From Patescibacteria group bacterium (GTDB taxonomy: Bacteria > Patescibacteriota > Patescibacteriia > Magasanikbacterales > JBBTQS01), in contig JBBTQS010000001.1 in the NCBI GenBank assembly GCA_038065555.1, positions 322,741 to 361,750 on the forward strand: a stretch of DNA of 39,010 nucleotides, in the 5' to 3' direction. How positions within the stretch are numbered: position 1 is the stretch's first letter; every line of letters starts with the position of its first letter. Below the pieces are notes generated by a model. The model was not told the DNA's origin. It ran no database searches and saw nothing but the letters and a program-made list of their open reading frames with translations. Below are positions 1 to 39,010 of the stretch, one piece after another. The translations under genes and the position numbers were made by a program.

Positions 1-79
1 CAAGGCCTCAGAAATTGGGCCTCATGCGTCAGAATGACTCCCTGTCACAGGTACGCATGATGCTCAATTTCGAAAGTTG

Positions 80-108
80 ATACTACTCTATTTTAGCAGA
101 ATTGTCAA
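80..108 (-). promoter_or_regulatory. sigma70-type promoter for a transcript running off the left edge
   Basis: Minus strand reads TTGACA(108-103)-17 nt-TAGTAT(85-80), followed by hairpin-rich sequence (catgcgt...acgcatg). Confidence 0.7.
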
Positions 109-128
109 GACTCTGGTTGTTATAAATC

Positions 129-156
129 AAAAGGCCCACGAGTGATCGTGAGCCTT
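129..156 (-). terminator. intrinsic terminator after ORF 198-623
   Basis: Minus strand aaggctcacga-tcac-tcgtgggcctt followed by tt. Confidence 0.7.
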
Positions 157-197
157 CCGGTTGTTGTCGGTGCTACGTGAACCGCGCCACGCGGTTA

Positions 198-623
198 CTA
201 CACCGATCGTTCGCTGCGGCGTTTTCGTCGTTGCAGCTGCCGATTGCGACTCGCTCGACGCCGATGCGTCCGCGCGGTGCCCAGACCGTGGTACACGTGA
301 CGACCTCGAGGTGTGGTGGCGGCTCGGAAGGAGTCGGTATCCCCGAACTCCCAGTCCCACGCGACAGTATCCCTCACTGGTCCGTACCCACCCATGTCCT
401 CCTGTTCGTGTGACATGGCTGAACCGTAATCGTCCAAGTCGAGTCCTCTGCCGCCACAGAACAGGCAGTTGGGATGGGTACAACGAGCGCCACGCGTGCT
501 GATTGCCACCAGAAACGACATATCGAGCAGCTGCACCATCCAGTAGTGTTGCGTTGTGATGGCCCCCTGTTCAGGCGCTGTCACGGGTTGGGTCACTCTT
601 CCACATTTTCCATCTACACACAT
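198..623 (-). CDS. hypothetical protein (141 aa) with Cys cluster and Arg-rich tail
   Basis: SD GGAGGA (636-631) 7 nt before ATG at 623; own promoter and terminator; CTHPNCLFCGG motif. Confidence 0.6.
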   Translation of the reverse strand: MCVDGKCGRVTQPVTAPEQGAITTQHYWMVQLLDMSFLVAISTRGARCTHPNCLFCGGRGLDLDDYGSAMSHEQEDMGGYGPVRDTVAWDWEFGDTDSFRAATTPRGRHVYHGLGTARTHRRRASRNRQLQRRKRRSERSV

Positions 624-734
624 TGTGTATTCCTCCAGGAAAAGAGTTGGGGCACACAGGTCCGAGAAATCGGGCCTTGTGCACTGGTATGACTGATTGT
701 CACACTGGTGCAAAAGGCTCGGTTTCAAGTGTAG

Positions 735-763
735 ACTCTACTCCATTTTGGGGAGGGTGTCAA
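735..763 (-). promoter_or_regulatory. sigma70-type promoter of ORF 198-623
   Basis: TTGACA(763-758)-17 nt-TAGAGT(740-735). Confidence 0.65.
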
Positions 764-778
764 GGTCATGCGGACTGG

Positions 779-814
779 AAAAACAAAGACCTGGTGTGTT
801 AGACCAAGTCTTTG
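779..814 (-). terminator. intrinsic terminator after ORF 897-1481
   Basis: caaagac/gtctttg stem plus an inner tggt/acca stem; T-tract on the minus strand. Confidence 0.65.
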
Positions 815-896
815 CGTTTGTACCCACATTGGAGTTGAGACAATATCAGTCAGTGCTGCAGGAGTCGTGGTTACCCCACCACAAACGACTGATACA

Positions 897-1481
897 TCAC
901 ACCTTCTTACGTGATCGAGACGTGAAGCGTGCTTTTTGAGCATCGCAGCGCTCCTGCGCGATCCCGACGTCTGTGAATGTGAGGCCGACACGCTTGAGTG
1001 TTGCGCGCACCTCATCCCACTGATAATTCGTAAATCCTTCGCCGGTTTCCCACTTCTTGAACGCCATCTCTGCAAGCTTTCGGTACCCGGAGTGCTCGAG
1101 TCTCACCAACTGAGCCTCATCCATCCCGAGATCCTCGATGGTTCGGTTCGCTTTTCGAAGCAGAAGCCGCGCGCGGAGCACGTACTGCCGAGGCCGGTTC
1201 GAGTTGAAACGAAAGAACTCCTCGAACTTTACTGCCTCATCGCACAGGTATTTTGCCTCAGCCAGATCGCGCTCCTCGAGCAGAAATCTCAATCGGTCCT
1301 CGATGCGTCTCTTCTCATCCTCGCTCAAACGAGAACGAAGGAGGTAGCCGAGCGCCATGCGGACTTCTACATCGAGTCGACCGCTGGTAGCAGCACGCTC
1401 TGCTCGCTCGACAGCATGACGAGTCCATGCATCGAAGTCATCGAGCGGAAGTTTCGTCTTTCTCTTTTCTCGCATTGTCAT
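897..1481 (-). CDS. hypothetical alpha-helical protein (194 aa) with an internal duplication
   Basis: GGAGG (1490-1486) upstream of ATG 1481/1475; repeats LRKANRTIEDLGMDE and LKRVGLTFTDVGIAQ. Confidence 0.75.
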   Translation of the reverse strand: MTMREKRKTKLPLDDFDAWTRHAVERAERAATSGRLDVEVRMALGYLLRSRLSEDEKRRIEDRLRFLLEERDLAEAKYLCDEAVKFEEFFRFNSNRPRQYVLRARLLLRKANRTIEDLGMDEAQLVRLEHSGYRKLAEMAFKKWETGEGFTNYQWDEVRATLKRVGLTFTDVGIAQERCDAQKARFTSRSRKKV

Positions 1482-1546
1482 GCCCCCTCCACAGCTAACA
1501 TTTTTCGTTGCGCAAAACACGCCCTTGCGCGTTCACTCAACAAAGT

Positions 1547-1575
1547 ACGTTACAAGACAAAAGCTGAATGGTCAA
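1547..1575 (-). promoter_or_regulatory. sigma70-type promoter of ORF 897-1481
   Basis: TTGACC(1575-1570)-17 nt-TAACGT(1552-1547). Confidence 0.55.
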
Positions 1576-1585
1576 GAGCTGGGTG

Positions 1586-3223
1586 TCAGCCAATACACGC
1601 CCCCACAAATTCTCGGAACAATGGATGCGGCCTGCGCGGACGCGACTTGAACTCTGGGTGGAATTGCACACCGACAAACCATGGGTGATCTGGAAGCTCG
1701 ATGATTTCGACGAGGTCTTGTTCTTTGTTCACACCGGCAAAGGTCATGCCTGCACGCGTGAGCTCATCGCGGAAATCGTTGTTGAATTCGTAGCGATGTC
1801 GATGACGCTCGGAAATGTCAGCTGCCTTGTACGCAGCATACGCGCGCGTGCCGCGTGTGATCGTACAATCGTATGCGCCCAGACGCATCGTGCCACCGTA
1901 CCGCTTGTTCGCGACGTTCTTCTGCTGGTGCGGATTCATGATAATGACTGGATGCGGCGTCTTGGGATTGATCTCCTGCGTGTTAGCCTTTGTATGCCCG
2001 AGCACGGATCGGCTGAACTCTACGCACGCAAGTTGCATACCGTAGCAAATGCCGAAGTATGGAATCTTTTTCTCACGTACAAACTGTATAGCGCGGATCA
2101 CACCTTCGATGCCCCGTGATCCGAATCCGCCAGGAACGAGCACTCCATCGAAGTTCGCAAGCTCGCGCACAAGCGCTGGATCCTTCTCATATTGCTCGGC
2201 ATCAACCCAAGTGAGGACTGGTCTTGCATTGTGATGCCATGCTGCATGCTTGAGCGCCTCGATCACTGAGATGTATGAATCCGCGAGTGTGAAGTCTCCT
2301 GTGCCAAAATACTTACCAACCACAGCAATCTTCACTTCGCGTTTGCCGTCTTGCGCCGTCGCGATCTTGGTTGCAAATGCTTTGATTGCGCTGCTGTCTT
2401 TCTTGCGAGCGCGCAGGTTGAGTGTCTTGAGGAGTTTCTCGCCGAGCTTCTCGTTTTCGAGTCGCACAGGTACTTCATAAATCGACCGTGCGTCAGGCGC
2501 AGAGATCGCGTGATCAGCTGGCACACCACATGAAATCGCGAGCTTCGCACGACGTGGCGCATCGATCTCACGTTCTGCACGACAGATTATGAAATCTGCT
2601 TGGATTCCAGCGGAATTGAGCAGTCGCGCTGCGTGCTGCGTTGGTTTGGTTTTCATCTCCCCCACCATCGCAGGAATTGGCAAATAGCTCACGAGCACAA
2701 ATGCAACGTCCTTGGGCGAAGAGAGCTTCATCGTGCGCGCGGCTTCGAGGAAGAGAATGTTCTGGTACTCGCCGACAGTTCCACCGATTTCGATCACCGT
2801 AATCTCGGCGTTGTTCTTCGTGGCAGCAGCCTTGATGCGACGAATAATTTCTTCTGGAATATGTGGAACAACTTCTACACACTTTCCTTTGTATTCCAAG
2901 TTGCGTTCTTTGTGGATCACGGTCTCGTAGACACGCCCCGTCGTCATGTAGTTGGCTGACGTGAGATCAGTGTCGAGAAATCGCTCGTAGTTGCCCATGT
3001 CCTGATCTGTCTCATCGCCATCGTCCGTTACGAAGACTTCACCGTGCTCTGTTGGATTCATGGTTCCCGCGTCGATGTTCACGTACGGATCAGCCTTCAC
3101 CGCCGTCACCGTGAACCCTTTGGTCTGCAAAATCTGCCCAATACTTGCCGCGGTAATCCCCTTGCCAACCGAGGACATCACACCGCCCACCACAAAAATA
3201 AACTTCTTGGATTTCTTTGCCAT
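1586..3223 (-). CDS. pyrG: CTP synthase
   Basis: FVVGGVMSSVGKG, DAGTMNPTEHGEVFVTDDG, GICYGMQ, ERHRHRYE, QFHPEF; start chosen at MAKKSKKF. Confidence 0.98.
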   Translation of the reverse strand: MAKKSKKFIFVVGGVMSSVGKGITAASIGQILQTKGFTVTAVKADPYVNIDAGTMNPTEHGEVFVTDDGDETDQDMGNYERFLDTDLTSANYMTTGRVYETVIHKERNLEYKGKCVEVVPHIPEEIIRRIKAAATKNNAEITVIEIGGTVGEYQNILFLEAARTMKLSSPKDVAFVLVSYLPIPAMVGEMKTKPTQHAARLLNSAGIQADFIICRAEREIDAPRRAKLAISCGVPADHAISAPDARSIYEVPVRLENEKLGEKLLKTLNLRARKKDSSAIKAFATKIATAQDGKREVKIAVVGKYFGTGDFTLADSYISVIEALKHAAWHHNARPVLTWVDAEQYEKDPALVRELANFDGVLVPGGFGSRGIEGVIRAIQFVREKKIPYFGICYGMQLACVEFSRSVLGHTKANTQEINPKTPHPVIIMNPHQQKNVANKRYGGTMRLGAYDCTITRGTRAYAAYKAADISERHRHRYEFNNDFRDELTRAGMTFAGVNKEQDLVEIIELPDHPWFVGVQFHPEFKSRPRRPHPLFREFVGACIG

Positions 3224-3316
3224 AGCGGAGAATATGAATTCGCGGACAGTATACCAATGATCAATGTCAGGCACCAGTGGCGTAGCAGAGCGATTGCATG
3301 ACACTGTGACGCCGTA

Positions 3317-3468
3317 ACCTAAATAACAGTTGGGGGTGGGTGGAACGGGGTACGACATACTCCGCCCTTCGGGTCGGAGTTGTCTCGTACTCGCCTCCGT
3401 GCCCCTCGCATCGGGGCACTCGGCTCCGTAAGCCCCCTTATCCACCCACCCCCAACTGTTATTTAGGT
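3317..3468. repeat. 152-bp element bounded by perfect 28-bp inverted repeats (MITE/REPIN-like)
   Basis: acctaaataacagttgggggtgggtgga (3317-3344) is the exact reverse complement of 3441-3468; internal hairpins include a cTTCGg loop. Confidence 0.8.
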
Positions 3469-3472
3469 CGCG

Positions 3473-3501
3473 TTGACAAAATGACGTGAAATGGCTATGA
3501 T
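3473..3501 (+). promoter_or_regulatory. era promoter (near-leaderless transcript)
   Basis: TTGACA-17 nt-TATGAT, with ATG 9 nt downstream. Confidence 0.75.
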
Positions 3502-3510
3502 GCGCCAGTT

Positions 3511-4395
3511 ATGTCTGAACCAATCATCCGCAAATCTGGATTCGCAGTGCTCATGGGACGCTCCAACGTGGGCAAGTCCTCGCTTTTGAATACCCTCGTG
3601 GGTACCAAAATCGCTGCTGTGACCTCCAAACCGCAGACTACCCGTGACGCAATTCACGGCGTTGTGCACGATCCTGTTCGCGGGCAAATTGTGTTCGTAG
3701 ACACCCCGGGTATCCTCAAGGAACGCCACAGTGTGCTCTCAGGATTGCTCCAGACCCGCGTACAGGAGGCACTTGAGGGCGTAGACTGTATTCTCTACGT
3801 TGTCGACCCTACGCGCGACATTGGAGACGAAGAGCGCTACACCCTTGCTCTCATCCGCAAGCTCACCATTCCGAAGATTCTCGTCATCAACAAAATCGAC
3901 GACCCTGATAAGCCGTACCTTGCAGAATACCGATTCCTCAAGGAGGACGAGCACTTCGATCAAGTAATCGAAATCTCCGCGCTTCGCGCACGCCACATCG
4001 AATCGCTCAAGGATCTCGTGTTCCAATACATGGAGCCGACGCCTGAGGAAGCGATGCCCTACCCAGAGTCGCAGCACACCAACGTCAACCACCATTTCTT
4101 CATTTCCGAAATTATCCGCGAAAAGGTATTTCTCACGACCGAAAAAGAAGTTCCATACTCAGTAATGGTACACGTTGACAACGTCGAAGAAAAAGACACA
4201 TTGCTCGTCATCGCCGCTCGCATCATCACCACCGCAGACCGCTACAAGAAGATGATCATCGGCCAAGGTGGAAGCAAGATCAAAGAAATCGGCACGCTCG
4301 CTCGCAAGGAATTGGAGCAAGCAACCAATCGCAAAGTCTTCCTCGAACTCCAGGTCGAGACGAATGCGAAGTGGGAGACGCAGTTCGAAGTGTAA
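3511..4395 (+). CDS. era: GTPase Era
   Basis: GRSNVGKSS, KPQTTR, DTPG, NKID, KH-domain MIIGQGG. Confidence 0.97.
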   Translation: MSEPIIRKSGFAVLMGRSNVGKSSLLNTLVGTKIAAVTSKPQTTRDAIHGVVHDPVRGQIVFVDTPGILKERHSVLSGLLQTRVQEALEGVDCILYVVDPTRDIGDEERYTLALIRKLTIPKILVINKIDDPDKPYLAEYRFLKEDEHFDQVIEISALRARHIESLKDLVFQYMEPTPEEAMPYPESQHTNVNHHFFISEIIREKVFLTTEKEVPYSVMVHVDNVEEKDTLLVIAARIITTADRYKKMIIGQGGSKIKEIGTLARKELEQATNRKVFLELQVETNAKWETQFEV

Positions 4396-4407
4396 CCCTC
4401 AGCAGGC

Positions 4408-4659
4408 TCACCCTGCTGTCCTCAATATTCCATGACGCCTGAGTAAGGCGTTTGTTGCCGTATATTCATCCTCGATGCGCTCTAAACGGCGTAGAACAAT
4501 ATCCTGGTGTTGGTGAATTGTATCTTCCAATGAAACGAATCGTTGATCATGTATATCCAGTCGCTGCTCAACGTTATCAATGCGACCGCCAAGCTCAGCC
4601 AACAACATATTCGCTGTATCGTGGATGACTTGAACGATTTCTGTGTGTTCTGGTGACAT
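4408..4659 (-). CDS. small coiled-coil hypothetical protein (start could be 4671)
   Basis: Heptad-like RIDNVEQRLDIHDQRFVSLED; fills the intergenic space. Confidence 0.65.
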   Translation of the reverse strand: MSPEHTEIVQVIHDTANMLLAELGGRIDNVEQRLDIHDQRFVSLEDTIHQHQDIVLRRLERIEDEYTATNALLRRHGILRTAG

Positions 4660-4728
4660 ACACTGTTGCATATAGTGGTGGTTAACCCCTCCCATCCCAC
4701 GCTACATCCTTTTTTGTGACGCTGTCTC

Positions 4729-4737
4729 TGTGGATAA
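4729..4737 (-). promoter_or_regulatory. single consensus DnaA box
   Basis: TTATCCACA on the minus strand, intergenic. Confidence 0.35.
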
Positions 4738-5106
4738 CTACCGGCCACGGATGACCTCAATATCTGCTGCAATTTGCGCTGTAAGTGCTTCTAGCGAATC
4801 AAAATGCGCCAACGGTCGTACCAGCTCCCCAATTGCAAACTCGACTGATCGGCCATAGAGATCGCCAGACCAGTCGAGAATATATGCTTCACATTTGGGT
4901 GGATTGTCATCTCGGAAATTGCCACCCACAACAATCGCTGCGAGGTGCGACTCTTCCCCCTCTTCTCCATCCCACGTAACCGTTCCCACAAAAACGCCAT
5001 GCGCAAGTGTAGTACCCGCAGGTAGCTCGTACGACAGATTAACTGTGGGATAACCGAGCTCTCTGGCCTGGCGTAACCCAGGCACAATCGTACCGACGAG
5101 CTTCAT
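4738..5106 (-). CDS. stand-alone riboflavin kinase (RibF C-terminal domain)
   Basis: RELGYPTVN, EAYILDWSGDLYG, RPLAHFDSLEALTAQIAADI. Confidence 0.88.
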   Translation of the reverse strand: MKLVGTIVPGLRQARELGYPTVNLSYELPAGTTLAHGVFVGTVTWDGEEGEESHLAAIVVGGNFRDDNPPKCEAYILDWSGDLYGRSVEFAIGELVRPLAHFDSLEALTAQIAADIEVIRGR

Positions 5107-5107
5107 G

Positions 5108-6397
5108 CTATTTGCCCTTGAGGAAGAATTGCACAGCGCGTTCGAGCTGCGTGTCGACTTCCTTACCATTTTTCTTTACAGGAGTCTTGGGCAACTCTGA
5201 CACGATGTCTGGAGTAATACCCTTGTCATTAATTGCGCGATCCTTCGGTGTGAGCCACTCAGCAACAGTAATCTTGAGACTCGACTGATCTGCAAACTGC
5301 TCGAAATCCTGAACAGACCCCTTACCAAACGTCGTCGTTCCAATAATTTTTGCCTTATTATGATCCTGGAGTGCGCCTGCCATAATCTCTGAAGCAGACG
5401 CGGATCCACCATTCACGAGAATTACCGTTGGAATTCCGCGCAACCGATGCATACCGTTTGCGGTGAATGATTTATTTTGGGATGGGTTGCGGAACTTCTC
5501 CTTCACCACAACAGCATCCTGGTCCAACCACTCACTCGAGAGACTGACTGCGAGATCCAAGAACCCACCTGGATTGTTGCGCAGGTCGAGAATAATGCCC
5601 TTTGGTTTTTTCGATTGCACGTTGGCGACCATCTTGTCGAACTCCTTGGCAACCTGATCGTTGAACTGCGCAATGCGCACATACATAATGCCATCTGCGC
5701 GACGCTCCCATGTTACTGCTGGAATATCGATGCGCTGACGTGTAATCTTGATCACACGTGTGTCCTTCTCGCCTTTGCGGTAGATGGTGAGTGCGACGAT
5801 TGAGCCCTTGGGCCCACGGATTTTGCGCACCGCCTGCTCTACAGAGAATCCTGCGGTGTCGAGATCGTTGATTTTGAGAATTGCATCACCACTCTTGAGC
5901 CCTGCTTTCTCCGCAGGAGATCCGACAAGTGGTGTGATAACAACAATGCCTGTTTCTTCTTTGCCAATCTCTGCGCCAATGCCGTCGAACGCGCCCTCGA
6001 GTTCACTCACAAATTCCTTGCTCTGTTCTGGTGGAAAGAATTGTGAATACGGATCGCCAAGTGACGCAACCATTCCTTCAAGCGATCCATAAAAAAGCGC
6101 AGACTCATCGACCTGCCCCTTCACATACTTGGACTGCACGAGATCATGCACCGTGCCGAACAACTGGCGTTGCGACGCATTCTGCCAAGGACTGCTGAGC
6201 AAATCGATCGTAACGGAGTTCGTTGCTGCGAGAATATTCTGCGCCCGTCCATCGCCCAACGATCCACCCAAATACACACCGAAGGCAAAAACAAAGAGTA
6301 CACCAATCACACGGACGTATCGCGAAACGAATTCGCGAGAGCGACGTGTTGCAGGTGACTCCATTGGTGACTGAGGATCCTGTGGCATTTGGTCCAT
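5108..6397 (-). CDS. ctpA: S41 carboxyl-terminal processing protease with PDZ domain
   Basis: N-terminal TM, LGDPYS, GIGAEI, DLRNNPGG, SASASEI, TFGKGSVQ. Confidence 0.93.
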   Translation of the reverse strand: MDQMPQDPQSPMESPATRRSREFVSRYVRVIGVLFVFAFGVYLGGSLGDGRAQNILAATNSVTIDLLSSPWQNASQRQLFGTVHDLVQSKYVKGQVDESALFYGSLEGMVASLGDPYSQFFPPEQSKEFVSELEGAFDGIGAEIGKEETGIVVITPLVGSPAEKAGLKSGDAILKINDLDTAGFSVEQAVRKIRGPKGSIVALTIYRKGEKDTRVIKITRQRIDIPAVTWERRADGIMYVRIAQFNDQVAKEFDKMVANVQSKKPKGIILDLRNNPGGFLDLAVSLSSEWLDQDAVVVKEKFRNPSQNKSFTANGMHRLRGIPTVILVNGGSASASEIMAGALQDHNKAKIIGTTTFGKGSVQDFEQFADQSSLKITVAEWLTPKDRAINDKGITPDIVSELPKTPVKKNGKEVDTQLERAVQFFLKGK

Positions 6398-6407
6398 AGT
6401 AAATGGC

Positions 6408-7670
6408 TTATTCAGTGACGCGTTCAATATCTACACCAAGCGCACGAAGACGCTCGTCGATTCGTTCGTAACCGCGGTCGATCTGATAAATATTTTGGAT
6501 GATGGTTTCGCCTGTTGCAATACACCCTGCAAGGAGAAGTGCCATGCCTGCACGGATATCTGGGCTTTCGATTGTCTTGCCACGCAACTGCGTTGGACCG
6601 TTCACAATCACCCGATGTGGATCACACATGACGATGGATGCGCCCATGCGGTTGAGTGTATCTGTGTAGAACAATCGTCCTTCGAACACTGTCTCGTGCA
6701 CCATACTCATTCCCTGCGCCTGCGTGAGCAGCACCGTCATCGGAGCCTGCAAGTCAGTAACAAATCCTGGATACTCGTGCGTGCGCATGTCACTAGCGCG
6801 AAGTGGTGTTGTATAAGACTGCACCGTGAGTGTGTCTGCAGTCTTCGTGTATGGCACACCGATGCGATCGAACATGGAGAGCACGCTCTCAATATGTTCC
6901 GTGACACAGTCGGTAATTGTGACAGTCGAACGCGTCGCTGCTGCAAGAATCGCAAACGTCCCTGCTTCGATACGATCTGGCATACATGCCCACTCGATAC
7001 CTGTGAGCGATTCCACACCTTCGATCACAATCGTGGTTGTTCCAGCACCGGTGATGTTGGCTCCGCACGCATTGAGCATGCGCGCCAACTCAATCACTTC
7101 AGGCTCACATGCGGCGTTCTTGAGCACGGTTCTCCCCTGCGCACGTGTTGCTGTGATCATGAGCGACTCTGTAGCAGTAACACTCACAACAGGGAAGAAA
7201 ATTTCTGCGCCATGAAGTTGCGTTGCCTCAAAGACAAAGGCGTCAGCGTCTTCCTCCACATTTGCACCCATCGCGCGAAACCCATCAATAAAAATATCGA
7301 TCGGTCGACGTCCCAATACGCACCCACCAGGGTGAGGAATGCGTACACTTCCCAATCGCGACAATAATGGTCCGATCAGGAGAATCGATGCGCGGATTTT
7401 GCCTGCCTGCGTCGCTGTCAAATCATTCGAAATATTCGAAGCATCGATATGCAATGTGTGTGCATCACCATCATGCGTGAGCGTTGCACCAAGTGCAGTC
7501 ATAATCTCTCGCATGCGTCGCACGTCCTCGATTTCTGGAACGTTCGTCATGCTCAGTGGGCCATCCATCATGATAGCGGCACCAAAACACTTCAACGCGA
7601 AATTCTTCGCGCCTGATACTGCGATTGACCCTGAAAGTTGCTTTTGTCCGTGAATGCGATAGTATTCCAT
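6408..7670 (-). CDS. murA: UDP-N-acetylglucosamine 1-carboxyvinyltransferase
   Basis: SGAKN, RASIL, PGGCVLGRRPID, PDRIEAGT, YPGFVTDLQ, IDRGYE. Confidence 0.97.
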   Translation of the reverse strand: MEYYRIHGQKQLSGSIAVSGAKNFALKCFGAAIMMDGPLSMTNVPEIEDVRRMREIMTALGATLTHDGDAHTLHIDASNISNDLTATQAGKIRASILLIGPLLSRLGSVRIPHPGGCVLGRRPIDIFIDGFRAMGANVEEDADAFVFEATQLHGAEIFFPVVSVTATESLMITATRAQGRTVLKNAACEPEVIELARMLNACGANITGAGTTTIVIEGVESLTGIEWACMPDRIEAGTFAILAAATRSTVTITDCVTEHIESVLSMFDRIGVPYTKTADTLTVQSYTTPLRASDMRTHEYPGFVTDLQAPMTVLLTQAQGMSMVHETVFEGRLFYTDTLNRMGASIVMCDPHRVIVNGPTQLRGKTIESPDIRAGMALLLAGCIATGETIIQNIYQIDRGYERIDERLRALGVDIERVTE

Positions 7671-7696
7671 ACAGTATCGAGTGTACCCGAGAACCT

Positions 7697-8926
7697 ATGC
7701 CTGTGCAAGCTGGACCAAGTCGACGATTTCGCCGTATCATGTTCGCCATTTTTATGGCGAGTTTTGTCATTGTGACCACCCTCGTACTTCTCGAAGGAAA
7801 TGGGTATATCATCCACTTCCCCAGCCGCACGCTCATCACCACAGGATCAATGTTAGTGAAGGTCGAACCAACTGACGCCGTGGTCACTGTTGCAGGTGTT
7901 GCACACACGAAGGGCTCTCCAGTGCGCATCACCCGCATCACTCCACGAACCGTACCAGTTCGCATCGAAGCACCTGGATATCACACGTGGTCCAAGCGTC
8001 TCACGATCGATCCGCAGCACGCCACATTCGTAGACACAGTCCTCATTCGCAACAGCGAGCCAATTGTGATCCAAACCTTCCCAGCCAACCACCAAATCTC
8101 ACTCTCTCCAGATGGCGCGACGGTGTTGCAGTGGAATCCAGGTTCTGTCGGAGTGACAAGCACCCAAATCACAACGATTACAGACAACGGCGCAGTCGTG
8201 CACACGATTGCTACACCGTTTTCGCCAACAGCGCTGACAGTTACGTGGAGTGCAGATAGCGCACGCGCAGCACTGGCATGGAGCGCAGGTACTCGTCACG
8301 CTACCTATATTTTTTCGAGCGTAAAACAAGAATTCTTCGGGACACTCGAGCATGATCAACTCACCTTTGTAGGTTGGGATCCTGCGTCACCTTGGGTTGC
8401 CATTGCACGTGGAGCCGATGGATCGCTTTTCAACTTTCATGCCATCACGCACGAAATAACGGCGCGTACAGGATCTGGTACGCCCCTTGTTCGTGATCAG
8501 CGCGCACTGTATGTCGCTGATCCAGTAACGCGCACAGTGTCTGTTACTCCACTCACGGGAGATGATGAGCCGACCGTGCTCGCCATTGATGCAACCAGCG
8601 GCAGAAGTTCCGAAGAAGCAACACTCCTCACCAATGATTTCGAGCTGTGGTATTCACACCAAGGAAGTCCGTTCGCGCTCATGGCGCGTACCAGTGATCC
8701 TATTATCGCTGCATATCCAGTTCCAGGAATGCCATACGCACTTCTGCTTACCAAATCGCGCGTGCAGCTCCATGAGTTCGATGGGCGCGATGCTCGTGCT
8801 GCTTATACACTCTTGGGCGATCGACGTGTAGAACAAGTTGGTGTCGAATCCCGTGGACGCAAAATTCGCGCCATCACTACCGAGCCTTCTGGCGCACGCG
8901 CACTTGTTGATCTCTGGATTCGCTAG
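7697..8926 (+). CDS. membrane-anchored PEGA-domain / beta-propeller-like protein
   Basis: TM helix, then TGSMLVKVEPTDAVVTV...VRIEAPGYHTWSK (PEGA-like), then SLSPDG and WSADS propeller-like motifs. Confidence 0.75.
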   Translation: MPVQAGPSRRFRRIMFAIFMASFVIVTTLVLLEGNGYIIHFPSRTLITTGSMLVKVEPTDAVVTVAGVAHTKGSPVRITRITPRTVPVRIEAPGYHTWSKRLTIDPQHATFVDTVLIRNSEPIVIQTFPANHQISLSPDGATVLQWNPGSVGVTSTQITTITDNGAVVHTIATPFSPTALTVTWSADSARAALAWSAGTRHATYIFSSVKQEFFGTLEHDQLTFVGWDPASPWVAIARGADGSLFNFHAITHEITARTGSGTPLVRDQRALYVADPVTRTVSVTPLTGDDEPTVLAIDATSGRSSEEATLLTNDFELWYSHQGSPFALMARTSDPIIAAYPVPGMPYALLLTKSRVQLHEFDGRDARAAYTLLGDRRVEQVGVESRGRKIRAITTEPSGARALVDLWIR

Positions 8927-8941
8927 ACGCAATCCTACGCG

Positions 8942-10021
8942 CTACAACTCAACCATGCTATTGTCTCCCACAATGAGCTTGTGGCCATTTGGCAATGTAT
9001 CGTGCGATGCACTGATGACTACATTCTTGCCTATGAGGCTGTCGACGATGCGCACTCCTGATGTAATGTGCGCGTGATCAAGAATAATACTATTTTCTAA
9101 CTCGGTATTGTAGATCTGTACATTGTCACCAATGGATGTGTACGGACCAATATAACTGTCTCGCAACACAACATTTTCGCCGATAGTTACAGGACCGCGG
9201 ATGAGCACATTGTCACCAATCTGCGTCCCTTTACCAATTTGCACACGACCTTGAATCTGCACGCGCTCACCGATCGTCGCGTGGTTGAATACTTCGTGTG
9301 ACGTTACTTCATTGAGCAGCAGTTGGTTGCCTTCCAGGAGATCCTCGGCCTTTCCTGTGTCCTTCCACCAGCCAGTGATCTCATCCCAACCCACGTTGTG
9401 TCCTTGCTCGAGATACCACGTGTGTACATCAGAGATTTCGTACTCGCCGCGTGAACTCTTTTGCAAAGAATCGAACGCTTTGAAGTAATTGCCGTCGTAA
9501 ATATAAATACCCGTCACTGCGAAATCACTCGCAGGAACTTCAGGTTTTTCCACCACGCGGACGAGCTTGCCGTCTGCGTTGAATTCTGGAACACCAAATC
9601 GTTGTGGATCCTTCACACGCGAGAACGCGAGCATGGCATTACGCTCATTATTCTTGTAGTCATCTACGAACCGATTGATCTCGCCCAGAATGATGTTGTC
9701 ACTGAGGTAGAACAAGAATGGCTCACCTTCGAGGAGATCACGCGCGCACGTTGGAATATGCGCCACTCCCTGCGGGCCACCTTGCTGCTCACGATACGTG
9801 ATCTGCACACCCCACGTTGATCCATCGCCCAGATATTCTGGGAGCGAAGTCTCGCCAGGATTTGTATTGATAATAATATCAGTGATCCCAGCACGCTTCA
9901 CCTTCTCAATCGCATGCACGATCATGAACTTGTTCGCCAGCGGAATCAAGTGCTTGTTGATAGTCTCAGTAATTGGGCGAAGTCGTGTCGCGCGTCCACC
10001 ACCTGTCAGGAGTGCTTTCAT
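8942..10021 (-). CDS. rmlA: glucose-1-phosphate thymidylyltransferase, long form with hexapeptide C-terminus
   Basis: GGRATRLRPIT, KHLIP, VEKP, SSRGEYEISD, WWKDTG; sits in the rhamnose cluster. Confidence 0.88.
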   Translation of the reverse strand: MKALLTGGGRATRLRPITETINKHLIPLANKFMIVHAIEKVKRAGITDIIINTNPGETSLPEYLGDGSTWGVQITYREQQGGPQGVAHIPTCARDLLEGEPFLFYLSDNIILGEINRFVDDYKNNERNAMLAFSRVKDPQRFGVPEFNADGKLVRVVEKPEVPASDFAVTGIYIYDGNYFKAFDSLQKSSRGEYEISDVHTWYLEQGHNVGWDEITGWWKDTGKAEDLLEGNQLLLNEVTSHEVFNHATIGERVQIQGRVQIGKGTQIGDNVLIRGPVTIGENVVLRDSYIGPYTSIGDNVQIYNTELENSIILDHAHITSGVRIVDSLIGKNVVISASHDTLPNGHKLIVGDNSMVEL

Positions 10022-11109
10022 ACGAGATGCTTAATGATATTCCAGTACGCAGTCATCATTGGATTTGCAATATACTTGAGCACGGGGCTCTCAACAACAG
10101 ACTCCTGGAACAAAATCTTTGTAACAAAGATCTTTGAGAGTTCCGCGTCGCTCATGGTGCGCTCGCGCTGAATGCGACGGCGCTTCGCCAACCAGAGCCT
10201 CCAGTGTGCAGGCTTGGACCAGTACACATACACCTTGAGCTTCTCTCGCCACCATCCACGAGCGATAGCAAAGACGAACTGCCCGATTTCCATTGCAAGA
10301 ATCATCGGGAAGATGAGTACCCACGTCCACGGACGCAAATACATGAGCCACACGGCGAATCGGTTGCGCTCCATCCAATAGTATTTCGTGATACTGCGCG
10401 AGAAGTCGTATGCGTGATAAAAAACACTATCCCGCACTAACACCACACGCATTGCGCGCAGCACACGCACACGCAACGACCACTCCATATCTTCGTGATA
10501 CAGGAAGAAGTCATTATCCCACGCACCCAAATCTTGAATCGTACTCGCACGCACCATCATGGCTGCGCCCGATGCATACCCAATATCAGTGACTGGTTCG
10601 TAGGCGTCCTTTGAGAAAACATTCTTGTACGCATCACAATATCCAAACCCAAGATAATGAATCGCATTTCCTGCAGTGTTAATTTTGTTCTTGTCCTGAT
10701 GCAACATGATGAGTGATTGTGCGATACCGATCTTCGGATCACTCTCCATCGCTGCAGCAAGATGCTCAAAGGCGTCAGGTGCTGGGTACGCATCATTATT
10801 CAAGAAGAATACATAATCAAATCCATTCTTGATTGCATATTCCACACCCACATTATTTCCGCCCGCAAATCCAAGATTCTCTGTGTTCTCAATCAATGTG
10901 ACTGTTGGTAATGTCACACCAGACTTGGGCAATACTTCGTTGCGCAAATACGCAACAGAGCTCCCGTGCACCGGATGTGGATTGTCTACAATAATCCATT
11001 CGATGCGATCTTGTGGATACGTAATCGCTTCCATGGCCGGCAATACCATCGGCATATACGGCTCACAGTGAAACGACAAATAAATAACTGCGATGCGTGG
11101 ATGGGTCAT
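10018..11109 (-). CDS. GT2 glycosyltransferase
   Basis: NLGFAGGNN, FLNNDA, SGAAMMVR, FFLYHEDMEW. Confidence 0.9.
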   Translation of the reverse strand: MTHPRIAVIYLSFHCEPYMPMVLPAMEAITYPQDRIEWIIVDNPHPVHGSSVAYLRNEVLPKSGVTLPTVTLIENTENLGFAGGNNVGVEYAIKNGFDYVFFLNNDAYPAPDAFEHLAAAMESDPKIGIAQSLIMLHQDKNKINTAGNAIHYLGFGYCDAYKNVFSKDAYEPVTDIGYASGAAMMVRASTIQDLGAWDNDFFLYHEDMEWSLRVRVLRAMRVVLVRDSVFYHAYDFSRSITKYYWMERNRFAVWLMYLRPWTWVLIFPMILAMEIGQFVFAIARGWWREKLKVYVYWSKPAHWRLWLAKRRRIQRERTMSDAELSKIFVTKILFQESVVESPVLKYIANPMMTAYWNIIKHLV

Positions 11110-11924
11110 AGATTCGATGAAGTCCCCCACTTGCGATAATAGCGCCACCAACTCTGCAGATGGATGCGCGCTAATTTGCTCATGAGGAGCGAACGAAATA
11201 CATTGCGAGATTTCGCCGTTGCGCGCGAGTAAATATGCACAAGGGTGATTGCTGGCACATAATACACTGGCCAATGTGCAGTCCAGAATCGACGACTCCA
11301 ATCACAATCCTCGAAATACATGAAGAACCGCTCATCAAATCCTCCGACAACCTTGAGCGCTTCCGCACGCACGAACATCGCGCTCCCTAGAATCCAATCG
11401 ACAGGTCGCGTGCTCGCATGATCGAAATCACGCATGAGGAAATAGTCCACACGACGACGCGCAGGCAGCCACCACGAATCAATACCAAGTTGACGAACCA
11501 CCTTGTCCATCATCCGTGGAAATCGGAAGCAACTATCCTGTAATTTGCCATCTTCATATCGAAGACGCGGTCCTATCATTCCAATAGATTTCTCCCGTTC
11601 CATGAAATCGAACATGCGACGCATGGTATGCGGCTCAATAAAAAGCGTATCTGGATTCAATATAAAATAGTATCGTGCCTCGACTGCACGCATCCCCGCA
11701 TTATTGGCTTTGCCAAATCCGACATTCTCCGCATTCTCAATACACAGCACATCTGGATACTCCGCGCTCAGCGCCGCAGCAATGCCGTCACCTGACGCGT
11801 TATCCACGACAACAACCTTCACGGTGAGCCCAGAATCACGAATATCAGACGTGAGAGTACGAAGGCACGCACGAATGCGGTCTTTCATCTTGTAGTTCAC
11901 GGTGATAATCGCAATGTCGAACAT
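11106..11924 (-). CDS. GT2 glycosyltransferase (WbbL-like rhamnosyltransferase)
   Basis: VDNASGD, NVGFGKANN, LNPDT, FDERFFMYFEDCDW. Confidence 0.9.
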   Translation of the reverse strand: MFDIAIITVNYKMKDRIRACLRTLTSDIRDSGLTVKVVVVDNASGDGIAAALSAEYPDVLCIENAENVGFGKANNAGMRAVEARYYFILNPDTLFIEPHTMRRMFDFMEREKSIGMIGPRLRYEDGKLQDSCFRFPRMMDKVVRQLGIDSWWLPARRRVDYFLMRDFDHASTRPVDWILGSAMFVRAEALKVVGGFDERFFMYFEDCDWSRRFWTAHWPVYYVPAITLVHIYSRATAKSRNVFRSLLMSKLARIHLQSWWRYYRKWGTSSNL

Positions 11925-11927
11925 AGA

Positions 11928-12965
11928 TTACTTCATCCACCATTTGCGCAACGCCCCTGCCTTCACTCGTCGCTTGCTCTTGATCATCTTGCGCTTGCGC
12001 ATGAGCTGAGGGTACTGTCGAGCTACTTGGAACCCAGCAACCCAGGTCCGCGGCTCTCGAAAGAGCAAATACACGAACTTTTTCCACTCATACCACTCTA
12101 TCCAGGGCCAATCCCTAAGATAGTTTGTTATATACTCATTTTTGAAAAGTGTAAAGAGGTGATTGCGGTATGAATATGCTCGCGTTGCAGGACGCATAGA
12201 TGCGCGATTTGCCGCCGCGACGCTGTCTGCGAGCTCGCGAGGGCCGGCCGCAGAACGATCGTGGTAGATCACTGCATCAGGAACCAGATATGCATTCCAC
12301 CCTGCGCTGCGCATACGCCATGCAAGATCCACATCCTCCTTGTAGCTGAAGTACGACTCATCGAACATCTGCCCGTCCAGTGCCACATCCATTGCAGCCG
12401 CGCGACGAATCATCGGCGCAGCACCTGAGACACCAAACACTTCTACCAACCCATCTGGGGTATATCGCAACTGTGACGACACGTCGGTCCAACGCTCACC
12501 CGTGTGCAATTCTGTGACACGACGATTGCGCAGCACACGCAACCCGAGCGAATCAATCACATCGGTTCGACCATGATTCCATGTTTCGCCGAACTGCCAC
12601 TTCATCAATCGACCAGAAATAATACCAGCATCAGGATGCCCATCGAGACACTGCTTGAGGCGCAACACATACTCCGGCATGAGTTGCATATCCTGATTGA
12701 GCAACAACACATACTCAGCAGTAGATTCGCGCATCAAGAGATTATGCGCTGGTGCAAATCCAATATTGCTCTCCCCCTTCGTAAATGTGTAATTGAATGC
12801 AGGAGCTTCTTGCAATTGTTTTTCAATCGCAACCACCGTTGCATCAACGGATCCATTATCATAAATCACCAACTGAAATTCACGGAACTGTTGTCCGCGC
12901 AATGACGCAAACAACTCCGGAATATACTTCGCCCCATTCCATGTGACAAGATGAATTGCGATCAT
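11928..12965 (-). CDS. GT2 glycosyltransferase
   Basis: DNGSVD, NIGFAPAHN, LLNQD, FDESYFSYKEDVDLAWR. Confidence 0.9.
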   Translation of the reverse strand: MIAIHLVTWNGAKYIPELFASLRGQQFREFQLVIYDNGSVDATVVAIEKQLQEAPAFNYTFTKGESNIGFAPAHNLLMRESTAEYVLLLNQDMQLMPEYVLRLKQCLDGHPDAGIISGRLMKWQFGETWNHGRTDVIDSLGLRVLRNRRVTELHTGERWTDVSSQLRYTPDGLVEVFGVSGAAPMIRRAAAMDVALDGQMFDESYFSYKEDVDLAWRMRSAGWNAYLVPDAVIYHDRSAAGPRELADSVAAANRASMRPATRAYSYRNHLFTLFKNEYITNYLRDWPWIEWYEWKKFVYLLFREPRTWVAGFQVARQYPQLMRKRKMIKSKRRVKAGALRKWWMK

Positions 12966-13804
12966 AGTGAGCGGAACTTTTCTGCCACCCAGGCTGCTGC
13001 GAGTGCGCAAGGGCGCAACACTGCAATGACAGCACTACGCCACCCTGGATGCCATTTACGAAAATACGTAACCATACTGGTGGTGAAGTACTGCTGCTTG
13101 CGGTACCCAGAGACAAGCGCAAAACTGCGGCCAACATAATCTACGCACGTAGCCGTTGGTGTGTAGGCAACCTTCCATCCCGCGCGCACCACCTGCATGC
13201 AGTAATCCACTTCTTCGAACCAAATGAAATACCGTTCGTCCAACCCACCTATTTTCTCGATAACTTCGCGACGAATCATGAAGCACGACCCACGCACAGA
13301 ATCAACAGACGCATCCTTGGAATAATCAAAATCCTTTTGCAAATACGCATCCAGAATTGTAGGCGCTACATGCGGCAACTTCAGGAGGATTGCCGCCTGA
13401 TCACTCACGCGCGGGAACCGACGAACGTGTGGCATGATGTTCCCCTGCTCATCAACAAGACGAGGACCAAGCACTCCAATCTCCGGATGCGCATCCATGT
13501 GCTGCACCATTTTTGCGATGGTATCCGGCGCAACGCGCATGTCAGGATTGAGCAATAATACATATCGCCCAATCGACGCACGAATCGCCTGGTTGTTCGC
13601 CGCAGCAAATCCCCGATTCACCTCATTCTTCATCAGTCGAACCTGCGGAAAATCGCGCTCAACAATCACAACCGTATCATCAGACGATGCGTTATCAACG
13701 ACAAAGAATTCGTACGTAACCCCCTCTGATGCAAAGACGGAACGCGCTTGATCACCAATAAATTTTGCACTATTCCAGGTTACGGTAACAAGAGATACGT
13801 CCAT
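12962..13804 (-). CDS. GT2 glycosyltransferase (WbbL-like)
   Basis: VDNASSD, NRGFAAANN, LLNPD, LDERYFIWFEEVD. Confidence 0.9.
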   Translation of the reverse strand: MDVSLVTVTWNSAKFIGDQARSVFASEGVTYEFFVVDNASSDDTVVIVERDFPQVRLMKNEVNRGFAAANNQAIRASIGRYVLLLNPDMRVAPDTIAKMVQHMDAHPEIGVLGPRLVDEQGNIMPHVRRFPRVSDQAAILLKLPHVAPTILDAYLQKDFDYSKDASVDSVRGSCFMIRREVIEKIGGLDERYFIWFEEVDYCMQVVRAGWKVAYTPTATCVDYVGRSFALVSGYRKQQYFTTSMVTYFRKWHPGWRSAVIAVLRPCALAAAWVAEKFRSL

Positions 13805-13821
13805 AGAGGTTTGCCCTCCAC

Positions 13822-14733
13822 CTACTGCACTAGACTCAATTTGTGTACCGTATCTTGCTCTGTCTTTGCCATGGCTGCACGTGACGCCTCACTCGCCAGA
13901 TTCTGTTTGAAGAGATGGAGAATTTCAGCGAGACGTTCGTGAATTTCTTTGAGATGGATCCCCAGTCCTTCTAGACGCGCGCCTGAGAGCACGCAATCAA
14001 CACGTGTTGCGAGCGTCATTTTGTTGAGCTCCTCCTTGCTGATTTTCACGAACTCCATTTCAGGCTTCACAATTTCCTTGAGCATGGTCGCAACTTGAAA
14101 TGGCGTGATGATCCCTGGATTAACGACATTATATACACCCGTGACACGACGCGCGACGAGCTGGTCCGTGACATCGAGCAAGTCTTCAACAATCGTGCAA
14201 GAATTAGGTGTATCAATGAACTTCTTGTACGTGAGGAACTTGGTCACGGCGTTGCGCGGGCTCACGGTTGCGCTGAGCAGCTGTCGCGGGCGCAAAATAA
14301 GTGCCTGCAACCCTTGACGGCGCACGCGATCCAATACGAGATTCTCTGCCCAGACCTTGGTCCAAGAATAGAAGCACAACGGTGTTGGTGGCTCGTCCTC
14401 TGTGTGTACATCTTCTGCATTCTTACTCTCCTGCACACACCCACTTGAAATCTGATACAAGTAAATTCCCGACGCCGCACACGCTGCTGCAACATTGTCA
14501 GCACCAAGCGTGTTCACCTCGAATGCTTCGGTGCGATTCTGCTCGCACCAGTCAATATCCGTCTTCGCTGCAGCATTGATCACAAAATCTGGCTTTGCAG
14601 ATTCCACCGCAGCCTGCACCGCTGCACCATCGCGAATATCCACGCGATCGTTAATCACCTCATCACCTTTTGCTTCGTAATAATTCTTGTAATACGTTCC
14701 GAGCTGCCCCTGTCCGAAAATCAATACCTTCAT
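13822..14733 (-). CDS. RmlD-family dTDP-4-dehydrorhamnose reductase, NRS/ER-like
   Basis: GQGQLG Rossmann motif, VINAAAKTDIDWCE, SSGC, YSWTK (YxxxK), PNSCTIVEDLL. Confidence 0.82.
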   Translation of the reverse strand: MKVLIFGQGQLGTYYKNYYEAKGDEVINDRVDIRDGAAVQAAVESAKPDFVINAAAKTDIDWCEQNRTEAFEVNTLGADNVAAACAASGIYLYQISSGCVQESKNAEDVHTEDEPPTPLCFYSWTKVWAENLVLDRVRRQGLQALILRPRQLLSATVSPRNAVTKFLTYKKFIDTPNSCTIVEDLLDVTDQLVARRVTGVYNVVNPGIITPFQVATMLKEIVKPEMEFVKISKEELNKMTLATRVDCVLSGARLEGLGIHLKEIHERLAEILHLFKQNLASEASRAAMAKTEQDTVHKLSLVQ

Positions 14734-14734
14734 A

Positions 14735-15757
14735 TTAGTTTTTGCCAATCGCGTCATTATAGTAGTTGTCGTAATACTTCTGATACTCGCCAGACTTGCA
14801 ACGCTTCCACCATTCCTGATGATCGCGATACCACTCCACGGTTGCGCGCAATCCATCATCAAAAGGAATAAGTGGTACCCAGCCAAGCTCTTCCATTATT
14901 TTGCTCGGGTCGAGCACGTAACGTCGATCGTGCTGCAAGCGATCAGGAACATATGACTTGAGCGACTGTGGTTTGCCGAGGATTTCGAGAATGGCATCAG
15001 CGAGCTGCTCTACACTCTTCTCGACGCGCGTTCCGATATTATACGACTCACCCACGGTCCCACGGCGAACAATCGCATCAATTCCCGCAGAATGATCGTC
15101 CACATGAATCCACTCACGACGATTCTGACTCGACTTGAACAGTGGCAATGGCTTGTCCTCAAGCGCATTGGTTACAAACAACGGGATCACCTTCTCTGGG
15201 AACTGGAACGGACCGTAATTATTCGCACAGTGACTGATCGTCACAGGCAACTTGTACGTGTGATAATACGCAGTCACAATGTGATTCGCTGCAGCCTTGC
15301 TCGCATTGTATGGAGTCTTTGGTGCAAATGAATCACTCTCCTTGAACATGCGATCCTCATCAAGCGCCAAATCACCGAACACTTCGCACGTCGAAATGTG
15401 ATGGAATCGAGAGACCTTTGTACGACGTGCACCCTCGAGCAAAATCTGCGTGCCCATGACATTAGTGCGCACAAAAATACCTGGATCAAGAATCGCGCGA
15501 TCATTGTGCGACTCCGCAGCAAAGTTCACCACCACATCACACCCCTCCATCGCCGCTAACACCTGCTCAAGATTCGTGATATCTCCCTGCACAAACCGAT
15601 AGCGCGGATCCGCAGCCACGCTCACCAAATTCTCAAGATTCCCCGCATACGTGAGTGCGTCAAAATTGACGACCTTCGCATCCTGATGCGTTCGCAAAAT
15701 ATACTGGATGAAATTCGCACCAATAAATCCCGCACCTCCTGTTACAAAATAGGTCAT
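14735..15757 (-). CDS. rmlB: dTDP-glucose 4,6-dehydratase
   Basis: VTGGAGFIG, DALTYAGN, FAAESH, YNASKA, NNYGPFQFPEK, HDRRY. Confidence 0.95.
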   Translation of the reverse strand: MTYFVTGGAGFIGANFIQYILRTHQDAKVVNFDALTYAGNLENLVSVAADPRYRFVQGDITNLEQVLAAMEGCDVVVNFAAESHNDRAILDPGIFVRTNVMGTQILLEGARRTKVSRFHHISTCEVFGDLALDEDRMFKESDSFAPKTPYNASKAAANHIVTAYYHTYKLPVTISHCANNYGPFQFPEKVIPLFVTNALEDKPLPLFKSSQNRREWIHVDDHSAGIDAIVRRGTVGESYNIGTRVEKSVEQLADAILEILGKPQSLKSYVPDRLQHDRRYVLDPSKIMEELGWVPLIPFDDGLRATVEWYRDHQEWWKRCKSGEYQKYYDNYYNDAIGKN

Positions 15758-16173
15758 AGCTCCTTTGTAAGTTCTGCGCGGATCTTGCCGCCCATTTCTG
15801 TTAATTGATCGTGTGTCACTGCTTCATCAGCCCAGTGCTTGAGCCCATCGCCCGTGTACCGAGGAATGATGTGCCAGTGTGCATGAAAAACTGCCTGCCC
15901 TGCAGCGGCGCCAGAATTCGCTCCGAGATTCCATCCATCAGCACGTGTTGCACTGACCACACCACGCGCTACAAACTGCATTGCTGCAGTCATGTGCATG
16001 AGCGTAGGCGCGTCCATATCCAATGTCTGCTCCACGTGATCCCGTGGAATCAACAACACATGTCCTAGGTGGACTGGTCTAATATCCATGATCGCCACAA
16101 CATAGTCATCCTGGTACACCTGCGTGCTCGGGATTTCTCCACCCAGAATCTTGCAAAAAATACAGTCCTGCAT
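15754..16173 (-). CDS. HIT-family nucleotide hydrolase
   Basis: DCIFCKI, GHVLLIP, AGQAVFHAHWHIIPR. Confidence 0.93.
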   Translation of the reverse strand: MQDCIFCKILGGEIPSTQVYQDDYVVAIMDIRPVHLGHVLLIPRDHVEQTLDMDAPTLMHMTAAMQFVARGVVSATRADGWNLGANSGAAAGQAVFHAHWHIIPRYTGDGLKHWADEAVTHDQLTEMGGKIRAELTKEL

Positions 16174-16187
16174 ACGCCGCAACGGTA

Positions 16188-16373
16188 TCATGCACGGCGC
16201 AATCGAGCAAGGCACATTGTCAACAAAATATGGACACTCAACGGCCACCAGATGGGCACGATTCGAGTGACAAATCCAGGCAAAACCAACTCCATAACCA
16301 CTGTAAACACAAGAAAAACCGAACTCGCCTGCACCGCGGTCTCCACAAGTGACTGTCTGTCATCCGTTGTCAT
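16188..16373 (-). CDS. small two-TM membrane protein
   Basis: 61 aa, hydrophobic, start 1 nt after the upstream stop. Confidence 0.55.
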   Translation of the reverse strand: MTTDDRQSLVETAVQASSVFLVFTVVMELVLPGFVTRIVPIWWPLSVHILLTMCLARLRRA

Positions 16374-16374
16374 A

Positions 16375-16842
16375 TTATTGGAAACTTACTTTGACCGCAT
16401 CCACGCGAACCCCAGCATTTCCACTCACGGAAAAAACAAACCGATATGCGCCATTGTCATCACGCTGCGCACCAGCCAAATCCATCAGATATACCGCACG
16501 CGTCGTGGACGTCGGTGCTTGTGCGTCCCACAATGCGACAACTTTTGCATCTGCATCGTGCGTCACACCCAGTCGCAATGTGGTCAAATTCTCACCATCC
16601 ACCTCGACTACTGCATTTGCAAATCTGCGCGGCGGTCGCACCAGCATATAGACAGGATCACGGACGATCATCCTGTCAGCAGTAACTCGATCTCCCGGTG
16701 TGAAATCCGAAATCGCAGCACTCGAGCGCAGTGCATGCATATCCTTCACATACGTCACACCAAATGGCGCAGCATTCCAATATACAATCATAGCGATGAG
16801 CCCCAGTGTCGCACCCCAGATAGCACCGTGTGCAAATCGCAT
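16375..16842 (-). CDS. hypothetical protein with N-terminal TM anchor
   Basis: Start directly after the upstream TAA; TM AIWGATLGLIAMIVYW. Confidence 0.65.
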   Translation of the reverse strand: MRFAHGAIWGATLGLIAMIVYWNAAPFGVTYVKDMHALRSSAAISDFTPGDRVTADRMIVRDPVYMLVRPPRRFANAVVEVDGENLTTLRLGVTHDADAKVVALWDAQAPTSTTRAVYLMDLAGAQRDDNGAYRFVFSVSGNAGVRVDAVKVSFQ

Positions 16843-16843
16843 A

Positions 16844-18418
16844 TTACTTTTCAATATGATACAGCGCATGCGTGCCGAATCGATCGACCTCCACCACACG
16901 TCCGCCCGTAGCACCCGCGAGCTGCTGAGATTCATCCGCACGCAACACAAGTCCGAAGAACCACTGATCCACAGCAAGTGACTTGCGCACACGAGTCACA
17001 GTTCGTGCTGGCCAGAAATGTTTGTCCCATTTGTCCACAATAATCACACTTGACTCTGGCACTCGTGCCAATACGCGCTCTCGCACCGCAACAACAGCAT
17101 CACGCTCGCGCAAGAGCGACGCGAATCCGTCTACACCACTAGCGCCCGTGAGCATACTCGCGCCAAACCAACAAACGAAAAATCCCATCCAAATTCCCGC
17201 CATATACCTGCGCCCTTCGCTACGAAATCGCTCGAACACGCGCCACAACACATACGCCACAAACGGCAACACAACCACAAATACTGGCAACCAATATCGA
17301 AAGAATGAAGATCCAATGGTCACCAACTCAGGCGTTGGATTGTCTCGAACAATCCACGACCCATACATGAGAATTGGATACCAAATCCAAGCCAGTGTGA
17401 GCAGAATATATTTCCCCCGTTCTGTAGTGAACAGCGCGCGTGCCAGAATCCATCGCACAAGGACAACACCAAGCGCGCCCGCAGACACCACCCCAACAAA
17501 TCCCAAACTCAAAAAGCCAATATTCCACATGTTGTGCAGCACCAACCGCGGATGAATCCCAAAAGGAAAGAGCGCATCCAAAAATGACGGAAGCGCAATC
17601 ACATATCCACTCACACTTCCCAGGATCCCCGGATACAATCCCACCACACCCATACACACGATCAACGCAGTACCCCAAATCCACACCAACACACGATCCT
17701 TCCACGCACGATAGATGATCGCTGCAGCCAGCAACAACAGTCCAACCCACACCATTTCAACCGGACGAACAAATGCAGCCAGAGCAAGCACCCCCATACC
17801 GAGCACATGATTTGCAACACGCATGACCAGCACTCTTCCCGCTGATCGCATCGGTTCAATCAGCACCAACCACAGACCAATGATGATCAGTGACACAACC
17901 AGCACATTCGGATACAACCCGCGCGCTGTGTAATACCACCACGCAGGATGCAGACACAACAACATCACACTGGTCATGGCAATACGATCTCCCCACACAC
18001 GTCGTACCAACCCAAAGAACGCGAGACACGCAATACTCGCAATAAGTGGTGTCAGAATCCAGAACACTTTCACTCCCAACACCTTTGCAACACCACCATA
18101 CAACACCAACATGCCATAAAAAGTCGCGGGGACATATGCGCCCTCGCGAAACGAAACACTTCTCGGCGCCAACCCTTCTTCCACCGCCACCACAGGAGCA
18201 GGAATACGCAACGCACTTGTAGCCTCATACTCGTGCACAAACGCGCGGGTCACCATTTCATCTGGAGAATTTGTCAGTGGTTGGAGCTGATGTGCAAGTG
18301 CACTCGTGATCACAAAAAAAAGCAGCACCATCGCGACGGCGATGCGCAACGACGGGTTCACAAGCCATTTGTTCACCACGTTCTCACTTACCCACTGTGC
18401 GATTCCTTGAGAGATCAT
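16844..18418 (-). CDS. multi-pass membrane protein, GT-C (PMT/ArnT-like) glycosyltransferase candidate
   Basis: Many TM segments; acidic SPDE motif in the first loop; FFRYWLP. Confidence 0.65.
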   Translation of the reverse strand: MISQGIAQWVSENVVNKWLVNPSLRIAVAMVLLFFVITSALAHQLQPLTNSPDEMVTRAFVHEYEATSALRIPAPVVAVEEGLAPRSVSFREGAYVPATFYGMLVLYGGVAKVLGVKVFWILTPLIASIACLAFFGLVRRVWGDRIAMTSVMLLCLHPAWWYYTARGLYPNVLVVSLIIIGLWLVLIEPMRSAGRVLVMRVANHVLGMGVLALAAFVRPVEMVWVGLLLLAAAIIYRAWKDRVLVWIWGTALIVCMGVVGLYPGILGSVSGYVIALPSFLDALFPFGIHPRLVLHNMWNIGFLSLGFVGVVSAGALGVVLVRWILARALFTTERGKYILLTLAWIWYPILMYGSWIVRDNPTPELVTIGSSFFRYWLPVFVVVLPFVAYVLWRVFERFRSEGRRYMAGIWMGFFVCWFGASMLTGASGVDGFASLLRERDAVVAVRERVLARVPESSVIIVDKWDKHFWPARTVTRVRKSLAVDQWFFGLVLRADESQQLAGATGGRVVEVDRFGTHALYHIEK

Positions 18419-18424
18419 GCCCTG

Positions 18425-18454
18425 ATTGTACGGCAACCCTCCCACTGCTACAAT
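18425..18454. promoter_or_regulatory. symmetric bidirectional promoter
   Basis: Plus strand TTGTAC-17-TACAAT-6-ATG(18461); minus strand TTGTAG-17-TACAAT-6-ATG(18418). Confidence 0.7.
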
Positions 18455-18460
18455 AGCGCC

Positions 18461-20284
18461 ATGCATCGCATTCCCTTCTTCATTGCTGCGTTCACGATTC
18501 TATCGACGGCACTCTATTATTGTTTGCCTGTCACACCGATGTGGTTGTTGCTTATCGCGATTGCTGCAGGTGTCGCGTGCTGGTTCCTCGCACCACATTC
18601 TCAGACGTCAGCAGCACTTCCTTGGACCCCCCAACATCCACGCGAACGCGCAGCACTCGTTGTGTCAGCACTCCTCAATAGTGCACTCATCGTATTTCTC
18701 GCACGCCATGCGAGTACTGACACGTTACTAAGCCCGTGGCAACTTCTCCCTGCATGGATTTTCTTCGCGTACGGGATAAGTGTCCTCGGACTTTTTGTCG
18801 GCTCACGCACACAATCACGCGCAGGATGGATTGCTTTTGCAGTACAACTCTTCGTGACTTCAAGTGTGGCGGCATGCATCTACCAATTAGGGTACGGATT
18901 CGATGGATTCATTCACCGCACCACAATCGAAACCATTATCCGCGATGGGGTTATCCTCCCACGCACTCCGTACTATATTGGAGCATACATGTTGGAGTTC
19001 GGTGTCCAAACACTCACGCATCTGCGCCTGTTCGTCGTCGATCAGTGGTTAGTACCTGCAGCAACTGCACTGGCAGTGCCCTTGGCAGCATACGTACTCG
19101 GATTCCGCTTACGCATCGGAGTTCTGATTCTTGCACTTCCTTGTGCGTTTTTCATTACTACTACACCACAAGCAGTTGGACTGCTGCTGCTCATACTGGC
19201 ATTGGCATATGCAAATAGTGCGCATCACACCCGCCGCACTGAAGTACTCGCATGTGTACTGGCTCTTGCGGCATGTGCAGCACACCCTGTGGCAGGTATT
19301 CCCGCACTCATCATCGTAGTCGTGTCTCTATTGTGGCGAAATGGATATCGCGTACTCTCTACACTGGTTGCTCTGGGAGGATCCCTCGCGCTTCCGGTGA
19401 TTTTTATTGTGATTCAAGGTGCACGAATTACATGGACTCCACTGCGTGAGGCGATGATACACATTGTTACCGGACCATCACTCATGCCGGGTGTGAGCAT
19501 GCAGCTGCAATTTTCGTACACGTATCTCCACCTGATTTTACCTGTGACAATAGGTGCACTTGTGCTGTACAGCATCCGCGTTGCACGCGATAAGGTGATG
19601 CCCTACGTACTCATTACTGTGAGCTGTCTTCTTGCCTCGCTTCTTCTGCACGGCCTCACCTACCAGAACGTTATCTCCTACGAACAAAGCGCTTTCAGCG
19701 ATCGACTCTTCGTCATTGCACTCATTGCCTGCACTGCACCAGTCCTCTATGCAATCTCTGCACTCACAACACGCTGGCACTGGGATCGTTCCGCACGCAT
19801 TTTCTTCGCTCTCCTCTTTGCAACTAGTGCCACAGCGAGTTGGTATCTCACCTATCCCAAGGTTGATGTTGTTGATCGATCCAAAGGCTACAGCACGAGT
19901 GCCGCAGATTTCGAAACCGTCGCAACCATTAATCGCCATGCAAGCGGCACTGCATCCTACATCGTGCTCACTAACCAAGCAGTGAGCGCAGCTGCAATCG
20001 CGCAACTCGGCTTTCATCCCACAGTGCAGCTCAATGGTGCAGAACAATTTATTTATCCCGTCCCAACCGGCGGTCCGCTCTACCCATATTATTTGCAAAT
20101 GGTGTATGACGCTCCGACGCGCATGCATGCACTCGAGGCAGCTACAGCCGCCAACGTCGAACGCGTATATCTCGTGATCACTCCCTACTGGCACAATGCG
20201 CGCCAACTTATTGAGGTGGCGACCCATGAAGCAGATGACACCTTTGCTGTCGGTGCCAATCGTGTGTTTATTTTTCAAAAATAG
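18461..20284 (+). CDS. large multi-pass membrane protein, possible GT-C fold
   Basis: Many TM segments, loop motif GYGFDGFIH, soluble C-terminal domain. Confidence 0.7.
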   Translation: MHRIPFFIAAFTILSTALYYCLPVTPMWLLLIAIAAGVACWFLAPHSQTSAALPWTPQHPRERAALVVSALLNSALIVFLARHASTDTLLSPWQLLPAWIFFAYGISVLGLFVGSRTQSRAGWIAFAVQLFVTSSVAACIYQLGYGFDGFIHRTTIETIIRDGVILPRTPYYIGAYMLEFGVQTLTHLRLFVVDQWLVPAATALAVPLAAYVLGFRLRIGVLILALPCAFFITTTPQAVGLLLLILALAYANSAHHTRRTEVLACVLALAACAAHPVAGIPALIIVVVSLLWRNGYRVLSTLVALGGSLALPVIFIVIQGARITWTPLREAMIHIVTGPSLMPGVSMQLQFSYTYLHLILPVTIGALVLYSIRVARDKVMPYVLITVSCLLASLLLHGLTYQNVISYEQSAFSDRLFVIALIACTAPVLYAISALTTRWHWDRSARIFFALLFATSATASWYLTYPKVDVVDRSKGYSTSAADFETVATINRHASGTASYIVLTNQAVSAAAIAQLGFHPTVQLNGAEQFIYPVPTGGPLYPYYLQMVYDAPTRMHALEAATAANVERVYLVITPYWHNARQLIEVATHEADDTFAVGANRVFIFQK

Positions 20285-20287
20285 CGA

Positions 20288-20315
20288 AACCCCCTCAGTG
20301 TTACTTGAGGGGGTT
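20288..20315. terminator. hairpin terminator between convergent units
   Basis: aaccccctca/tgagggggtt 10-bp stem. Confidence 0.7.
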
Positions 20316-20675
20316 CTACCATCTGTACGAGCAAGACCAGGGTGAGCCGATGGCTGCTCAATCCTTCCTTTCGGCCAATGATGGATCGAAATCCACATTG
20401 GATCTTGCACGCGCGCCCGCGAATGCTTGTATCGCCGTCAGCCTCTAGGAGGCCGTCGGCTACTCAGATGCAATGCGAGCGCGATCGTCGCGCCGGCGCT
20501 GGTCAGTTCGTCGAGATGGCCGCGGCGTCGATCAAGTTGAAAGCATTGAAGTTGTGATCGCCGTTCAGCACGGCGCGGTCGGGCTTCAGGGGTCGTCGGA
20601 TCATGGCTTCCTCCGTAGTTCACCATGAAGGTAGTGACATAGCACTTACTCGTGGCAACGCCGCGAGCTTTGCTG
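20290..20675 (-). ncRNA. candidate ~390-nt structured RNA containing a 33-codon ORF
   Basis: Own promoter and terminator; nested stems with TTCG and GAAA loops; G-U pairs on the minus strand. Confidence 0.45.
20503..20604 (-). CDS. putative 33-aa peptide MIRRPLKPDRAVLNGDHNFNAFNLIDAAAISTN
   Basis: GGAGG (20614-20610) 5 nt before ATG. Confidence 0.4.
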   Translation of the reverse strand: MIRRPLKPDRAVLNGDHNFNAFNLIDAAAISTN

Positions 20676-20680
20676 GCACC

Positions 20681-20709
20681 AACCTATCAGCTTTTCTAAA
20701 ATCTGTCAA
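20681..20709 (-). promoter_or_regulatory. sigma70-type promoter
   Basis: TTGACA-17 nt-(TGa)TAGGTT. Confidence 0.65.
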
Positions 20710-20720
20710 GGGGGCGGCAC

Positions 20721-20757
20721 AAAAAAACAAGACGCACCCGTATGAGTACGTCTTGTT
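20721..20757 (-). terminator. intrinsic terminator after the 616-aa ORF
   Basis: aacaagacgtactc-atac-gggtgcgtcttgtt followed by a T-run. Confidence 0.8.
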
Positions 20758-20796
20758 GGTTCGAGCAGCTTCAGCCCCCTCCTCTGAGGCCTCTAG

Positions 20797-22647
20797 CTAT
20801 TCCCCTTGACTGCGCAACAGATCAGCGAATGTACCGAAGCCACCCTTACCGCCGGACGCCTGCTGCGCACGGTGGACCGGACGGGCCTCAGCACGTTTGC
20901 CCAGTTCCGACACCGAATGTGACGGCACCGCGAGATACGGACGTGCGTACTCAGTCATGCGGGGTCGCCAATTCTCGGGCATCGGGTCCACATCACAGTA
21001 GTACAATACATTCGCCTGGATCAGAACCCCGCACCGCTGCGGATCAACGACGAACCGTCGCATACCGCACACGTCACGAACATCCGCGAACCATCGCTTG
21101 GAAAGCTCACCGAACTCGAAAGCGATCTTCATGACCGTTCCGTCTTGGACACGTTCCTCTGCCCGACGATACCGCTCTGCCTGAACCGCCGGCAGCGTAA
21201 CGCGCTCCCACACTGGATCGTAGGTGCAGCTCGTTACGAAGTGCGTTTCTGCTTGCGGAAGCTCCAGCAACGCCGCAGTGTTGATGCTCAGCGCTGGTTG
21301 GAGGCGGTTGGATTCGTTCACCAACACCCAACGGATCAGCGCCACACCGTTGTACCGCACTGCGAAGATGGTGGTGGTACTCCATCCTTTGTAGTCTGCG
21401 CGATCGAACAGCTCAGGGATTTGTCCACGAACCAGATGCATCCTCCGAGCACTGTGCACAGCCTGGACGATGGCCGGCGCTTCCGTATTCCGCTCGTCCC
21501 ACCCACGCTCCGGACATCCGCATCCCGTGAGTCGCAGTTCGCCCAGCACGAGCACGGTATCCAGATCACCGCGTTGATACCCTTCTCCACACAGAATGCA
21601 GGTGGGGCACCAGTGATCAAGCAGCGCCGTGAGACGCTCCTTGAGTCCACGACTCTCGCAAGCCATCGCTCGTTCCAGGTAGGTTTCGTCGATCGCAGCA
21701 CGGAGTGCATTGATCGCCGCTTCCCATTCTTGACACTGCGCCATGAGTTCGACCGGGTTGATCTGCCCGTGATCTGGCAAGAACACGATCTTCGCTTCAT
21801 ACTCGATCACCAGCTTCTGATCGACCATGGTACGCACGCCCCAGTACCATGGTAGTGCAGTAAGCGCTTCTTCCTTTTGACACACGGAGTGGAAGAGATC
21901 CACAACTGCCTTCTGGTCACGCCTGAACTGGAGTTCCGCTTGATGATCCCGAAAGGTTTCTTCAACCAGAACCCGCGATCTCTGCGCATTCTCGAGTGTC
22001 TCGAACCACAGCAGTTCCGAGGTACGAAAGTTCGCATCAGCGTCGAACATGCCGTACCGATACAGATCCTCGCCCGTTTCTGGACAGGAGCCGTAGTGGT
22101 ATTGCATGATCTCCGGAATCTGCGCCGTCGGATCATGCGGATCGGGATACTGCATCCCCGGCAGCGCGGTCTTGTGGAAATGCCAGACGACACGCCGCAG
22201 CATCCGCAGCGCCTCAACCTCATCACACCCAATCCGCCAGTGCGGAACGTGACGCGATTCGCACTCCGCGTACCGGAATGCGATGACCGGCACATCATCA
22301 ATGGAGCCGATCTCTCGACGCTCCAACCGCTCGTACTCCTTTTGTGCCAGCGATTGATGCGCGAGCCACGACTTCCCTTCCTCGGTGTCCCGATAGGACT
22401 CCGTGAGCACGCGCCGAAGCGCGTCGTTGCGGTTGAGGTACCATGCCCATGCGGGGTGAGACGTCTTTCCCCCGTCATATCCCCAGCCGTAGTGCACGAC
22501 GCCATACGCATGCACCAGCGTCCCGTCATCGAGCTGACCAACCGCGATCTCGAGCACCGGCTCTTCTGCCGTGGGCACAAACGATACTGCCGACAGCCGC
22601 CAATTCTCCGCGATCCACAGGTCCAGAACTTCTTGTGCATTTCGCAT
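20797..22647 (-). CDS. 616-aa hypothetical protein with N-terminal repeats, coiled coil and Cys cluster
   Basis: SD GAGGAG upstream; long uninterrupted ORF; CPTCILC...CGC. Confidence 0.85.
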   Translation of the reverse strand: MRNAQEVLDLWIAENWRLSAVSFVPTAEEPVLEIAVGQLDDGTLVHAYGVVHYGWGYDGGKTSHPAWAWYLNRNDALRRVLTESYRDTEEGKSWLAHQSLAQKEYERLERREIGSIDDVPVIAFRYAECESRHVPHWRIGCDEVEALRMLRRVVWHFHKTALPGMQYPDPHDPTAQIPEIMQYHYGSCPETGEDLYRYGMFDADANFRTSELLWFETLENAQRSRVLVEETFRDHQAELQFRRDQKAVVDLFHSVCQKEEALTALPWYWGVRTMVDQKLVIEYEAKIVFLPDHGQINPVELMAQCQEWEAAINALRAAIDETYLERAMACESRGLKERLTALLDHWCPTCILCGEGYQRGDLDTVLVLGELRLTGCGCPERGWDERNTEAPAIVQAVHSARRMHLVRGQIPELFDRADYKGWSTTTIFAVRYNGVALIRWVLVNESNRLQPALSINTAALLELPQAETHFVTSCTYDPVWERVTLPAVQAERYRRAEERVQDGTVMKIAFEFGELSKRWFADVRDVCGMRRFVVDPQRCGVLIQANVLYYCDVDPMPENWRPRMTEYARPYLAVPSHSVSELGKRAEARPVHRAQQASGGKGGFGTFADLLRSQGE

Positions 22648-22763
22648 TTCACTCTCCTCAATTGTCGATGATCTTCCCGCGTGCTACGCCCCTCTGGCGC
22701 ACCATCGCAGACCACGCAACTCCGCAAGCAACGTGGTCTACTATCGTGCTAAAATAACTTCAA

Positions 22764-22792
22764 ATACTACTCGATTGTAGCAAAAATGTCAA
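22764..22792 (-). promoter_or_regulatory. sigma70-type promoter of the 616-aa ORF
   Basis: TTGACA-17 nt-TAGTAT. Confidence 0.7.
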
Positions 22793-22815
22793 GAGGTGAC
22801 AGCCACTAAAATAAC

Positions 22816-22846
22816 AAAACACCGCGCCCCTTTCGGGAACGCGGCG
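22816..22846 (-). terminator. intrinsic terminator after the surface protein gene
   Basis: cgccgcgttccc-GAAA-ggggcgcggtg followed by tttt. Confidence 0.7.
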
Positions 22847-22882
22847 CTTGATTTCCTTTTTGCGTATTGCGCGGCGTGCGAA

Positions 22883-24499
22883 TTACTTCGCGATCGCCTT
22901 GCGGTACATTTCGGTCGCGCGCCAGTCGCGGGCTGGGATCTCAGAGCTAATCACTCCGTATCCGCCGTGCGAAGACTTGGCGATCTCATTGACCGTGTAT
23001 CCGCCGTAGACGTAGGCATTCACGTAGAATGACCAGTCACGAGCATGGATACCGATCTTGCGCTTGCCATACTTGGCTTCGAGCGCTGACTTGAGTTCGC
23101 GTGCCTTGGTCTGTTCGAGCGCGAGATTGCGCTCTACAGCGTAGCGTACTTGCTTCTTCATGTGGGTGAGCGGGTTGTGACCCGTCTTCACCTCAGTACC
23201 GTCACCATAGCCATCCTCATCAGAATCGAAGCGGAGTGGGTTGGTGTGGTAGACAAAGATTTCGTCCTTGTCTGAGAGACCATCGAGGTCAGAGTCAGCA
23301 CGCTCAGGCGACGTCTTGTACTTGTTCTTTTCTTCACCATTGCTGATTCCATCGCCGTCAGTATCAAGATCCATTGGCGTGGTGAATGGTGTTGCTGGGT
23401 CTCCAGCCTTTGGCTGTGAGAGTGGGATTTCTACTGCAGTACGAGCAATGTCGTTGTTGAGTGCAGTATCAGTCGAACGGAAGTCGTAGAGATAAATCTC
23501 CGGAACACCCGTGCGTGCGTCAGACCACACAATGCGGTCTGTGCTGATCGATGGACGAGAGTGACCAGTACCACCATTGGTAAGGCGCGTCTTCGTCTTT
23601 GCATCAGCGTTATAGAGTGCAATGTCAGGATTCTTTCCTGCAAGCGACTCTTCGTATGTCATGTAATCACCAAATGCAACCGGGTACTTCTCGTCACCAC
23701 CGGTATATGTTACCTGTGCGAGCTTACCCGTTACGGTGTGATAGGTGTAAATATCTGCTTGACCATCCTTCATCATGGACATGGCAACATAATTGCCAGA
23801 CGCTGAGATGGTGCCAACAAGTGGCTTGTTCTCGAGCAATACATTCTGAGAACCGAAATCAAGTTCATGCTTGATCACATTCCAGTTCGTGCCGTTCTGC
23901 TCCATCCAATATGCAGTGTTACCAGATCCAACAATAGACTGCTTGCGCACGTCGCTTGTGGTGAGCTTCTCGCTCACACCACGATCGATGTCATACCAGT
24001 ATGCCTGAGAAATTCCAGAACGATCTGCATCTTCCTGCAACCACACGAGGTTGCGCTCAACGAATGCAAATGATTCAAATGGATAGCGAGACGATGCCAC
24101 CTGTGTCGTCGTATACATGAACGGATTCATGATATTGAGGACGTATTGACCGTTGGCAAGGCGGTTGCTGTACGCAACCACACCCTGAGAGACACGAGGC
24201 GTCGCAACGCTCGTATCAATAGGAGCTGCTCCCCACGAGATCATCCGATCTTCGGTGGTCTTGAAGTTATAGAGATAGATAGCGGGATTCTTTTCATCAC
24301 GCTTGTCTACATATGTCATCCACTGACCCTGAACATCTGGGCGCATCATTGCCGTCATGAACGGGTTCGTGAATTTCAAAAGCGCCGCAGCCTCGGTATT
24401 CGAGGTGAACGGTTTGATGAGACCAGTTGCACCAGCTACAACCATTCCGAGAATGGTTACGCCAGCAACTGCAAGTGACACGATGGTGTTCTTTTTCAT
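22883..24499 (-). CDS. secreted/surface protein with TolB-like beta-propeller and Ca-binding TSP3-like repeats (538 aa)
   Basis: Signal/TM MKKNTIVSLAVAG; PSISTDRIVWSDARTGVPEIYLYD propeller blades; DTDGDG, DSDLDG and DSDEDG repeats. Confidence 0.85.
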   Translation of the reverse strand: MKKNTIVSLAVAGVTILGMVVAGATGLIKPFTSNTEAAALLKFTNPFMTAMMRPDVQGQWMTYVDKRDEKNPAIYLYNFKTTEDRMISWGAAPIDTSVATPRVSQGVVAYSNRLANGQYVLNIMNPFMYTTTQVASSRYPFESFAFVERNLVWLQEDADRSGISQAYWYDIDRGVSEKLTTSDVRKQSIVGSGNTAYWMEQNGTNWNVIKHELDFGSQNVLLENKPLVGTISASGNYVAMSMMKDGQADIYTYHTVTGKLAQVTYTGGDEKYPVAFGDYMTYEESLAGKNPDIALYNADAKTKTRLTNGGTGHSRPSISTDRIVWSDARTGVPEIYLYDFRSTDTALNNDIARTAVEIPLSQPKAGDPATPFTTPMDLDTDGDGISNGEEKNKYKTSPERADSDLDGLSDKDEIFVYHTNPLRFDSDEDGYGDGTEVKTGHNPLTHMKKQVRYAVERNLALEQTKARELKSALEAKYGKRKIGIHARDWSFYVNAYVYGGYTVNEIAKSSHGGYGVISSEIPARDWRATEMYRKAIAK

Positions 24500-24536
24500 A
24501 GTATTTTTAGGGTCACGTATGACACGTTGACGGATA

Positions 24537-24565
24537 ATAGTAGCACGTTCGAACGGTTTTGTCAA
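24537..24565 (-). promoter_or_regulatory. promoter of the surface protein gene, with a palindrome in the spacer
   Basis: TTGACA-17 nt-(TGc)TACTAT; CGTTCGAACG palindrome at 24546-24555. Confidence 0.7.
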
Positions 24566-24596
24566 TAGCACAACGCCGTATTTTTGCTTAAATAAC

Positions 24597-24785
24597 AAAA
24601 AAGACCCTCATCGTTAGATTTGGGTCGTGGGGTTGGGGTGGGCAGCGCGGTTCGTGAGACGCGGTTCGGGGAGGTTGTGCATAGGACGCGTTGCACAGAT
24701 TTTGCCTTCCGAACGGTCAATCAACGAGCGCGCTGCCCACCCACTACCAGAGTGGAGTCAATCCCATGACTCAACACTCAGCGTG
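24597..24785 (-). ncRNA. candidate ~190-nt structured ncRNA
   Basis: Strong promoter, 5' hairpin, long rod with a perfect 14-bp stem (24636-24649/24729-24742), terminator gaccc...gggtc+T6; no SD-led ORF. Confidence 0.6.
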
Positions 24786-24790
24786 TACAG

Positions 24791-24819
24791 AGGATACCAC
24801 CACGAACCAATTCTGTCAA
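24791..24819 (-). promoter_or_regulatory. sigma70-type promoter of the ncRNA candidate
   Basis: TTGACA-17 nt-(TGg)TATCCT. Confidence 0.75.
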
Positions 24820-25907
24820 GTACTCTCTAGGCATTCGAGCAATTGTTGCTGATTTTGTGGCTCAAATAAGCGATCGGTCTGTACAACAAGTTCGGGAATT
24901 CCACCAATTCGTGATGCGAACACCCGCAATCCATGTGCGTGCGCCTCATGAATAACCGAAGGTGCATTCTCGTAGCACAGTGATGGCACAACCAATGCAT
25001 CAGCATCGCGGTAGAGCCGACCGAGGTCATCATGACTCAGACGTCCATGCACTGTGATCTTTTGTCCCTGAGATTGCAGATGGACAACCGGAAGGAGCGC
25101 ACCATCCCCTGCAATGTGCAGATGACTCTCTGGATGCTGAGCACTATATTCCCGCCAGGCACGCACAAGGAACTCAACACCCTTATGCGATTCTATTTGT
25201 CCCACATAGAGGAAGACTTTTTTGTCTCGTTCGCGATGGCGCACCTCACGCACTGCCGCCACAGGCAATGTCTGCACTGTCTTGACCGCACGTGCGTGCT
25301 CGAACAATCCGAAGAATCGATGCGTATCTATAATCCACTGCGTCGGCCCTTCGACGGTGCGAATGTGCTGCGTGTACGATTTCGTTACGCGACGATAGAT
25401 GGCTGCGAGCGTTCCTGTGACTGTCCAATGATTCTCCTGCCCATGCCACATGAGACCGCTTGGTGTGAGTAACTGCACGTCATGCAGCACATGCGTATGT
25501 GCAGGTGCAAATCTCCCCGCACGCAGAATCATCATTCCCATCCCCTTCACATTGTGCGTGTACACCAGATCAGGCCGCAGCTGACGAATACGACGACGCA
25601 ACACCCAATATCCAAAATCTTCGATCGCATCCCACGCATGCCACAACACACGCAACCATGTTGGCATGCGACCAATGTTGTTGACATAGTTGAACCACTG
25701 CATCGGTGCGTAGCGATGCACCGTGATGCCGTCTTCTACCATAGTGCGCGTTCTCCAGAACCAATGCACGTCGCTCGAGCGTCCGATGGTCATCACATGC
25801 ACATCGTGCCCAGCGTCCCGCATCGTCCGAGCCGTGGATTCCACTATCGTCTCTGCTCCCCCGCGACTATACGGCTTGTACAAGTTATTAACGAGAAATA
25901 CACGCAT
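24816..25907 (-). CDS. GT4 (GT-B) glycosyltransferase
   Basis: NNLYKPYSRGGAE, YVGQIESHKG, VPSLCYENAPSVIHEA, SRIGGIPE. Confidence 0.92.
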   Translation of the reverse strand: MRVFLVNNLYKPYSRGGAETIVESTARTMRDAGHDVHVMTIGRSSDVHWFWRTRTMVEDGITVHRYAPMQWFNYVNNIGRMPTWLRVLWHAWDAIEDFGYWVLRRRIRQLRPDLVYTHNVKGMGMMILRAGRFAPAHTHVLHDVQLLTPSGLMWHGQENHWTVTGTLAAIYRRVTKSYTQHIRTVEGPTQWIIDTHRFFGLFEHARAVKTVQTLPVAAVREVRHRERDKKVFLYVGQIESHKGVEFLVRAWREYSAQHPESHLHIAGDGALLPVVHLQSQGQKITVHGRLSHDDLGRLYRDADALVVPSLCYENAPSVIHEAHAHGLRVFASRIGGIPELVVQTDRLFEPQNQQQLLECLEST

Positions 25908-25965
25908 ATAGAGGTATCGTACGGGTCTGATGGGTATTTGTCTACCTGAGCCACTCCCCGCGGAC

Positions 25966-25994
25966 TTGCCGACCAGGCCCCCTGGGGCTAGTAT
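25966..25994 (+). promoter_or_regulatory. dnaB promoter (near-leaderless)
   Basis: TTGCCG-17 nt-TAGTAT, with ATG 9 nt downstream. Confidence 0.6.
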
Positions 25995-26003
25995 GAGCAT
26001 ACT

Positions 26004-27383
26004 ATGGAGAACGAGGCAGCCCGGCTCAAAATCCCGCCACACAGCATTGATGCTGAAATGTCCCTGTTGGGCTCTATTTTGTTGGACAAAGAAACCCTCA
26101 TGCGCGTGGTGGATATTCTCGACCCAACTGACTTCTACAAAGATGCCCACCGCATTGTGTACGAGGCTATCCTCGATCTCTACGCGACACACGAACCAGT
26201 AGATCTCCTGACCGTCGGTAACCGCCTCGACGAAAAGAAACAACTTGAGATGATCGGTGGCCGATCGTATCTCGTGCAGTTGAGCAACACCGTTGCAACC
26301 GCAGGTCACGCTCCAACATACGCGCGCATTGTGAGCAAGAAAGCTGTCTTGCGTCGCCTCCTCTCTGCGTCACACGAAATTTCTGTTCTTGGATTTAGCG
26401 AAGACCAAGACATTGATACATTGCTCGACGAAGCGCAGCAGACGATCTTCCGCATTTCCATGCGCTCGATGCGCCAGGAGTTCACGCCGATTCGTGCCGT
26501 GCTCACCGAAGCATTTGACCGCATCGACGAACTGCACAAGGAGAAGGGCAAGATGCGTGGCGTGCCATCAGGATTTCACGAACTCGACAACCTGCTCGCA
26601 GGATTCCAGAAGTCGGACCTTGTGATTCTTGCAGCGCGTCCGTCTGTTGGTAAATCAAGTTTTGCGCTTGACGTAGTACGCAACGTCGCAACAAAGGCGA
26701 AGGTTCCTGTTGGCCTGTTCAGTCTGGAAATGTCCAAAGAACAAATGGTAGATCGCTTGTTGTGCGCAGAGTCCAACGTGGATTTGTGGCGTCTTCGCAC
26801 TGGTAAGCTCGCTGAGCGTCCAGAGGACGATGACTTCCAGCGCATTGGTCATGCGATGGGTGTGCTCGCTGAGTCCCCGATCTTCCTCGACGACACTCCC
26901 AACTGTACGATCACACAAATCAGAACCAAGGCGCGCCGTCTCCAGTCCGAACACGGCCTCGGCATGATTGTTATCGACTACTTGCAGCTCATGGACTCCT
27001 CGAGCCACGGCAACAGTGACAACCGTGTACAAGAAGTTGCAGAGATCACTCGTGGACTCAAAGGTATCGCACGTGAGCTCAACATCCCAGTGATCGCACT
27101 CTCCCAGCTCTCGCGTGCCGTTGAAGTGAGCAAACCTGCTATCCCAAAACTCGCACACTTGCGTGAATCTGGATCCATCGAGCAAGACGCTGACATTGTA
27201 ATGTTCATCTATCGCAAAAGTGCTGACCGTAACTACCGCACCGAAGACATTCCACCTGACGAGCGCTACATCGCCGAAATCCACGTTGCAAAACATCGTA
27301 ACGGACCAACGGGTATGGTGCGACTATTCTTCGATGAGCCACGCGCATCATTCAAGAACCTTGAACAGCGTCGCGGCTTGTAG
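26004..27383 (+). CDS. dnaB: replicative DNA helicase (no intein)
   Basis: PPHSIDAE, AARPSVGKS, IDYLQLM, LSQLSR, LRESGSIEQDAD, KHRNGPTG. Confidence 0.98.
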   Translation: MENEAARLKIPPHSIDAEMSLLGSILLDKETLMRVVDILDPTDFYKDAHRIVYEAILDLYATHEPVDLLTVGNRLDEKKQLEMIGGRSYLVQLSNTVATAGHAPTYARIVSKKAVLRRLLSASHEISVLGFSEDQDIDTLLDEAQQTIFRISMRSMRQEFTPIRAVLTEAFDRIDELHKEKGKMRGVPSGFHELDNLLAGFQKSDLVILAARPSVGKSSFALDVVRNVATKAKVPVGLFSLEMSKEQMVDRLLCAESNVDLWRLRTGKLAERPEDDDFQRIGHAMGVLAESPIFLDDTPNCTITQIRTKARRLQSEHGLGMIVIDYLQLMDSSSHGNSDNRVQEVAEITRGLKGIARELNIPVIALSQLSRAVEVSKPAIPKLAHLRESGSIEQDADIVMFIYRKSADRNYRTEDIPPDERYIAEIHVAKHRNGPTGMVRLFFDEPRASFKNLEQRRGL

Positions 27384-27413
27384 TACCGTTACTGCACACG
27401 TAATTCAATTTCT

Positions 27414-27737
27414 ATGTCCATGTTCTCGAAGCTCAAGCAGATTAAGGATCTCCGCGACCAAGCAAAAGTGCTCCAGGATGCGCTCGGCCAAGAACGCGCT
27501 GAATCTACCGTCAACAATGTGACCGTAGTCATGAACGGCAACCTCGAAGTACTCGAGGTACGCATCCCACCCGAGATGCTCAATGCAGATCGCAAAGACA
27601 AGCTCCAGAGCGCACTCAAGGAAGCATACAACGACACGCTCAAGAAGGTGCAGAAGTCGATGGCAGTGAAGATGAAGGACATGGGCGGACTTGATTTCCT
27701 CAAAGGACTTGGCGGTTCCGCGACTGACGCCGAGTAA
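27414..27737 (+). CDS. ybaB: YbaB/EbfC nucleoid-associated protein
   Basis: VTVVMNGNLEVLEVRI...LKEAYND; directly upstream of recR. Confidence 0.85.
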   Translation: MSMFSKLKQIKDLRDQAKVLQDALGQERAESTVNNVTVVMNGNLEVLEVRIPPEMLNADRKDKLQSALKEAYNDTLKKVQKSMAVKMKDMGGLDFLKGLGGSATDAE

Positions 27738-27748
27738 TCTCGTCTCGC

Positions 27749-28351
27749 ATGAACGACAAACCGATCACAGATCTCGTTGCTGCGTTCATGCGACTCCCCT
27801 CTGTCGGCCAGAAGACCGCAGAGCGATTTGTGCTATCCCTATTGAAATCTGGCCGAGGTGAAGTCGGCAAGCTCACCCTTGCACTCACCGAACTCTCCAA
27901 GTCTGTGAAGAGTTGCATCCTCTGCCAGGATTTCACCACGCAAAGCCCCTGTGGTATTTGCAACGACTCACGCCGAGACCACGGCGTGATTTGCGTTGTG
28001 GCAGACACGACTGACGCCATGGCCATCGAGAAATCAGGTGCGTATAACGGCGTGTATCATATGTTGCGCGGAACCATCGATGCAATCGAAGGAGTACTCC
28101 CGTCACACCTCAAGGTTCCTGAGCTCATGGCTCGCATGCGCGCCGAAGACCCCAAGGTTCGCGAAGTCATTCTCGCACTCAATCCAGATATTCCTGGTGA
28201 GACAACCATGTTGTATCTCCAGCGCGAGCTCGCACAATTCAACGTGAAGGTATCGCGCCTTGCTCGAGGTCTCCCTATTGGCGCAAGCCTTGCGTACGCA
28301 GACGAAGTGACGCTCACCAGCGCACTCAAAGAACGCAAAGAGATCAAATAA
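27749..28351 (+). CDS. recR: recombination mediator RecR
   Basis: LPSVGQKTAERF, CILC...CGIC zinc finger, Toprim EVILALNP, LAYADEVTL. Confidence 0.97.
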   Translation: MNDKPITDLVAAFMRLPSVGQKTAERFVLSLLKSGRGEVGKLTLALTELSKSVKSCILCQDFTTQSPCGICNDSRRDHGVICVVADTTDAMAIEKSGAYNGVYHMLRGTIDAIEGVLPSHLKVPELMARMRAEDPKVREVILALNPDIPGETTMLYLQRELAQFNVKVSRLARGLPIGASLAYADEVTLTSALKERKEIK

Positions 28352-28354
28352 CAG

Positions 28355-28380
28355 AAAACCGTCGGTGTTACCAACGGTTT
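28355..28380. terminator. bidirectional terminator between recR and a convergent cassette
   Basis: Minus strand aaaccgttggt-aac-accgacggttt. Confidence 0.7.
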
Positions 28381-28417
28381 CCAGGTTTGAACGCTCTGTT
28401 GTCGGCGTTCACGACTT

Positions 28418-28753
28418 TCACGGAGTTCGCAGCTGCCTCCATTTGGCTGCGATCCCTCGACCAATCCAGCGGAAGAACTGCTGTGTGCGAGGCCAGCCCG
28501 TGCGAACCCAGGCAGCCCAGACCCAGCGACCAATCGCACGTGCCGCGTCACGCACCAGCGGCCAAACGCGCCTCCACACGAACTTCACAGCCCCTGTGAT
28601 GATCTTCCAAACGATTGCCAGCATGCTCTGGATGAGCCGCACAGCAAACGTCTGATTGATCCGCGCGCTCTTCTTTGGTCCCATGAACATGGTCATGAAG
28701 GCCGCAGCCATGATCCAGAGGAGAAGCAGTGGCCCCACGAGTTGTTCGAGCAT
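28418..28753 (-). CDS. 111-aa membrane protein with a Trp/Arg-rich amphipathic tail
   Basis: SD AAGGAG 5 nt before ATG; N-terminal TM helix. Confidence 0.7.
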   Translation of the reverse strand: MLEQLVGPLLLLWIMAAAFMTMFMGPKKSARINQTFAVRLIQSMLAIVWKIITGAVKFVWRRVWPLVRDAARAIGRWVWAAWVRTGWPRTQQFFRWIGRGIAAKWRQLRTP

Positions 28754-28763
28754 GAGCTCTCCT

Positions 28764-29141
28764 TCAGTCGTGCACACGTCTCCAGAGACGAAACTCTCCC
28801 ACTTCAGAGTTATAGCTCAGAATGAAGTCCGTCGCCCTGTACAGTAGCTGTGGCTGATGGTAGAGCATCACCGGGTGGTCCTCGCAGAAGTACACGTCGA
28901 CAATCACATTATCTGGGGAATCGTCCTTGTAGTGCCCCGCGACGCAATGCACCTTCAGGAAGGTGACCTGTGCATTCTCGACGGTCACGGTAATCTCCTT
29001 GAAGGGAAACAGATCCCCCGAGTGAATATGACGGTCGAAGTCCCCGACCAGATTCCGATTCAACACCGCAGCGGCGACTGCATAACACTCTGCACCAGAC
29101 TTTTCCAAGGTGCGCTCGACACTACTCAGGATCTCGTCCAT
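28764..29141 (-). CDS. 125-aa hypothetical protein
   Basis: SD GGAGG (29151-29147) 5 nt before ATG; own promoter. Confidence 0.7.
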   Translation of the reverse strand: MDEILSSVERTLEKSGAECYAVAAAVLNRNLVGDFDRHIHSGDLFPFKEITVTVENAQVTFLKVHCVAGHYKDDSPDNVIVDVYFCEDHPVMLYHQPQLLYRATDFILSYNSEVGEFRLWRRVHD

Positions 29142-29190
29142 GTCACCCTCCGACTCATGCATTCGAACACACCTCGTGCTCGAATGGCAC

Positions 29191-29219
29191 ATACTATCAC
29201 TTTTCACCATTTTTGTCAA
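29191..29219 (-). promoter_or_regulatory. sigma70-type promoter of the two-gene cassette
   Basis: TTGACA-17 nt-(TGa)TAGTAT. Confidence 0.75.
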
Positions 29220-29246
29220 CGCAACCAGCGCATGAAGTTTCATAAT

Positions 29247-29296
29247 AAAAAAGTGCCCGACAGACAAGATCCAATGGATCAAGATCTGCCGAGCAC
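29247..29296 (-). terminator. intrinsic terminator
   Basis: gtgctcggcaga...tctgtcgggcac followed by T6. Confidence 0.8.
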
Positions 29297-29307
29297 CAAG
29301 TAGCCAA

Positions 29308-29329
29308 GCCTGCCTGCCGGTAGGCAAGT
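29308..29329. repeat. REP-like palindrome (CCTGCCTGCCGGYAGGCARG type)
   Basis: gcctgcctgccggtaggcaagt imperfect palindrome in the 3' UTR. Confidence 0.5.
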
Positions 29330-29340
29330 TGCGAAGGTTG

Positions 29341-29967
29341 TTACTCCTCGACGAACTCCGGCACCGCACAGCTCCGATACGCAGTCCCACGGTCGCCCGC
29401 ACCCACGCCGAACTCGCGATCGTCAGTGTCGACCCACGCACTCGGCACGAGGCGAGGCTTGCCGCCGGAGACCTTGCATTCGAGACCAGCCATCCACAGG
29501 AACGGATGTTCAGCGGAGCCGTTCATGCGTCTCGCGACCTCTGGATGCTGCGCGAGCATCGAGATGATCTCACGACCTGGCATCTGACGCCCGTCCTTGA
29601 GCACGTTCTCCGGCGATTGCCCGTAATTGGCGGTGCGCCGGATACGAACCCAGCGCTGTCGCCAGCTCGGATACTCGACATTACCACACAAGAAGAGACG
29701 CTCGGGGTCGGTCATGAACTCCGACCACCAACTCTTGTTCTGCTGCTCGGCGGCCCACGACCAGGTAAACAAGATCTCCACGTTGAGCGTCGAGAACGAG
29801 CGATCGAGCACCACGGCCTCACCCCGGTCGTCTGAGAAGAGGCGCGGATGAGGCGATCCGTCCCAGACGAACTTCTTCGGATTGATCCCCATAGCGGAAC
29901 ATCGCGCGTCGTAGTTGGCGATGACCTCGGAGAGCGGAGTGTACATATGATGAATGAGCTGTGGCAC
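29341..29967 (-). CDS. hypothetical protein, possibly C-type-lectin-like fold (start GTG 29967 or ATG 29979)
   Basis: GGAGG 5 nt before GTG; MLAQHPE...PFLWMAG...VPSAWVD...AVPEF. Confidence 0.75.
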   Translation of the reverse strand: MPQLIHHMYTPLSEVIANYDARCSAMGINPKKFVWDGSPHPRLFSDDRGEAVVLDRSFSTLNVEILFTWSWAAEQQNKSWWSEFMTDPERLFLCGNVEYPSWRQRWVRIRRTANYGQSPENVLKDGRQMPGREIISMLAQHPEVARRMNGSAEHPFLWMAGLECKVSGGKPRLVPSAWVDTDDREFGVGAGDRGTAYRSCAVPEFVEE

Positions 29968-29995
29968 GTTGACCTCCATGGTTGTGTGTGCGCCT

Positions 29996-30026
29996 ATGCT
30001 ATATCACATTTGGAACAATCTGTCAA
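29996..30026 (-). promoter_or_regulatory. promoter of ORF 29341-29967
   Basis: TTGACA, then TATAGC at 17 nt or TAGCAT at 19 nt. Confidence 0.5.
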
Positions 30027-30063
30027 CGAGTGAACGATGGGAGCGCTACAGATAGCACATTGC

Positions 30064-30103
30064 AAAAAAACAAATCCCACAGCTCGCTGTGGGATTTGTT
30101 TTT
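30064..30103. terminator. intrinsic terminator after rplU
   Basis: Perfect inverted repeat aaaaacaaatcccacagc/gctgtgggatttgttttt. Confidence 0.85.
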
Positions 30104-30112
30104 GCGAAGCAA

Positions 30113-30427
30113 CTAGGCGATGGACTTCACGGTCACGGTCGTCTGTGGCTGCTTGTGGCCGTTCTTGCGGCGGTAGCGAACCTTTGCTTTGTACTTCATG
30201 ACAAGGATCTTGTCTGCGAAGCCTTGCTTGTCCAAAGATGCGGTCACCTTTGCACCGTCGATGTATGGAGTACCGACGCGTACGGAGCCGTCATTCTCGT
30301 CCACGAGGAGGAGTACTTTGTCGAAGACAACAGTATCGCCCGCTTCTTGGTCGAGTTTCTCAATCGTCAATTTGGTGTTCGGCTCTACAATATATTGCTT
30401 GCTGCCGGTCTCAATGATTGCCATCAT
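30113..30427 (-). CDS. rplU: 50S ribosomal protein L21
   Basis: AIIETGSKQY, VGTPYIDGAKV, YRRKNGHKQPQT; promoter TTGACA-17-TAGGAT at 30477-30449. Confidence 0.96.
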   Translation of the reverse strand: MMAIIETGSKQYIVEPNTKLTIEKLDQEAGDTVVFDKVLLLVDENDGSVRVGTPYIDGAKVTASLDKQGFADKILVMKYKAKVRYRRKNGHKQPQTTVTVKSIA

Positions 30428-30463
30428 AGTGGTATTGCTAACGGGACTATCCTACCCCAACCC

Positions 30464-30973
30464 CTATTCTTTGTCAAACTGGATTATGACGGGGTCCCCG
30501 ATCTTCCAGCCATTGGCTATGGCATACCCAGCAGGCACCTCCAGAACCATATCTGCTGGCAATCTGGGGAAATACCGCGGAAGCTCGGATTCTGGCGTGT
30601 CAGGGTGCGCAGGTGCTGGGACTTCGGGTGCAATATCCACGATCTTGCCCTGGAAGATCCAGACAATATCAATGGGGAAATGCATCCCCTTCATCCAGAA
30701 CCCTTTTTGCCCAGGCTCTGCAAAGACGAAGAGCATCCCCTCTCCATTCTTGAGCAGGAGTCTCCCTCCTAATCCCAACTGCTGCTCTTTCGCAGAGTTC
30801 GCAATATCCACCGTCACCACTGCTTCACGGATGCGCACCGTAGCCAGAGGATCACCCCACTGTCTGATGGTGAGATAGAGAAAAGCAATACCAAAGAGCA
30901 CCAAAAATCCAATGACTACTTTTTTGTTGGGCGGTTTGACTTGTTTGTCCTTGTTGCGTCGGAAGAGTCCCAT
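30464..30973 (-). CDS. DUF192-family protein with N-terminal TM
   Basis: GLGGR...GMLFVF...FWMKGMHFPIDIVWI...VLEVPAG. Confidence 0.88.
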   Translation of the reverse strand: MGLFRRNKDKQVKPPNKKVVIGFLVLFGIAFLYLTIRQWGDPLATVRIREAVVTVDIANSAKEQQLGLGGRLLLKNGEGMLFVFAEPGQKGFWMKGMHFPIDIVWIFQGKIVDIAPEVPAPAHPDTPESELPRYFPRLPADMVLEVPAGYAIANGWKIGDPVIIQFDKE

Positions 30974-31980
30974 AGAATAACAGCGGCGATGCCCCAGGTA
31001 AGGAGCACAATCGCGAGAATAGTAATTGCCTTTTGCCACGGTGATGCCACGAGCGTCGTGACGCCGAACGTAATTGCAAAGGCGTAGAGCATGAGCACGG
31101 TTGCACGATGACTAAATCCAGCGCGCAACAGGAGATGGTGCAGATGCGTGGAATCTCCAGAGGTGATAGGTGCGCGACGCACAAAACGCATGACTGCAAC
31201 ACGAATCATATCGGCGACAGGCACGCCCAGCACAAGGAGTGTCGTGGCGATTTTGCTCCCAGACACAATGGCGCAGGTTCCAAGGAGGAATCCAAGGAGC
31301 ACACTTCCACCTTCACCCAAGAAGATAGAAGCTCTATGAAAATTATACACCAGAAATCCGATACACGCGCCTGCAACTGCAGCAGCGAGTGCTCCGATGT
31401 CTGGTTGCCAAAATAATGCAGTAGCAGTAAGCGCAACAATCATGAGCGAGCCAATTGCGCTGATCCCCGTTGCAAGTCCGTCGAGTCCGTCGAGCAATTT
31501 GGTTGTGTACATGAGCACCATGAACCACAACCACGTTACAGGCAACGAGATGAGCGTAGGTAATTCGATCACACCTGTACCTAACGGATTCGTGACCGTA
31601 TCAATACGCACCCCCACAATGACCATGATTACCGCAGCAGCACTCGGGAACAATATCTGAATGTGCGGCGGCAACGAATAGCGATCATCGAAGTAGCCAC
31701 CAATCATGAGTAACCCTGATGCAATCAACAACCCAACAAGCAATCGTGTGGAGAGTGCTTCAAACACTGTGGGATAGAAAACCAACCCAGCTGCAATTGC
31801 TGTGACAAATGCTACCCACACAGCCACACCACCGAGCAGTGGTGTGGGGCGTGCGTGCTGTTTGCGTGGAAGTGTAGGTGCATCAAGAATACCGAGCGCT
31901 CGCGCTGCAATGCGCAAGAGCGGGGTGAGTACGAGTGCAGCAGCAAGTGCTACGAGGAATGTGACCACTGCTGCTTCCAT
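30916..31980 (-). CDS. WecA/TagO-like polyprenyl-phosphate GlcNAc-1-P transferase (MraY family)
   Basis: PTPLLGG, GYFDDRY, LDGLDGLA, IFLGEGG, HLHH. Confidence 0.9.
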   Translation of the reverse strand: MEAAVVTFLVALAAALVLTPLLRIAARALGILDAPTLPRKQHARPTPLLGGVAVWVAFVTAIAAGLVFYPTVFEALSTRLLVGLLIASGLLMIGGYFDDRYSLPPHIQILFPSAAAVIMVIVGVRIDTVTNPLGTGVIELPTLISLPVTWLWFMVLMYTTKLLDGLDGLATGISAIGSLMIVALTATALFWQPDIGALAAAVAGACIGFLVYNFHRASIFLGEGGSVLLGFLLGTCAIVSGSKIATTLLVLGVPVADMIRVAVMRFVRRAPITSGDSTHLHHLLLRAGFSHRATVLMLYAFAITFGVTTLVASPWQKAITILAIVLLTWGIAAVILWDSSDATRTNKSNRPTKK

Positions 31981-31985
31981 ACACG

Positions 31986-34721
31986 TTAGGCAGTTTGTTC
32001 GATACGGACACCCTCATTTGTGAAGTGCACAGTGTCCCCACGATGCACCTTCTTGGAGAGAAGGAGCTCGGCAATAGTATTCTCGACACGATCCTGGATC
32101 ACACGGCGCAGCGGACGCGCACCAAATTGCGGATCAAATCCTGCATCAGCGAGATACATGAGGATATCCTCATCAATAACCAACCCAATCCCCTGACCAT
32201 CCAGACGCGCAGCAATTGATTTGACCATGATAGATGCAATACGACCGATCTCACTCTTGTCGAGTGCGCGGAAGAGTACAACGGCATCAAATCGGTTCAA
32301 GAATTCAGGGCGATACCACTCAGACAACTTGCCGCGCATGAGTGCTTCCTGAATCACGGGGAACGTCGTCCCCTTTGCCATTTCCTCTTGCACGAATTGT
32401 GTGCCTGCGTTACTGGTGGCGATGAGAATAATATTGGTGCAATCAATCGTCACACCGGTGCTGTCTGTGAGTCGTCCATCATCCATGACCTGGAGGAACA
32501 GGTTGAGCACATTGGGGTGTGCTTTTTCTAACTCGTCGAGAAGGAGGAGTGCAAATGGCTTTTCTTTGATGGCTTCGGTGAGAACGCCACTTCCCTTCAC
32601 ACCCGCCTGACCAATGAGTCGCATTGCACTCGATGCATCCTGATATTCAGACATGTCGAGACGAATCATCTGCTTCTCGCCACCGAAGTACACTTCGGCA
32701 ACGGTCTTGGAGAGCTCGGTCTTACCCACACCTGTCGGTCCGAGGAAGAGGAAGTTGGCGATCGTGCGCTTGCCACCGGTGAGCTGGGCACGTGAACGGC
32801 GCAGTGCTGCAGCAACTTCGCGAACCGCTTCTTCCTGTCCTATCACACGCTCGTGCAGTGCACTTTCCAGACGCAATAATTTTTGTGACTCATCTTCGGT
32901 TACTGCTGTGACAGGAATCTTGGATTTGTCGGAGACAATCTTGGCAATGTCTTGTGCGGTAACAAGCGCGTCTTTGCCACGAGACGTTTTGACAGCTTCT
33001 GCTGCTTCCTTGATCACGGCGATGGCTTTGTCTGGGAGCTTGCCTTCGTGGATGTAGCGGCTGGAGAATTGCGCTGCAGTCTCAATAGCTGCGTACGAGA
33101 ACCAGATTCCGTGTTCATACTCAATATACCCAGCCTTTGCCTCGAGAACGTGGATTGTTTGATCCACGCTCATCTCTGGCACATCAACGCGCGAGAACGC
33201 TGATGAAATAGAAGTGCTCTGTATATACCGACGATACGCCTCAGGCGTTGTTGTTGCGAACATGAGGAACGATCCAGATTGCAATTCGCGAGCAAGTACT
33301 CCCGCGACATCGAGACTCCCTGCATCCCCTTCACTCACACCGACAATGTTCTCGATGTTAGGAATGAACAGGATGATATTACCCGCGCGATGTACTTCAT
33401 TGAGTACATGCAGCAATCGCTCCTGTGCGATAGCTGGTGTTGCGCCTGCGAGCAATCTCGCAGCGGTCAGCACCATCAAACGCTTGTCTGATAGCACTGG
33501 CGGAACAGATTCTTCAACCATGCGTGTCGCAAGTCCTTCAATAACACTCTCCTTACCAACTCCTTCTTCACCGACAAGCAGTACACTCTTCTTGCCGCCC
33601 TGGAGCGTGCGAAAGACGGTCTGCAATTCATGTTCACGTCCGATGAGTGTACTCGTATAGCCCAGTGCCGCCATTCGCGTGAGATCATCTGCCAACGAAT
33701 CCAAGTATGGTGTTGCAAGCGCTGTCATTGCTCGATTTGTATCACCCTTCGGACGACGGCGAGCTGCTTCGCGACGACGTGACCATGCTTCACGCAATTG
33801 GAGACGAACGCGAACCCATGCAATGACGTTATCCATCTGACGATTGTCTACACCCAAATCAGTCAGGACTTTTGAGAACGGTTCGACGAGATGGTACACG
33901 CTTGCAAGCATATCTCCCAACCCAACGTAATTCTGACGCTGCGCCTGCGCTTCGATATATGCATGGAAAAAAATCGCAACCGATTCTGCGCTGTATGCAG
34001 GAGCGCGACCTTGCGAAGTATTTGCGCCATTTTGTTGTTGTACGAGACTGAGTACTTCGTTGACAGACACTCCGAGGCGCACGAAAATTCCCTGAATCTC
34101 TGGGAAATGCATGAGTGCTTGCAACACATGGTATGGACTGACCGTTGCTGCACCAAGTCGCTCTGCAATAGCGTACGCATCCTCAGTAGTGCGGATAGCA
34201 TCAGCAGAAAAACTTTGTGCGATGTCATGCCGCTGGGCCACACCATGCCAACCACTTGCGCCCCATGGATGAGCCAACCCTTCTGCAATTTCCTTCGGGG
34301 CGTCTTCCCACAGTTCATGAACTGGAATAGGAACTGATCGACGCTGATTGCGCACCACACGCATCATGCCGTAGAGCACTGCGAGCATGCTGATCCAAAA
34401 TCCTGTAACAACCGGCTCCCCACTTACCCAGAATGACGACGTGAACACGGCAAACGGTGTTTCGCGAAGTGTGAAAAGGAGCAGAAGCCACATGACAATC
34501 CCTGACCCAAAGGCGAGGAATGTGAGCACGCCACCGACTTTGTTGAGCAAGATACGAGTACGAATTGCGCGGTGGGTCAATTCGCGTCCCCAATACAGGA
34601 ATACACCTTCATGCTGCACACCAGAAAACGCTCCACGACATTGCGTGCAGGCGCTATCAGGTCGCCCCGCCGGCAAGCAGGCGGGACACACGGCAAGCGA
34701 AGGTGCGGTAGTCTGAGGCAT
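31986..34721 (-). CDS. membrane-anchored ClpA/ClpB-family AAA+ ATPase with degenerate NBD1
   Basis: CPAC..CTQC, 2 TM helices, Clp-N; NBD1 GEEGVGKES/ILFIPN; NBD2 GPTGVGKTE, RLDMSEY, LDELEKAH, RPEFLNR, GARPLRR. Confidence 0.9.
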   Translation of the reverse strand: MPQTTAPSLAVCPACLPAGRPDSACTQCRGAFSGVQHEGVFLYWGRELTHRAIRTRILLNKVGGVLTFLAFGSGIVMWLLLLFTLRETPFAVFTSSFWVSGEPVVTGFWISMLAVLYGMMRVVRNQRRSVPIPVHELWEDAPKEIAEGLAHPWGASGWHGVAQRHDIAQSFSADAIRTTEDAYAIAERLGAATVSPYHVLQALMHFPEIQGIFVRLGVSVNEVLSLVQQQNGANTSQGRAPAYSAESVAIFFHAYIEAQAQRQNYVGLGDMLASVYHLVEPFSKVLTDLGVDNRQMDNVIAWVRVRLQLREAWSRRREAARRRPKGDTNRAMTALATPYLDSLADDLTRMAALGYTSTLIGREHELQTVFRTLQGGKKSVLLVGEEGVGKESVIEGLATRMVEESVPPVLSDKRLMVLTAARLLAGATPAIAQERLLHVLNEVHRAGNIILFIPNIENIVGVSEGDAGSLDVAGVLARELQSGSFLMFATTTPEAYRRYIQSTSISSAFSRVDVPEMSVDQTIHVLEAKAGYIEYEHGIWFSYAAIETAAQFSSRYIHEGKLPDKAIAVIKEAAEAVKTSRGKDALVTAQDIAKIVSDKSKIPVTAVTEDESQKLLRLESALHERVIGQEEAVREVAAALRRSRAQLTGGKRTIANFLFLGPTGVGKTELSKTVAEVYFGGEKQMIRLDMSEYQDASSAMRLIGQAGVKGSGVLTEAIKEKPFALLLLDELEKAHPNVLNLFLQVMDDGRLTDSTGVTIDCTNIILIATSNAGTQFVQEEMAKGTTFPVIQEALMRGKLSEWYRPEFLNRFDAVVLFRALDKSEIGRIASIMVKSIAARLDGQGIGLVIDEDILMYLADAGFDPQFGARPLRRVIQDRVENTIAELLLSKKVHRGDTVHFTNEGVRIEQTA

Positions 34722-34727
34722 GTACAA

Positions 34728-35084
34728 CTAAAGAAAAAGTGGAGCGAAAATAAAATACAACACAGCAAGCGGCGCAACACACCAGAGCAACACAACAACG
34801 GCGTACCAAACCGCCGCAAATCCAAACACAATACACCGAGCTATTACTTGGAACAGTCGGATGAAGAAACTGATAATACGACCCTGCCAATCATACTGCC
34901 CGAACATTGGCACCATGATATTGCGCATCCACAAACTAATGGCGAGGCGATACCACGTACGCGCAGATCGTTCGCGCATCCAACGCAGCATGAATGCGAG
35001 TCCGCCGGTGTACCACCACACTGGACCCGTAATAGCTTCAACAAGAAGGAGTTGCACTACGTGTTGGAGAAGGGCGATGGACAT
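34728..35084 (-). CDS. small membrane protein co-transcribed with the Clp ATPase
   Basis: PVWWYTGG, PMFGQYDWQGRIISFFIR; TGgTATACT 8 nt before ATG. Confidence 0.8.
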   Translation of the reverse strand: MSIALLQHVVQLLLVEAITGPVWWYTGGLAFMLRWMRERSARTWYRLAISLWMRNIMVPMFGQYDWQGRIISFFIRLFQVIARCIVFGFAAVWYAVVVLLWCVAPLAVLYFIFAPLFL

Positions 35085-35144
35085 ACGCGACTAGTATACC
35101 AAAATAATTGCATTTCGCCCATGCAGCGTGTGGGAGCAAAAGCA

Positions 35145-35528
35145 CTATCGATGGGCAACAGGCTGTTGCGTCAACGTCACGGCGAAGGTGACGCCGTCAA
35201 TGGGCACCATGTTGAGATTGCGCACACGCTCGCTCACACGGCGAAGCGATCCTTGTTCCGCGATATGAATCTGCATGCGCTCATTCGTGTCGCGCAGTGC
35301 AGTTACTTCGCGCTCCACACGCTTGAGCTCATACCCTTTTGTCGAAACACTGCTCATAACACCGATATAGGCCACACCTATGACCGCGATCAGTGACAAG
35401 ACCAGTATACGCGCACCCGTTGACTCAACTGCCCATGCAGCTGCACGTCGCACTACGGCAAAAATCGCACTGCGCGTACGGGACGGCTGTGCATTTGCTA
35501 CTGAATGATAGGAGGCTTGGAACTTCAT
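35145..35528 (-). CDS. ftsL: FtsL-like cell division protein
   Basis: TM helix, then STKGYEL...coiled coil; follows rsmH. Confidence 0.7.
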   Translation of the reverse strand: MKFQASYHSVANAQPSRTRSAIFAVVRRAAAWAVESTGARILVLSLIAVIGVAYIGVMSSVSTKGYELKRVEREVTALRDTNERMQIHIAEQGSLRRVSERVRNLNMVPIDGVTFAVTLTQQPVAHR

Positions 35529-36406
35529 ACACGTTTTTTCTCTACCACGCGCACTTTGGCGCTGCGTGCACGAGGGTTCTCGAGCACTTCGTCGCGCGTT
35601 GGTTCGATTGGTTTCTTCGTAATCACATTCACATCTGGGTGGATGGAGAAGCAACGCTTCACAATGCGATCCTCGCCCGAATGGAATGTGATGACAGCGA
35701 GTCGCCCACCTGGCGCCAAAATATTGATAGCACCCAAGAGTCCTTCTTGGAGCGCACCGAATTCGTCATTTGCAGCGATACGCAACGCCTGGAATACGCG
35801 CGTTGCTGGATGAATCTTGCCACGAGGTCCACGAGTTACTCGCATGATCACGCGTACGAGATCTTGCGTGGTAGCAATTGGATTCTTGTGGCGCTCGCCA
35901 ACAATGGCACGAGCAATATTCATTGCGTTCTTCTCATCAGCGTACCGAGAGAAGAGCACAGCCAACTCTTGTGGCGATCGCGTTGCGAGAATATCTGCAG
36001 CAGTTTCTGTGCCCGAAAGACCAGCATCAAACCGCATATCCAGCGGCTCATCCCCTTCGAACGAAAATCCGCGACCTCGTTCGTGGAACTGCGGAGTCGA
36101 CCACCCGAGATCGAGCAGCACTGCATCTACTTTTTCGTTGAGCACGTCTTCGACAACTGCCTGAATGTTGCGAAATGATTCGCGAACAAAGGCAACGCGT
36201 GATCCATACTCAGCGAGATAGTGCTTGCTGCGCAAAATCGCTTCAGGGTCTGCGTCGATTCCAATGAGTCTTCCTCGCGGCGCTGTTGCCGCCAGGATAA
36301 TCTCCGCATGCCCAGCATCGCCCAGTGTTCCGTCCACGACGGTAGCATTGGGCGAGAGCTGCAATGCGGTGAGCACCTCTTGTCGCAACACAGGAATATG
36401 GCGCAT
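35525..36406 (-). CDS. rsmH: 16S rRNA m4C1402 methyltransferase
   Basis: HIPVL, DGTLGDAGH, RGFSF..DEPLDMR, HPATRVFQALRI, FHSGEDRIVK, NPRARSAK. Confidence 0.97.
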   Translation of the reverse strand: MRHIPVLRQEVLTALQLSPNATVVDGTLGDAGHAEIILAATAPRGRLIGIDADPEAILRSKHYLAEYGSRVAFVRESFRNIQAVVEDVLNEKVDAVLLDLGWSTPQFHERGRGFSFEGDEPLDMRFDAGLSGTETAADILATRSPQELAVLFSRYADEKNAMNIARAIVGERHKNPIATTQDLVRVIMRVTRGPRGKIHPATRVFQALRIAANDEFGALQEGLLGAINILAPGGRLAVITFHSGEDRIVKRCFSIHPDVNVITKKPIEPTRDEVLENPRARSAKVRVVEKKRV

Positions 36407-36409
36407 AGA

Positions 36410-36850
36410 CTATGCGATTCCCAGATTCCCGAGCTGTTCGGCGATCGAAGCCGAATCTTTTTCTGTCGCGCGCTTGTACGTTTCCCAGGCAGTCTTGTCC
36501 CAGAGCTCGAGACGGTCGTAGAGTCCTGCGACCACTGTCTCGCGCGTGAGCGTAGCAAACGTGCGCAAATATTCCGGAAGCAGGATACGACCCTGGCTGT
36601 CCAATCGCAGTTCCATAGCGCCCGCAAGCATGAGACGGGCGAAGGCACGCGAATGCGCCTGGTTCATCGGGAGGTTCGCGAGTTGCCGCGCGAGCGCTTC
36701 CCAACGCTTCCGTGTGTAGACAAAGAGACACGCATCAATGCCACGCGTCACGACGAGCCCCGCACGAAACGCTGCGCGAAATGAGCCAGGTATTGCTACT
36801 CGGCCCTTTTCGTCCATCGTGTGCTGATACTCCCCTATGAACATGGACAT
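36410..36850 (-). CDS. mraZ: transcriptional regulator MraZ
   Basis: MFIGEYQHTMDEKGRVAIP, LDSQGRILLP, RLELW. Confidence 0.97.
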   Translation of the reverse strand: MSMFIGEYQHTMDEKGRVAIPGSFRAAFRAGLVVTRGIDACLFVYTRKRWEALARQLANLPMNQAHSRAFARLMLAGAMELRLDSQGRILLPEYLRTFATLTRETVVAGLYDRLELWDKTAWETYKRATEKDSASIAEQLGNLGIA

Positions 36851-36870
36851 AGATTGTGAGTTCCGTGGTT

Positions 36871-36938
36871 CCCCACTTCACCCCACTTTGTTACACTCTG
36901 CACGTATTCTATCCCACACCACCCACTCCCGCAACCAC
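36871..36938 (-). promoter_or_regulatory. mraZ promoter with MraZ-box direct repeats
   Basis: GTGGG(G) repeats at 36871, 36881, 36913 and 36922 (pairs 9-10 nt apart); TTGCGG-17-TAGAAT. Confidence 0.75.
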
Positions 36939-36964
36939 TCCTGTGCATAAGTCATATACAAAAT

Positions 36965-36990
36965 CACCACGCCCTGAGGAGGGCGTGGTG
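36965..36990 (-). terminator. terminator after the lipoprotein gene
   Basis: caccacgccct/agggcgtggtg 11-bp stem; atttt follows on the minus strand. Confidence 0.7.
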
Positions 36991-37006
36991 CGAACACGAG
37001 AGCAAA

Positions 37007-37438
37007 CTAGCGAGCGCTCACGGTTCCAAGCAACGACTTGAACTCTGTCTCACACCGAACAAACCCCGCTGGGTTGTCCAATGCCATGTGTACGTCAGTC
37101 TCCAGAAGATGCGCATCCATGCGAACTGGATTATTGTTGTCCTTGTAGAAAGTCAGATTAAATCCGTGATCACCGATCTTTTGTGTTTCGGTTGTTGATT
37201 TCCAACTACGACCGACGGTCTTGTTATCTTGCGCGTAGAGATAGATCAGGCATTCGCCATCCGTGAGTACAGGAGCAGAGCCACGCTCCTCGTGTCTGTA
37301 ATTCTCTGGAATACGAACGTGCCACGCGTCACCAATAGCTACTGAGCCAGCTGGGACAGTAGAAGTCTCTGTTGCACCACAACCAGCGCCTACAAGTGCG
37401 AGTGTCGCGATCAGGGCAACTTTCCAATGATTTTGCAT
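37007..37438 (-). CDS. lipoprotein of unknown function
   Basis: Lipobox LALVGAGC. Confidence 0.8.
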   Translation of the reverse strand: MQNHWKVALIATLALVGAGCGATETSTVPAGSVAIGDAWHVRIPENYRHEERGSAPVLTDGECLIYLYAQDNKTVGRSWKSTTETQKIGDHGFNLTFYKDNNNPVRMDAHLLETDVHMALDNPAGFVRCETEFKSLLGTVSAR

Positions 37439-37450
37439 AGCTGTGTTGCG

Positions 37451-38710
37451 TTATGTTCCGAACTGCCCACGACTACGGCGGGCTCTATGGAATTGTATCG
37501 CGAATCGGTGTGATTCGTCACGTGCTGCCAGCAATATCTGCAAATACATGCGCGCTTGTCGCGCGAGCAATGCTCCGCCGCCGATTTGGAACACTTCGGC
37601 CTTTTTTCTGGTTGGTCCTTTTGCAATTCCGATGATAGGCGTAGTGATTCCTTGCGAAGTGAGAACTTCGTGCACACGATTCACCTGCGGCTTGCCTCCG
37701 TCAATCAAGAAGAGGTCTGGCATGGGCCATTCTGCGTGCGAAATGCGGCGAGTGATGACTTCGGCCATTGATGCCACGTCGTTACTCCCCTGCACGGTCT
37801 TGATTTTGAACTTACGGTAGTCAGACTTCTTTGCTTGTCCACCTTCGAAAACGATCATTGATGCAACGGAGTACTGACCCGCGGTGTTGCTGATGTCATA
37901 CCCTTCAACACGACCGAGAATTGGATTTGATTCGCCCCACGAATCGTAGCTGCGCTGAATGAGTGCGATATCCTGAATATGATCGAGCGCTGCAAGTTGG
38001 TCCCGAACCATCGCAGCTTCTTCATAGCGTTGCGCCTTCGAGAGCACTTCCAGCTTGCGTCGCCACTGTCGCACGAGCATATCCTTCTTGCCAGAGAAGA
38101 ATAGTAACAATGGTCGCAAATAATCCCGACGATACTGCAGCGGTGTCACCGCACCAATGCACACCCCAGGACATTTCTGAATTTGATAGTAAAAACATGC
38201 TCGCGCCGCGCCAGGCTTGCACGTTGCATACGGAAAAATATCTCGCAAAATCTTGAGCGAAGTCTCAATCAACCGAACCGTGCGAAACGGCCCGAACACT
38301 GCGCGAAACTTCTTGCGAATCACTGCGGAATCATCGAACCAGTTGAGCCCAAGATCATGTCCGCGGATTATTTCGAGACGTGGATACGCATCACGCGTCA
38401 CCACCAAATACGCGAAGCTCTTGTTGTCGCGCAACATCACGTTGTAGCGCGGCTGATGCTCACGAATCAGATTCGCTTCGAGGAAGACCGACTCGATGAT
38501 CGTTGGCGTCACGAGCGTCTCAATCGACGCAATTTCATGAATCATCGCTTCAATCGGTCGAGTCACTGTTCGATTCCCAACAAAGTACGATCGCACACGA
38601 TCATGCAACGACGTTGCGCGACCAATATAAATAATCTCACCAGCCGCATTGCGGTAGGTGTAGATGCCGGGTTGATCTGGAAGTGATTTGATTTGGTCAG
38701 CAAAATTCAT
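37451..38710 (-). CDS. uvrC: excinuclease ABC subunit C, short form
   Basis: GIY-YIG (PGIYTY..IIYIGRA), Cys cluster, YEEAAMVRDQ UVR motif, EGYDISN, LIDGGKPQ, RDESHRFA. Confidence 0.92.
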   Translation of the reverse strand: MNFADQIKSLPDQPGIYTYRNAAGEIIYIGRATSLHDRVRSYFVGNRTVTRPIEAMIHEIASIETLVTPTIIESVFLEANLIREHQPRYNVMLRDNKSFAYLVVTRDAYPRLEIIRGHDLGLNWFDDSAVIRKKFRAVFGPFRTVRLIETSLKILRDIFPYATCKPGAARACFYYQIQKCPGVCIGAVTPLQYRRDYLRPLLLFFSGKKDMLVRQWRRKLEVLSKAQRYEEAAMVRDQLAALDHIQDIALIQRSYDSWGESNPILGRVEGYDISNTAGQYSVASMIVFEGGQAKKSDYRKFKIKTVQGSNDVASMAEVITRRISHAEWPMPDLFLIDGGKPQVNRVHEVLTSQGITTPIIGIAKGPTRKKAEVFQIGGGALLARQARMYLQILLAARDESHRFAIQFHRARRSRGQFGT

Positions 38711-38736
38711 ACATTCACTGTAACACACGCACAACT

Positions 38737-39010
38737 ATGTAACCCGCCCTGCGGATATAGCCTGCCGGCTGGCCTCCGATGGCCCCCAGCGTCAGCACCC
38801 ACAGGACGATGCGTGTGTAGTTGAAAAGGTTACGTTGAGTGAGCGCCAGGTGCTGCGGGTACCTATGGAGGAGACTCACGGAGAACGGTCGGCCAGCTGA
38901 ATCCGCCGCAAGGCGTGAAGTATTGTCCGACCGATCGAGTGCGAGACGGCCATTCCCGGTGAGGGAATGGAACGTCGTGCTCCGAAATAGGTATCTGCAG
39001 CGCCTGGTAT
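38737..39010 (+). ncRNA. unassigned large structured RNA, possibly cut by the window edge
   Basis: 21-bp stem 38846-38866/38987-39007 with 3 G-U pairs; GCAA tetraloop; second domain closed by atgtaacc/ggttacgt. Confidence 0.6.

What the first reader, a model, noticed from the sequence alone, without database searches (positions are those of the whole stretch)
80..30026. Self-contained, SD-led ORFan expression cassettes inside an SD-less chromosome
Seen: six orphan units, all on the minus strand (198-623, 897-1481, 20503-20604, 20797-22647, the pair 28418-29141, and 29341-29967), plus a seventh promoter at 80-108, share a design. (i) A near-consensus TTGACA/C-17 nt-TAnnnT promoter. (ii) In most, a stem-loop near the predicted 5' end, e.g. 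cattcgagcac/gtgttcgaatg before 29141, gtagaccacg/cgtggtctgc before 22647, gcgcaa/ttgcgc before 1481. (iii) A strong SD (GGAGG, GAGGAG or AAGGAG) 4-10 nt before the start. (iv) An intrinsic terminator. They are stacked head-to-tail between housekeeping genes, which almost never have an SD (exceptions: a hairpin-buried GGAGG before 13804, and an AAGGAG only 2 nt before rmlB). No att sites, integrase or transposase are visible. Established: 5' stem-loops and 3' terminator hairpins stabilise bacterial mRNA, and CPR bacteria are thought to be mostly host-associated. Inference: this is a second expression programme making stable, SD-dependent mRNAs. Options are a regulon for a specific life stage, repeated acquisition from an SD-using donor or phage, or (speculative) transcripts built to be read by host-type ribosomes.
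Basis: partly seen in the sequence, partly recalled or inferred. Interest (0 to 1): 0.88.

Follow-up and report, generated by a model that had tools for sequence, protein, structure and literature searches.

The report
SD-led ORFan cassettes, SD-less genome
In this tiny groundwater bacterium almost all core genes start translation without a Shine-Dalgarno site, while a fast-evolving set of orphan genes, each with its own promoter and terminator, keeps one, so the genome appears to run two ways of starting protein synthesis side by side.

Summary
With my own gene call (870 genes), 613 starts have T at -1 and only 100 have a strong, correctly spaced SD. SD-led starts rise from 1.3% to 49% across GC3 bins, while the internal-codon background stays at 2.5-4.1%. 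The trend survives SD-blind start choice.

SD-led, GC3-rich genes are mostly Pfam-less: 3/30 reach the cut-off against 19/30 length-matched controls. They are poorly conserved in a same-genus genome: 8/22, median identity 47%, against 92/98 and 85%. They sit in intergenic slots whose content differs between relatives. One cassette is a clean 426-bp presence/absence difference between strains.

The promoter type and the 5' hairpins are not cassette-specific. Relatives' 16S keep the anti-SD. The bS21 gene carries an extended SD order-wide, 28/29 loci, as in Bacteroidia.

Best reading: a resident, fast-evolving accessory cassette pool is translated by the cell's own ribosomes through SD pairing. 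GC3 stays high in 8/8 conserved orthologues and the SD in 5/8. Nothing supports translation by host ribosomes.

The parts
1..108 (-). Promoter TTGACA-17-TAGTAT (108-80) and leader of a further cassette. Its SD (GGAGG) and ATG lie just left of the window, with the ORF starting 33 nt before base 1.
   Evidence: sequence read directly
124..763 (-). Unit 1. Promoter 763-735 (TTGACA-17-TAGAGT), leader hairpin about 682-652, SD GGAGG 636-632, ORF 623-198 (141 aa, Cys-rich with an Arg-rich tail), terminator hairpin and T-run about 156-124.
   Evidence: sequence. No Pfam, PHROGs or PADLOC hit. No match in G001 syntenic DNA. Below my gene caller's threshold.
779..1575 (-). Unit 2. Promoter 1575-1547 (TTGACC-17-TAACGT), hairpin 1530-1510, SD GGAGGGGG 1490-1483, ORF 1481-897 (194 aa), terminator about 813-779.
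   Evidence: No family hits. No match in G001.
20287..20718 (-). Unit 3, the small-peptide cassette. Promoter 20709-20681 (TTGACA-17-TAGGTT), SD GGAGG 20614-20610, 33-aa ORF 20604-20503, about 190-nt 3' region, bidirectional terminator 20316-20287. Positions 20293-20718 form a strain-level indel.
   Evidence: A joint skipping 20293-20718, replaced by the same 12 letters, is seen in an RNA-library contig (X14) and in a DNA contig of another study (X8).
20726..22792 (-). Unit 4. Promoter 22792-22764 (TTGACA-17-TAGTAT), leader hairpin 22741-22707, SD GAGGAG 22659-22654, ORF 22647-20797 (616 aa, GC3 0.67), terminator 20757-20726.
   Evidence: Only 3 relatives in 5.8 billion proteins (98, 88 and 56% identity). 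None found in G001-G005, genome contigs or viral contigs. Present on an RNA-library contig.
28354..29219 (-). Unit 5, a two-gene cassette. Promoter 29219-29191 (TTGACA-17-TAGTAT), hairpin 29186-29160, SD GGAGGG 29151-29146, ORF 29141-28764 (125 aa), SD AAGGAG 28764-28759, ORF 28753-28418 (111 aa, hydrophobic N-terminus, W/R-rich), terminator 28382-28354.
   Evidence: GC3 0.70 and 0.72. No family hits. No match in G001.
29246..30026 (-). Unit 6. -35 TTGACA 30026-30021, TGn-TATAGC -10 (30006-29998), SD GGAGGT 29977-29972, GTG start 29967, ORF to 29341 (208 aa, GC3 0.77), long terminator hairpin and T-run about 29296-29246.
   Evidence: Database protein of exactly 208 aa, with relatives at 72, 58 and 51% identity. 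Paralogue at G000:C1:492807-493586 shares the 3' UTR and terminator.
12962..15757 (-). GGAGG lies 10 nt before the GT2 gene start at 13804, and AAGGAG 2-3 nt before the rmlB start at 15757.
   Evidence: Low GC3 (0.52 and 0.55). The SD is not retained in the G001 orthologues (0 of 3 genes of this kind), so these are probably chance occurrences.

Best explanation
The window's units belong to a genome-wide class of fast-evolving, lineage-restricted accessory genes. About 70 genes are both SD-led and GC3-rich, and 172 of 870 fall in the class by the looser rule (SD-led, or GC3 at least 0.65).

Each is a self-contained cassette: the genome's ordinary sigma-70-type promoter, a 20-80-nt leader, a strong SD, a short ORF and an intrinsic terminator. 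The cassettes sit in intergenic slots between conserved genes and are gained, lost, duplicated and relocated as units.

The organism's own ribosomes translate them through SD:anti-SD pairing. Core genes, ribosomal-protein genes included, use an SD-independent mode marked by U at -1, which can pair with A37 of the initiator tRNA, and by G-poor, weakly structured start regions.

Shown here: the two classes, their statistical separation, the cassette anatomy, slot variability, a strain-level indel, cassette duplication, and retention of GC3 and SD in orthologues.

Inferred: that the SDs are functional and under selection, and that the anti-SD is only partly available, as in Bacteroidia. That last point is suggested by the order-wide extended SD on the bS21 gene.
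For: Two classes:
- T at -1 in 613/870 starts and a strong SD in 100/870, against an internal background of 3.1%.
- SD% by GC3 bin is 1.3, 4.2, 7.0, 16.2, 38.4, 49.1. The internal control is flat at 2.5-4.1%. -1 T runs 79, 80, 77, 64, 43, 25%.
- With SD-blind starts the split is 31/128 against 18/634, p=3e-14.
- SD genes against the rest: GC3 0.657 against 0.545 (p=1e-24), promoter within 200 nt 41% against 10%, terminator 32% against 14%, upstream gap 133 against 47.5 nt.
- Ribosomal-protein cluster: 0/27 with an SD, 25/27 with -1 T.

ORFan status:
- Pfam above cut-off in 3/30 against 19/30 length-matched controls, p=3e-5.

Variability:
- G001 synteny breaks exactly at the units. Its slots hold other cassettes of the same design.
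- Conservation in G001 is 8/22 (median identity 47%) for SD-led GC3-rich genes against 92/98 (85%) for ordinary genes.
- The 426-bp cassette indel appears in two independent runs.
- A paralogue shares its terminator with unit 6. A family member sits in another neighbourhood in L122.

Maintenance:
- In the 8 conserved orthologues GC3 stays at 0.61-0.77, and a strong SD is retained in 5/8. It is retained in 0/3 low-GC3 housekeeping genes with an SD.

Own ribosomes can use an SD:
- The anti-SD is intact in 12/12 readable relatives' 16S.
- The bS21 SD is present in 28/29 loci at -20.9 kcal/mol, rank 2 of 870.
- Class II start regions are more structured than class I, -12.0 against -8.4 kcal/mol.
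- The initiator tRNA has A37. -1 U:A37 pairing is described in PMC10018350 (passages read).
Against: - The genome's own 16S is not assembled, so its anti-SD is inferred from relatives.
- Gene calls and starts are home-made. The refined start choice favoured SD-bearing starts, although the SD-blind control still holds.
- SD retention rests on 8 orthologue pairs.
- No translation or transcription-start data exist. RNA-library contigs show presence only and may contain DNA.
- Why GC3 is high is unexplained. The shift is purely synonymous (GC1/GC2/GC3 0.622/0.429/0.686 against 0.598/0.427/0.534) and does not resemble that of ribosomal-protein genes (r=-0.07).
- If the anti-SD is sequestered as in Bacteroidia, ordinary ribosomes might read these SDs poorly.
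- Protein function is unknown for every unit.
Confidence: 0.62

Rival explanations
1. Recent horizontal imports. The cassettes are DNA newly acquired from GC-richer, SD-using donors such as host bacteria, phages or plasmids. Their SD and GC3 are unameliorated donor signatures with no role in this organism.
For: - Atypical composition and codon usage.
- Patchy presence among relatives, and slots A and B that appear empty in the family-level relative G002 by the coordinates of flanking genes.
- A strain-level indel.
- GeneMarkS-2 treats atypical genes as likely horizontal transfers (PMC6028130, passages read).
Against: - No relatives were found beyond close kin: 3 hits in 5.8 billion proteins for the 616-aa unit, none in 185,579 species genomes or in IMG/VR, and no PHROGs or PADLOC hit for 10 proteins.
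- No integrase or transposase appears among the window ORFs, and there are no flanking repeats.
- The promoters are of the native type.
- GC3 (8/8) and the SD (5/8) persist in orthologues at 28-69% identity, where backbone DNA is only 72-81% identical.
- GC1 and GC2 are hardly shifted.
Confidence: 0.2
2. Ribosome-state-gated programme. As in Bacteroidia, bS21 hides the anti-SD. SD-led cassette mRNAs are then translated mainly by ribosomes lacking bS21, which ties the accessory pool to a growth or stress state.
For: - The SD-poor core, intact anti-SD and order-wide extended SD on the bS21 gene (28/29 loci; -20.9 kcal/mol) match the Bacteroidia signature (PMC9976891 passages read; PMC7797042 and PMC13000453 abstracts only).
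- The protein is bS21 by Pfam (below cut-off) and by PDB matches.
Against: - Sequestration is structural and was not tested here.
- In F. johnsoniae only rpsU has a strong SD, and an extended SD is needed for the effect (PMC9976891 passages). Here about 100 genes carry ordinary SDs with a median of -10.9 kcal/mol.
- There are no expression data.
Confidence: 0.15
3. Transcripts built to be read by host-type ribosomes.
For: Only that the SD-led class differs from the core genes and that CPR bacteria are thought to be host-associated. The latter is general knowledge and was not tested here.
Against: - Relatives keep an intact anti-SD.
- The cell's own bS21 and S2 genes are SD-led.
- Cassette promoters are the organism's own type.
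- No export signal or mechanism is evident.
Confidence: 0.01
4. Artefact. The SD motifs arise by chance in GC-rich DNA or from biased start calling, and the ORFs are not genes.
For: - Duplex energies alone separate real starts from internal sites only weakly (50/870 against 29/789 at -9 kcal/mol or below).
- Unit 198-623 fell below my coding threshold.
Against: - The positional peak of GGAGG/AGGAG lies at -15 to -4.
- The internal background is flat across GC3 bins.
- The SD-blind control holds.
- The 616-aa and 208-aa proteins have full-length relatives at 51-88% identity.
Confidence: 0.02

Closest known systems
Bacteroidia (Bacteroidota) translation: sequestered anti-SD with bS21 (rpsU) autoregulation through an extended SD
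   Same: The anti-SD is intact although core genes lack SDs. Ribosomal-protein genes are SD-less. A conserved, very strong extended SD sits on the bS21 gene (about -21 kcal/mol here, and a mode near -20 in Bacteroidia according to passages of PMC9976891).
   Different: - This is a different phylum (CPR-like: uL30 not found, 0.9-Mb genome).
- The start-context signal is U at -1, not upstream adenines.
- About 100 further genes carry ordinary strong SDs, whereas F. johnsoniae has essentially one.
- Sequestration itself is untested here.
- The two Bacteroidia papers searched do not mention Patescibacteria or CPR.
Atypical, likely horizontally transferred gene class in prokaryotic genomes (GeneMarkS-2 native and atypical models; groups B and X with non-SD starts)
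   Same: A compositionally deviant minority of genes with patchy distribution, in a genome whose dominant start signal is not an SD.
   Different: - Here the atypical class also differs in its translation-initiation signal.
- It is GC-richer rather than AT-richer.
- It keeps these traits in diverged orthologues.
- It has no detectable donor.
Integron gene cassettes and small genomic islets
   Same: Single-gene modules stacked head-to-tail in fixed slots, with presence or absence varying between close strains.
   Different: - Every cassette here has its own promoter and terminator.
- No attC-like or flanking repeats and no integrase were found.
- The slots are scattered all over the chromosome.
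Extended (quadruplet) start-codon pairing: U at -1 with A37 of the initiator tRNA
   Same: U at -1 is the only strong start-context signal of the core genes (0.56 bits), and the initiator tRNA has A37.
   Different: In E. coli this is a modest modulator (PMC10018350, passages read). Here it marks about 70-80% of core starts and appears to be the main signal. The initiator tRNA also has C33 instead of U33.

Membership tests
Bacteroidia-type anti-SD sequestration with bS21 autoregulation | Canonical anti-SD retained at the 16S 3' end | tested here: inconclusive
   The own genome has no 16S assembled. All 12 relatives' 3' ends that matched my probe, 2 of them from the same family, read GGATCACCTCCTT. 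Two further loci, L009 and L012, did not match the probe and were not read.
Bacteroidia-type anti-SD sequestration with bS21 autoregulation | Genome-wide lack of SDs on core and ribosomal-protein genes | tested here: met
   SDs occur at 1.3-7% of genes with GC3<0.6, against an internal background of about 3%. 0 of 27 genes in the ribosomal-protein cluster have one.
Bacteroidia-type anti-SD sequestration with bS21 autoregulation | Conserved extended SD on rpsU | tested here: met
   28 of 29 relatives' loci carry an SD-like motif, mostly (G)GAGGTGA. In G000 the duplex is -20.9 kcal/mol, rank 2 of 870.
Bacteroidia-type anti-SD sequestration with bS21 autoregulation | rpsU is essentially the only strongly SD-led gene | tested here: not met
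   100/870 genes have a strong, correctly spaced SD.
Bacteroidia-type anti-SD sequestration with bS21 autoregulation | The 16S 3' tail is physically held by bS21, bS18 and bS6 | not testable with these tools
   This needs a ribosome structure or biochemistry.
Horizontally acquired island or mobile element | Atypical composition and patchy distribution | tested here: met
Horizontally acquired island or mobile element | Integrase or transposase, att sites or flanking repeats | tested here: not met
   No such Pfam domain appears among 40 window ORFs. There are no repeats at the indel boundaries. Only short, imperfect two-copy repeats inside ORFs were found.
Horizontally acquired island or mobile element | Homologues in a donor lineage or in phages | tested here: not met
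   The only relatives found are close kin.
Integron gene cassette array | Promoterless ORFs with attC sites next to an integrase | tested here: not met
   Each unit has its own promoter. No shared flanking repeat was found. No integrase was found.
Leaderless mRNA genes | The -10 box lies about 7-10 nt before the start codon | tested here: not met
   Predicted leaders of SD genes are 20-80 nt (median 40). Only 7 of 72 non-SD promoter genes have leaders under 5 nt.
Candidate Phyla Radiation (Patescibacteria) | Small genome lacking uL30 | tested here: met
   The genome is 0.91 Mb and 98.8% complete. The Pfam L30 model was not found, while the control rings in 13/14 genomes. PMC9297842 states that all CPR lack uL30 (passage read). 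No taxon name was obtained.

The most novel reading that the evidence does not exclude
A whole order of CPR bacteria has independently arrived at a Bacteroidia-like 'SD-blind' ribosome, autoregulated through bS21. Beyond that, it uses the residual SD channel as a translational gate for a fast-evolving accessory gene pool of Cys- and Trp-rich orphan proteins, possibly for host or phage interaction. Under this reading the cassettes are expressed mainly when ribosomes lack bS21. High GC3 and the SD would then be selected features of this second channel, not traces of foreign origin.
Probability: 0.15. Interest if true: 0.9.

Novelty: new variant of a known kind. Interest (0 to 1): 0.72.

Why it matters
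How CPR bacteria start translation is hardly described. My text searches turned up only the loss of the anti-SD in some Parcubacteria (PMC9297842).

This genome shows a clean split within a single cell. Core genes use one initiation signal (U at -1, no SD), and a rapidly turning-over orphan gene pool uses another (the SD).

- It gives a sequence-only marker for the accessory and orphan genes of such genomes.
- It warns that gene finders trained on a single start model will misplace starts in one of the two classes.
- It extends the bS21/extended-SD signature beyond Bacteroidota.
- It makes testable whether ribosome composition gates expression of accessory genes in ultra-small symbionts.

Tried and rejected
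- Rfam at gathering thresholds found nothing in the window.
- The ESM Atlas gave no usable hit for the 616-aa protein.
- PHROGs and PADLOC gave no hits for the 7 units plus 3 other class II proteins.
- The 616-aa family has no relatives in genome contigs or viral contigs.
- The AlphaFold model of the 208-aa family, from a 4-sequence alignment, had pLDDT 38.4 and pTM 0.29, so I ran no fold search. I did not use the second structure job.
- Duplex energy alone is a poor SD classifier here because coding DNA is G-rich. I replaced it with motif plus spacing.
- 5' leader hairpins as a cassette hallmark: rejected, because both classes are equally structured.
- High GC3 as translational optimisation: rejected (r=-0.07 with the ribosomal-protein shift).
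- Class II as one paralogous family: rejected, since most are singletons, although small families do exist.
- My first impression that G001's small peptide and W/R-rich protein are homologues of the window's units is not supported by tblastn (E of 0.2 or more). It remains only a positional resemblance.
- Parts of the laid stretch without RNA or DNA contig cover (for example 28459-30100 in X18 and 28999-30102 in X8) are not evidence of absence or silence.
- One script failed on N letters in G001. I reran it with N-containing codons treated as breaks.
- Supplementary files of papers were not consulted. SD statistics per phylum in the supplements of PMC6028130 or PMC9976891 might already list CPR genomes.

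Full report
**Setting.** The window is G000:C1:322741-361750 of a 907,835-bp, 6-contig assembly with 52% GC, 42 tRNA genes and 98.8% completeness. The Pfam model for uL30 finds nothing, while its control rings in 13 of 14 known genomes. I obtained no taxon name. Runs that hold the DNA are groundwater metagenomes.

**Window gene content.** Pfam recognises the housekeeping backbone: pyrG, era, a riboflavin kinase, an S41 protease, murA, rml and glycosyltransferase genes, HIT, dnaB, a GT4 transferase, clpB, mraZ, rsmH and uvrC.

**The observation.** Reading the minus strand confirms every element.
- Promoters: TTGACA or TTGACC, 17 nt, then TAGAGT, TAACGT, TAGGTT or TAGTAT.
- SDs: GGAGG, GAGGAG or AAGGAG, 4-8 nt before the starts at 623, 1481, 20604, 22647, 29141, 28753 and 29967.
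- Terminators: confirmed for four of them by the scan tool, which also lists two of the promoters at 10/12 matches.
- Corrections: the -10 of unit 29341-29967 is TATAGC behind a TGn. Two terminators sit about 85 and about 190 nt after their stop codons. The 'seventh promoter' at 80-108 drives another SD-led ORF that begins 33 nt left of the window.

**Is it more than chance, and is the chromosome SD-less?** I built a hexamer-based gene call for the whole genome: 870 genes, 88% coding.
- Upstream of starts there is no purine-rich signal on average, but a strong T at -1 (58% before start refinement).
- After refinement 613/870 starts have T at -1 and 100/870 have a strong SD (GGAGG, AGGAG, GAGGT or AAGGA, spacing 3-11). 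The rate at 17,067 internal in-frame start codons is 3.1%.
- SD cores peak at -15 to -4.
- The only informative start-context position of non-SD genes is -1 (0.56 bits).
- All 27 genes of the ribosomal-protein cluster lack an SD, and 25 have T at -1.

So the 'SD-less chromosome' and the '-1 T' are both real.

SD-led genes differ sharply from the rest:

| Property | SD-led genes | Other genes | p |
|---|---|---|---|
| Median GC3 | 0.657 | 0.545 | 1e-24 |
| Coding score per codon | 0.22 | 0.33 | 8e-18 |
| Median upstream gap (nt) | 133 | 47.5 | 7e-10 |
| Strict promoter within 200 nt | 41% | 10% | 5e-14 |
| Terminator | 32% | 14% | 1e-5 |

Across six GC3 bins the signals change as follows:

| GC3 bin | SD-led starts | -1 T | Internal SD control |
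|---|---|---|---|
| <0.50 | 1.3% | 79% | 3.2% |
| 0.50-0.55 | 4.2% | 80% | 3.2% |
| 0.55-0.60 | 7.0% | 77% | 2.9% |
| 0.60-0.65 | 16.2% | 64% | 2.5% |
| 0.65-0.70 | 38.4% | 43% | 3.9% |
| >0.70 | 49.1% | 25% | 4.1% |

- My refinement rewarded SD-bearing starts, so I repeated the test with starts chosen by coding score alone. The result is 31/128 against 18/634, p=3e-14.
- Independently of gene calls, 65 of 144 strict promoters are followed by SD, start and an ORF of at least 25 aa, against 10% of random anchors.
- For ORFan status I drew 30 of the 68 SD-led genes with GC3 at least 0.6 that lie outside the window, plus 30 length-matched ordinary genes. Pfam's curated cut-off was reached by 3/30 (a sigma-70 region 2, a vWA-TerF-like domain and ribosomal protein S2) against 19/30, p=3e-5.

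**What is not cassette-specific.** The TTGACN-17-TAnnnT promoter is the genome's general promoter: 144 sites against 17 for the reversed pattern. It precedes housekeeping genes such as rplU. Of the 110 genes with such a promoter in their upstream gap, 72 are SD-less. Promoter cores are the same in both classes. Only 3 of 69 positions differ at p<0.01, all within 6 nt after the -10. Predicted leaders fold better than shuffles in both classes and do not differ from each other (z -0.92 against -1.34, p=0.66). The distinguishing traits are therefore the SD, the high synonymous GC content and the monocistronic packaging.

**Variability.**
- DNA synteny with the same-genus genome G001 runs at 72-81% identity. 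It breaks exactly at window 1-1592, 20294-22812 and 28414-30062.
- G001's slots contain other cassettes of the same build, with one, three and one promoter-SD-ORF-terminator units.
- None of the seven window units has a tblastn match there (best E 0.058). Seven other genes from the window, most of them Pfam-less, match at 61-95% identity.
- Over two syntenic blocks (141 genes), conservation in G001 by class was:

| Class | Conserved in G001 | Median aa identity |
|---|---|---|
| Ordinary (no SD, GC3 <0.65) | 92/98 | 85% |
| SD-led, GC3 ≥0.6 | 8/22 | 47% |
| GC3 ≥0.65 without SD (e.g. rplU, ybaB, mraZ, era) | 11/15 | 91% |
| SD-led, GC3 <0.6 | 3/6 | 86% |

- By the coordinates of the flanking genes, slots A and B appear empty in the family-level relative G002.
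- At strain level, an RNA-library contig (X14) and a DNA contig from another study (X8) both join 20292 to 20719 through the same 12 letters, with flanks about 96% identical. What they skip is precisely the small-peptide cassette. Another study's contig (X5) carries everything.
- The indel has no flanking repeats.
- The 208-aa unit has a 58%-identical paralogue at C1:492807-493586 that shares its 3' UTR and terminator hairpin.
- In L122, a short contig from a relative that is filed under another phylum, a family member lies beside homologues of C1:461.6-465 kb, a third context.
- Class II genes are scattered genome-wide in small clusters: 55 adjacent pairs against 33.6 expected, with a maximum of 51 in 2000 permutations.

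**Origin.** I found no donor.
- The 616-aa protein has 3 relatives among 5.8 billion proteins (98, 88 and 56% identity, all full length). None turned up in five family genomes, in 185,579 species genomes or in IMG/VR.
- Ten class II proteins hit no PHROGs or PADLOC family.
- The compositional shift is almost purely synonymous: GC1/GC2/GC3 0.622/0.429/0.686 against 0.598/0.427/0.534. It is unrelated to the codon preferences of ribosomal-protein genes (r=-0.07). The proteins are enriched in Cys (2.2-fold) and Trp (1.3-fold).
- In the 8 conserved orthologue pairs GC3 stays at 0.61-0.77 in G001, and a strong SD is kept in 5/8 despite 28-69% protein identity.

Traits that survive this much divergence look like an equilibrium or a selected state, not a fading import signature. 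The sample is small, and why GC3 is high remains unexplained. Biased gene conversion at recombination-prone slots, or selection on mRNA structure, are possibilities I could not test.

**Can the cell's own ribosomes read these SDs?**
- The assembly lacks a 16S gene. All 12 relatives' 16S 3' ends that I could read carry GGATCACCTCCTT, two of them from the same family. Two further loci did not match my probe and were not read.
- The bS21 gene (Pfam S21 below cut-off, PDB S21 matches) has an extended SD worth -20.9 kcal/mol, the second strongest of 870 genes. The medians are -10.9 for class II and -4.5 for class I.
- An SD-like motif, mostly (G)GAGGTGA, precedes bS21 in 28 of 29 relatives' loci across ten families.
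- The gene after bS21 has T at -1 in 17/20 loci and an SD in 1/20.
- This is the signature described for Bacteroidia, where bS21, bS18 and bS6 sequester the anti-SD and ribosomes lacking bS21 translate rpsU through its extended SD (PMC9976891 passages read; PMC7797042, PMC13000453 and PMC13000457 abstracts only). The two of these papers that I searched do not mention Patescibacteria or CPR.
- The promoter-leader-GGAG-ATG pattern occurs in all 31 genomes of the order sampled: 446 sites against 48 for a decoy.
- Both classes relax structure around the start, but class II start regions remain more structured, -12.0 against -8.4 kcal/mol, p=6e-7. That fits a need for SD anchoring.
- For the core mode, U at -1 can pair with A37 of the initiator tRNA (PMC10018350, passages read). 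This genome's initiator tRNA has A37.

**Verdict.** The finding is real, extends to the whole genome and probably to the order, and is not an artefact.
- Best-supported reading (0.62): a resident, fast-evolving accessory cassette pool that depends on SD-led initiation by the organism's own ribosomes, alongside an SD-independent core.
- Simple recent import (0.20) explains the variability but not the persistence of the traits or the lack of any donor.
- Gating by ribosome state through bS21 (0.15) is the most interesting extension and remains untested.
- Nothing supports translation by host ribosomes (0.01), and an artefact is unlikely (0.02).
- Transcription starts, mRNA stability, translation and the function of every cassette protein all remain unmeasured.

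Noticed in passing
G000:C1:10819-11061 (outside the window); relatives' loci L085-L113: The bS21 (rpsU) gene carries an extended SD (-20.9 kcal/mol, rank 2 of 870 genes). An SD-like motif is conserved in 28 of 29 loci across the order. This is the Bacteroidia-type autoregulation signature in a CPR-like lineage.
   Followed up: partly
G000:C3:25511-25584 (minus strand; outside the window): The initiator tRNA (C1xA72 mismatch) has the anticodon loop C-C-CAU-A-A. That gives C at position 33 instead of the near-universal U33, with A37 present.
   Followed up: partly
just left of the window (ORF starts 33 nt before base 1); window 124-156; L076 (G001 slot after pyrG): The cassette left of the window, unit 198-623 and G001's slot cassette all encode Cys-rich proteins with Arg-rich C-terminal tails. 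Their terminator hairpins look alike, which suggests a tandemly duplicated, fast-diverging cassette family.
   Followed up: no
window 21866-21945: An 80-nt patch inside the 616-aa ORF has the same length but is diverged in two other strains (X14, X8). The flanks are about 96% identical.
   Followed up: no
L122 (3.9-kb contig from genome contigs): The contig is filed under a Gammaproteobacteria MAG. Its genes match G000:C1:461.6-465 kb at up to about 91% identity, so it is probably a mis-binned fragment of a relative. It carries a member of the 208-aa cassette family in a different neighbourhood.
   Followed up: partly
listing: genomes G010, G024, G030 and G018 (families of the same order): Many promoter-SD leaders in these genomes contain a recurring GTTC(A/T)TT.ACA-like motif a few bases after the -10 box. 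Its meaning is unknown. These genomes also have the highest cassette-pattern counts (up to 47).
   Followed up: no
G000:C3:128225 (gene g0746, 132 aa): This gene has the strongest predicted SD:anti-SD duplex in the genome (-21.3 kcal/mol). It lies before a member of a 10-gene paralogous family that includes a tandem run at C3:127-129 kb.
   Followed up: no
window 20293-20502: The 33-aa peptide ORF is followed by an unusually long 3' region of about 190 nt before its terminator. G001's counterpart cassette has about 170 nt. Rfam found no family there.
   Followed up: partly

What the first reader, a model, noticed from the sequence alone, without database searches (positions are those of the whole stretch)
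30464..35098. Membrane-tethered Hsp100/Clp ATPase with a degenerate first ring and a small membrane partner
Seen: N-terminal CPAC...CTQC, two TM helices and a Clp-N region. NBD1 has Walker A GVGKES (usually GKT/S) and Walker B ILFIPNIE (usually ILFIDEIH), so the catalytic acidic pair is lost. NBD2 is intact. There is no ClpB middle domain and no IGF/LGF ClpP-docking loop (ATSNAGTQF). The gene starts 6 nt after a 118-aa membrane protein and is followed by a WecA-like enzyme and DUF192. Inference: a ClpP-independent membrane unfoldase/extractor or translocation motor acting on envelope complexes.
Basis: partly seen in the sequence, partly recalled or inferred. Interest (0 to 1): 0.7.

Follow-up and report, generated by a model that had tools for sequence, protein, structure and literature searches.

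The report
Two-part membrane motor of Patescibacteria
These two neighbouring genes encode a predicted membrane-anchored relative of the Clp protein-unfolding motors and a small predicted membrane partner, found side by side or fused across much of the ultra-small Patescibacteria; the motor keeps one full set of ATP-splitting residues but lacks the loops such motors use to pull proteins through, so it likely reshapes a membrane complex by a different, still untested route.

Summary
In detail: a 911-aa class I Clp/Hsp100 paralog with a Cys4 motif, two predicted TM helices, Clp-N, a degenerate first ATPase ring, no middle domain and no IGF loop, 6 nt after a 118-aa membrane protein. One correction: ring 2 keeps all seven catalytic residues (105 of 105 homologs) but has lost the Tyr pore loop, and ring 1's aromatic loop is gone too, so 'unfoldase/extractor' is doubtful. 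The partner domain occurs in 245 of 401 sampled phylum genomes. In all 107 handle loci examined it lies directly upstream of (83) or fused to (24) this Clp, which forms one clade apart from canonical ClpB/ClpC. Ring-1 decay is graded: 14 of 24 fused forms keep the Walker motifs. WecA/DUF192/mraZ synteny is class-level only. The probable Southlakia ortholog pair is non-essential in published Tn-seq, with at most a mild late defect. Complex prediction gives weak support (0.47, best control 0.00). Best reading: a ClpP-independent, non-threading membrane-remodelling ATPase with an obligate partner; target unknown. I found no description in print (five searches). This scan reported the family before on seven other genomes.

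The parts
34728..35084 (-). Small partner gene, 118 aa: predicted helical hairpin with amphipathic helices, a conserved WWY motif and Pro-containing turn, and one long hydrophobic helix (about residues 85-117, kinked at P105). No Pfam or NCBIfam family.
31986..34721 (-). Membrane-anchored class I Clp/Hsp100 paralog, 911 aa (an alternative TTG start at 34727 adds 2 aa)
34638..34688 (-). Cys4 motif, residues 12-28; putative zinc site resembling half of a DnaJ-type finger; present in only part of the family
   Evidence: 41 of 97 relatives have it, 0 of 20 fused forms; PF00684 hits below cut-off in 20 of 25 fragments
34467..34529 (-). Predicted TM helix 1 (residues 65-85)
34353..34415 (-). Predicted TM helix 2 (residues 103-123), followed by basic residues
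33852..34223 (-). Divergent double Clp-N region (about residues 167-290)
33666..33845 (-). Family-specific helix and linker between Clp-N and NBD1 (residues 293-352; W302 in 94 of 105, T333 in 81 of 105)
32922..33665 (-). NBD1, degenerate: Walker A Lys kept; Walker A Thr, Walker B Asp-Glu, both arginine fingers and pore aromatic lost in this protein
32022..32909 (-). NBD2 with D2-small domain: Walker A, Walker B, sensor 1, arginine finger and sensor 2 all intact
   Evidence: 105 of 105
32577..32621 (-). Shortened NBD2 pore loop (residues 701-715), four residues shorter than in the genome's own ClpB and ClpC and without the Tyr
32337..32420 (-). Region after sensor 1 (residues 768-795), without the ClpP-docking IGF-type loop
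30916..31980 (-). Context only: GT4/WecA-like polyprenyl-phosphate sugar transferase; syntenic within the class, not across the phylum
30464..30973 (-). Context only: DUF192 protein (start codon uncertain; ORF open to 31039)
35145..36850 (-). Context only: mraZ (36410-36850), rsmH/mraW (35525-36406) and an ftsL-like gene (35145-35528; NF053549 below cut-off) upstream

Best explanation
The two genes likely encode one membrane-bound machine in which a predicted hexameric, Clp-derived ATPase binds a small membrane partner and would use ATP hydrolysis in ring 2, without threading a polypeptide, to remodel or disassemble a membrane complex. Shown by sequence: obligate pairing or fusion, invariant ring-2 catalytic residues, loss of both aromatic pore loops, of the middle domain and of the ClpP-docking loop, and a dead ring 1 in this lineage. 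Predicted: two TM helices with the ATPase in the cytoplasm, and direct contact with the partner. Inferred: a ring, because the trans-acting ring-2 arginine finger is invariant; ring 1 as a nucleotide-binding scaffold, because its Walker A Lys survives; force passed from ring 2 through ring 1, the family-specific linker and Clp-N to the partner's amphipathic hairpin at the membrane face; and a housekeeping rather than heat-shock role. The target is not identified.
For: Pairing: 40 of 40 order-level loci, 60 of 60 phylum loci with 40 adjacent and 20 fused, 7 of 7 further loci with 3 adjacent and 4 fused. In 80 named records, 75 were adjacent, 4 had too little DNA and 1 was an exception (these overlap the handle genomes). 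All 10 longer proteins holding the partner domain are AAA fusions. Seven NBD2 catalytic positions are invariant in 105 of 105. NBD2 pore Tyr: 15 of 15 canonical, 1 of 105 family. NBD1 loop window has no aromatic residue in 89 of 98. Pore-loop tyrosines matter for substrate processing in ClpA/ClpB/Hsp104 (PMC5540906), and Torsin and Bcs1 are precedents for loop-less, membrane-associated AAA+ proteins (PMC5425593; PMC7994207). One clade, SH-aLRT 100, apart from 15 canonical Clps. CIRCE box upstream of 0 of 105 family loci against 6 of 13 canonical loci and the genome's own ClpB. Complex prediction scored 0.47 against best control 0.00, weak support: the mark was reached by 116 of 157 solved and 2 of 215 mismatched pairs, but at 0.60 or under by only 18 of the 157 and by both mismatches; runs agree in at least 79% of contacts; partner pLDDT 76.
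Against: No biochemical data, and no substrate. Eight of 102 parsed members keep a near-full-length or aromatic-containing NBD2 loop, one with a GYVGY string, so threading may persist in some or use other residues. Ring 1 keeps both Walker motifs in 18 of 105. The probable Southlakia orthologs are non-essential; their 2.5-fold and 5-fold read declines resemble those of some genes called non-essential, and the small gene abuts the essential murT promoter region. One genome has the small gene unlinked from its two family Clps. Loci were chosen through partner hits, which favours finding pairs. Neighbouring genes give no phylum-wide clue to the target.
Confidence: 0.5

Rival explanations
1. A threading extractor or unfoldase (Msp1-, FtsH- or ClpB-like) that pulls membrane proteins through its pore using non-canonical residues, with the small protein as adaptor.
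For: Double-ring Clp fold (top matches ClpC and ClpB), membrane anchor, Clp-N region, intact NBD2 catalysis. Eight of 102 members keep a longer or aromatic loop.
Against: The NBD2 loop is deleted at the Tyr column in 97 of 105, and its replacement is short, Gly-rich and variable. No conserved family-specific aromatic residue appears within either loop. The genome already has canonical ClpB and ClpC.
Confidence: 0.2
2. A Bcs1-like gated translocase: the TM helices of both proteins would form a ring through which a folded protein or other bulky cargo is moved by concerted ring motion.
For: Bcs1 is membrane-anchored and lacks the substrate-contacting pore loop (PMC7994207). TatC was found in only 2 of 60 genomes tested. 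A hexamer would carry about 18-24 TM segments (inference).
Against: Both TatC-positive genomes also carry the pair (2 of 37, against 0 of 23 without), so there is no sign of replacement. Bcs1 lacks sensor 2, whereas this family keeps it. No conserved cargo gene nearby. Non-essential in Southlakia.
Confidence: 0.12
3. A division or budding factor that recycles a membrane-shaping polymer formed by the small hairpin protein (ESCRT-III/PspA with Vps4 logic).
For: In the window's class the pair follows mraZ-rsmH-ftsL. The partner is a long amphipathic hairpin, and PspA, Vipp1 and ESCRT-III appear among weak fold matches.
Against: Those matches are non-significant (Foldseek E at least 3.9; Z at most 7.8, within the range common for helical hairpins). 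The partner is fused to the ATPase in 24 loci, which fits poorly with a recycled polymer. The division-cluster context is absent in 55 loci from other classes. Non-essential in Southlakia.
Confidence: 0.1
4. A nucleotide-switched signalling or assembly scaffold with slow ATP turnover and no mechanical work (Torsin-like, or like plant SMAX1-type Clp derivatives, recalled).
For: Loss of pore loops and progressive ring-1 decay. Torsins are slow and judged unlikely to translocate processively (PMC5425593).
Against: NBD2 is the most conserved part (mean top-residue frequency 0.62) and keeps its own arginine finger, unlike Torsin. No conserved regulator gene nearby.
Confidence: 0.06
5. A membrane-tethered ClpC-type partner of ClpP, as automatic annotation implies.
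For: [quoted passage not shown] ClpP is present in the genome and in 56 of 60 genomes tested.
Against: No IGF-type loop in 0 of 104. A single-contig genome has the fused form and no ClpP match. Pore loops are missing.
Confidence: 0.02

Closest known systems
ClpC / ClpA (class I Clp/Hsp100, ClpP partners)
   Same: Clp-N, NBD1, NBD2, D2-small order. Best structural matches are ClpC (Foldseek E 1e-58; TM 0.87 over the ATPase core). Like ClpA it has no middle domain.
   Different: Two predicted TM helices, an obligate membrane partner, no IGF loop, no aromatic pore loops, dead NBD1 in this lineage. All NCBIfam scores are far below cut-off.
ClpB / Hsp104 disaggregase
   Same: Double AAA+ ring and ClpP independence; top NCBIfam hit TIGR03346 at 540 bits against a cut-off of 1232.
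   Different: No middle domain, no pore tyrosines, no CIRCE box, membrane anchor. A canonical ClpB exists elsewhere in the genome.
Torsin with LAP1/LULL1 (PMC5425593; abstract and passages read)
   Same: Clp/Hsp100-related, membrane-associated, lacks aromatic pore loops, works with a membrane cofactor.
   Different: Torsin has one AAA+ domain and borrows its arginine finger from an AAA+-fold cofactor. This family has two rings, its own ring-2 arginine finger and a helical-hairpin partner. An analogy, not membership.
Bcs1 (PMC7994207; passages read)
   Same: N-terminal TM anchor; lacks the substrate-contacting pore loop; non-threading.
   Different: Bcs1 has a single AAA+ domain closer to p97 D1 and lacks sensor 2. 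This family is Clp-derived with two rings and keeps sensor 2.
Msp1/ATAD1 and FtsH (membrane-anchored extractors); Plasmodium PTEX HSP101 (all recalled; Msp1 and FtsH seen only in search listings)
   Same: A membrane-tethered or membrane-complex-bound AAA+ motor.
   Different: These thread substrates with aromatic pore loops (recalled), and FtsH carries a protease domain. Neither feature is present here.

Membership tests
Class I Clp/Hsp100 | Two tandem AAA+ domains with D2-small domain | tested here: met
Class I Clp/Hsp100 | Clp-N repeat domain | tested here: met
   No Pfam hit on this protein, but TIGR02639 aligns from residue 177 and 24 of 24 relatives carry PF02861
Class I Clp/Hsp100 | Aromatic pore loops in both rings | tested here: not met
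   NBD2 Tyr in 1 of 105 against 15 of 15 canonical; NBD1 loop without aromatic residue in 89 of 98
Class I Clp/Hsp100 | Catalytic motifs in NBD1 | tested here: not met
   Lost in this protein; Walker A and B both complete in 4 of 81 split and 14 of 24 fused forms; second arginine finger in 1 of 105
Class I Clp/Hsp100 | Hexamer formation and ATP-driven substrate threading | not testable with these tools
   needs biochemistry or cryo-EM
ClpA/ClpC | IGF/IGL ClpP-docking loop (PMC5540906) | tested here: not met
   0 of 104 parsed against 11 of 12 canonical
ClpB | Coiled-coil middle domain | tested here: not met
   spacing 60-65 aa against 122-202
ClpB/ClpC orthology in Patescibacteria | Groups with canonical ClpB/ClpC in a tree | tested here: not met
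   46 family rows form one side of a branch against 15 canonical rows, SH-aLRT 100; no non-Patescibacteria rows were in the tree
Torsin | Arginine finger absent, supplied by an AAA+-fold cofactor | tested here: not met
   NBD2 arginine finger in 105 of 105; partner is a helical hairpin
Bcs1 | Single AAA+ domain without sensor 2 | tested here: not met
   two domains; sensor-2 Arg in 105 of 105
ESCRT-III/PspA (partner protein) | PspA/ESCRT-III fold with polymer formation | tested here: inconclusive
   only non-significant hairpin matches; no Pfam hit
ClpV/TssH (type VI secretion) | Location in a T6SS cluster | tested here: not met
   no T6SS family among 50 neighbour proteins scanned, which were cluster representatives and selected others; TIGR03345 score 418 against cut-off 885
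Anti-phage defence AAA+ systems (PADLOC) | Full-length match plus cognate partner genes | tested here: inconclusive
   only partial NBD2 matches to DolB and PDC-M37B; none for the two partner proteins tested

The most novel reading that the evidence does not exclude
Patescibacteria rebuilt a Clp/Hsp100 unfoldase into a dedicated two-component membrane gate: a ring of TM helices from the ATPase and its hairpin partner that is opened and closed by concerted ring-2 ATP hydrolysis to move folded or bulky cargo, or to reshape the membrane, without threading. It would be a bacterial counterpart in function of Bcs1 or Torsin, arisen independently from a Clp ancestor, old enough to span the phylum and caught at several stages of ring-1 decay.
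Probability: 0.22. Interest if true: 0.85.

Novelty: new variant of a known kind. Interest (0 to 1): 0.62.

Why it matters
Clp/Hsp100 proteins are treated as soluble threading machines. A subfamily detected in about 60% of sampled Patescibacteria genomes has a membrane anchor, an obligate partner and intact ring-2 catalysis but no gripping loops. It is hidden under routine 'Clp protease ATP-binding subunit' names and was apparently merged with ClpB/ClpC in family surveys. If it is non-threading, it offers a bacterial model of how a loop-less Clp-type ATPase does work at a membrane, an open question for Torsins. It is testable now: the probable ortholog pair is non-essential in Southlakia epibionticum, a genetically tractable Patescibacterium, so clean deletions and trap mutants can be made.

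Tried and rejected
Partner identity: no Pfam family, NCBIfam, PADLOC or PDB sequence match (best E 0.91). Foldseek found nothing at E up to 0.001. VIA-align gave best Z 8.8 (rmsd 4.6, 109 aligned) to generic helical proteins. Atlas neighbours are unnamed clusters. None of this shows the fold is new. Partner as a paralog of the Clp's own TM module: rejected, hhalign probability 0.3%. Several independent fusion events: the tree needs 5 changes (at least 2 forced by well-supported branches), but an AU test does not reject one fused clade (p 0.18), so this is not claimed. Tat replacement: no anticorrelation. Heat-shock control: no CIRCE; CtsR-like matches at 2 mismatches in 3 of 105 are taken as chance. 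Promoter and terminator scans gave 8 promoter-like sites against 5.8 expected and 12 terminator-like against 6.5, none informative. Expression: one RNA run held 0.08 of the words; its contigs cover mraZ to the small gene but not the Clp body, and DNA carry-over cannot be excluded, so this is no evidence either way. A base rate of the NE/NE/GD pattern for the whole Tn-seq table could not be counted; in the one part read it is 5 of 61 rows. Range outside the phylum was not properly tested. In one search, 40 of 80 record titles name Patescibacteria lineages, 35 say 'uncultured Gammaproteobacteria', 3 'bacterium' and 2 other genera; five such genomes checked are 0.8-1.0 Mb and no kinship was given. 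Broad partner alignments were too divergent for the locus scan, so the narrower one was used.
Full report
Observation. The window lies in a 908-kb, 98.8% complete genome whose relatives are named Magasanikbacteria and other Patescibacteria. On the minus strand run mraZ, rsmH, an ftsL-like gene, a 118-aa ORF (35084-34728), a 911-aa ORF (34721-31986) 6 nt later, a GT4/WecA-like gene, DUF192 and rplU. The large protein folds as a class I Clp (pLDDT 89.6; top structural matches ClpC and ClpB) but scores far below all NCBIfam cut-offs. The genome separately encodes a canonical ClpB, a ClpC-like protein and ClpP, so this is a third paralog.

I aligned 105 family members (81 split, 24 fused) with 15 canonical Clps from the same phylum. 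Seven NBD2 positions (Walker A Lys and Thr, Walker B Asp and Glu, sensor 1, arginine finger, sensor 2) are invariant in 105 of 105. The NBD2 pore-loop Tyr is present in 15 of 15 canonical proteins but in 1 of 105 family members, and 97 have a gap there. By a pattern search, 94 of 102 parsed members have no aromatic-type loop, 7 have a near-full-length loop with an aromatic residue and 1 contains a GYVGY string; 3 were not parsed. The NBD1 loop window lacks any aromatic residue in 89 of 98. The IGF-type loop is missing in all 104 parsed members (present in 11 of 12 parsed canonical ones), and the middle domain is absent (60-65 aa against 122-202). A review states that pore-loop tyrosines of both NBDs matter for substrate processing and that the IGL/F motif is needed for ClpP binding (PMC5540906, passages). 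So 'NBD2 intact' is true of catalysis only.

Ring 1 is decaying, not uniformly dead. Walker A Lys is kept in 94 of 105. Walker A and B are both complete in 4 of 81 split and 14 of 24 fused forms, the first arginine finger survives in 16 of 24 fused forms, and the second in 1 of 105. In the window's protein all are lost except the Lys.

Membrane anchor. 96 of 98 family members have at least one hydropathy peak of 1.6 or more in the first 300 residues, against 0 of 2 controls. In a second set, 7 of 7 family members reach 2.5 or more and 13 of 13 canonical Clps stay at or below 1.57. The second helix of the window's protein is marginal by hydropathy (1.59) but hydrophobic across the alignment. 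The Cys4 motif occurs in 41 of 97 relatives and in none of 20 fused forms, so it is accessory. It resembles half a DnaJ-type finger, below cut-off.

The partner. It is found in 54 of 61 genomes of the order and, with a broader profile, in 245 of 401 phylum genomes (109 of 401 with the narrow profile). I fetched 40 of the 54 order-level hits, and all have the Clp directly downstream, one with a frameshift. I fetched 60 of the 109 phylum hits, 20 of them chosen for their long reading frames: 40 are adjacent and 20 are N-terminal fusions. Seven more loci gave 3 adjacent and 4 fused; an eighth partner-positive genome showed no family-type linker match. Of 80 named records, 75 are adjacent, 4 lack downstream DNA and 1 is unlinked, although its genome has two family Clps. 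In 26 genomes without the partner, the linker profile found mostly Clp-N-only matches, and the 12 such Clps I fetched were canonical. All 10 longer proteins carrying the partner domain are AAA fusions. The partner is a confident helical hairpin (pLDDT 96.9) with amphipathic helices and one long hydrophobic helix, and it has no known family or significant fold match. A complex of the Clp's first 350 residues with the partner scored 0.47 against a best control of 0.00. This is weak support: the mark was reached by 116 of 157 solved and 2 of 215 mismatched pairs, but at 0.60 or under by only 18 solved pairs and both mismatches; runs agree in at least 79% of contacts and partner pLDDT is 76. The fusions are the stronger argument.

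Evolution and context. On the ATPase core, 46 family rows separate from 15 canonical rows with SH-aLRT 100 (a subset of 61 of 120 sequences, with no outgroup from other phyla). Fused forms are scattered on that tree, but one origin is not rejected (AU p 0.18). The mraZ-rsmH-ftsL, WecA-like and DUF192 neighbours occur in 24-33 of 40 order loci and 4-6 of 12 class loci, and in 0 of 55 loci from other classes. There the neighbours vary: ribosomal genes, prfA/B-type, tgt, murT-gatD, FtsX, PBP. The conserved unit is the pair alone. A CIRCE box lies upstream of the genome's ClpB and of 6 of 13 canonical loci but of 0 of 105 family loci, though an operon promoter further upstream would be missed. One single-contig genome has the fused form without a ClpP match.

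Genetic evidence. In the supplementary tables of Wang et al. 2023 (PMC10633639; main-text passages, table rows and one table part read), SEML1_0700 is a 2583-bp 'AAA family ATPase' with a ClpB-type D2, a weak D1 and no Clp_N hit. SEML1_0701 is a 384-bp hypothetical gene overlapping its start, modelled as a helical hairpin, with murT-gatD divergent. Locus L111 has the same layout and a matching Pfam profile, so orthology is likely but rests on architecture and synteny, not sequence. Both genes are called NE, NE, GD over three time points. The defect is mild: reads fall 2.5-fold and 5-fold, several genes called non-essential fall as much (canonical ClpC 2-fold), the pattern is seen in 5 of 61 rows read, and insertions in the small gene may disturb the essential murT. 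The safe conclusion is that the pair is non-essential in laboratory co-culture.

Mechanism. Shown: pairing, motif pattern, clade. Predicted: topology and contact. Inferred: a ring whose NBD2 hydrolyses ATP and moves the membrane part through NBD1, the conserved linker (W302 in 94 of 105) and Clp-N, remodelling a membrane complex without threading (0.5). Rivals are a non-canonical extractor (0.2), a Bcs1-like gate (0.12; TatC in 2 of 37 genomes with the pair and 0 of 23 without), a division polymer recycler (0.1), a slow scaffold (0.06) and a ClpP partner (0.02). Torsin (PMC5425593, abstract and passages) and Bcs1 (PMC7994207, passages) are analogies for loop-less membrane AAA+ proteins; membership fails on the arginine finger, sensor 2 and domain number.

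Novelty. Five searches aimed at this family (listings only) returned no paper describing it. Term searches found no 'Clp' in the main texts of PMC6744442, PMC10633639, PMC12102498, PMC8080830 and PMC11665869. In the PMC6744442 supplement the rows I saw were ClpP and one general Clp ATPase family (2 of 13 'clp' places shown). The library lacks most subscription papers, and bioRxiv supplements were closed. This scan's earlier notes describe the same family on seven other genomes with the same pore-loop reading; I had reached it, and they are not independent support. My data disagree with their claim of a constant cell-wall neighbourhood. Verdict: a real, widespread, apparently uncharacterised variant of the Clp/Hsp100 family; interest 0.62.

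Noticed in passing
L032:2633-5370 (G001): The family Clp of the closest relative has a frameshift near codon 202, giving ORFs of 223 and 692 aa; assembly error or pseudogene. An intact 911-aa protein with 80% identity over the N-terminal 360 residues exists (P0212).
   Followed up: partly
L195:3995-4354, L232, L233 (G455): The only locus with the small gene unlinked from the Clp; this genome has two family Clps on other contigs.
   Followed up: partly
L144 (G063): A single-contig genome rated 100% complete with the fused form and a TatC but no ClpP match.
   Followed up: partly
G000 C1:177346, C1:383207, C2:98392: Three perfect CIRCE boxes in the genome, the first just upstream of canonical clpB; none in the window.
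   Followed up: partly
G000 C4:39497-42001: The genome's ClpC-like protein has Ala at NBD2 sensor 1 and a divergent sensor-2 region, and sits on a long branch with L137.
   Followed up: no
window 29341-29979 (-), 28764-29441 (-), 28418-28777 (-), 37007-37438 (-): ORFs near the locus with no Pfam hit at E 0.01; the last has a lipoprotein-like N-terminus by eye.
   Followed up: no
L111, L125, L110, L124 small genes: These partner proteins carry an insertion of about 17 residues in the hairpin turn (seen for L111 and L125); some fused forms (L143, L144) appear to share it.
   Followed up: no
family f8 of the window's order (G012, G020, G026, G032, G037, G041, G045): A whole family with no partner match (0 of 7) and no family-type Clp found: a natural loss useful for comparative genomics.
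   Followed up: partly
record titles: 35 of 80 records holding the partner are titled 'uncultured Gammaproteobacteria'; the three such genomes checked (of five) are 0.8-1.0 Mb, which suggests mislabelled Patescibacteria.
   Followed up: partly

Follow-up and report, generated by a model that had tools for sequence, protein, structure and literature searches.

The spacer between uvrA and uvrC in this Patescibacteria genome holds one intact and one decayed, inverted copy of a structured palindromic element, and not a single large RNA. An earlier note, made from the letters alone, had read positions 38737 to 39010 as one large multi-domain non-coding RNA; the second of its domains is one of 24 copies of a repeat family in this genome, and the first is a decayed copy in inverted orientation. 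The genome (G000) comprises 907,835 bp in 6 contigs and is 98.8% complete. The window, by which we mean the whole analysed stretch of 39,010 nucleotides, is C1:322741-361750; positions given without a contig are those of the window. Its relevant features are the following.

37451..38710, minus strand: uvrC coding sequence, from the ORF listing (ATG start at 38710, product beginning MNFADQIK)
38711..39010, and on to the equivalent of 39014, no strand: uvrA-uvrC spacer, 304 nt in total, an insertion by comparison with relatives
38719..38790, minus strand: decayed inverted copy, retaining the 5' half of the core without the 3' half; the bulk of the former "domain 1"
38835..38866 (confident for 38846-38866), plus strand: 5' arm of the copy-specific closing stem, from the fold and a pair check
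38867..38984, plus strand: conserved 118-nt core, by covariance models R1 (121 bits, E=4.2e-27) and R2 (114.5 bits)
38870-38875/38977-38983, plus strand: core helix P1, from the alignment and pair counts, as are P2 to P4
38877-38879/38939-38941, plus strand: core helix P2
38883-38892/38927-38936, plus strand: core helix P3, with an apical CGCC-GCAA-GGCG hairpin at 38904-38915
38945-38957/38963-38976, plus strand: core helix P4, with a GGUGA loop
38985..39010 (confident for 38987-39007), plus strand: 3' arm of the closing stem, with weak outer pairing to the uvrA stop just past the window
3346..3440, minus strand: second, shortened copy of the family (R1, 49.8 bits, E=2.9e-9)

The uvrA-uvrC spacer and the structure within it

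The start of uvrC was fixed by the uvrC of a sister species (G001), which is 91% identical and begins MQFAEQIK. In the 1.5 kb read past the window edge, the first gene met is uvrA, also a minus-strand gene; no RT, IscB/TnpB or other partner gene came to light. The uvrA stop codon falls at the equivalent of 39015-39017, about 8 nt beyond the end of the stem's 3' arm, so that the structure does not run on past the window as had been thought possible. Its placement as divergent from uvrC was correct but incomplete: since uvrA and uvrC both lie on the minus strand, a plus-strand RNA would also converge on the uvrA-uvrC transcript and be antisense to it. Simple scans gave no sigma-70-like promoter on either strand of this spacer and no terminator within it. 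The window copy likewise shows no GC-rich hairpin with a U-tract directly behind it, as an intrinsic terminator would have; its stem is followed by attcaatt. Uvr-related observations from the sister species are also of note: there 2 nt separate the stop of uvrA from the start of uvrC (~1490-1505 of L028), which implies translational coupling that the insertion has broken in G000, where uvrC has no obvious Shine-Dalgarno sequence.

All the helices read earlier from the letters exist where they had been placed, including the inner motifs ggag/ctcc, actc/gagt, cggtcgg/ccgaccg, cgcc-GCAA-ggcg, gacg/cgtc and ccattccc-ggtga-gggaatgg. The 21-bp closing helix (38846-38866/38987-39007) has 18 Watson-Crick pairs, 3 G-U pairs and no mismatches, and the helix 38737-38744/38828-38835 has 7 Watson-Crick pairs and 1 G-U. 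The whole stem that closes the intact unit is put at 21-32 bp. Folding of 38737-39010 on the plus strand reproduced both "domains" at -129.4 kcal/mol (z = -5.81, with none of 200 shuffles as good); the fold of the reverse strand is also strong (-121.7 kcal/mol, z = -6.52). Within the core, P1 encloses two branches, one consisting of P2 and P3 with a small purine-rich internal loop and the apical hairpin, the other of P4.

The copy in the former "domain 1" was recognised from a match of 38740-38787 on the minus strand to positions 4-54 of the core profile (nhmmer, E=1.1e-4). It is called decayed because the covariance model, run with its filters off, gave it only 5.0 bits (E=0.19). The intact copy was among the 21 training sequences of R1, and its R1 match is therefore partly by construction; independent blastn and nhmmer matches place it in the same family. 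The shortened copy at 3346-3440 has a 95-nt core and perfect arms of about 29 bp, and is located upstream of both flanking ORFs, one of which is read leftward and the other rightward.

A repeat family with a covarying core and copy-specific stems

A first search of the genome with 38600-39010 gave about 10 further places matching the inner part of domain 2, and a sensitive blastn and profile search raised this to more than 20 copies. R1, which was built from an alignment (A1) of 21 full copies from G000, finds 24; R2 is a broader model. The 21 full copies align at 74% mean column identity and about 28 core positions are invariant within the genome. Each core in G000 is enclosed in a stem of its own, 16-45 bp long, and even between the closest pair of cores (92% identical) the stems are unrelated. 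A new stem comes with each new copy. The stem sequences were found nowhere else in the genome, and an origin of the stems from other places in it was rejected on this ground.

One site gives a hint of how a stem may arise. At the copy behind tgt (G000:C1:515661-515868, L005 1457-1664) the gene-side arm spans the last five codons and the stop of the gene (SWQKS*), and the far arm is an inverted copy of it, which creates a spurious reverse ORF also ending in SWQKS. From this single case we infer that the adjacent flank, copied in inverted orientation, supplies part of the closing stem. A short motif outside the stems was also considered. The exact sequence TTGTCAAC is present 37-64 nt upstream of the core in 3 of the 24 copies (C1:423218+, C2:46142-, C1:326086-), where about 0.1 would be expected, and with up to 2 mismatches in 9 of the 24. 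It was not accepted as a part of the element, being the reverse complement of the -35 box of a promoter that points outward.

The pairing of the core is well supported by covariation. RNAalifold found compensatory changes in 18 of 30 predicted pairs. In A1, 90.9% of the cells are paired, compared with 75.7% in shuffled alignments (none of 500 as high) and 34-46% in slid controls. An alignment of 38 copies from 5 genomes, which was fitted to the model, gave 94.5% against 71.7% (again none of 500 shuffles as high), with slid controls at 31-45%. In this same model-fitted alignment 30 of 35 core pairs have changes on both sides.

The preference for the plus strand, drawn at first from the G-U pairs of the one closing helix, holds throughout the family. 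Among the mismatches in the 24 independent closing stems, 38 are G-T and 5 are A-C, with 12 others (binomial p=2.5e-7). The plus orientation gives the more stable fold in 53 of 61 copies over all genomes, with a mean gain of 7.8 kcal/mol. Two core positions are conserved as G-U, one with GU in 24 copies and AU in 12, the other with GU in 20, GC in 12 and AU in 5; in the core without these two positions G-U and A-C number 29 and 20, too even to favour a strand. A GNRA apical loop can be read from the alignment in 13 of 21 copies. The asymmetry of the stems, the stabler plus folds, the conserved G-U positions and the GNRA loops together extend the strand argument from the window copy to the family. 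Selection on pairing is strand-specific and favours the plus orientation. The claim of selection at the RNA level stands as far as it concerns a single, plus-oriented strand; the strand under selection may be RNA or possibly single-stranded DNA. Alternatively, a skewed copying mechanism could have left the G-T mispairs behind, on the strand in which the stem was formed.

Insertion sites, turnover and distribution

The copies abut tRNA and protein genes with their 3' side turned to the gene's 3' end. The neighbour on the 3' side is convergent in 17 of the 24 copies in G000, and in 10 of the 11 copies that are unpaired. In other genomes, for which ORF calls are crude, the neighbour is convergent in 25 cases and co-directional in 11, and none was called in 2. 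The distance from core to stop codon is typically 13-50 nt, such that the arm begins at or over the stop codon, and directly behind 6 of 42 tRNA genes an arm begins, on the strand opposite to the gene. Divergent genes flank 4 of the 24 copies, with none reading in. Seven pairs of copies less than 1 kb apart occur in G000, the decayed pair of the window included, and all are arranged minus-then-plus with their 5' sides facing; five more minus-then-plus pairs were seen in G013 and G198, and in G198 the stems of a pair may be as little as ~10 nt apart. One of the G000 pairs (C1:422237/423218, divergent copies 864 nt apart) brackets a 225-aa ORF on the minus strand (G000:C1:422470-423147, L003 751-1428). 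This ORF has no Pfam match, and could be cargo or related to the element.

None of the 24 upstream regions reaches 9 of 12 matches to a sigma-70-type promoter, and their mean score is no better than that of the control side. The lack of a promoter before any copy, together with the ~10-nt gap between paired stems, makes independent small RNA genes unlikely. A candidate outward promoter inside the core was dropped, since its spacing of ~20 nt, judged by eye, is wrong. An A-tract in the 5' arm with a T-tract in the 3' arm was seen by eye in only about a third of the G000 stems, and is absent from the window copy.

Comparison with relatives identifies several of the copies as insertions. The uvrA-uvrC spacer is 2 nt in the sister species, 18 nt in G002 and ~125 nt, with a simple hairpin, in G005, as against 304 nt in G000. 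With a spacer of just 2 nt in G001, the element that separates the two genes in G000 is an insertion. At the C2:21441/21659 pair, G001 has instead ~30 unrelated nucleotides between two conserved promoters. The tgt copy is also missing from G001, where 7 nt separate the tgt stop (tail SWLGGV*) from the -35 box of the gene that follows. At both of these sites the extra material in G000 is the entire hairpin, stem included. Insertion of the core into the loop of a pre-existing terminator was considered and rejected for uvrA-uvrC, where the G001 spacer is 2 nt, and for C2:21441/21659 and tgt, where G001 has no stem. At C2:17581/17852, G001 holds a short remnant resembling the 3' end of the core, and some of the differences between the two genomes are thus losses. 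A uvrC-based scan of genome contigs yielded no further informative uvrA-uvrC junctions; the closest named relatives by uvrC in that scan were Candidatus Moraniibacteriota, at only 34-36% identity.

The two sister species differ sharply in copy number (24 in G000 and 7 in G001), and copies at the same place resemble each other less than copies within one genome do. Both genomes have copies behind the same four tRNA genes (Gly(ccc), Arg(tcg), Arg(ccg) and Arg(tct)). The cores at these sites are 36-53% identical between the species, and 65-84% identical to other copies in their own genome. The stems at tRNA-Gly(ccc) differ at several positions between the species, with perfect pairing in each (16 of 16, 18 of 18), those at tRNA-Arg(tct) are unrelated, and the Arg(ccg) copy of G001 is without its stem. 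This points to concerted evolution or to repeated targeting and re-insertion at the same tRNA ends, and either way the family is dynamic.

A strain ~95% identical to G000, represented by two assemblies of RNA libraries, shows change on a shorter scale. The element has 4 differences in 200 nt, compared with 75 in 1585 nt of uvrC. In this strain 1517 other letters replace 38685-38817, a segment of 133 nt that contains the decayed copy and the first uvrC codons, and the adjoining intact copy is 98-99% conserved. Contigs from these libraries span uvrC and the copy; such contigs give neither strand, ends nor level of a transcript, and carry-over of DNA is possible.

R1 matched 5 of 41 relatives, with G000 counted. 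Among 150 other genomes of the order it matched 4, namely the sister species plus, from another family, 3 of its 7 genomes. For R2 the samples were again of 150 other genomes: in the class 10 had matches, at most 12 copies in any one of them, and in the phylum 4 had matches, at most 7 copies. These surveys are samples searched with strict Infernal filters, and absence from the counts means not found in the genomes searched. The architecture of a core with its own stem is kept in all copies inspected from other genomes. The element is thus sporadic across the Patescibacteria sampled. A metagenome scan with the core pattern, in a collection from which close relatives may be missing, gave 15 stretches, none of them real by the covariance model (best 18 bits).

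Two loci in these other genomes have peculiarities of their own. In G198, two identical 83-nt short variants, whose stems are identical as well, bracket a comEC-like gene (Pfam Competence, E=3e-44) in inverse orientation (L095 2683-2765(-) and 4294-4376(+)); the same 83-nt variant is found on two other contigs. In G239, two 46-bit matches fall inside one open frame of 825 aa in GC-rich DNA (L097 2229-2338 and 3645-3754), and either the frame is spurious or the motif is coding.

Possible origins and roles of the element

The element has no match among described families in the searches made. Rfam 15 gave none at E<=1 on either strand of 36000-39010, whether to RNase P, tmRNA, SRP, 6S, group II, HEARO, IS605-orfB, retron, ribozymes or others, which upholds the earlier description of the structure as an undescribed one; four copy-bearing loci in other genomes gave none at the gathering score. 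The listings and abstracts searched hold no description of such an element in CPR. Nor did G000 give a match to RVT_1, Y1_Tnp (PF01797), a TnpB/Cas12f zinc-ribbon, rve, DDE_Tnp_1 or an IS110 transposase, the six families that the search covered, each of which was found in control genomes.

Known palindromic repeats, compared here by their general features, resemble the element in part. REP/BIME sequences and REPINs are likewise multi-copy, intergenic and palindromic, often occur as inverted pairs behind genes or inside operons, form hairpins in transcripts and have no coding capacity of their own; in enterobacteria and pseudomonads REP hairpins in transcripts affect mRNA ends. REPs are, however, 20-40 nt long with a conserved stem and are mobilised by a RAYT (Y1) protein, whereas here a 118-nt covarying three-branch core has a separate stem in each copy and no Y1 protein was found; this comparison is of features and not of sequences. 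The Correia/NEMIS, ERIC/IRU, RUP and Rickettsia palindromic elements are closer in size (100-200 nt) and also form long fold-back RNA by or between genes, with patchy, lineage-specific expansion. These MITE-like repeats have conserved terminal inverted repeats and usually target-site duplications, unlike the present family, in which conservation is confined to the centre and each copy has termini of its own, partly flank-derived; terminal inverted repeats shared between copies, as in a MITE, were looked for in G000, and the stems differ in every copy. With unconserved termini, no RAYT or transposase found and a covarying multi-helix core, the element fits neither the REP/REPIN nor the MITE definition.

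For the hairpin-forming repeats of organelle genomes we know of no conserved multi-helix core with covariation. According to one account (PMC2800124), such repeats, for example in sponge mitochondria, invade intergenic spacers, often near tRNA genes, and to that extent are similar to the element, although the hosts differ. Bidirectional intrinsic terminators resemble about a third of the G000 copies, which have an A-tract and a T-tract around a GC-rich stem right after stop codons. They differ in that here a 118-nt structured insert replaces the loop, and that many copies, the window one included, have no U-tract.

We favour, with confidence a little better than even, a mobile structured palindromic element of gene ends, which inserts behind tRNA and protein genes, gains a new stem on insertion and persists as a selected hairpin acting in cis. 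It would spread by copy-insertion at gene ends, with a fresh closing stem formed in part as an inverted copy of the flank at the target. The product would be a long RNA hairpin at the gene boundary that may stop or insulate transcription entering from behind, or else may define or protect RNA ends, in the manner of REP/BIME-type repeats. A block to transcription entering the gene from behind is the preferred form of this proposal, given that selection acts on the strand antisense to the gene that the element abuts. Such transcription might come from divergent firing of a downstream promoter, a behaviour known from bidirectional bacterial promoters. In the sense transcript, the element as its reverse complement would likewise fold into a strong hairpin, at the 3' end or between cistrons. 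Having no U-tract, the uvrA-uvrC copy is probably an intercistronic feature of the transcript; it would stop antisense transcription on the plus strand and let the operon be read on.

Several observations count against this gene-end reading. The selected plus strand is mostly antisense to the abutting gene, so that the RNA of the upstream gene would carry the weaker, reverse-complement fold, and no promoter for a plus-strand transcript was found. A plain hairpin function does not account for the ~28 invariant core positions, nor for a junction that is kept across the phylum. The tract signature is confined to about a third of the stems, 4 of the 24 copies lie between divergent genes, and the remnant at one G001 site suggests a loss there and not a gain in G000.

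The same data were weighed against three other origins. A purely selfish, MITE- or REPIN-like DNA, whose core is the recognition site of a mobilising enzyme (one yet to be recognised or one supplied in trans) and whose fold is kept for copying, with no function for the host, would explain the difference between 24 and 7 copies in sister species and the patchy occurrence (10 of 150 genomes in the class, 4 of 150 in the phylum), and it suits the identical inverted copies, stems too, that flank comEC in G198. The low identity of the tRNA-site orthologues (36-53%, against 65-84% within a genome) also fits turnover or repeated targeting. This explanation is unlikely, though by no means negligible: none of the six reverse transcriptase and transposase families was found in a 98.8% complete genome, the unconserved termini are the opposite of a transposon with terminal inverted repeats, the 38 G-T against 5 A-C mismatches in stems unique to each copy imply selection at each site after insertion, and between strains the copy is better conserved than the flanking uvrC. 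A family of independently expressed plus-strand small RNAs of ~180 nt, with the long stem serving processing or stability (e.g. by RNase III) and the core binding a protein, we consider rather improbable. Strand asymmetry, GNRA loops, a conserved purine-rich junction and the tail-to-tail placement typical of small RNA genes would all be expected of it; yet no promoter-like site precedes any of the 24 copies or occurs in the uvrA-uvrC spacer, divergent pairs leave only ~10-40 nt between stems, and 24 paralogues with unrelated stems are hard to square with an RNA acting in trans.

The earlier note had also suggested the RNA part of an RNA-guided or retroelement system with its protein just outside the window; this would be an omega RNA, a retron ncRNA or a bridge RNA, belonging to a nuclease, a transposon or a retroelement. 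Nothing speaks for it beyond the overall appearance of a large structured RNA at the window edge, and it is most improbable, as the next gene is uvrA, no reverse transcriptase, TnpB-type or IS110 gene was found in the genome, HEARO, IS605-orfB, retron and group II gave no Rfam match at E<=1, and the variable part is a self-paired stem and not a free guide. A more speculative possibility, to which we give only a slim chance, is that the core is an active module of RNA or single-stranded DNA, either a self-cleaving or self-ligating ribozyme or a handle for a host nuclease or recombinase, which drives mobility independent of a transposase, homes to the 3' ends of tRNA and protein genes, acquires a new flank-derived stem and replaces old copies. 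If true, it would account at once for the failure to find a transposase, for selection on pairing confined to one strand, for termini that differ from copy to copy and for positional orthologues that resemble each other less than do copies in a single genome. The evidence for a self-cleaving ribozyme is indirect, namely a conserved junction amid variable, covarying stems, and known ribozyme models gave no match.

The gene-end element that we favour matters for several reasons. To our knowledge, the non-coding biology of Patescibacteria is almost unexplored. The genomes are very small, and it is therefore unlikely that 24 copies of ~180 nt (~0.5% of the genome) are tolerated for nothing. The family inverts the usual logic of bacterial palindromic repeats, in that the centre is conserved and covaries like a functional RNA and the ends are new at each site, and it offers a testable model for the birth of palindromic repeats at gene ends. 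R2 can be used to annotate hundreds of puzzling "structured RNAs" in CPR genomes. In the locus studied here, an insertion has broken the tight uvrA-uvrC coupling of relatives, and for organisms with very short intergenic spacers the element is a candidate cis-regulatory or insulating RNA structure.
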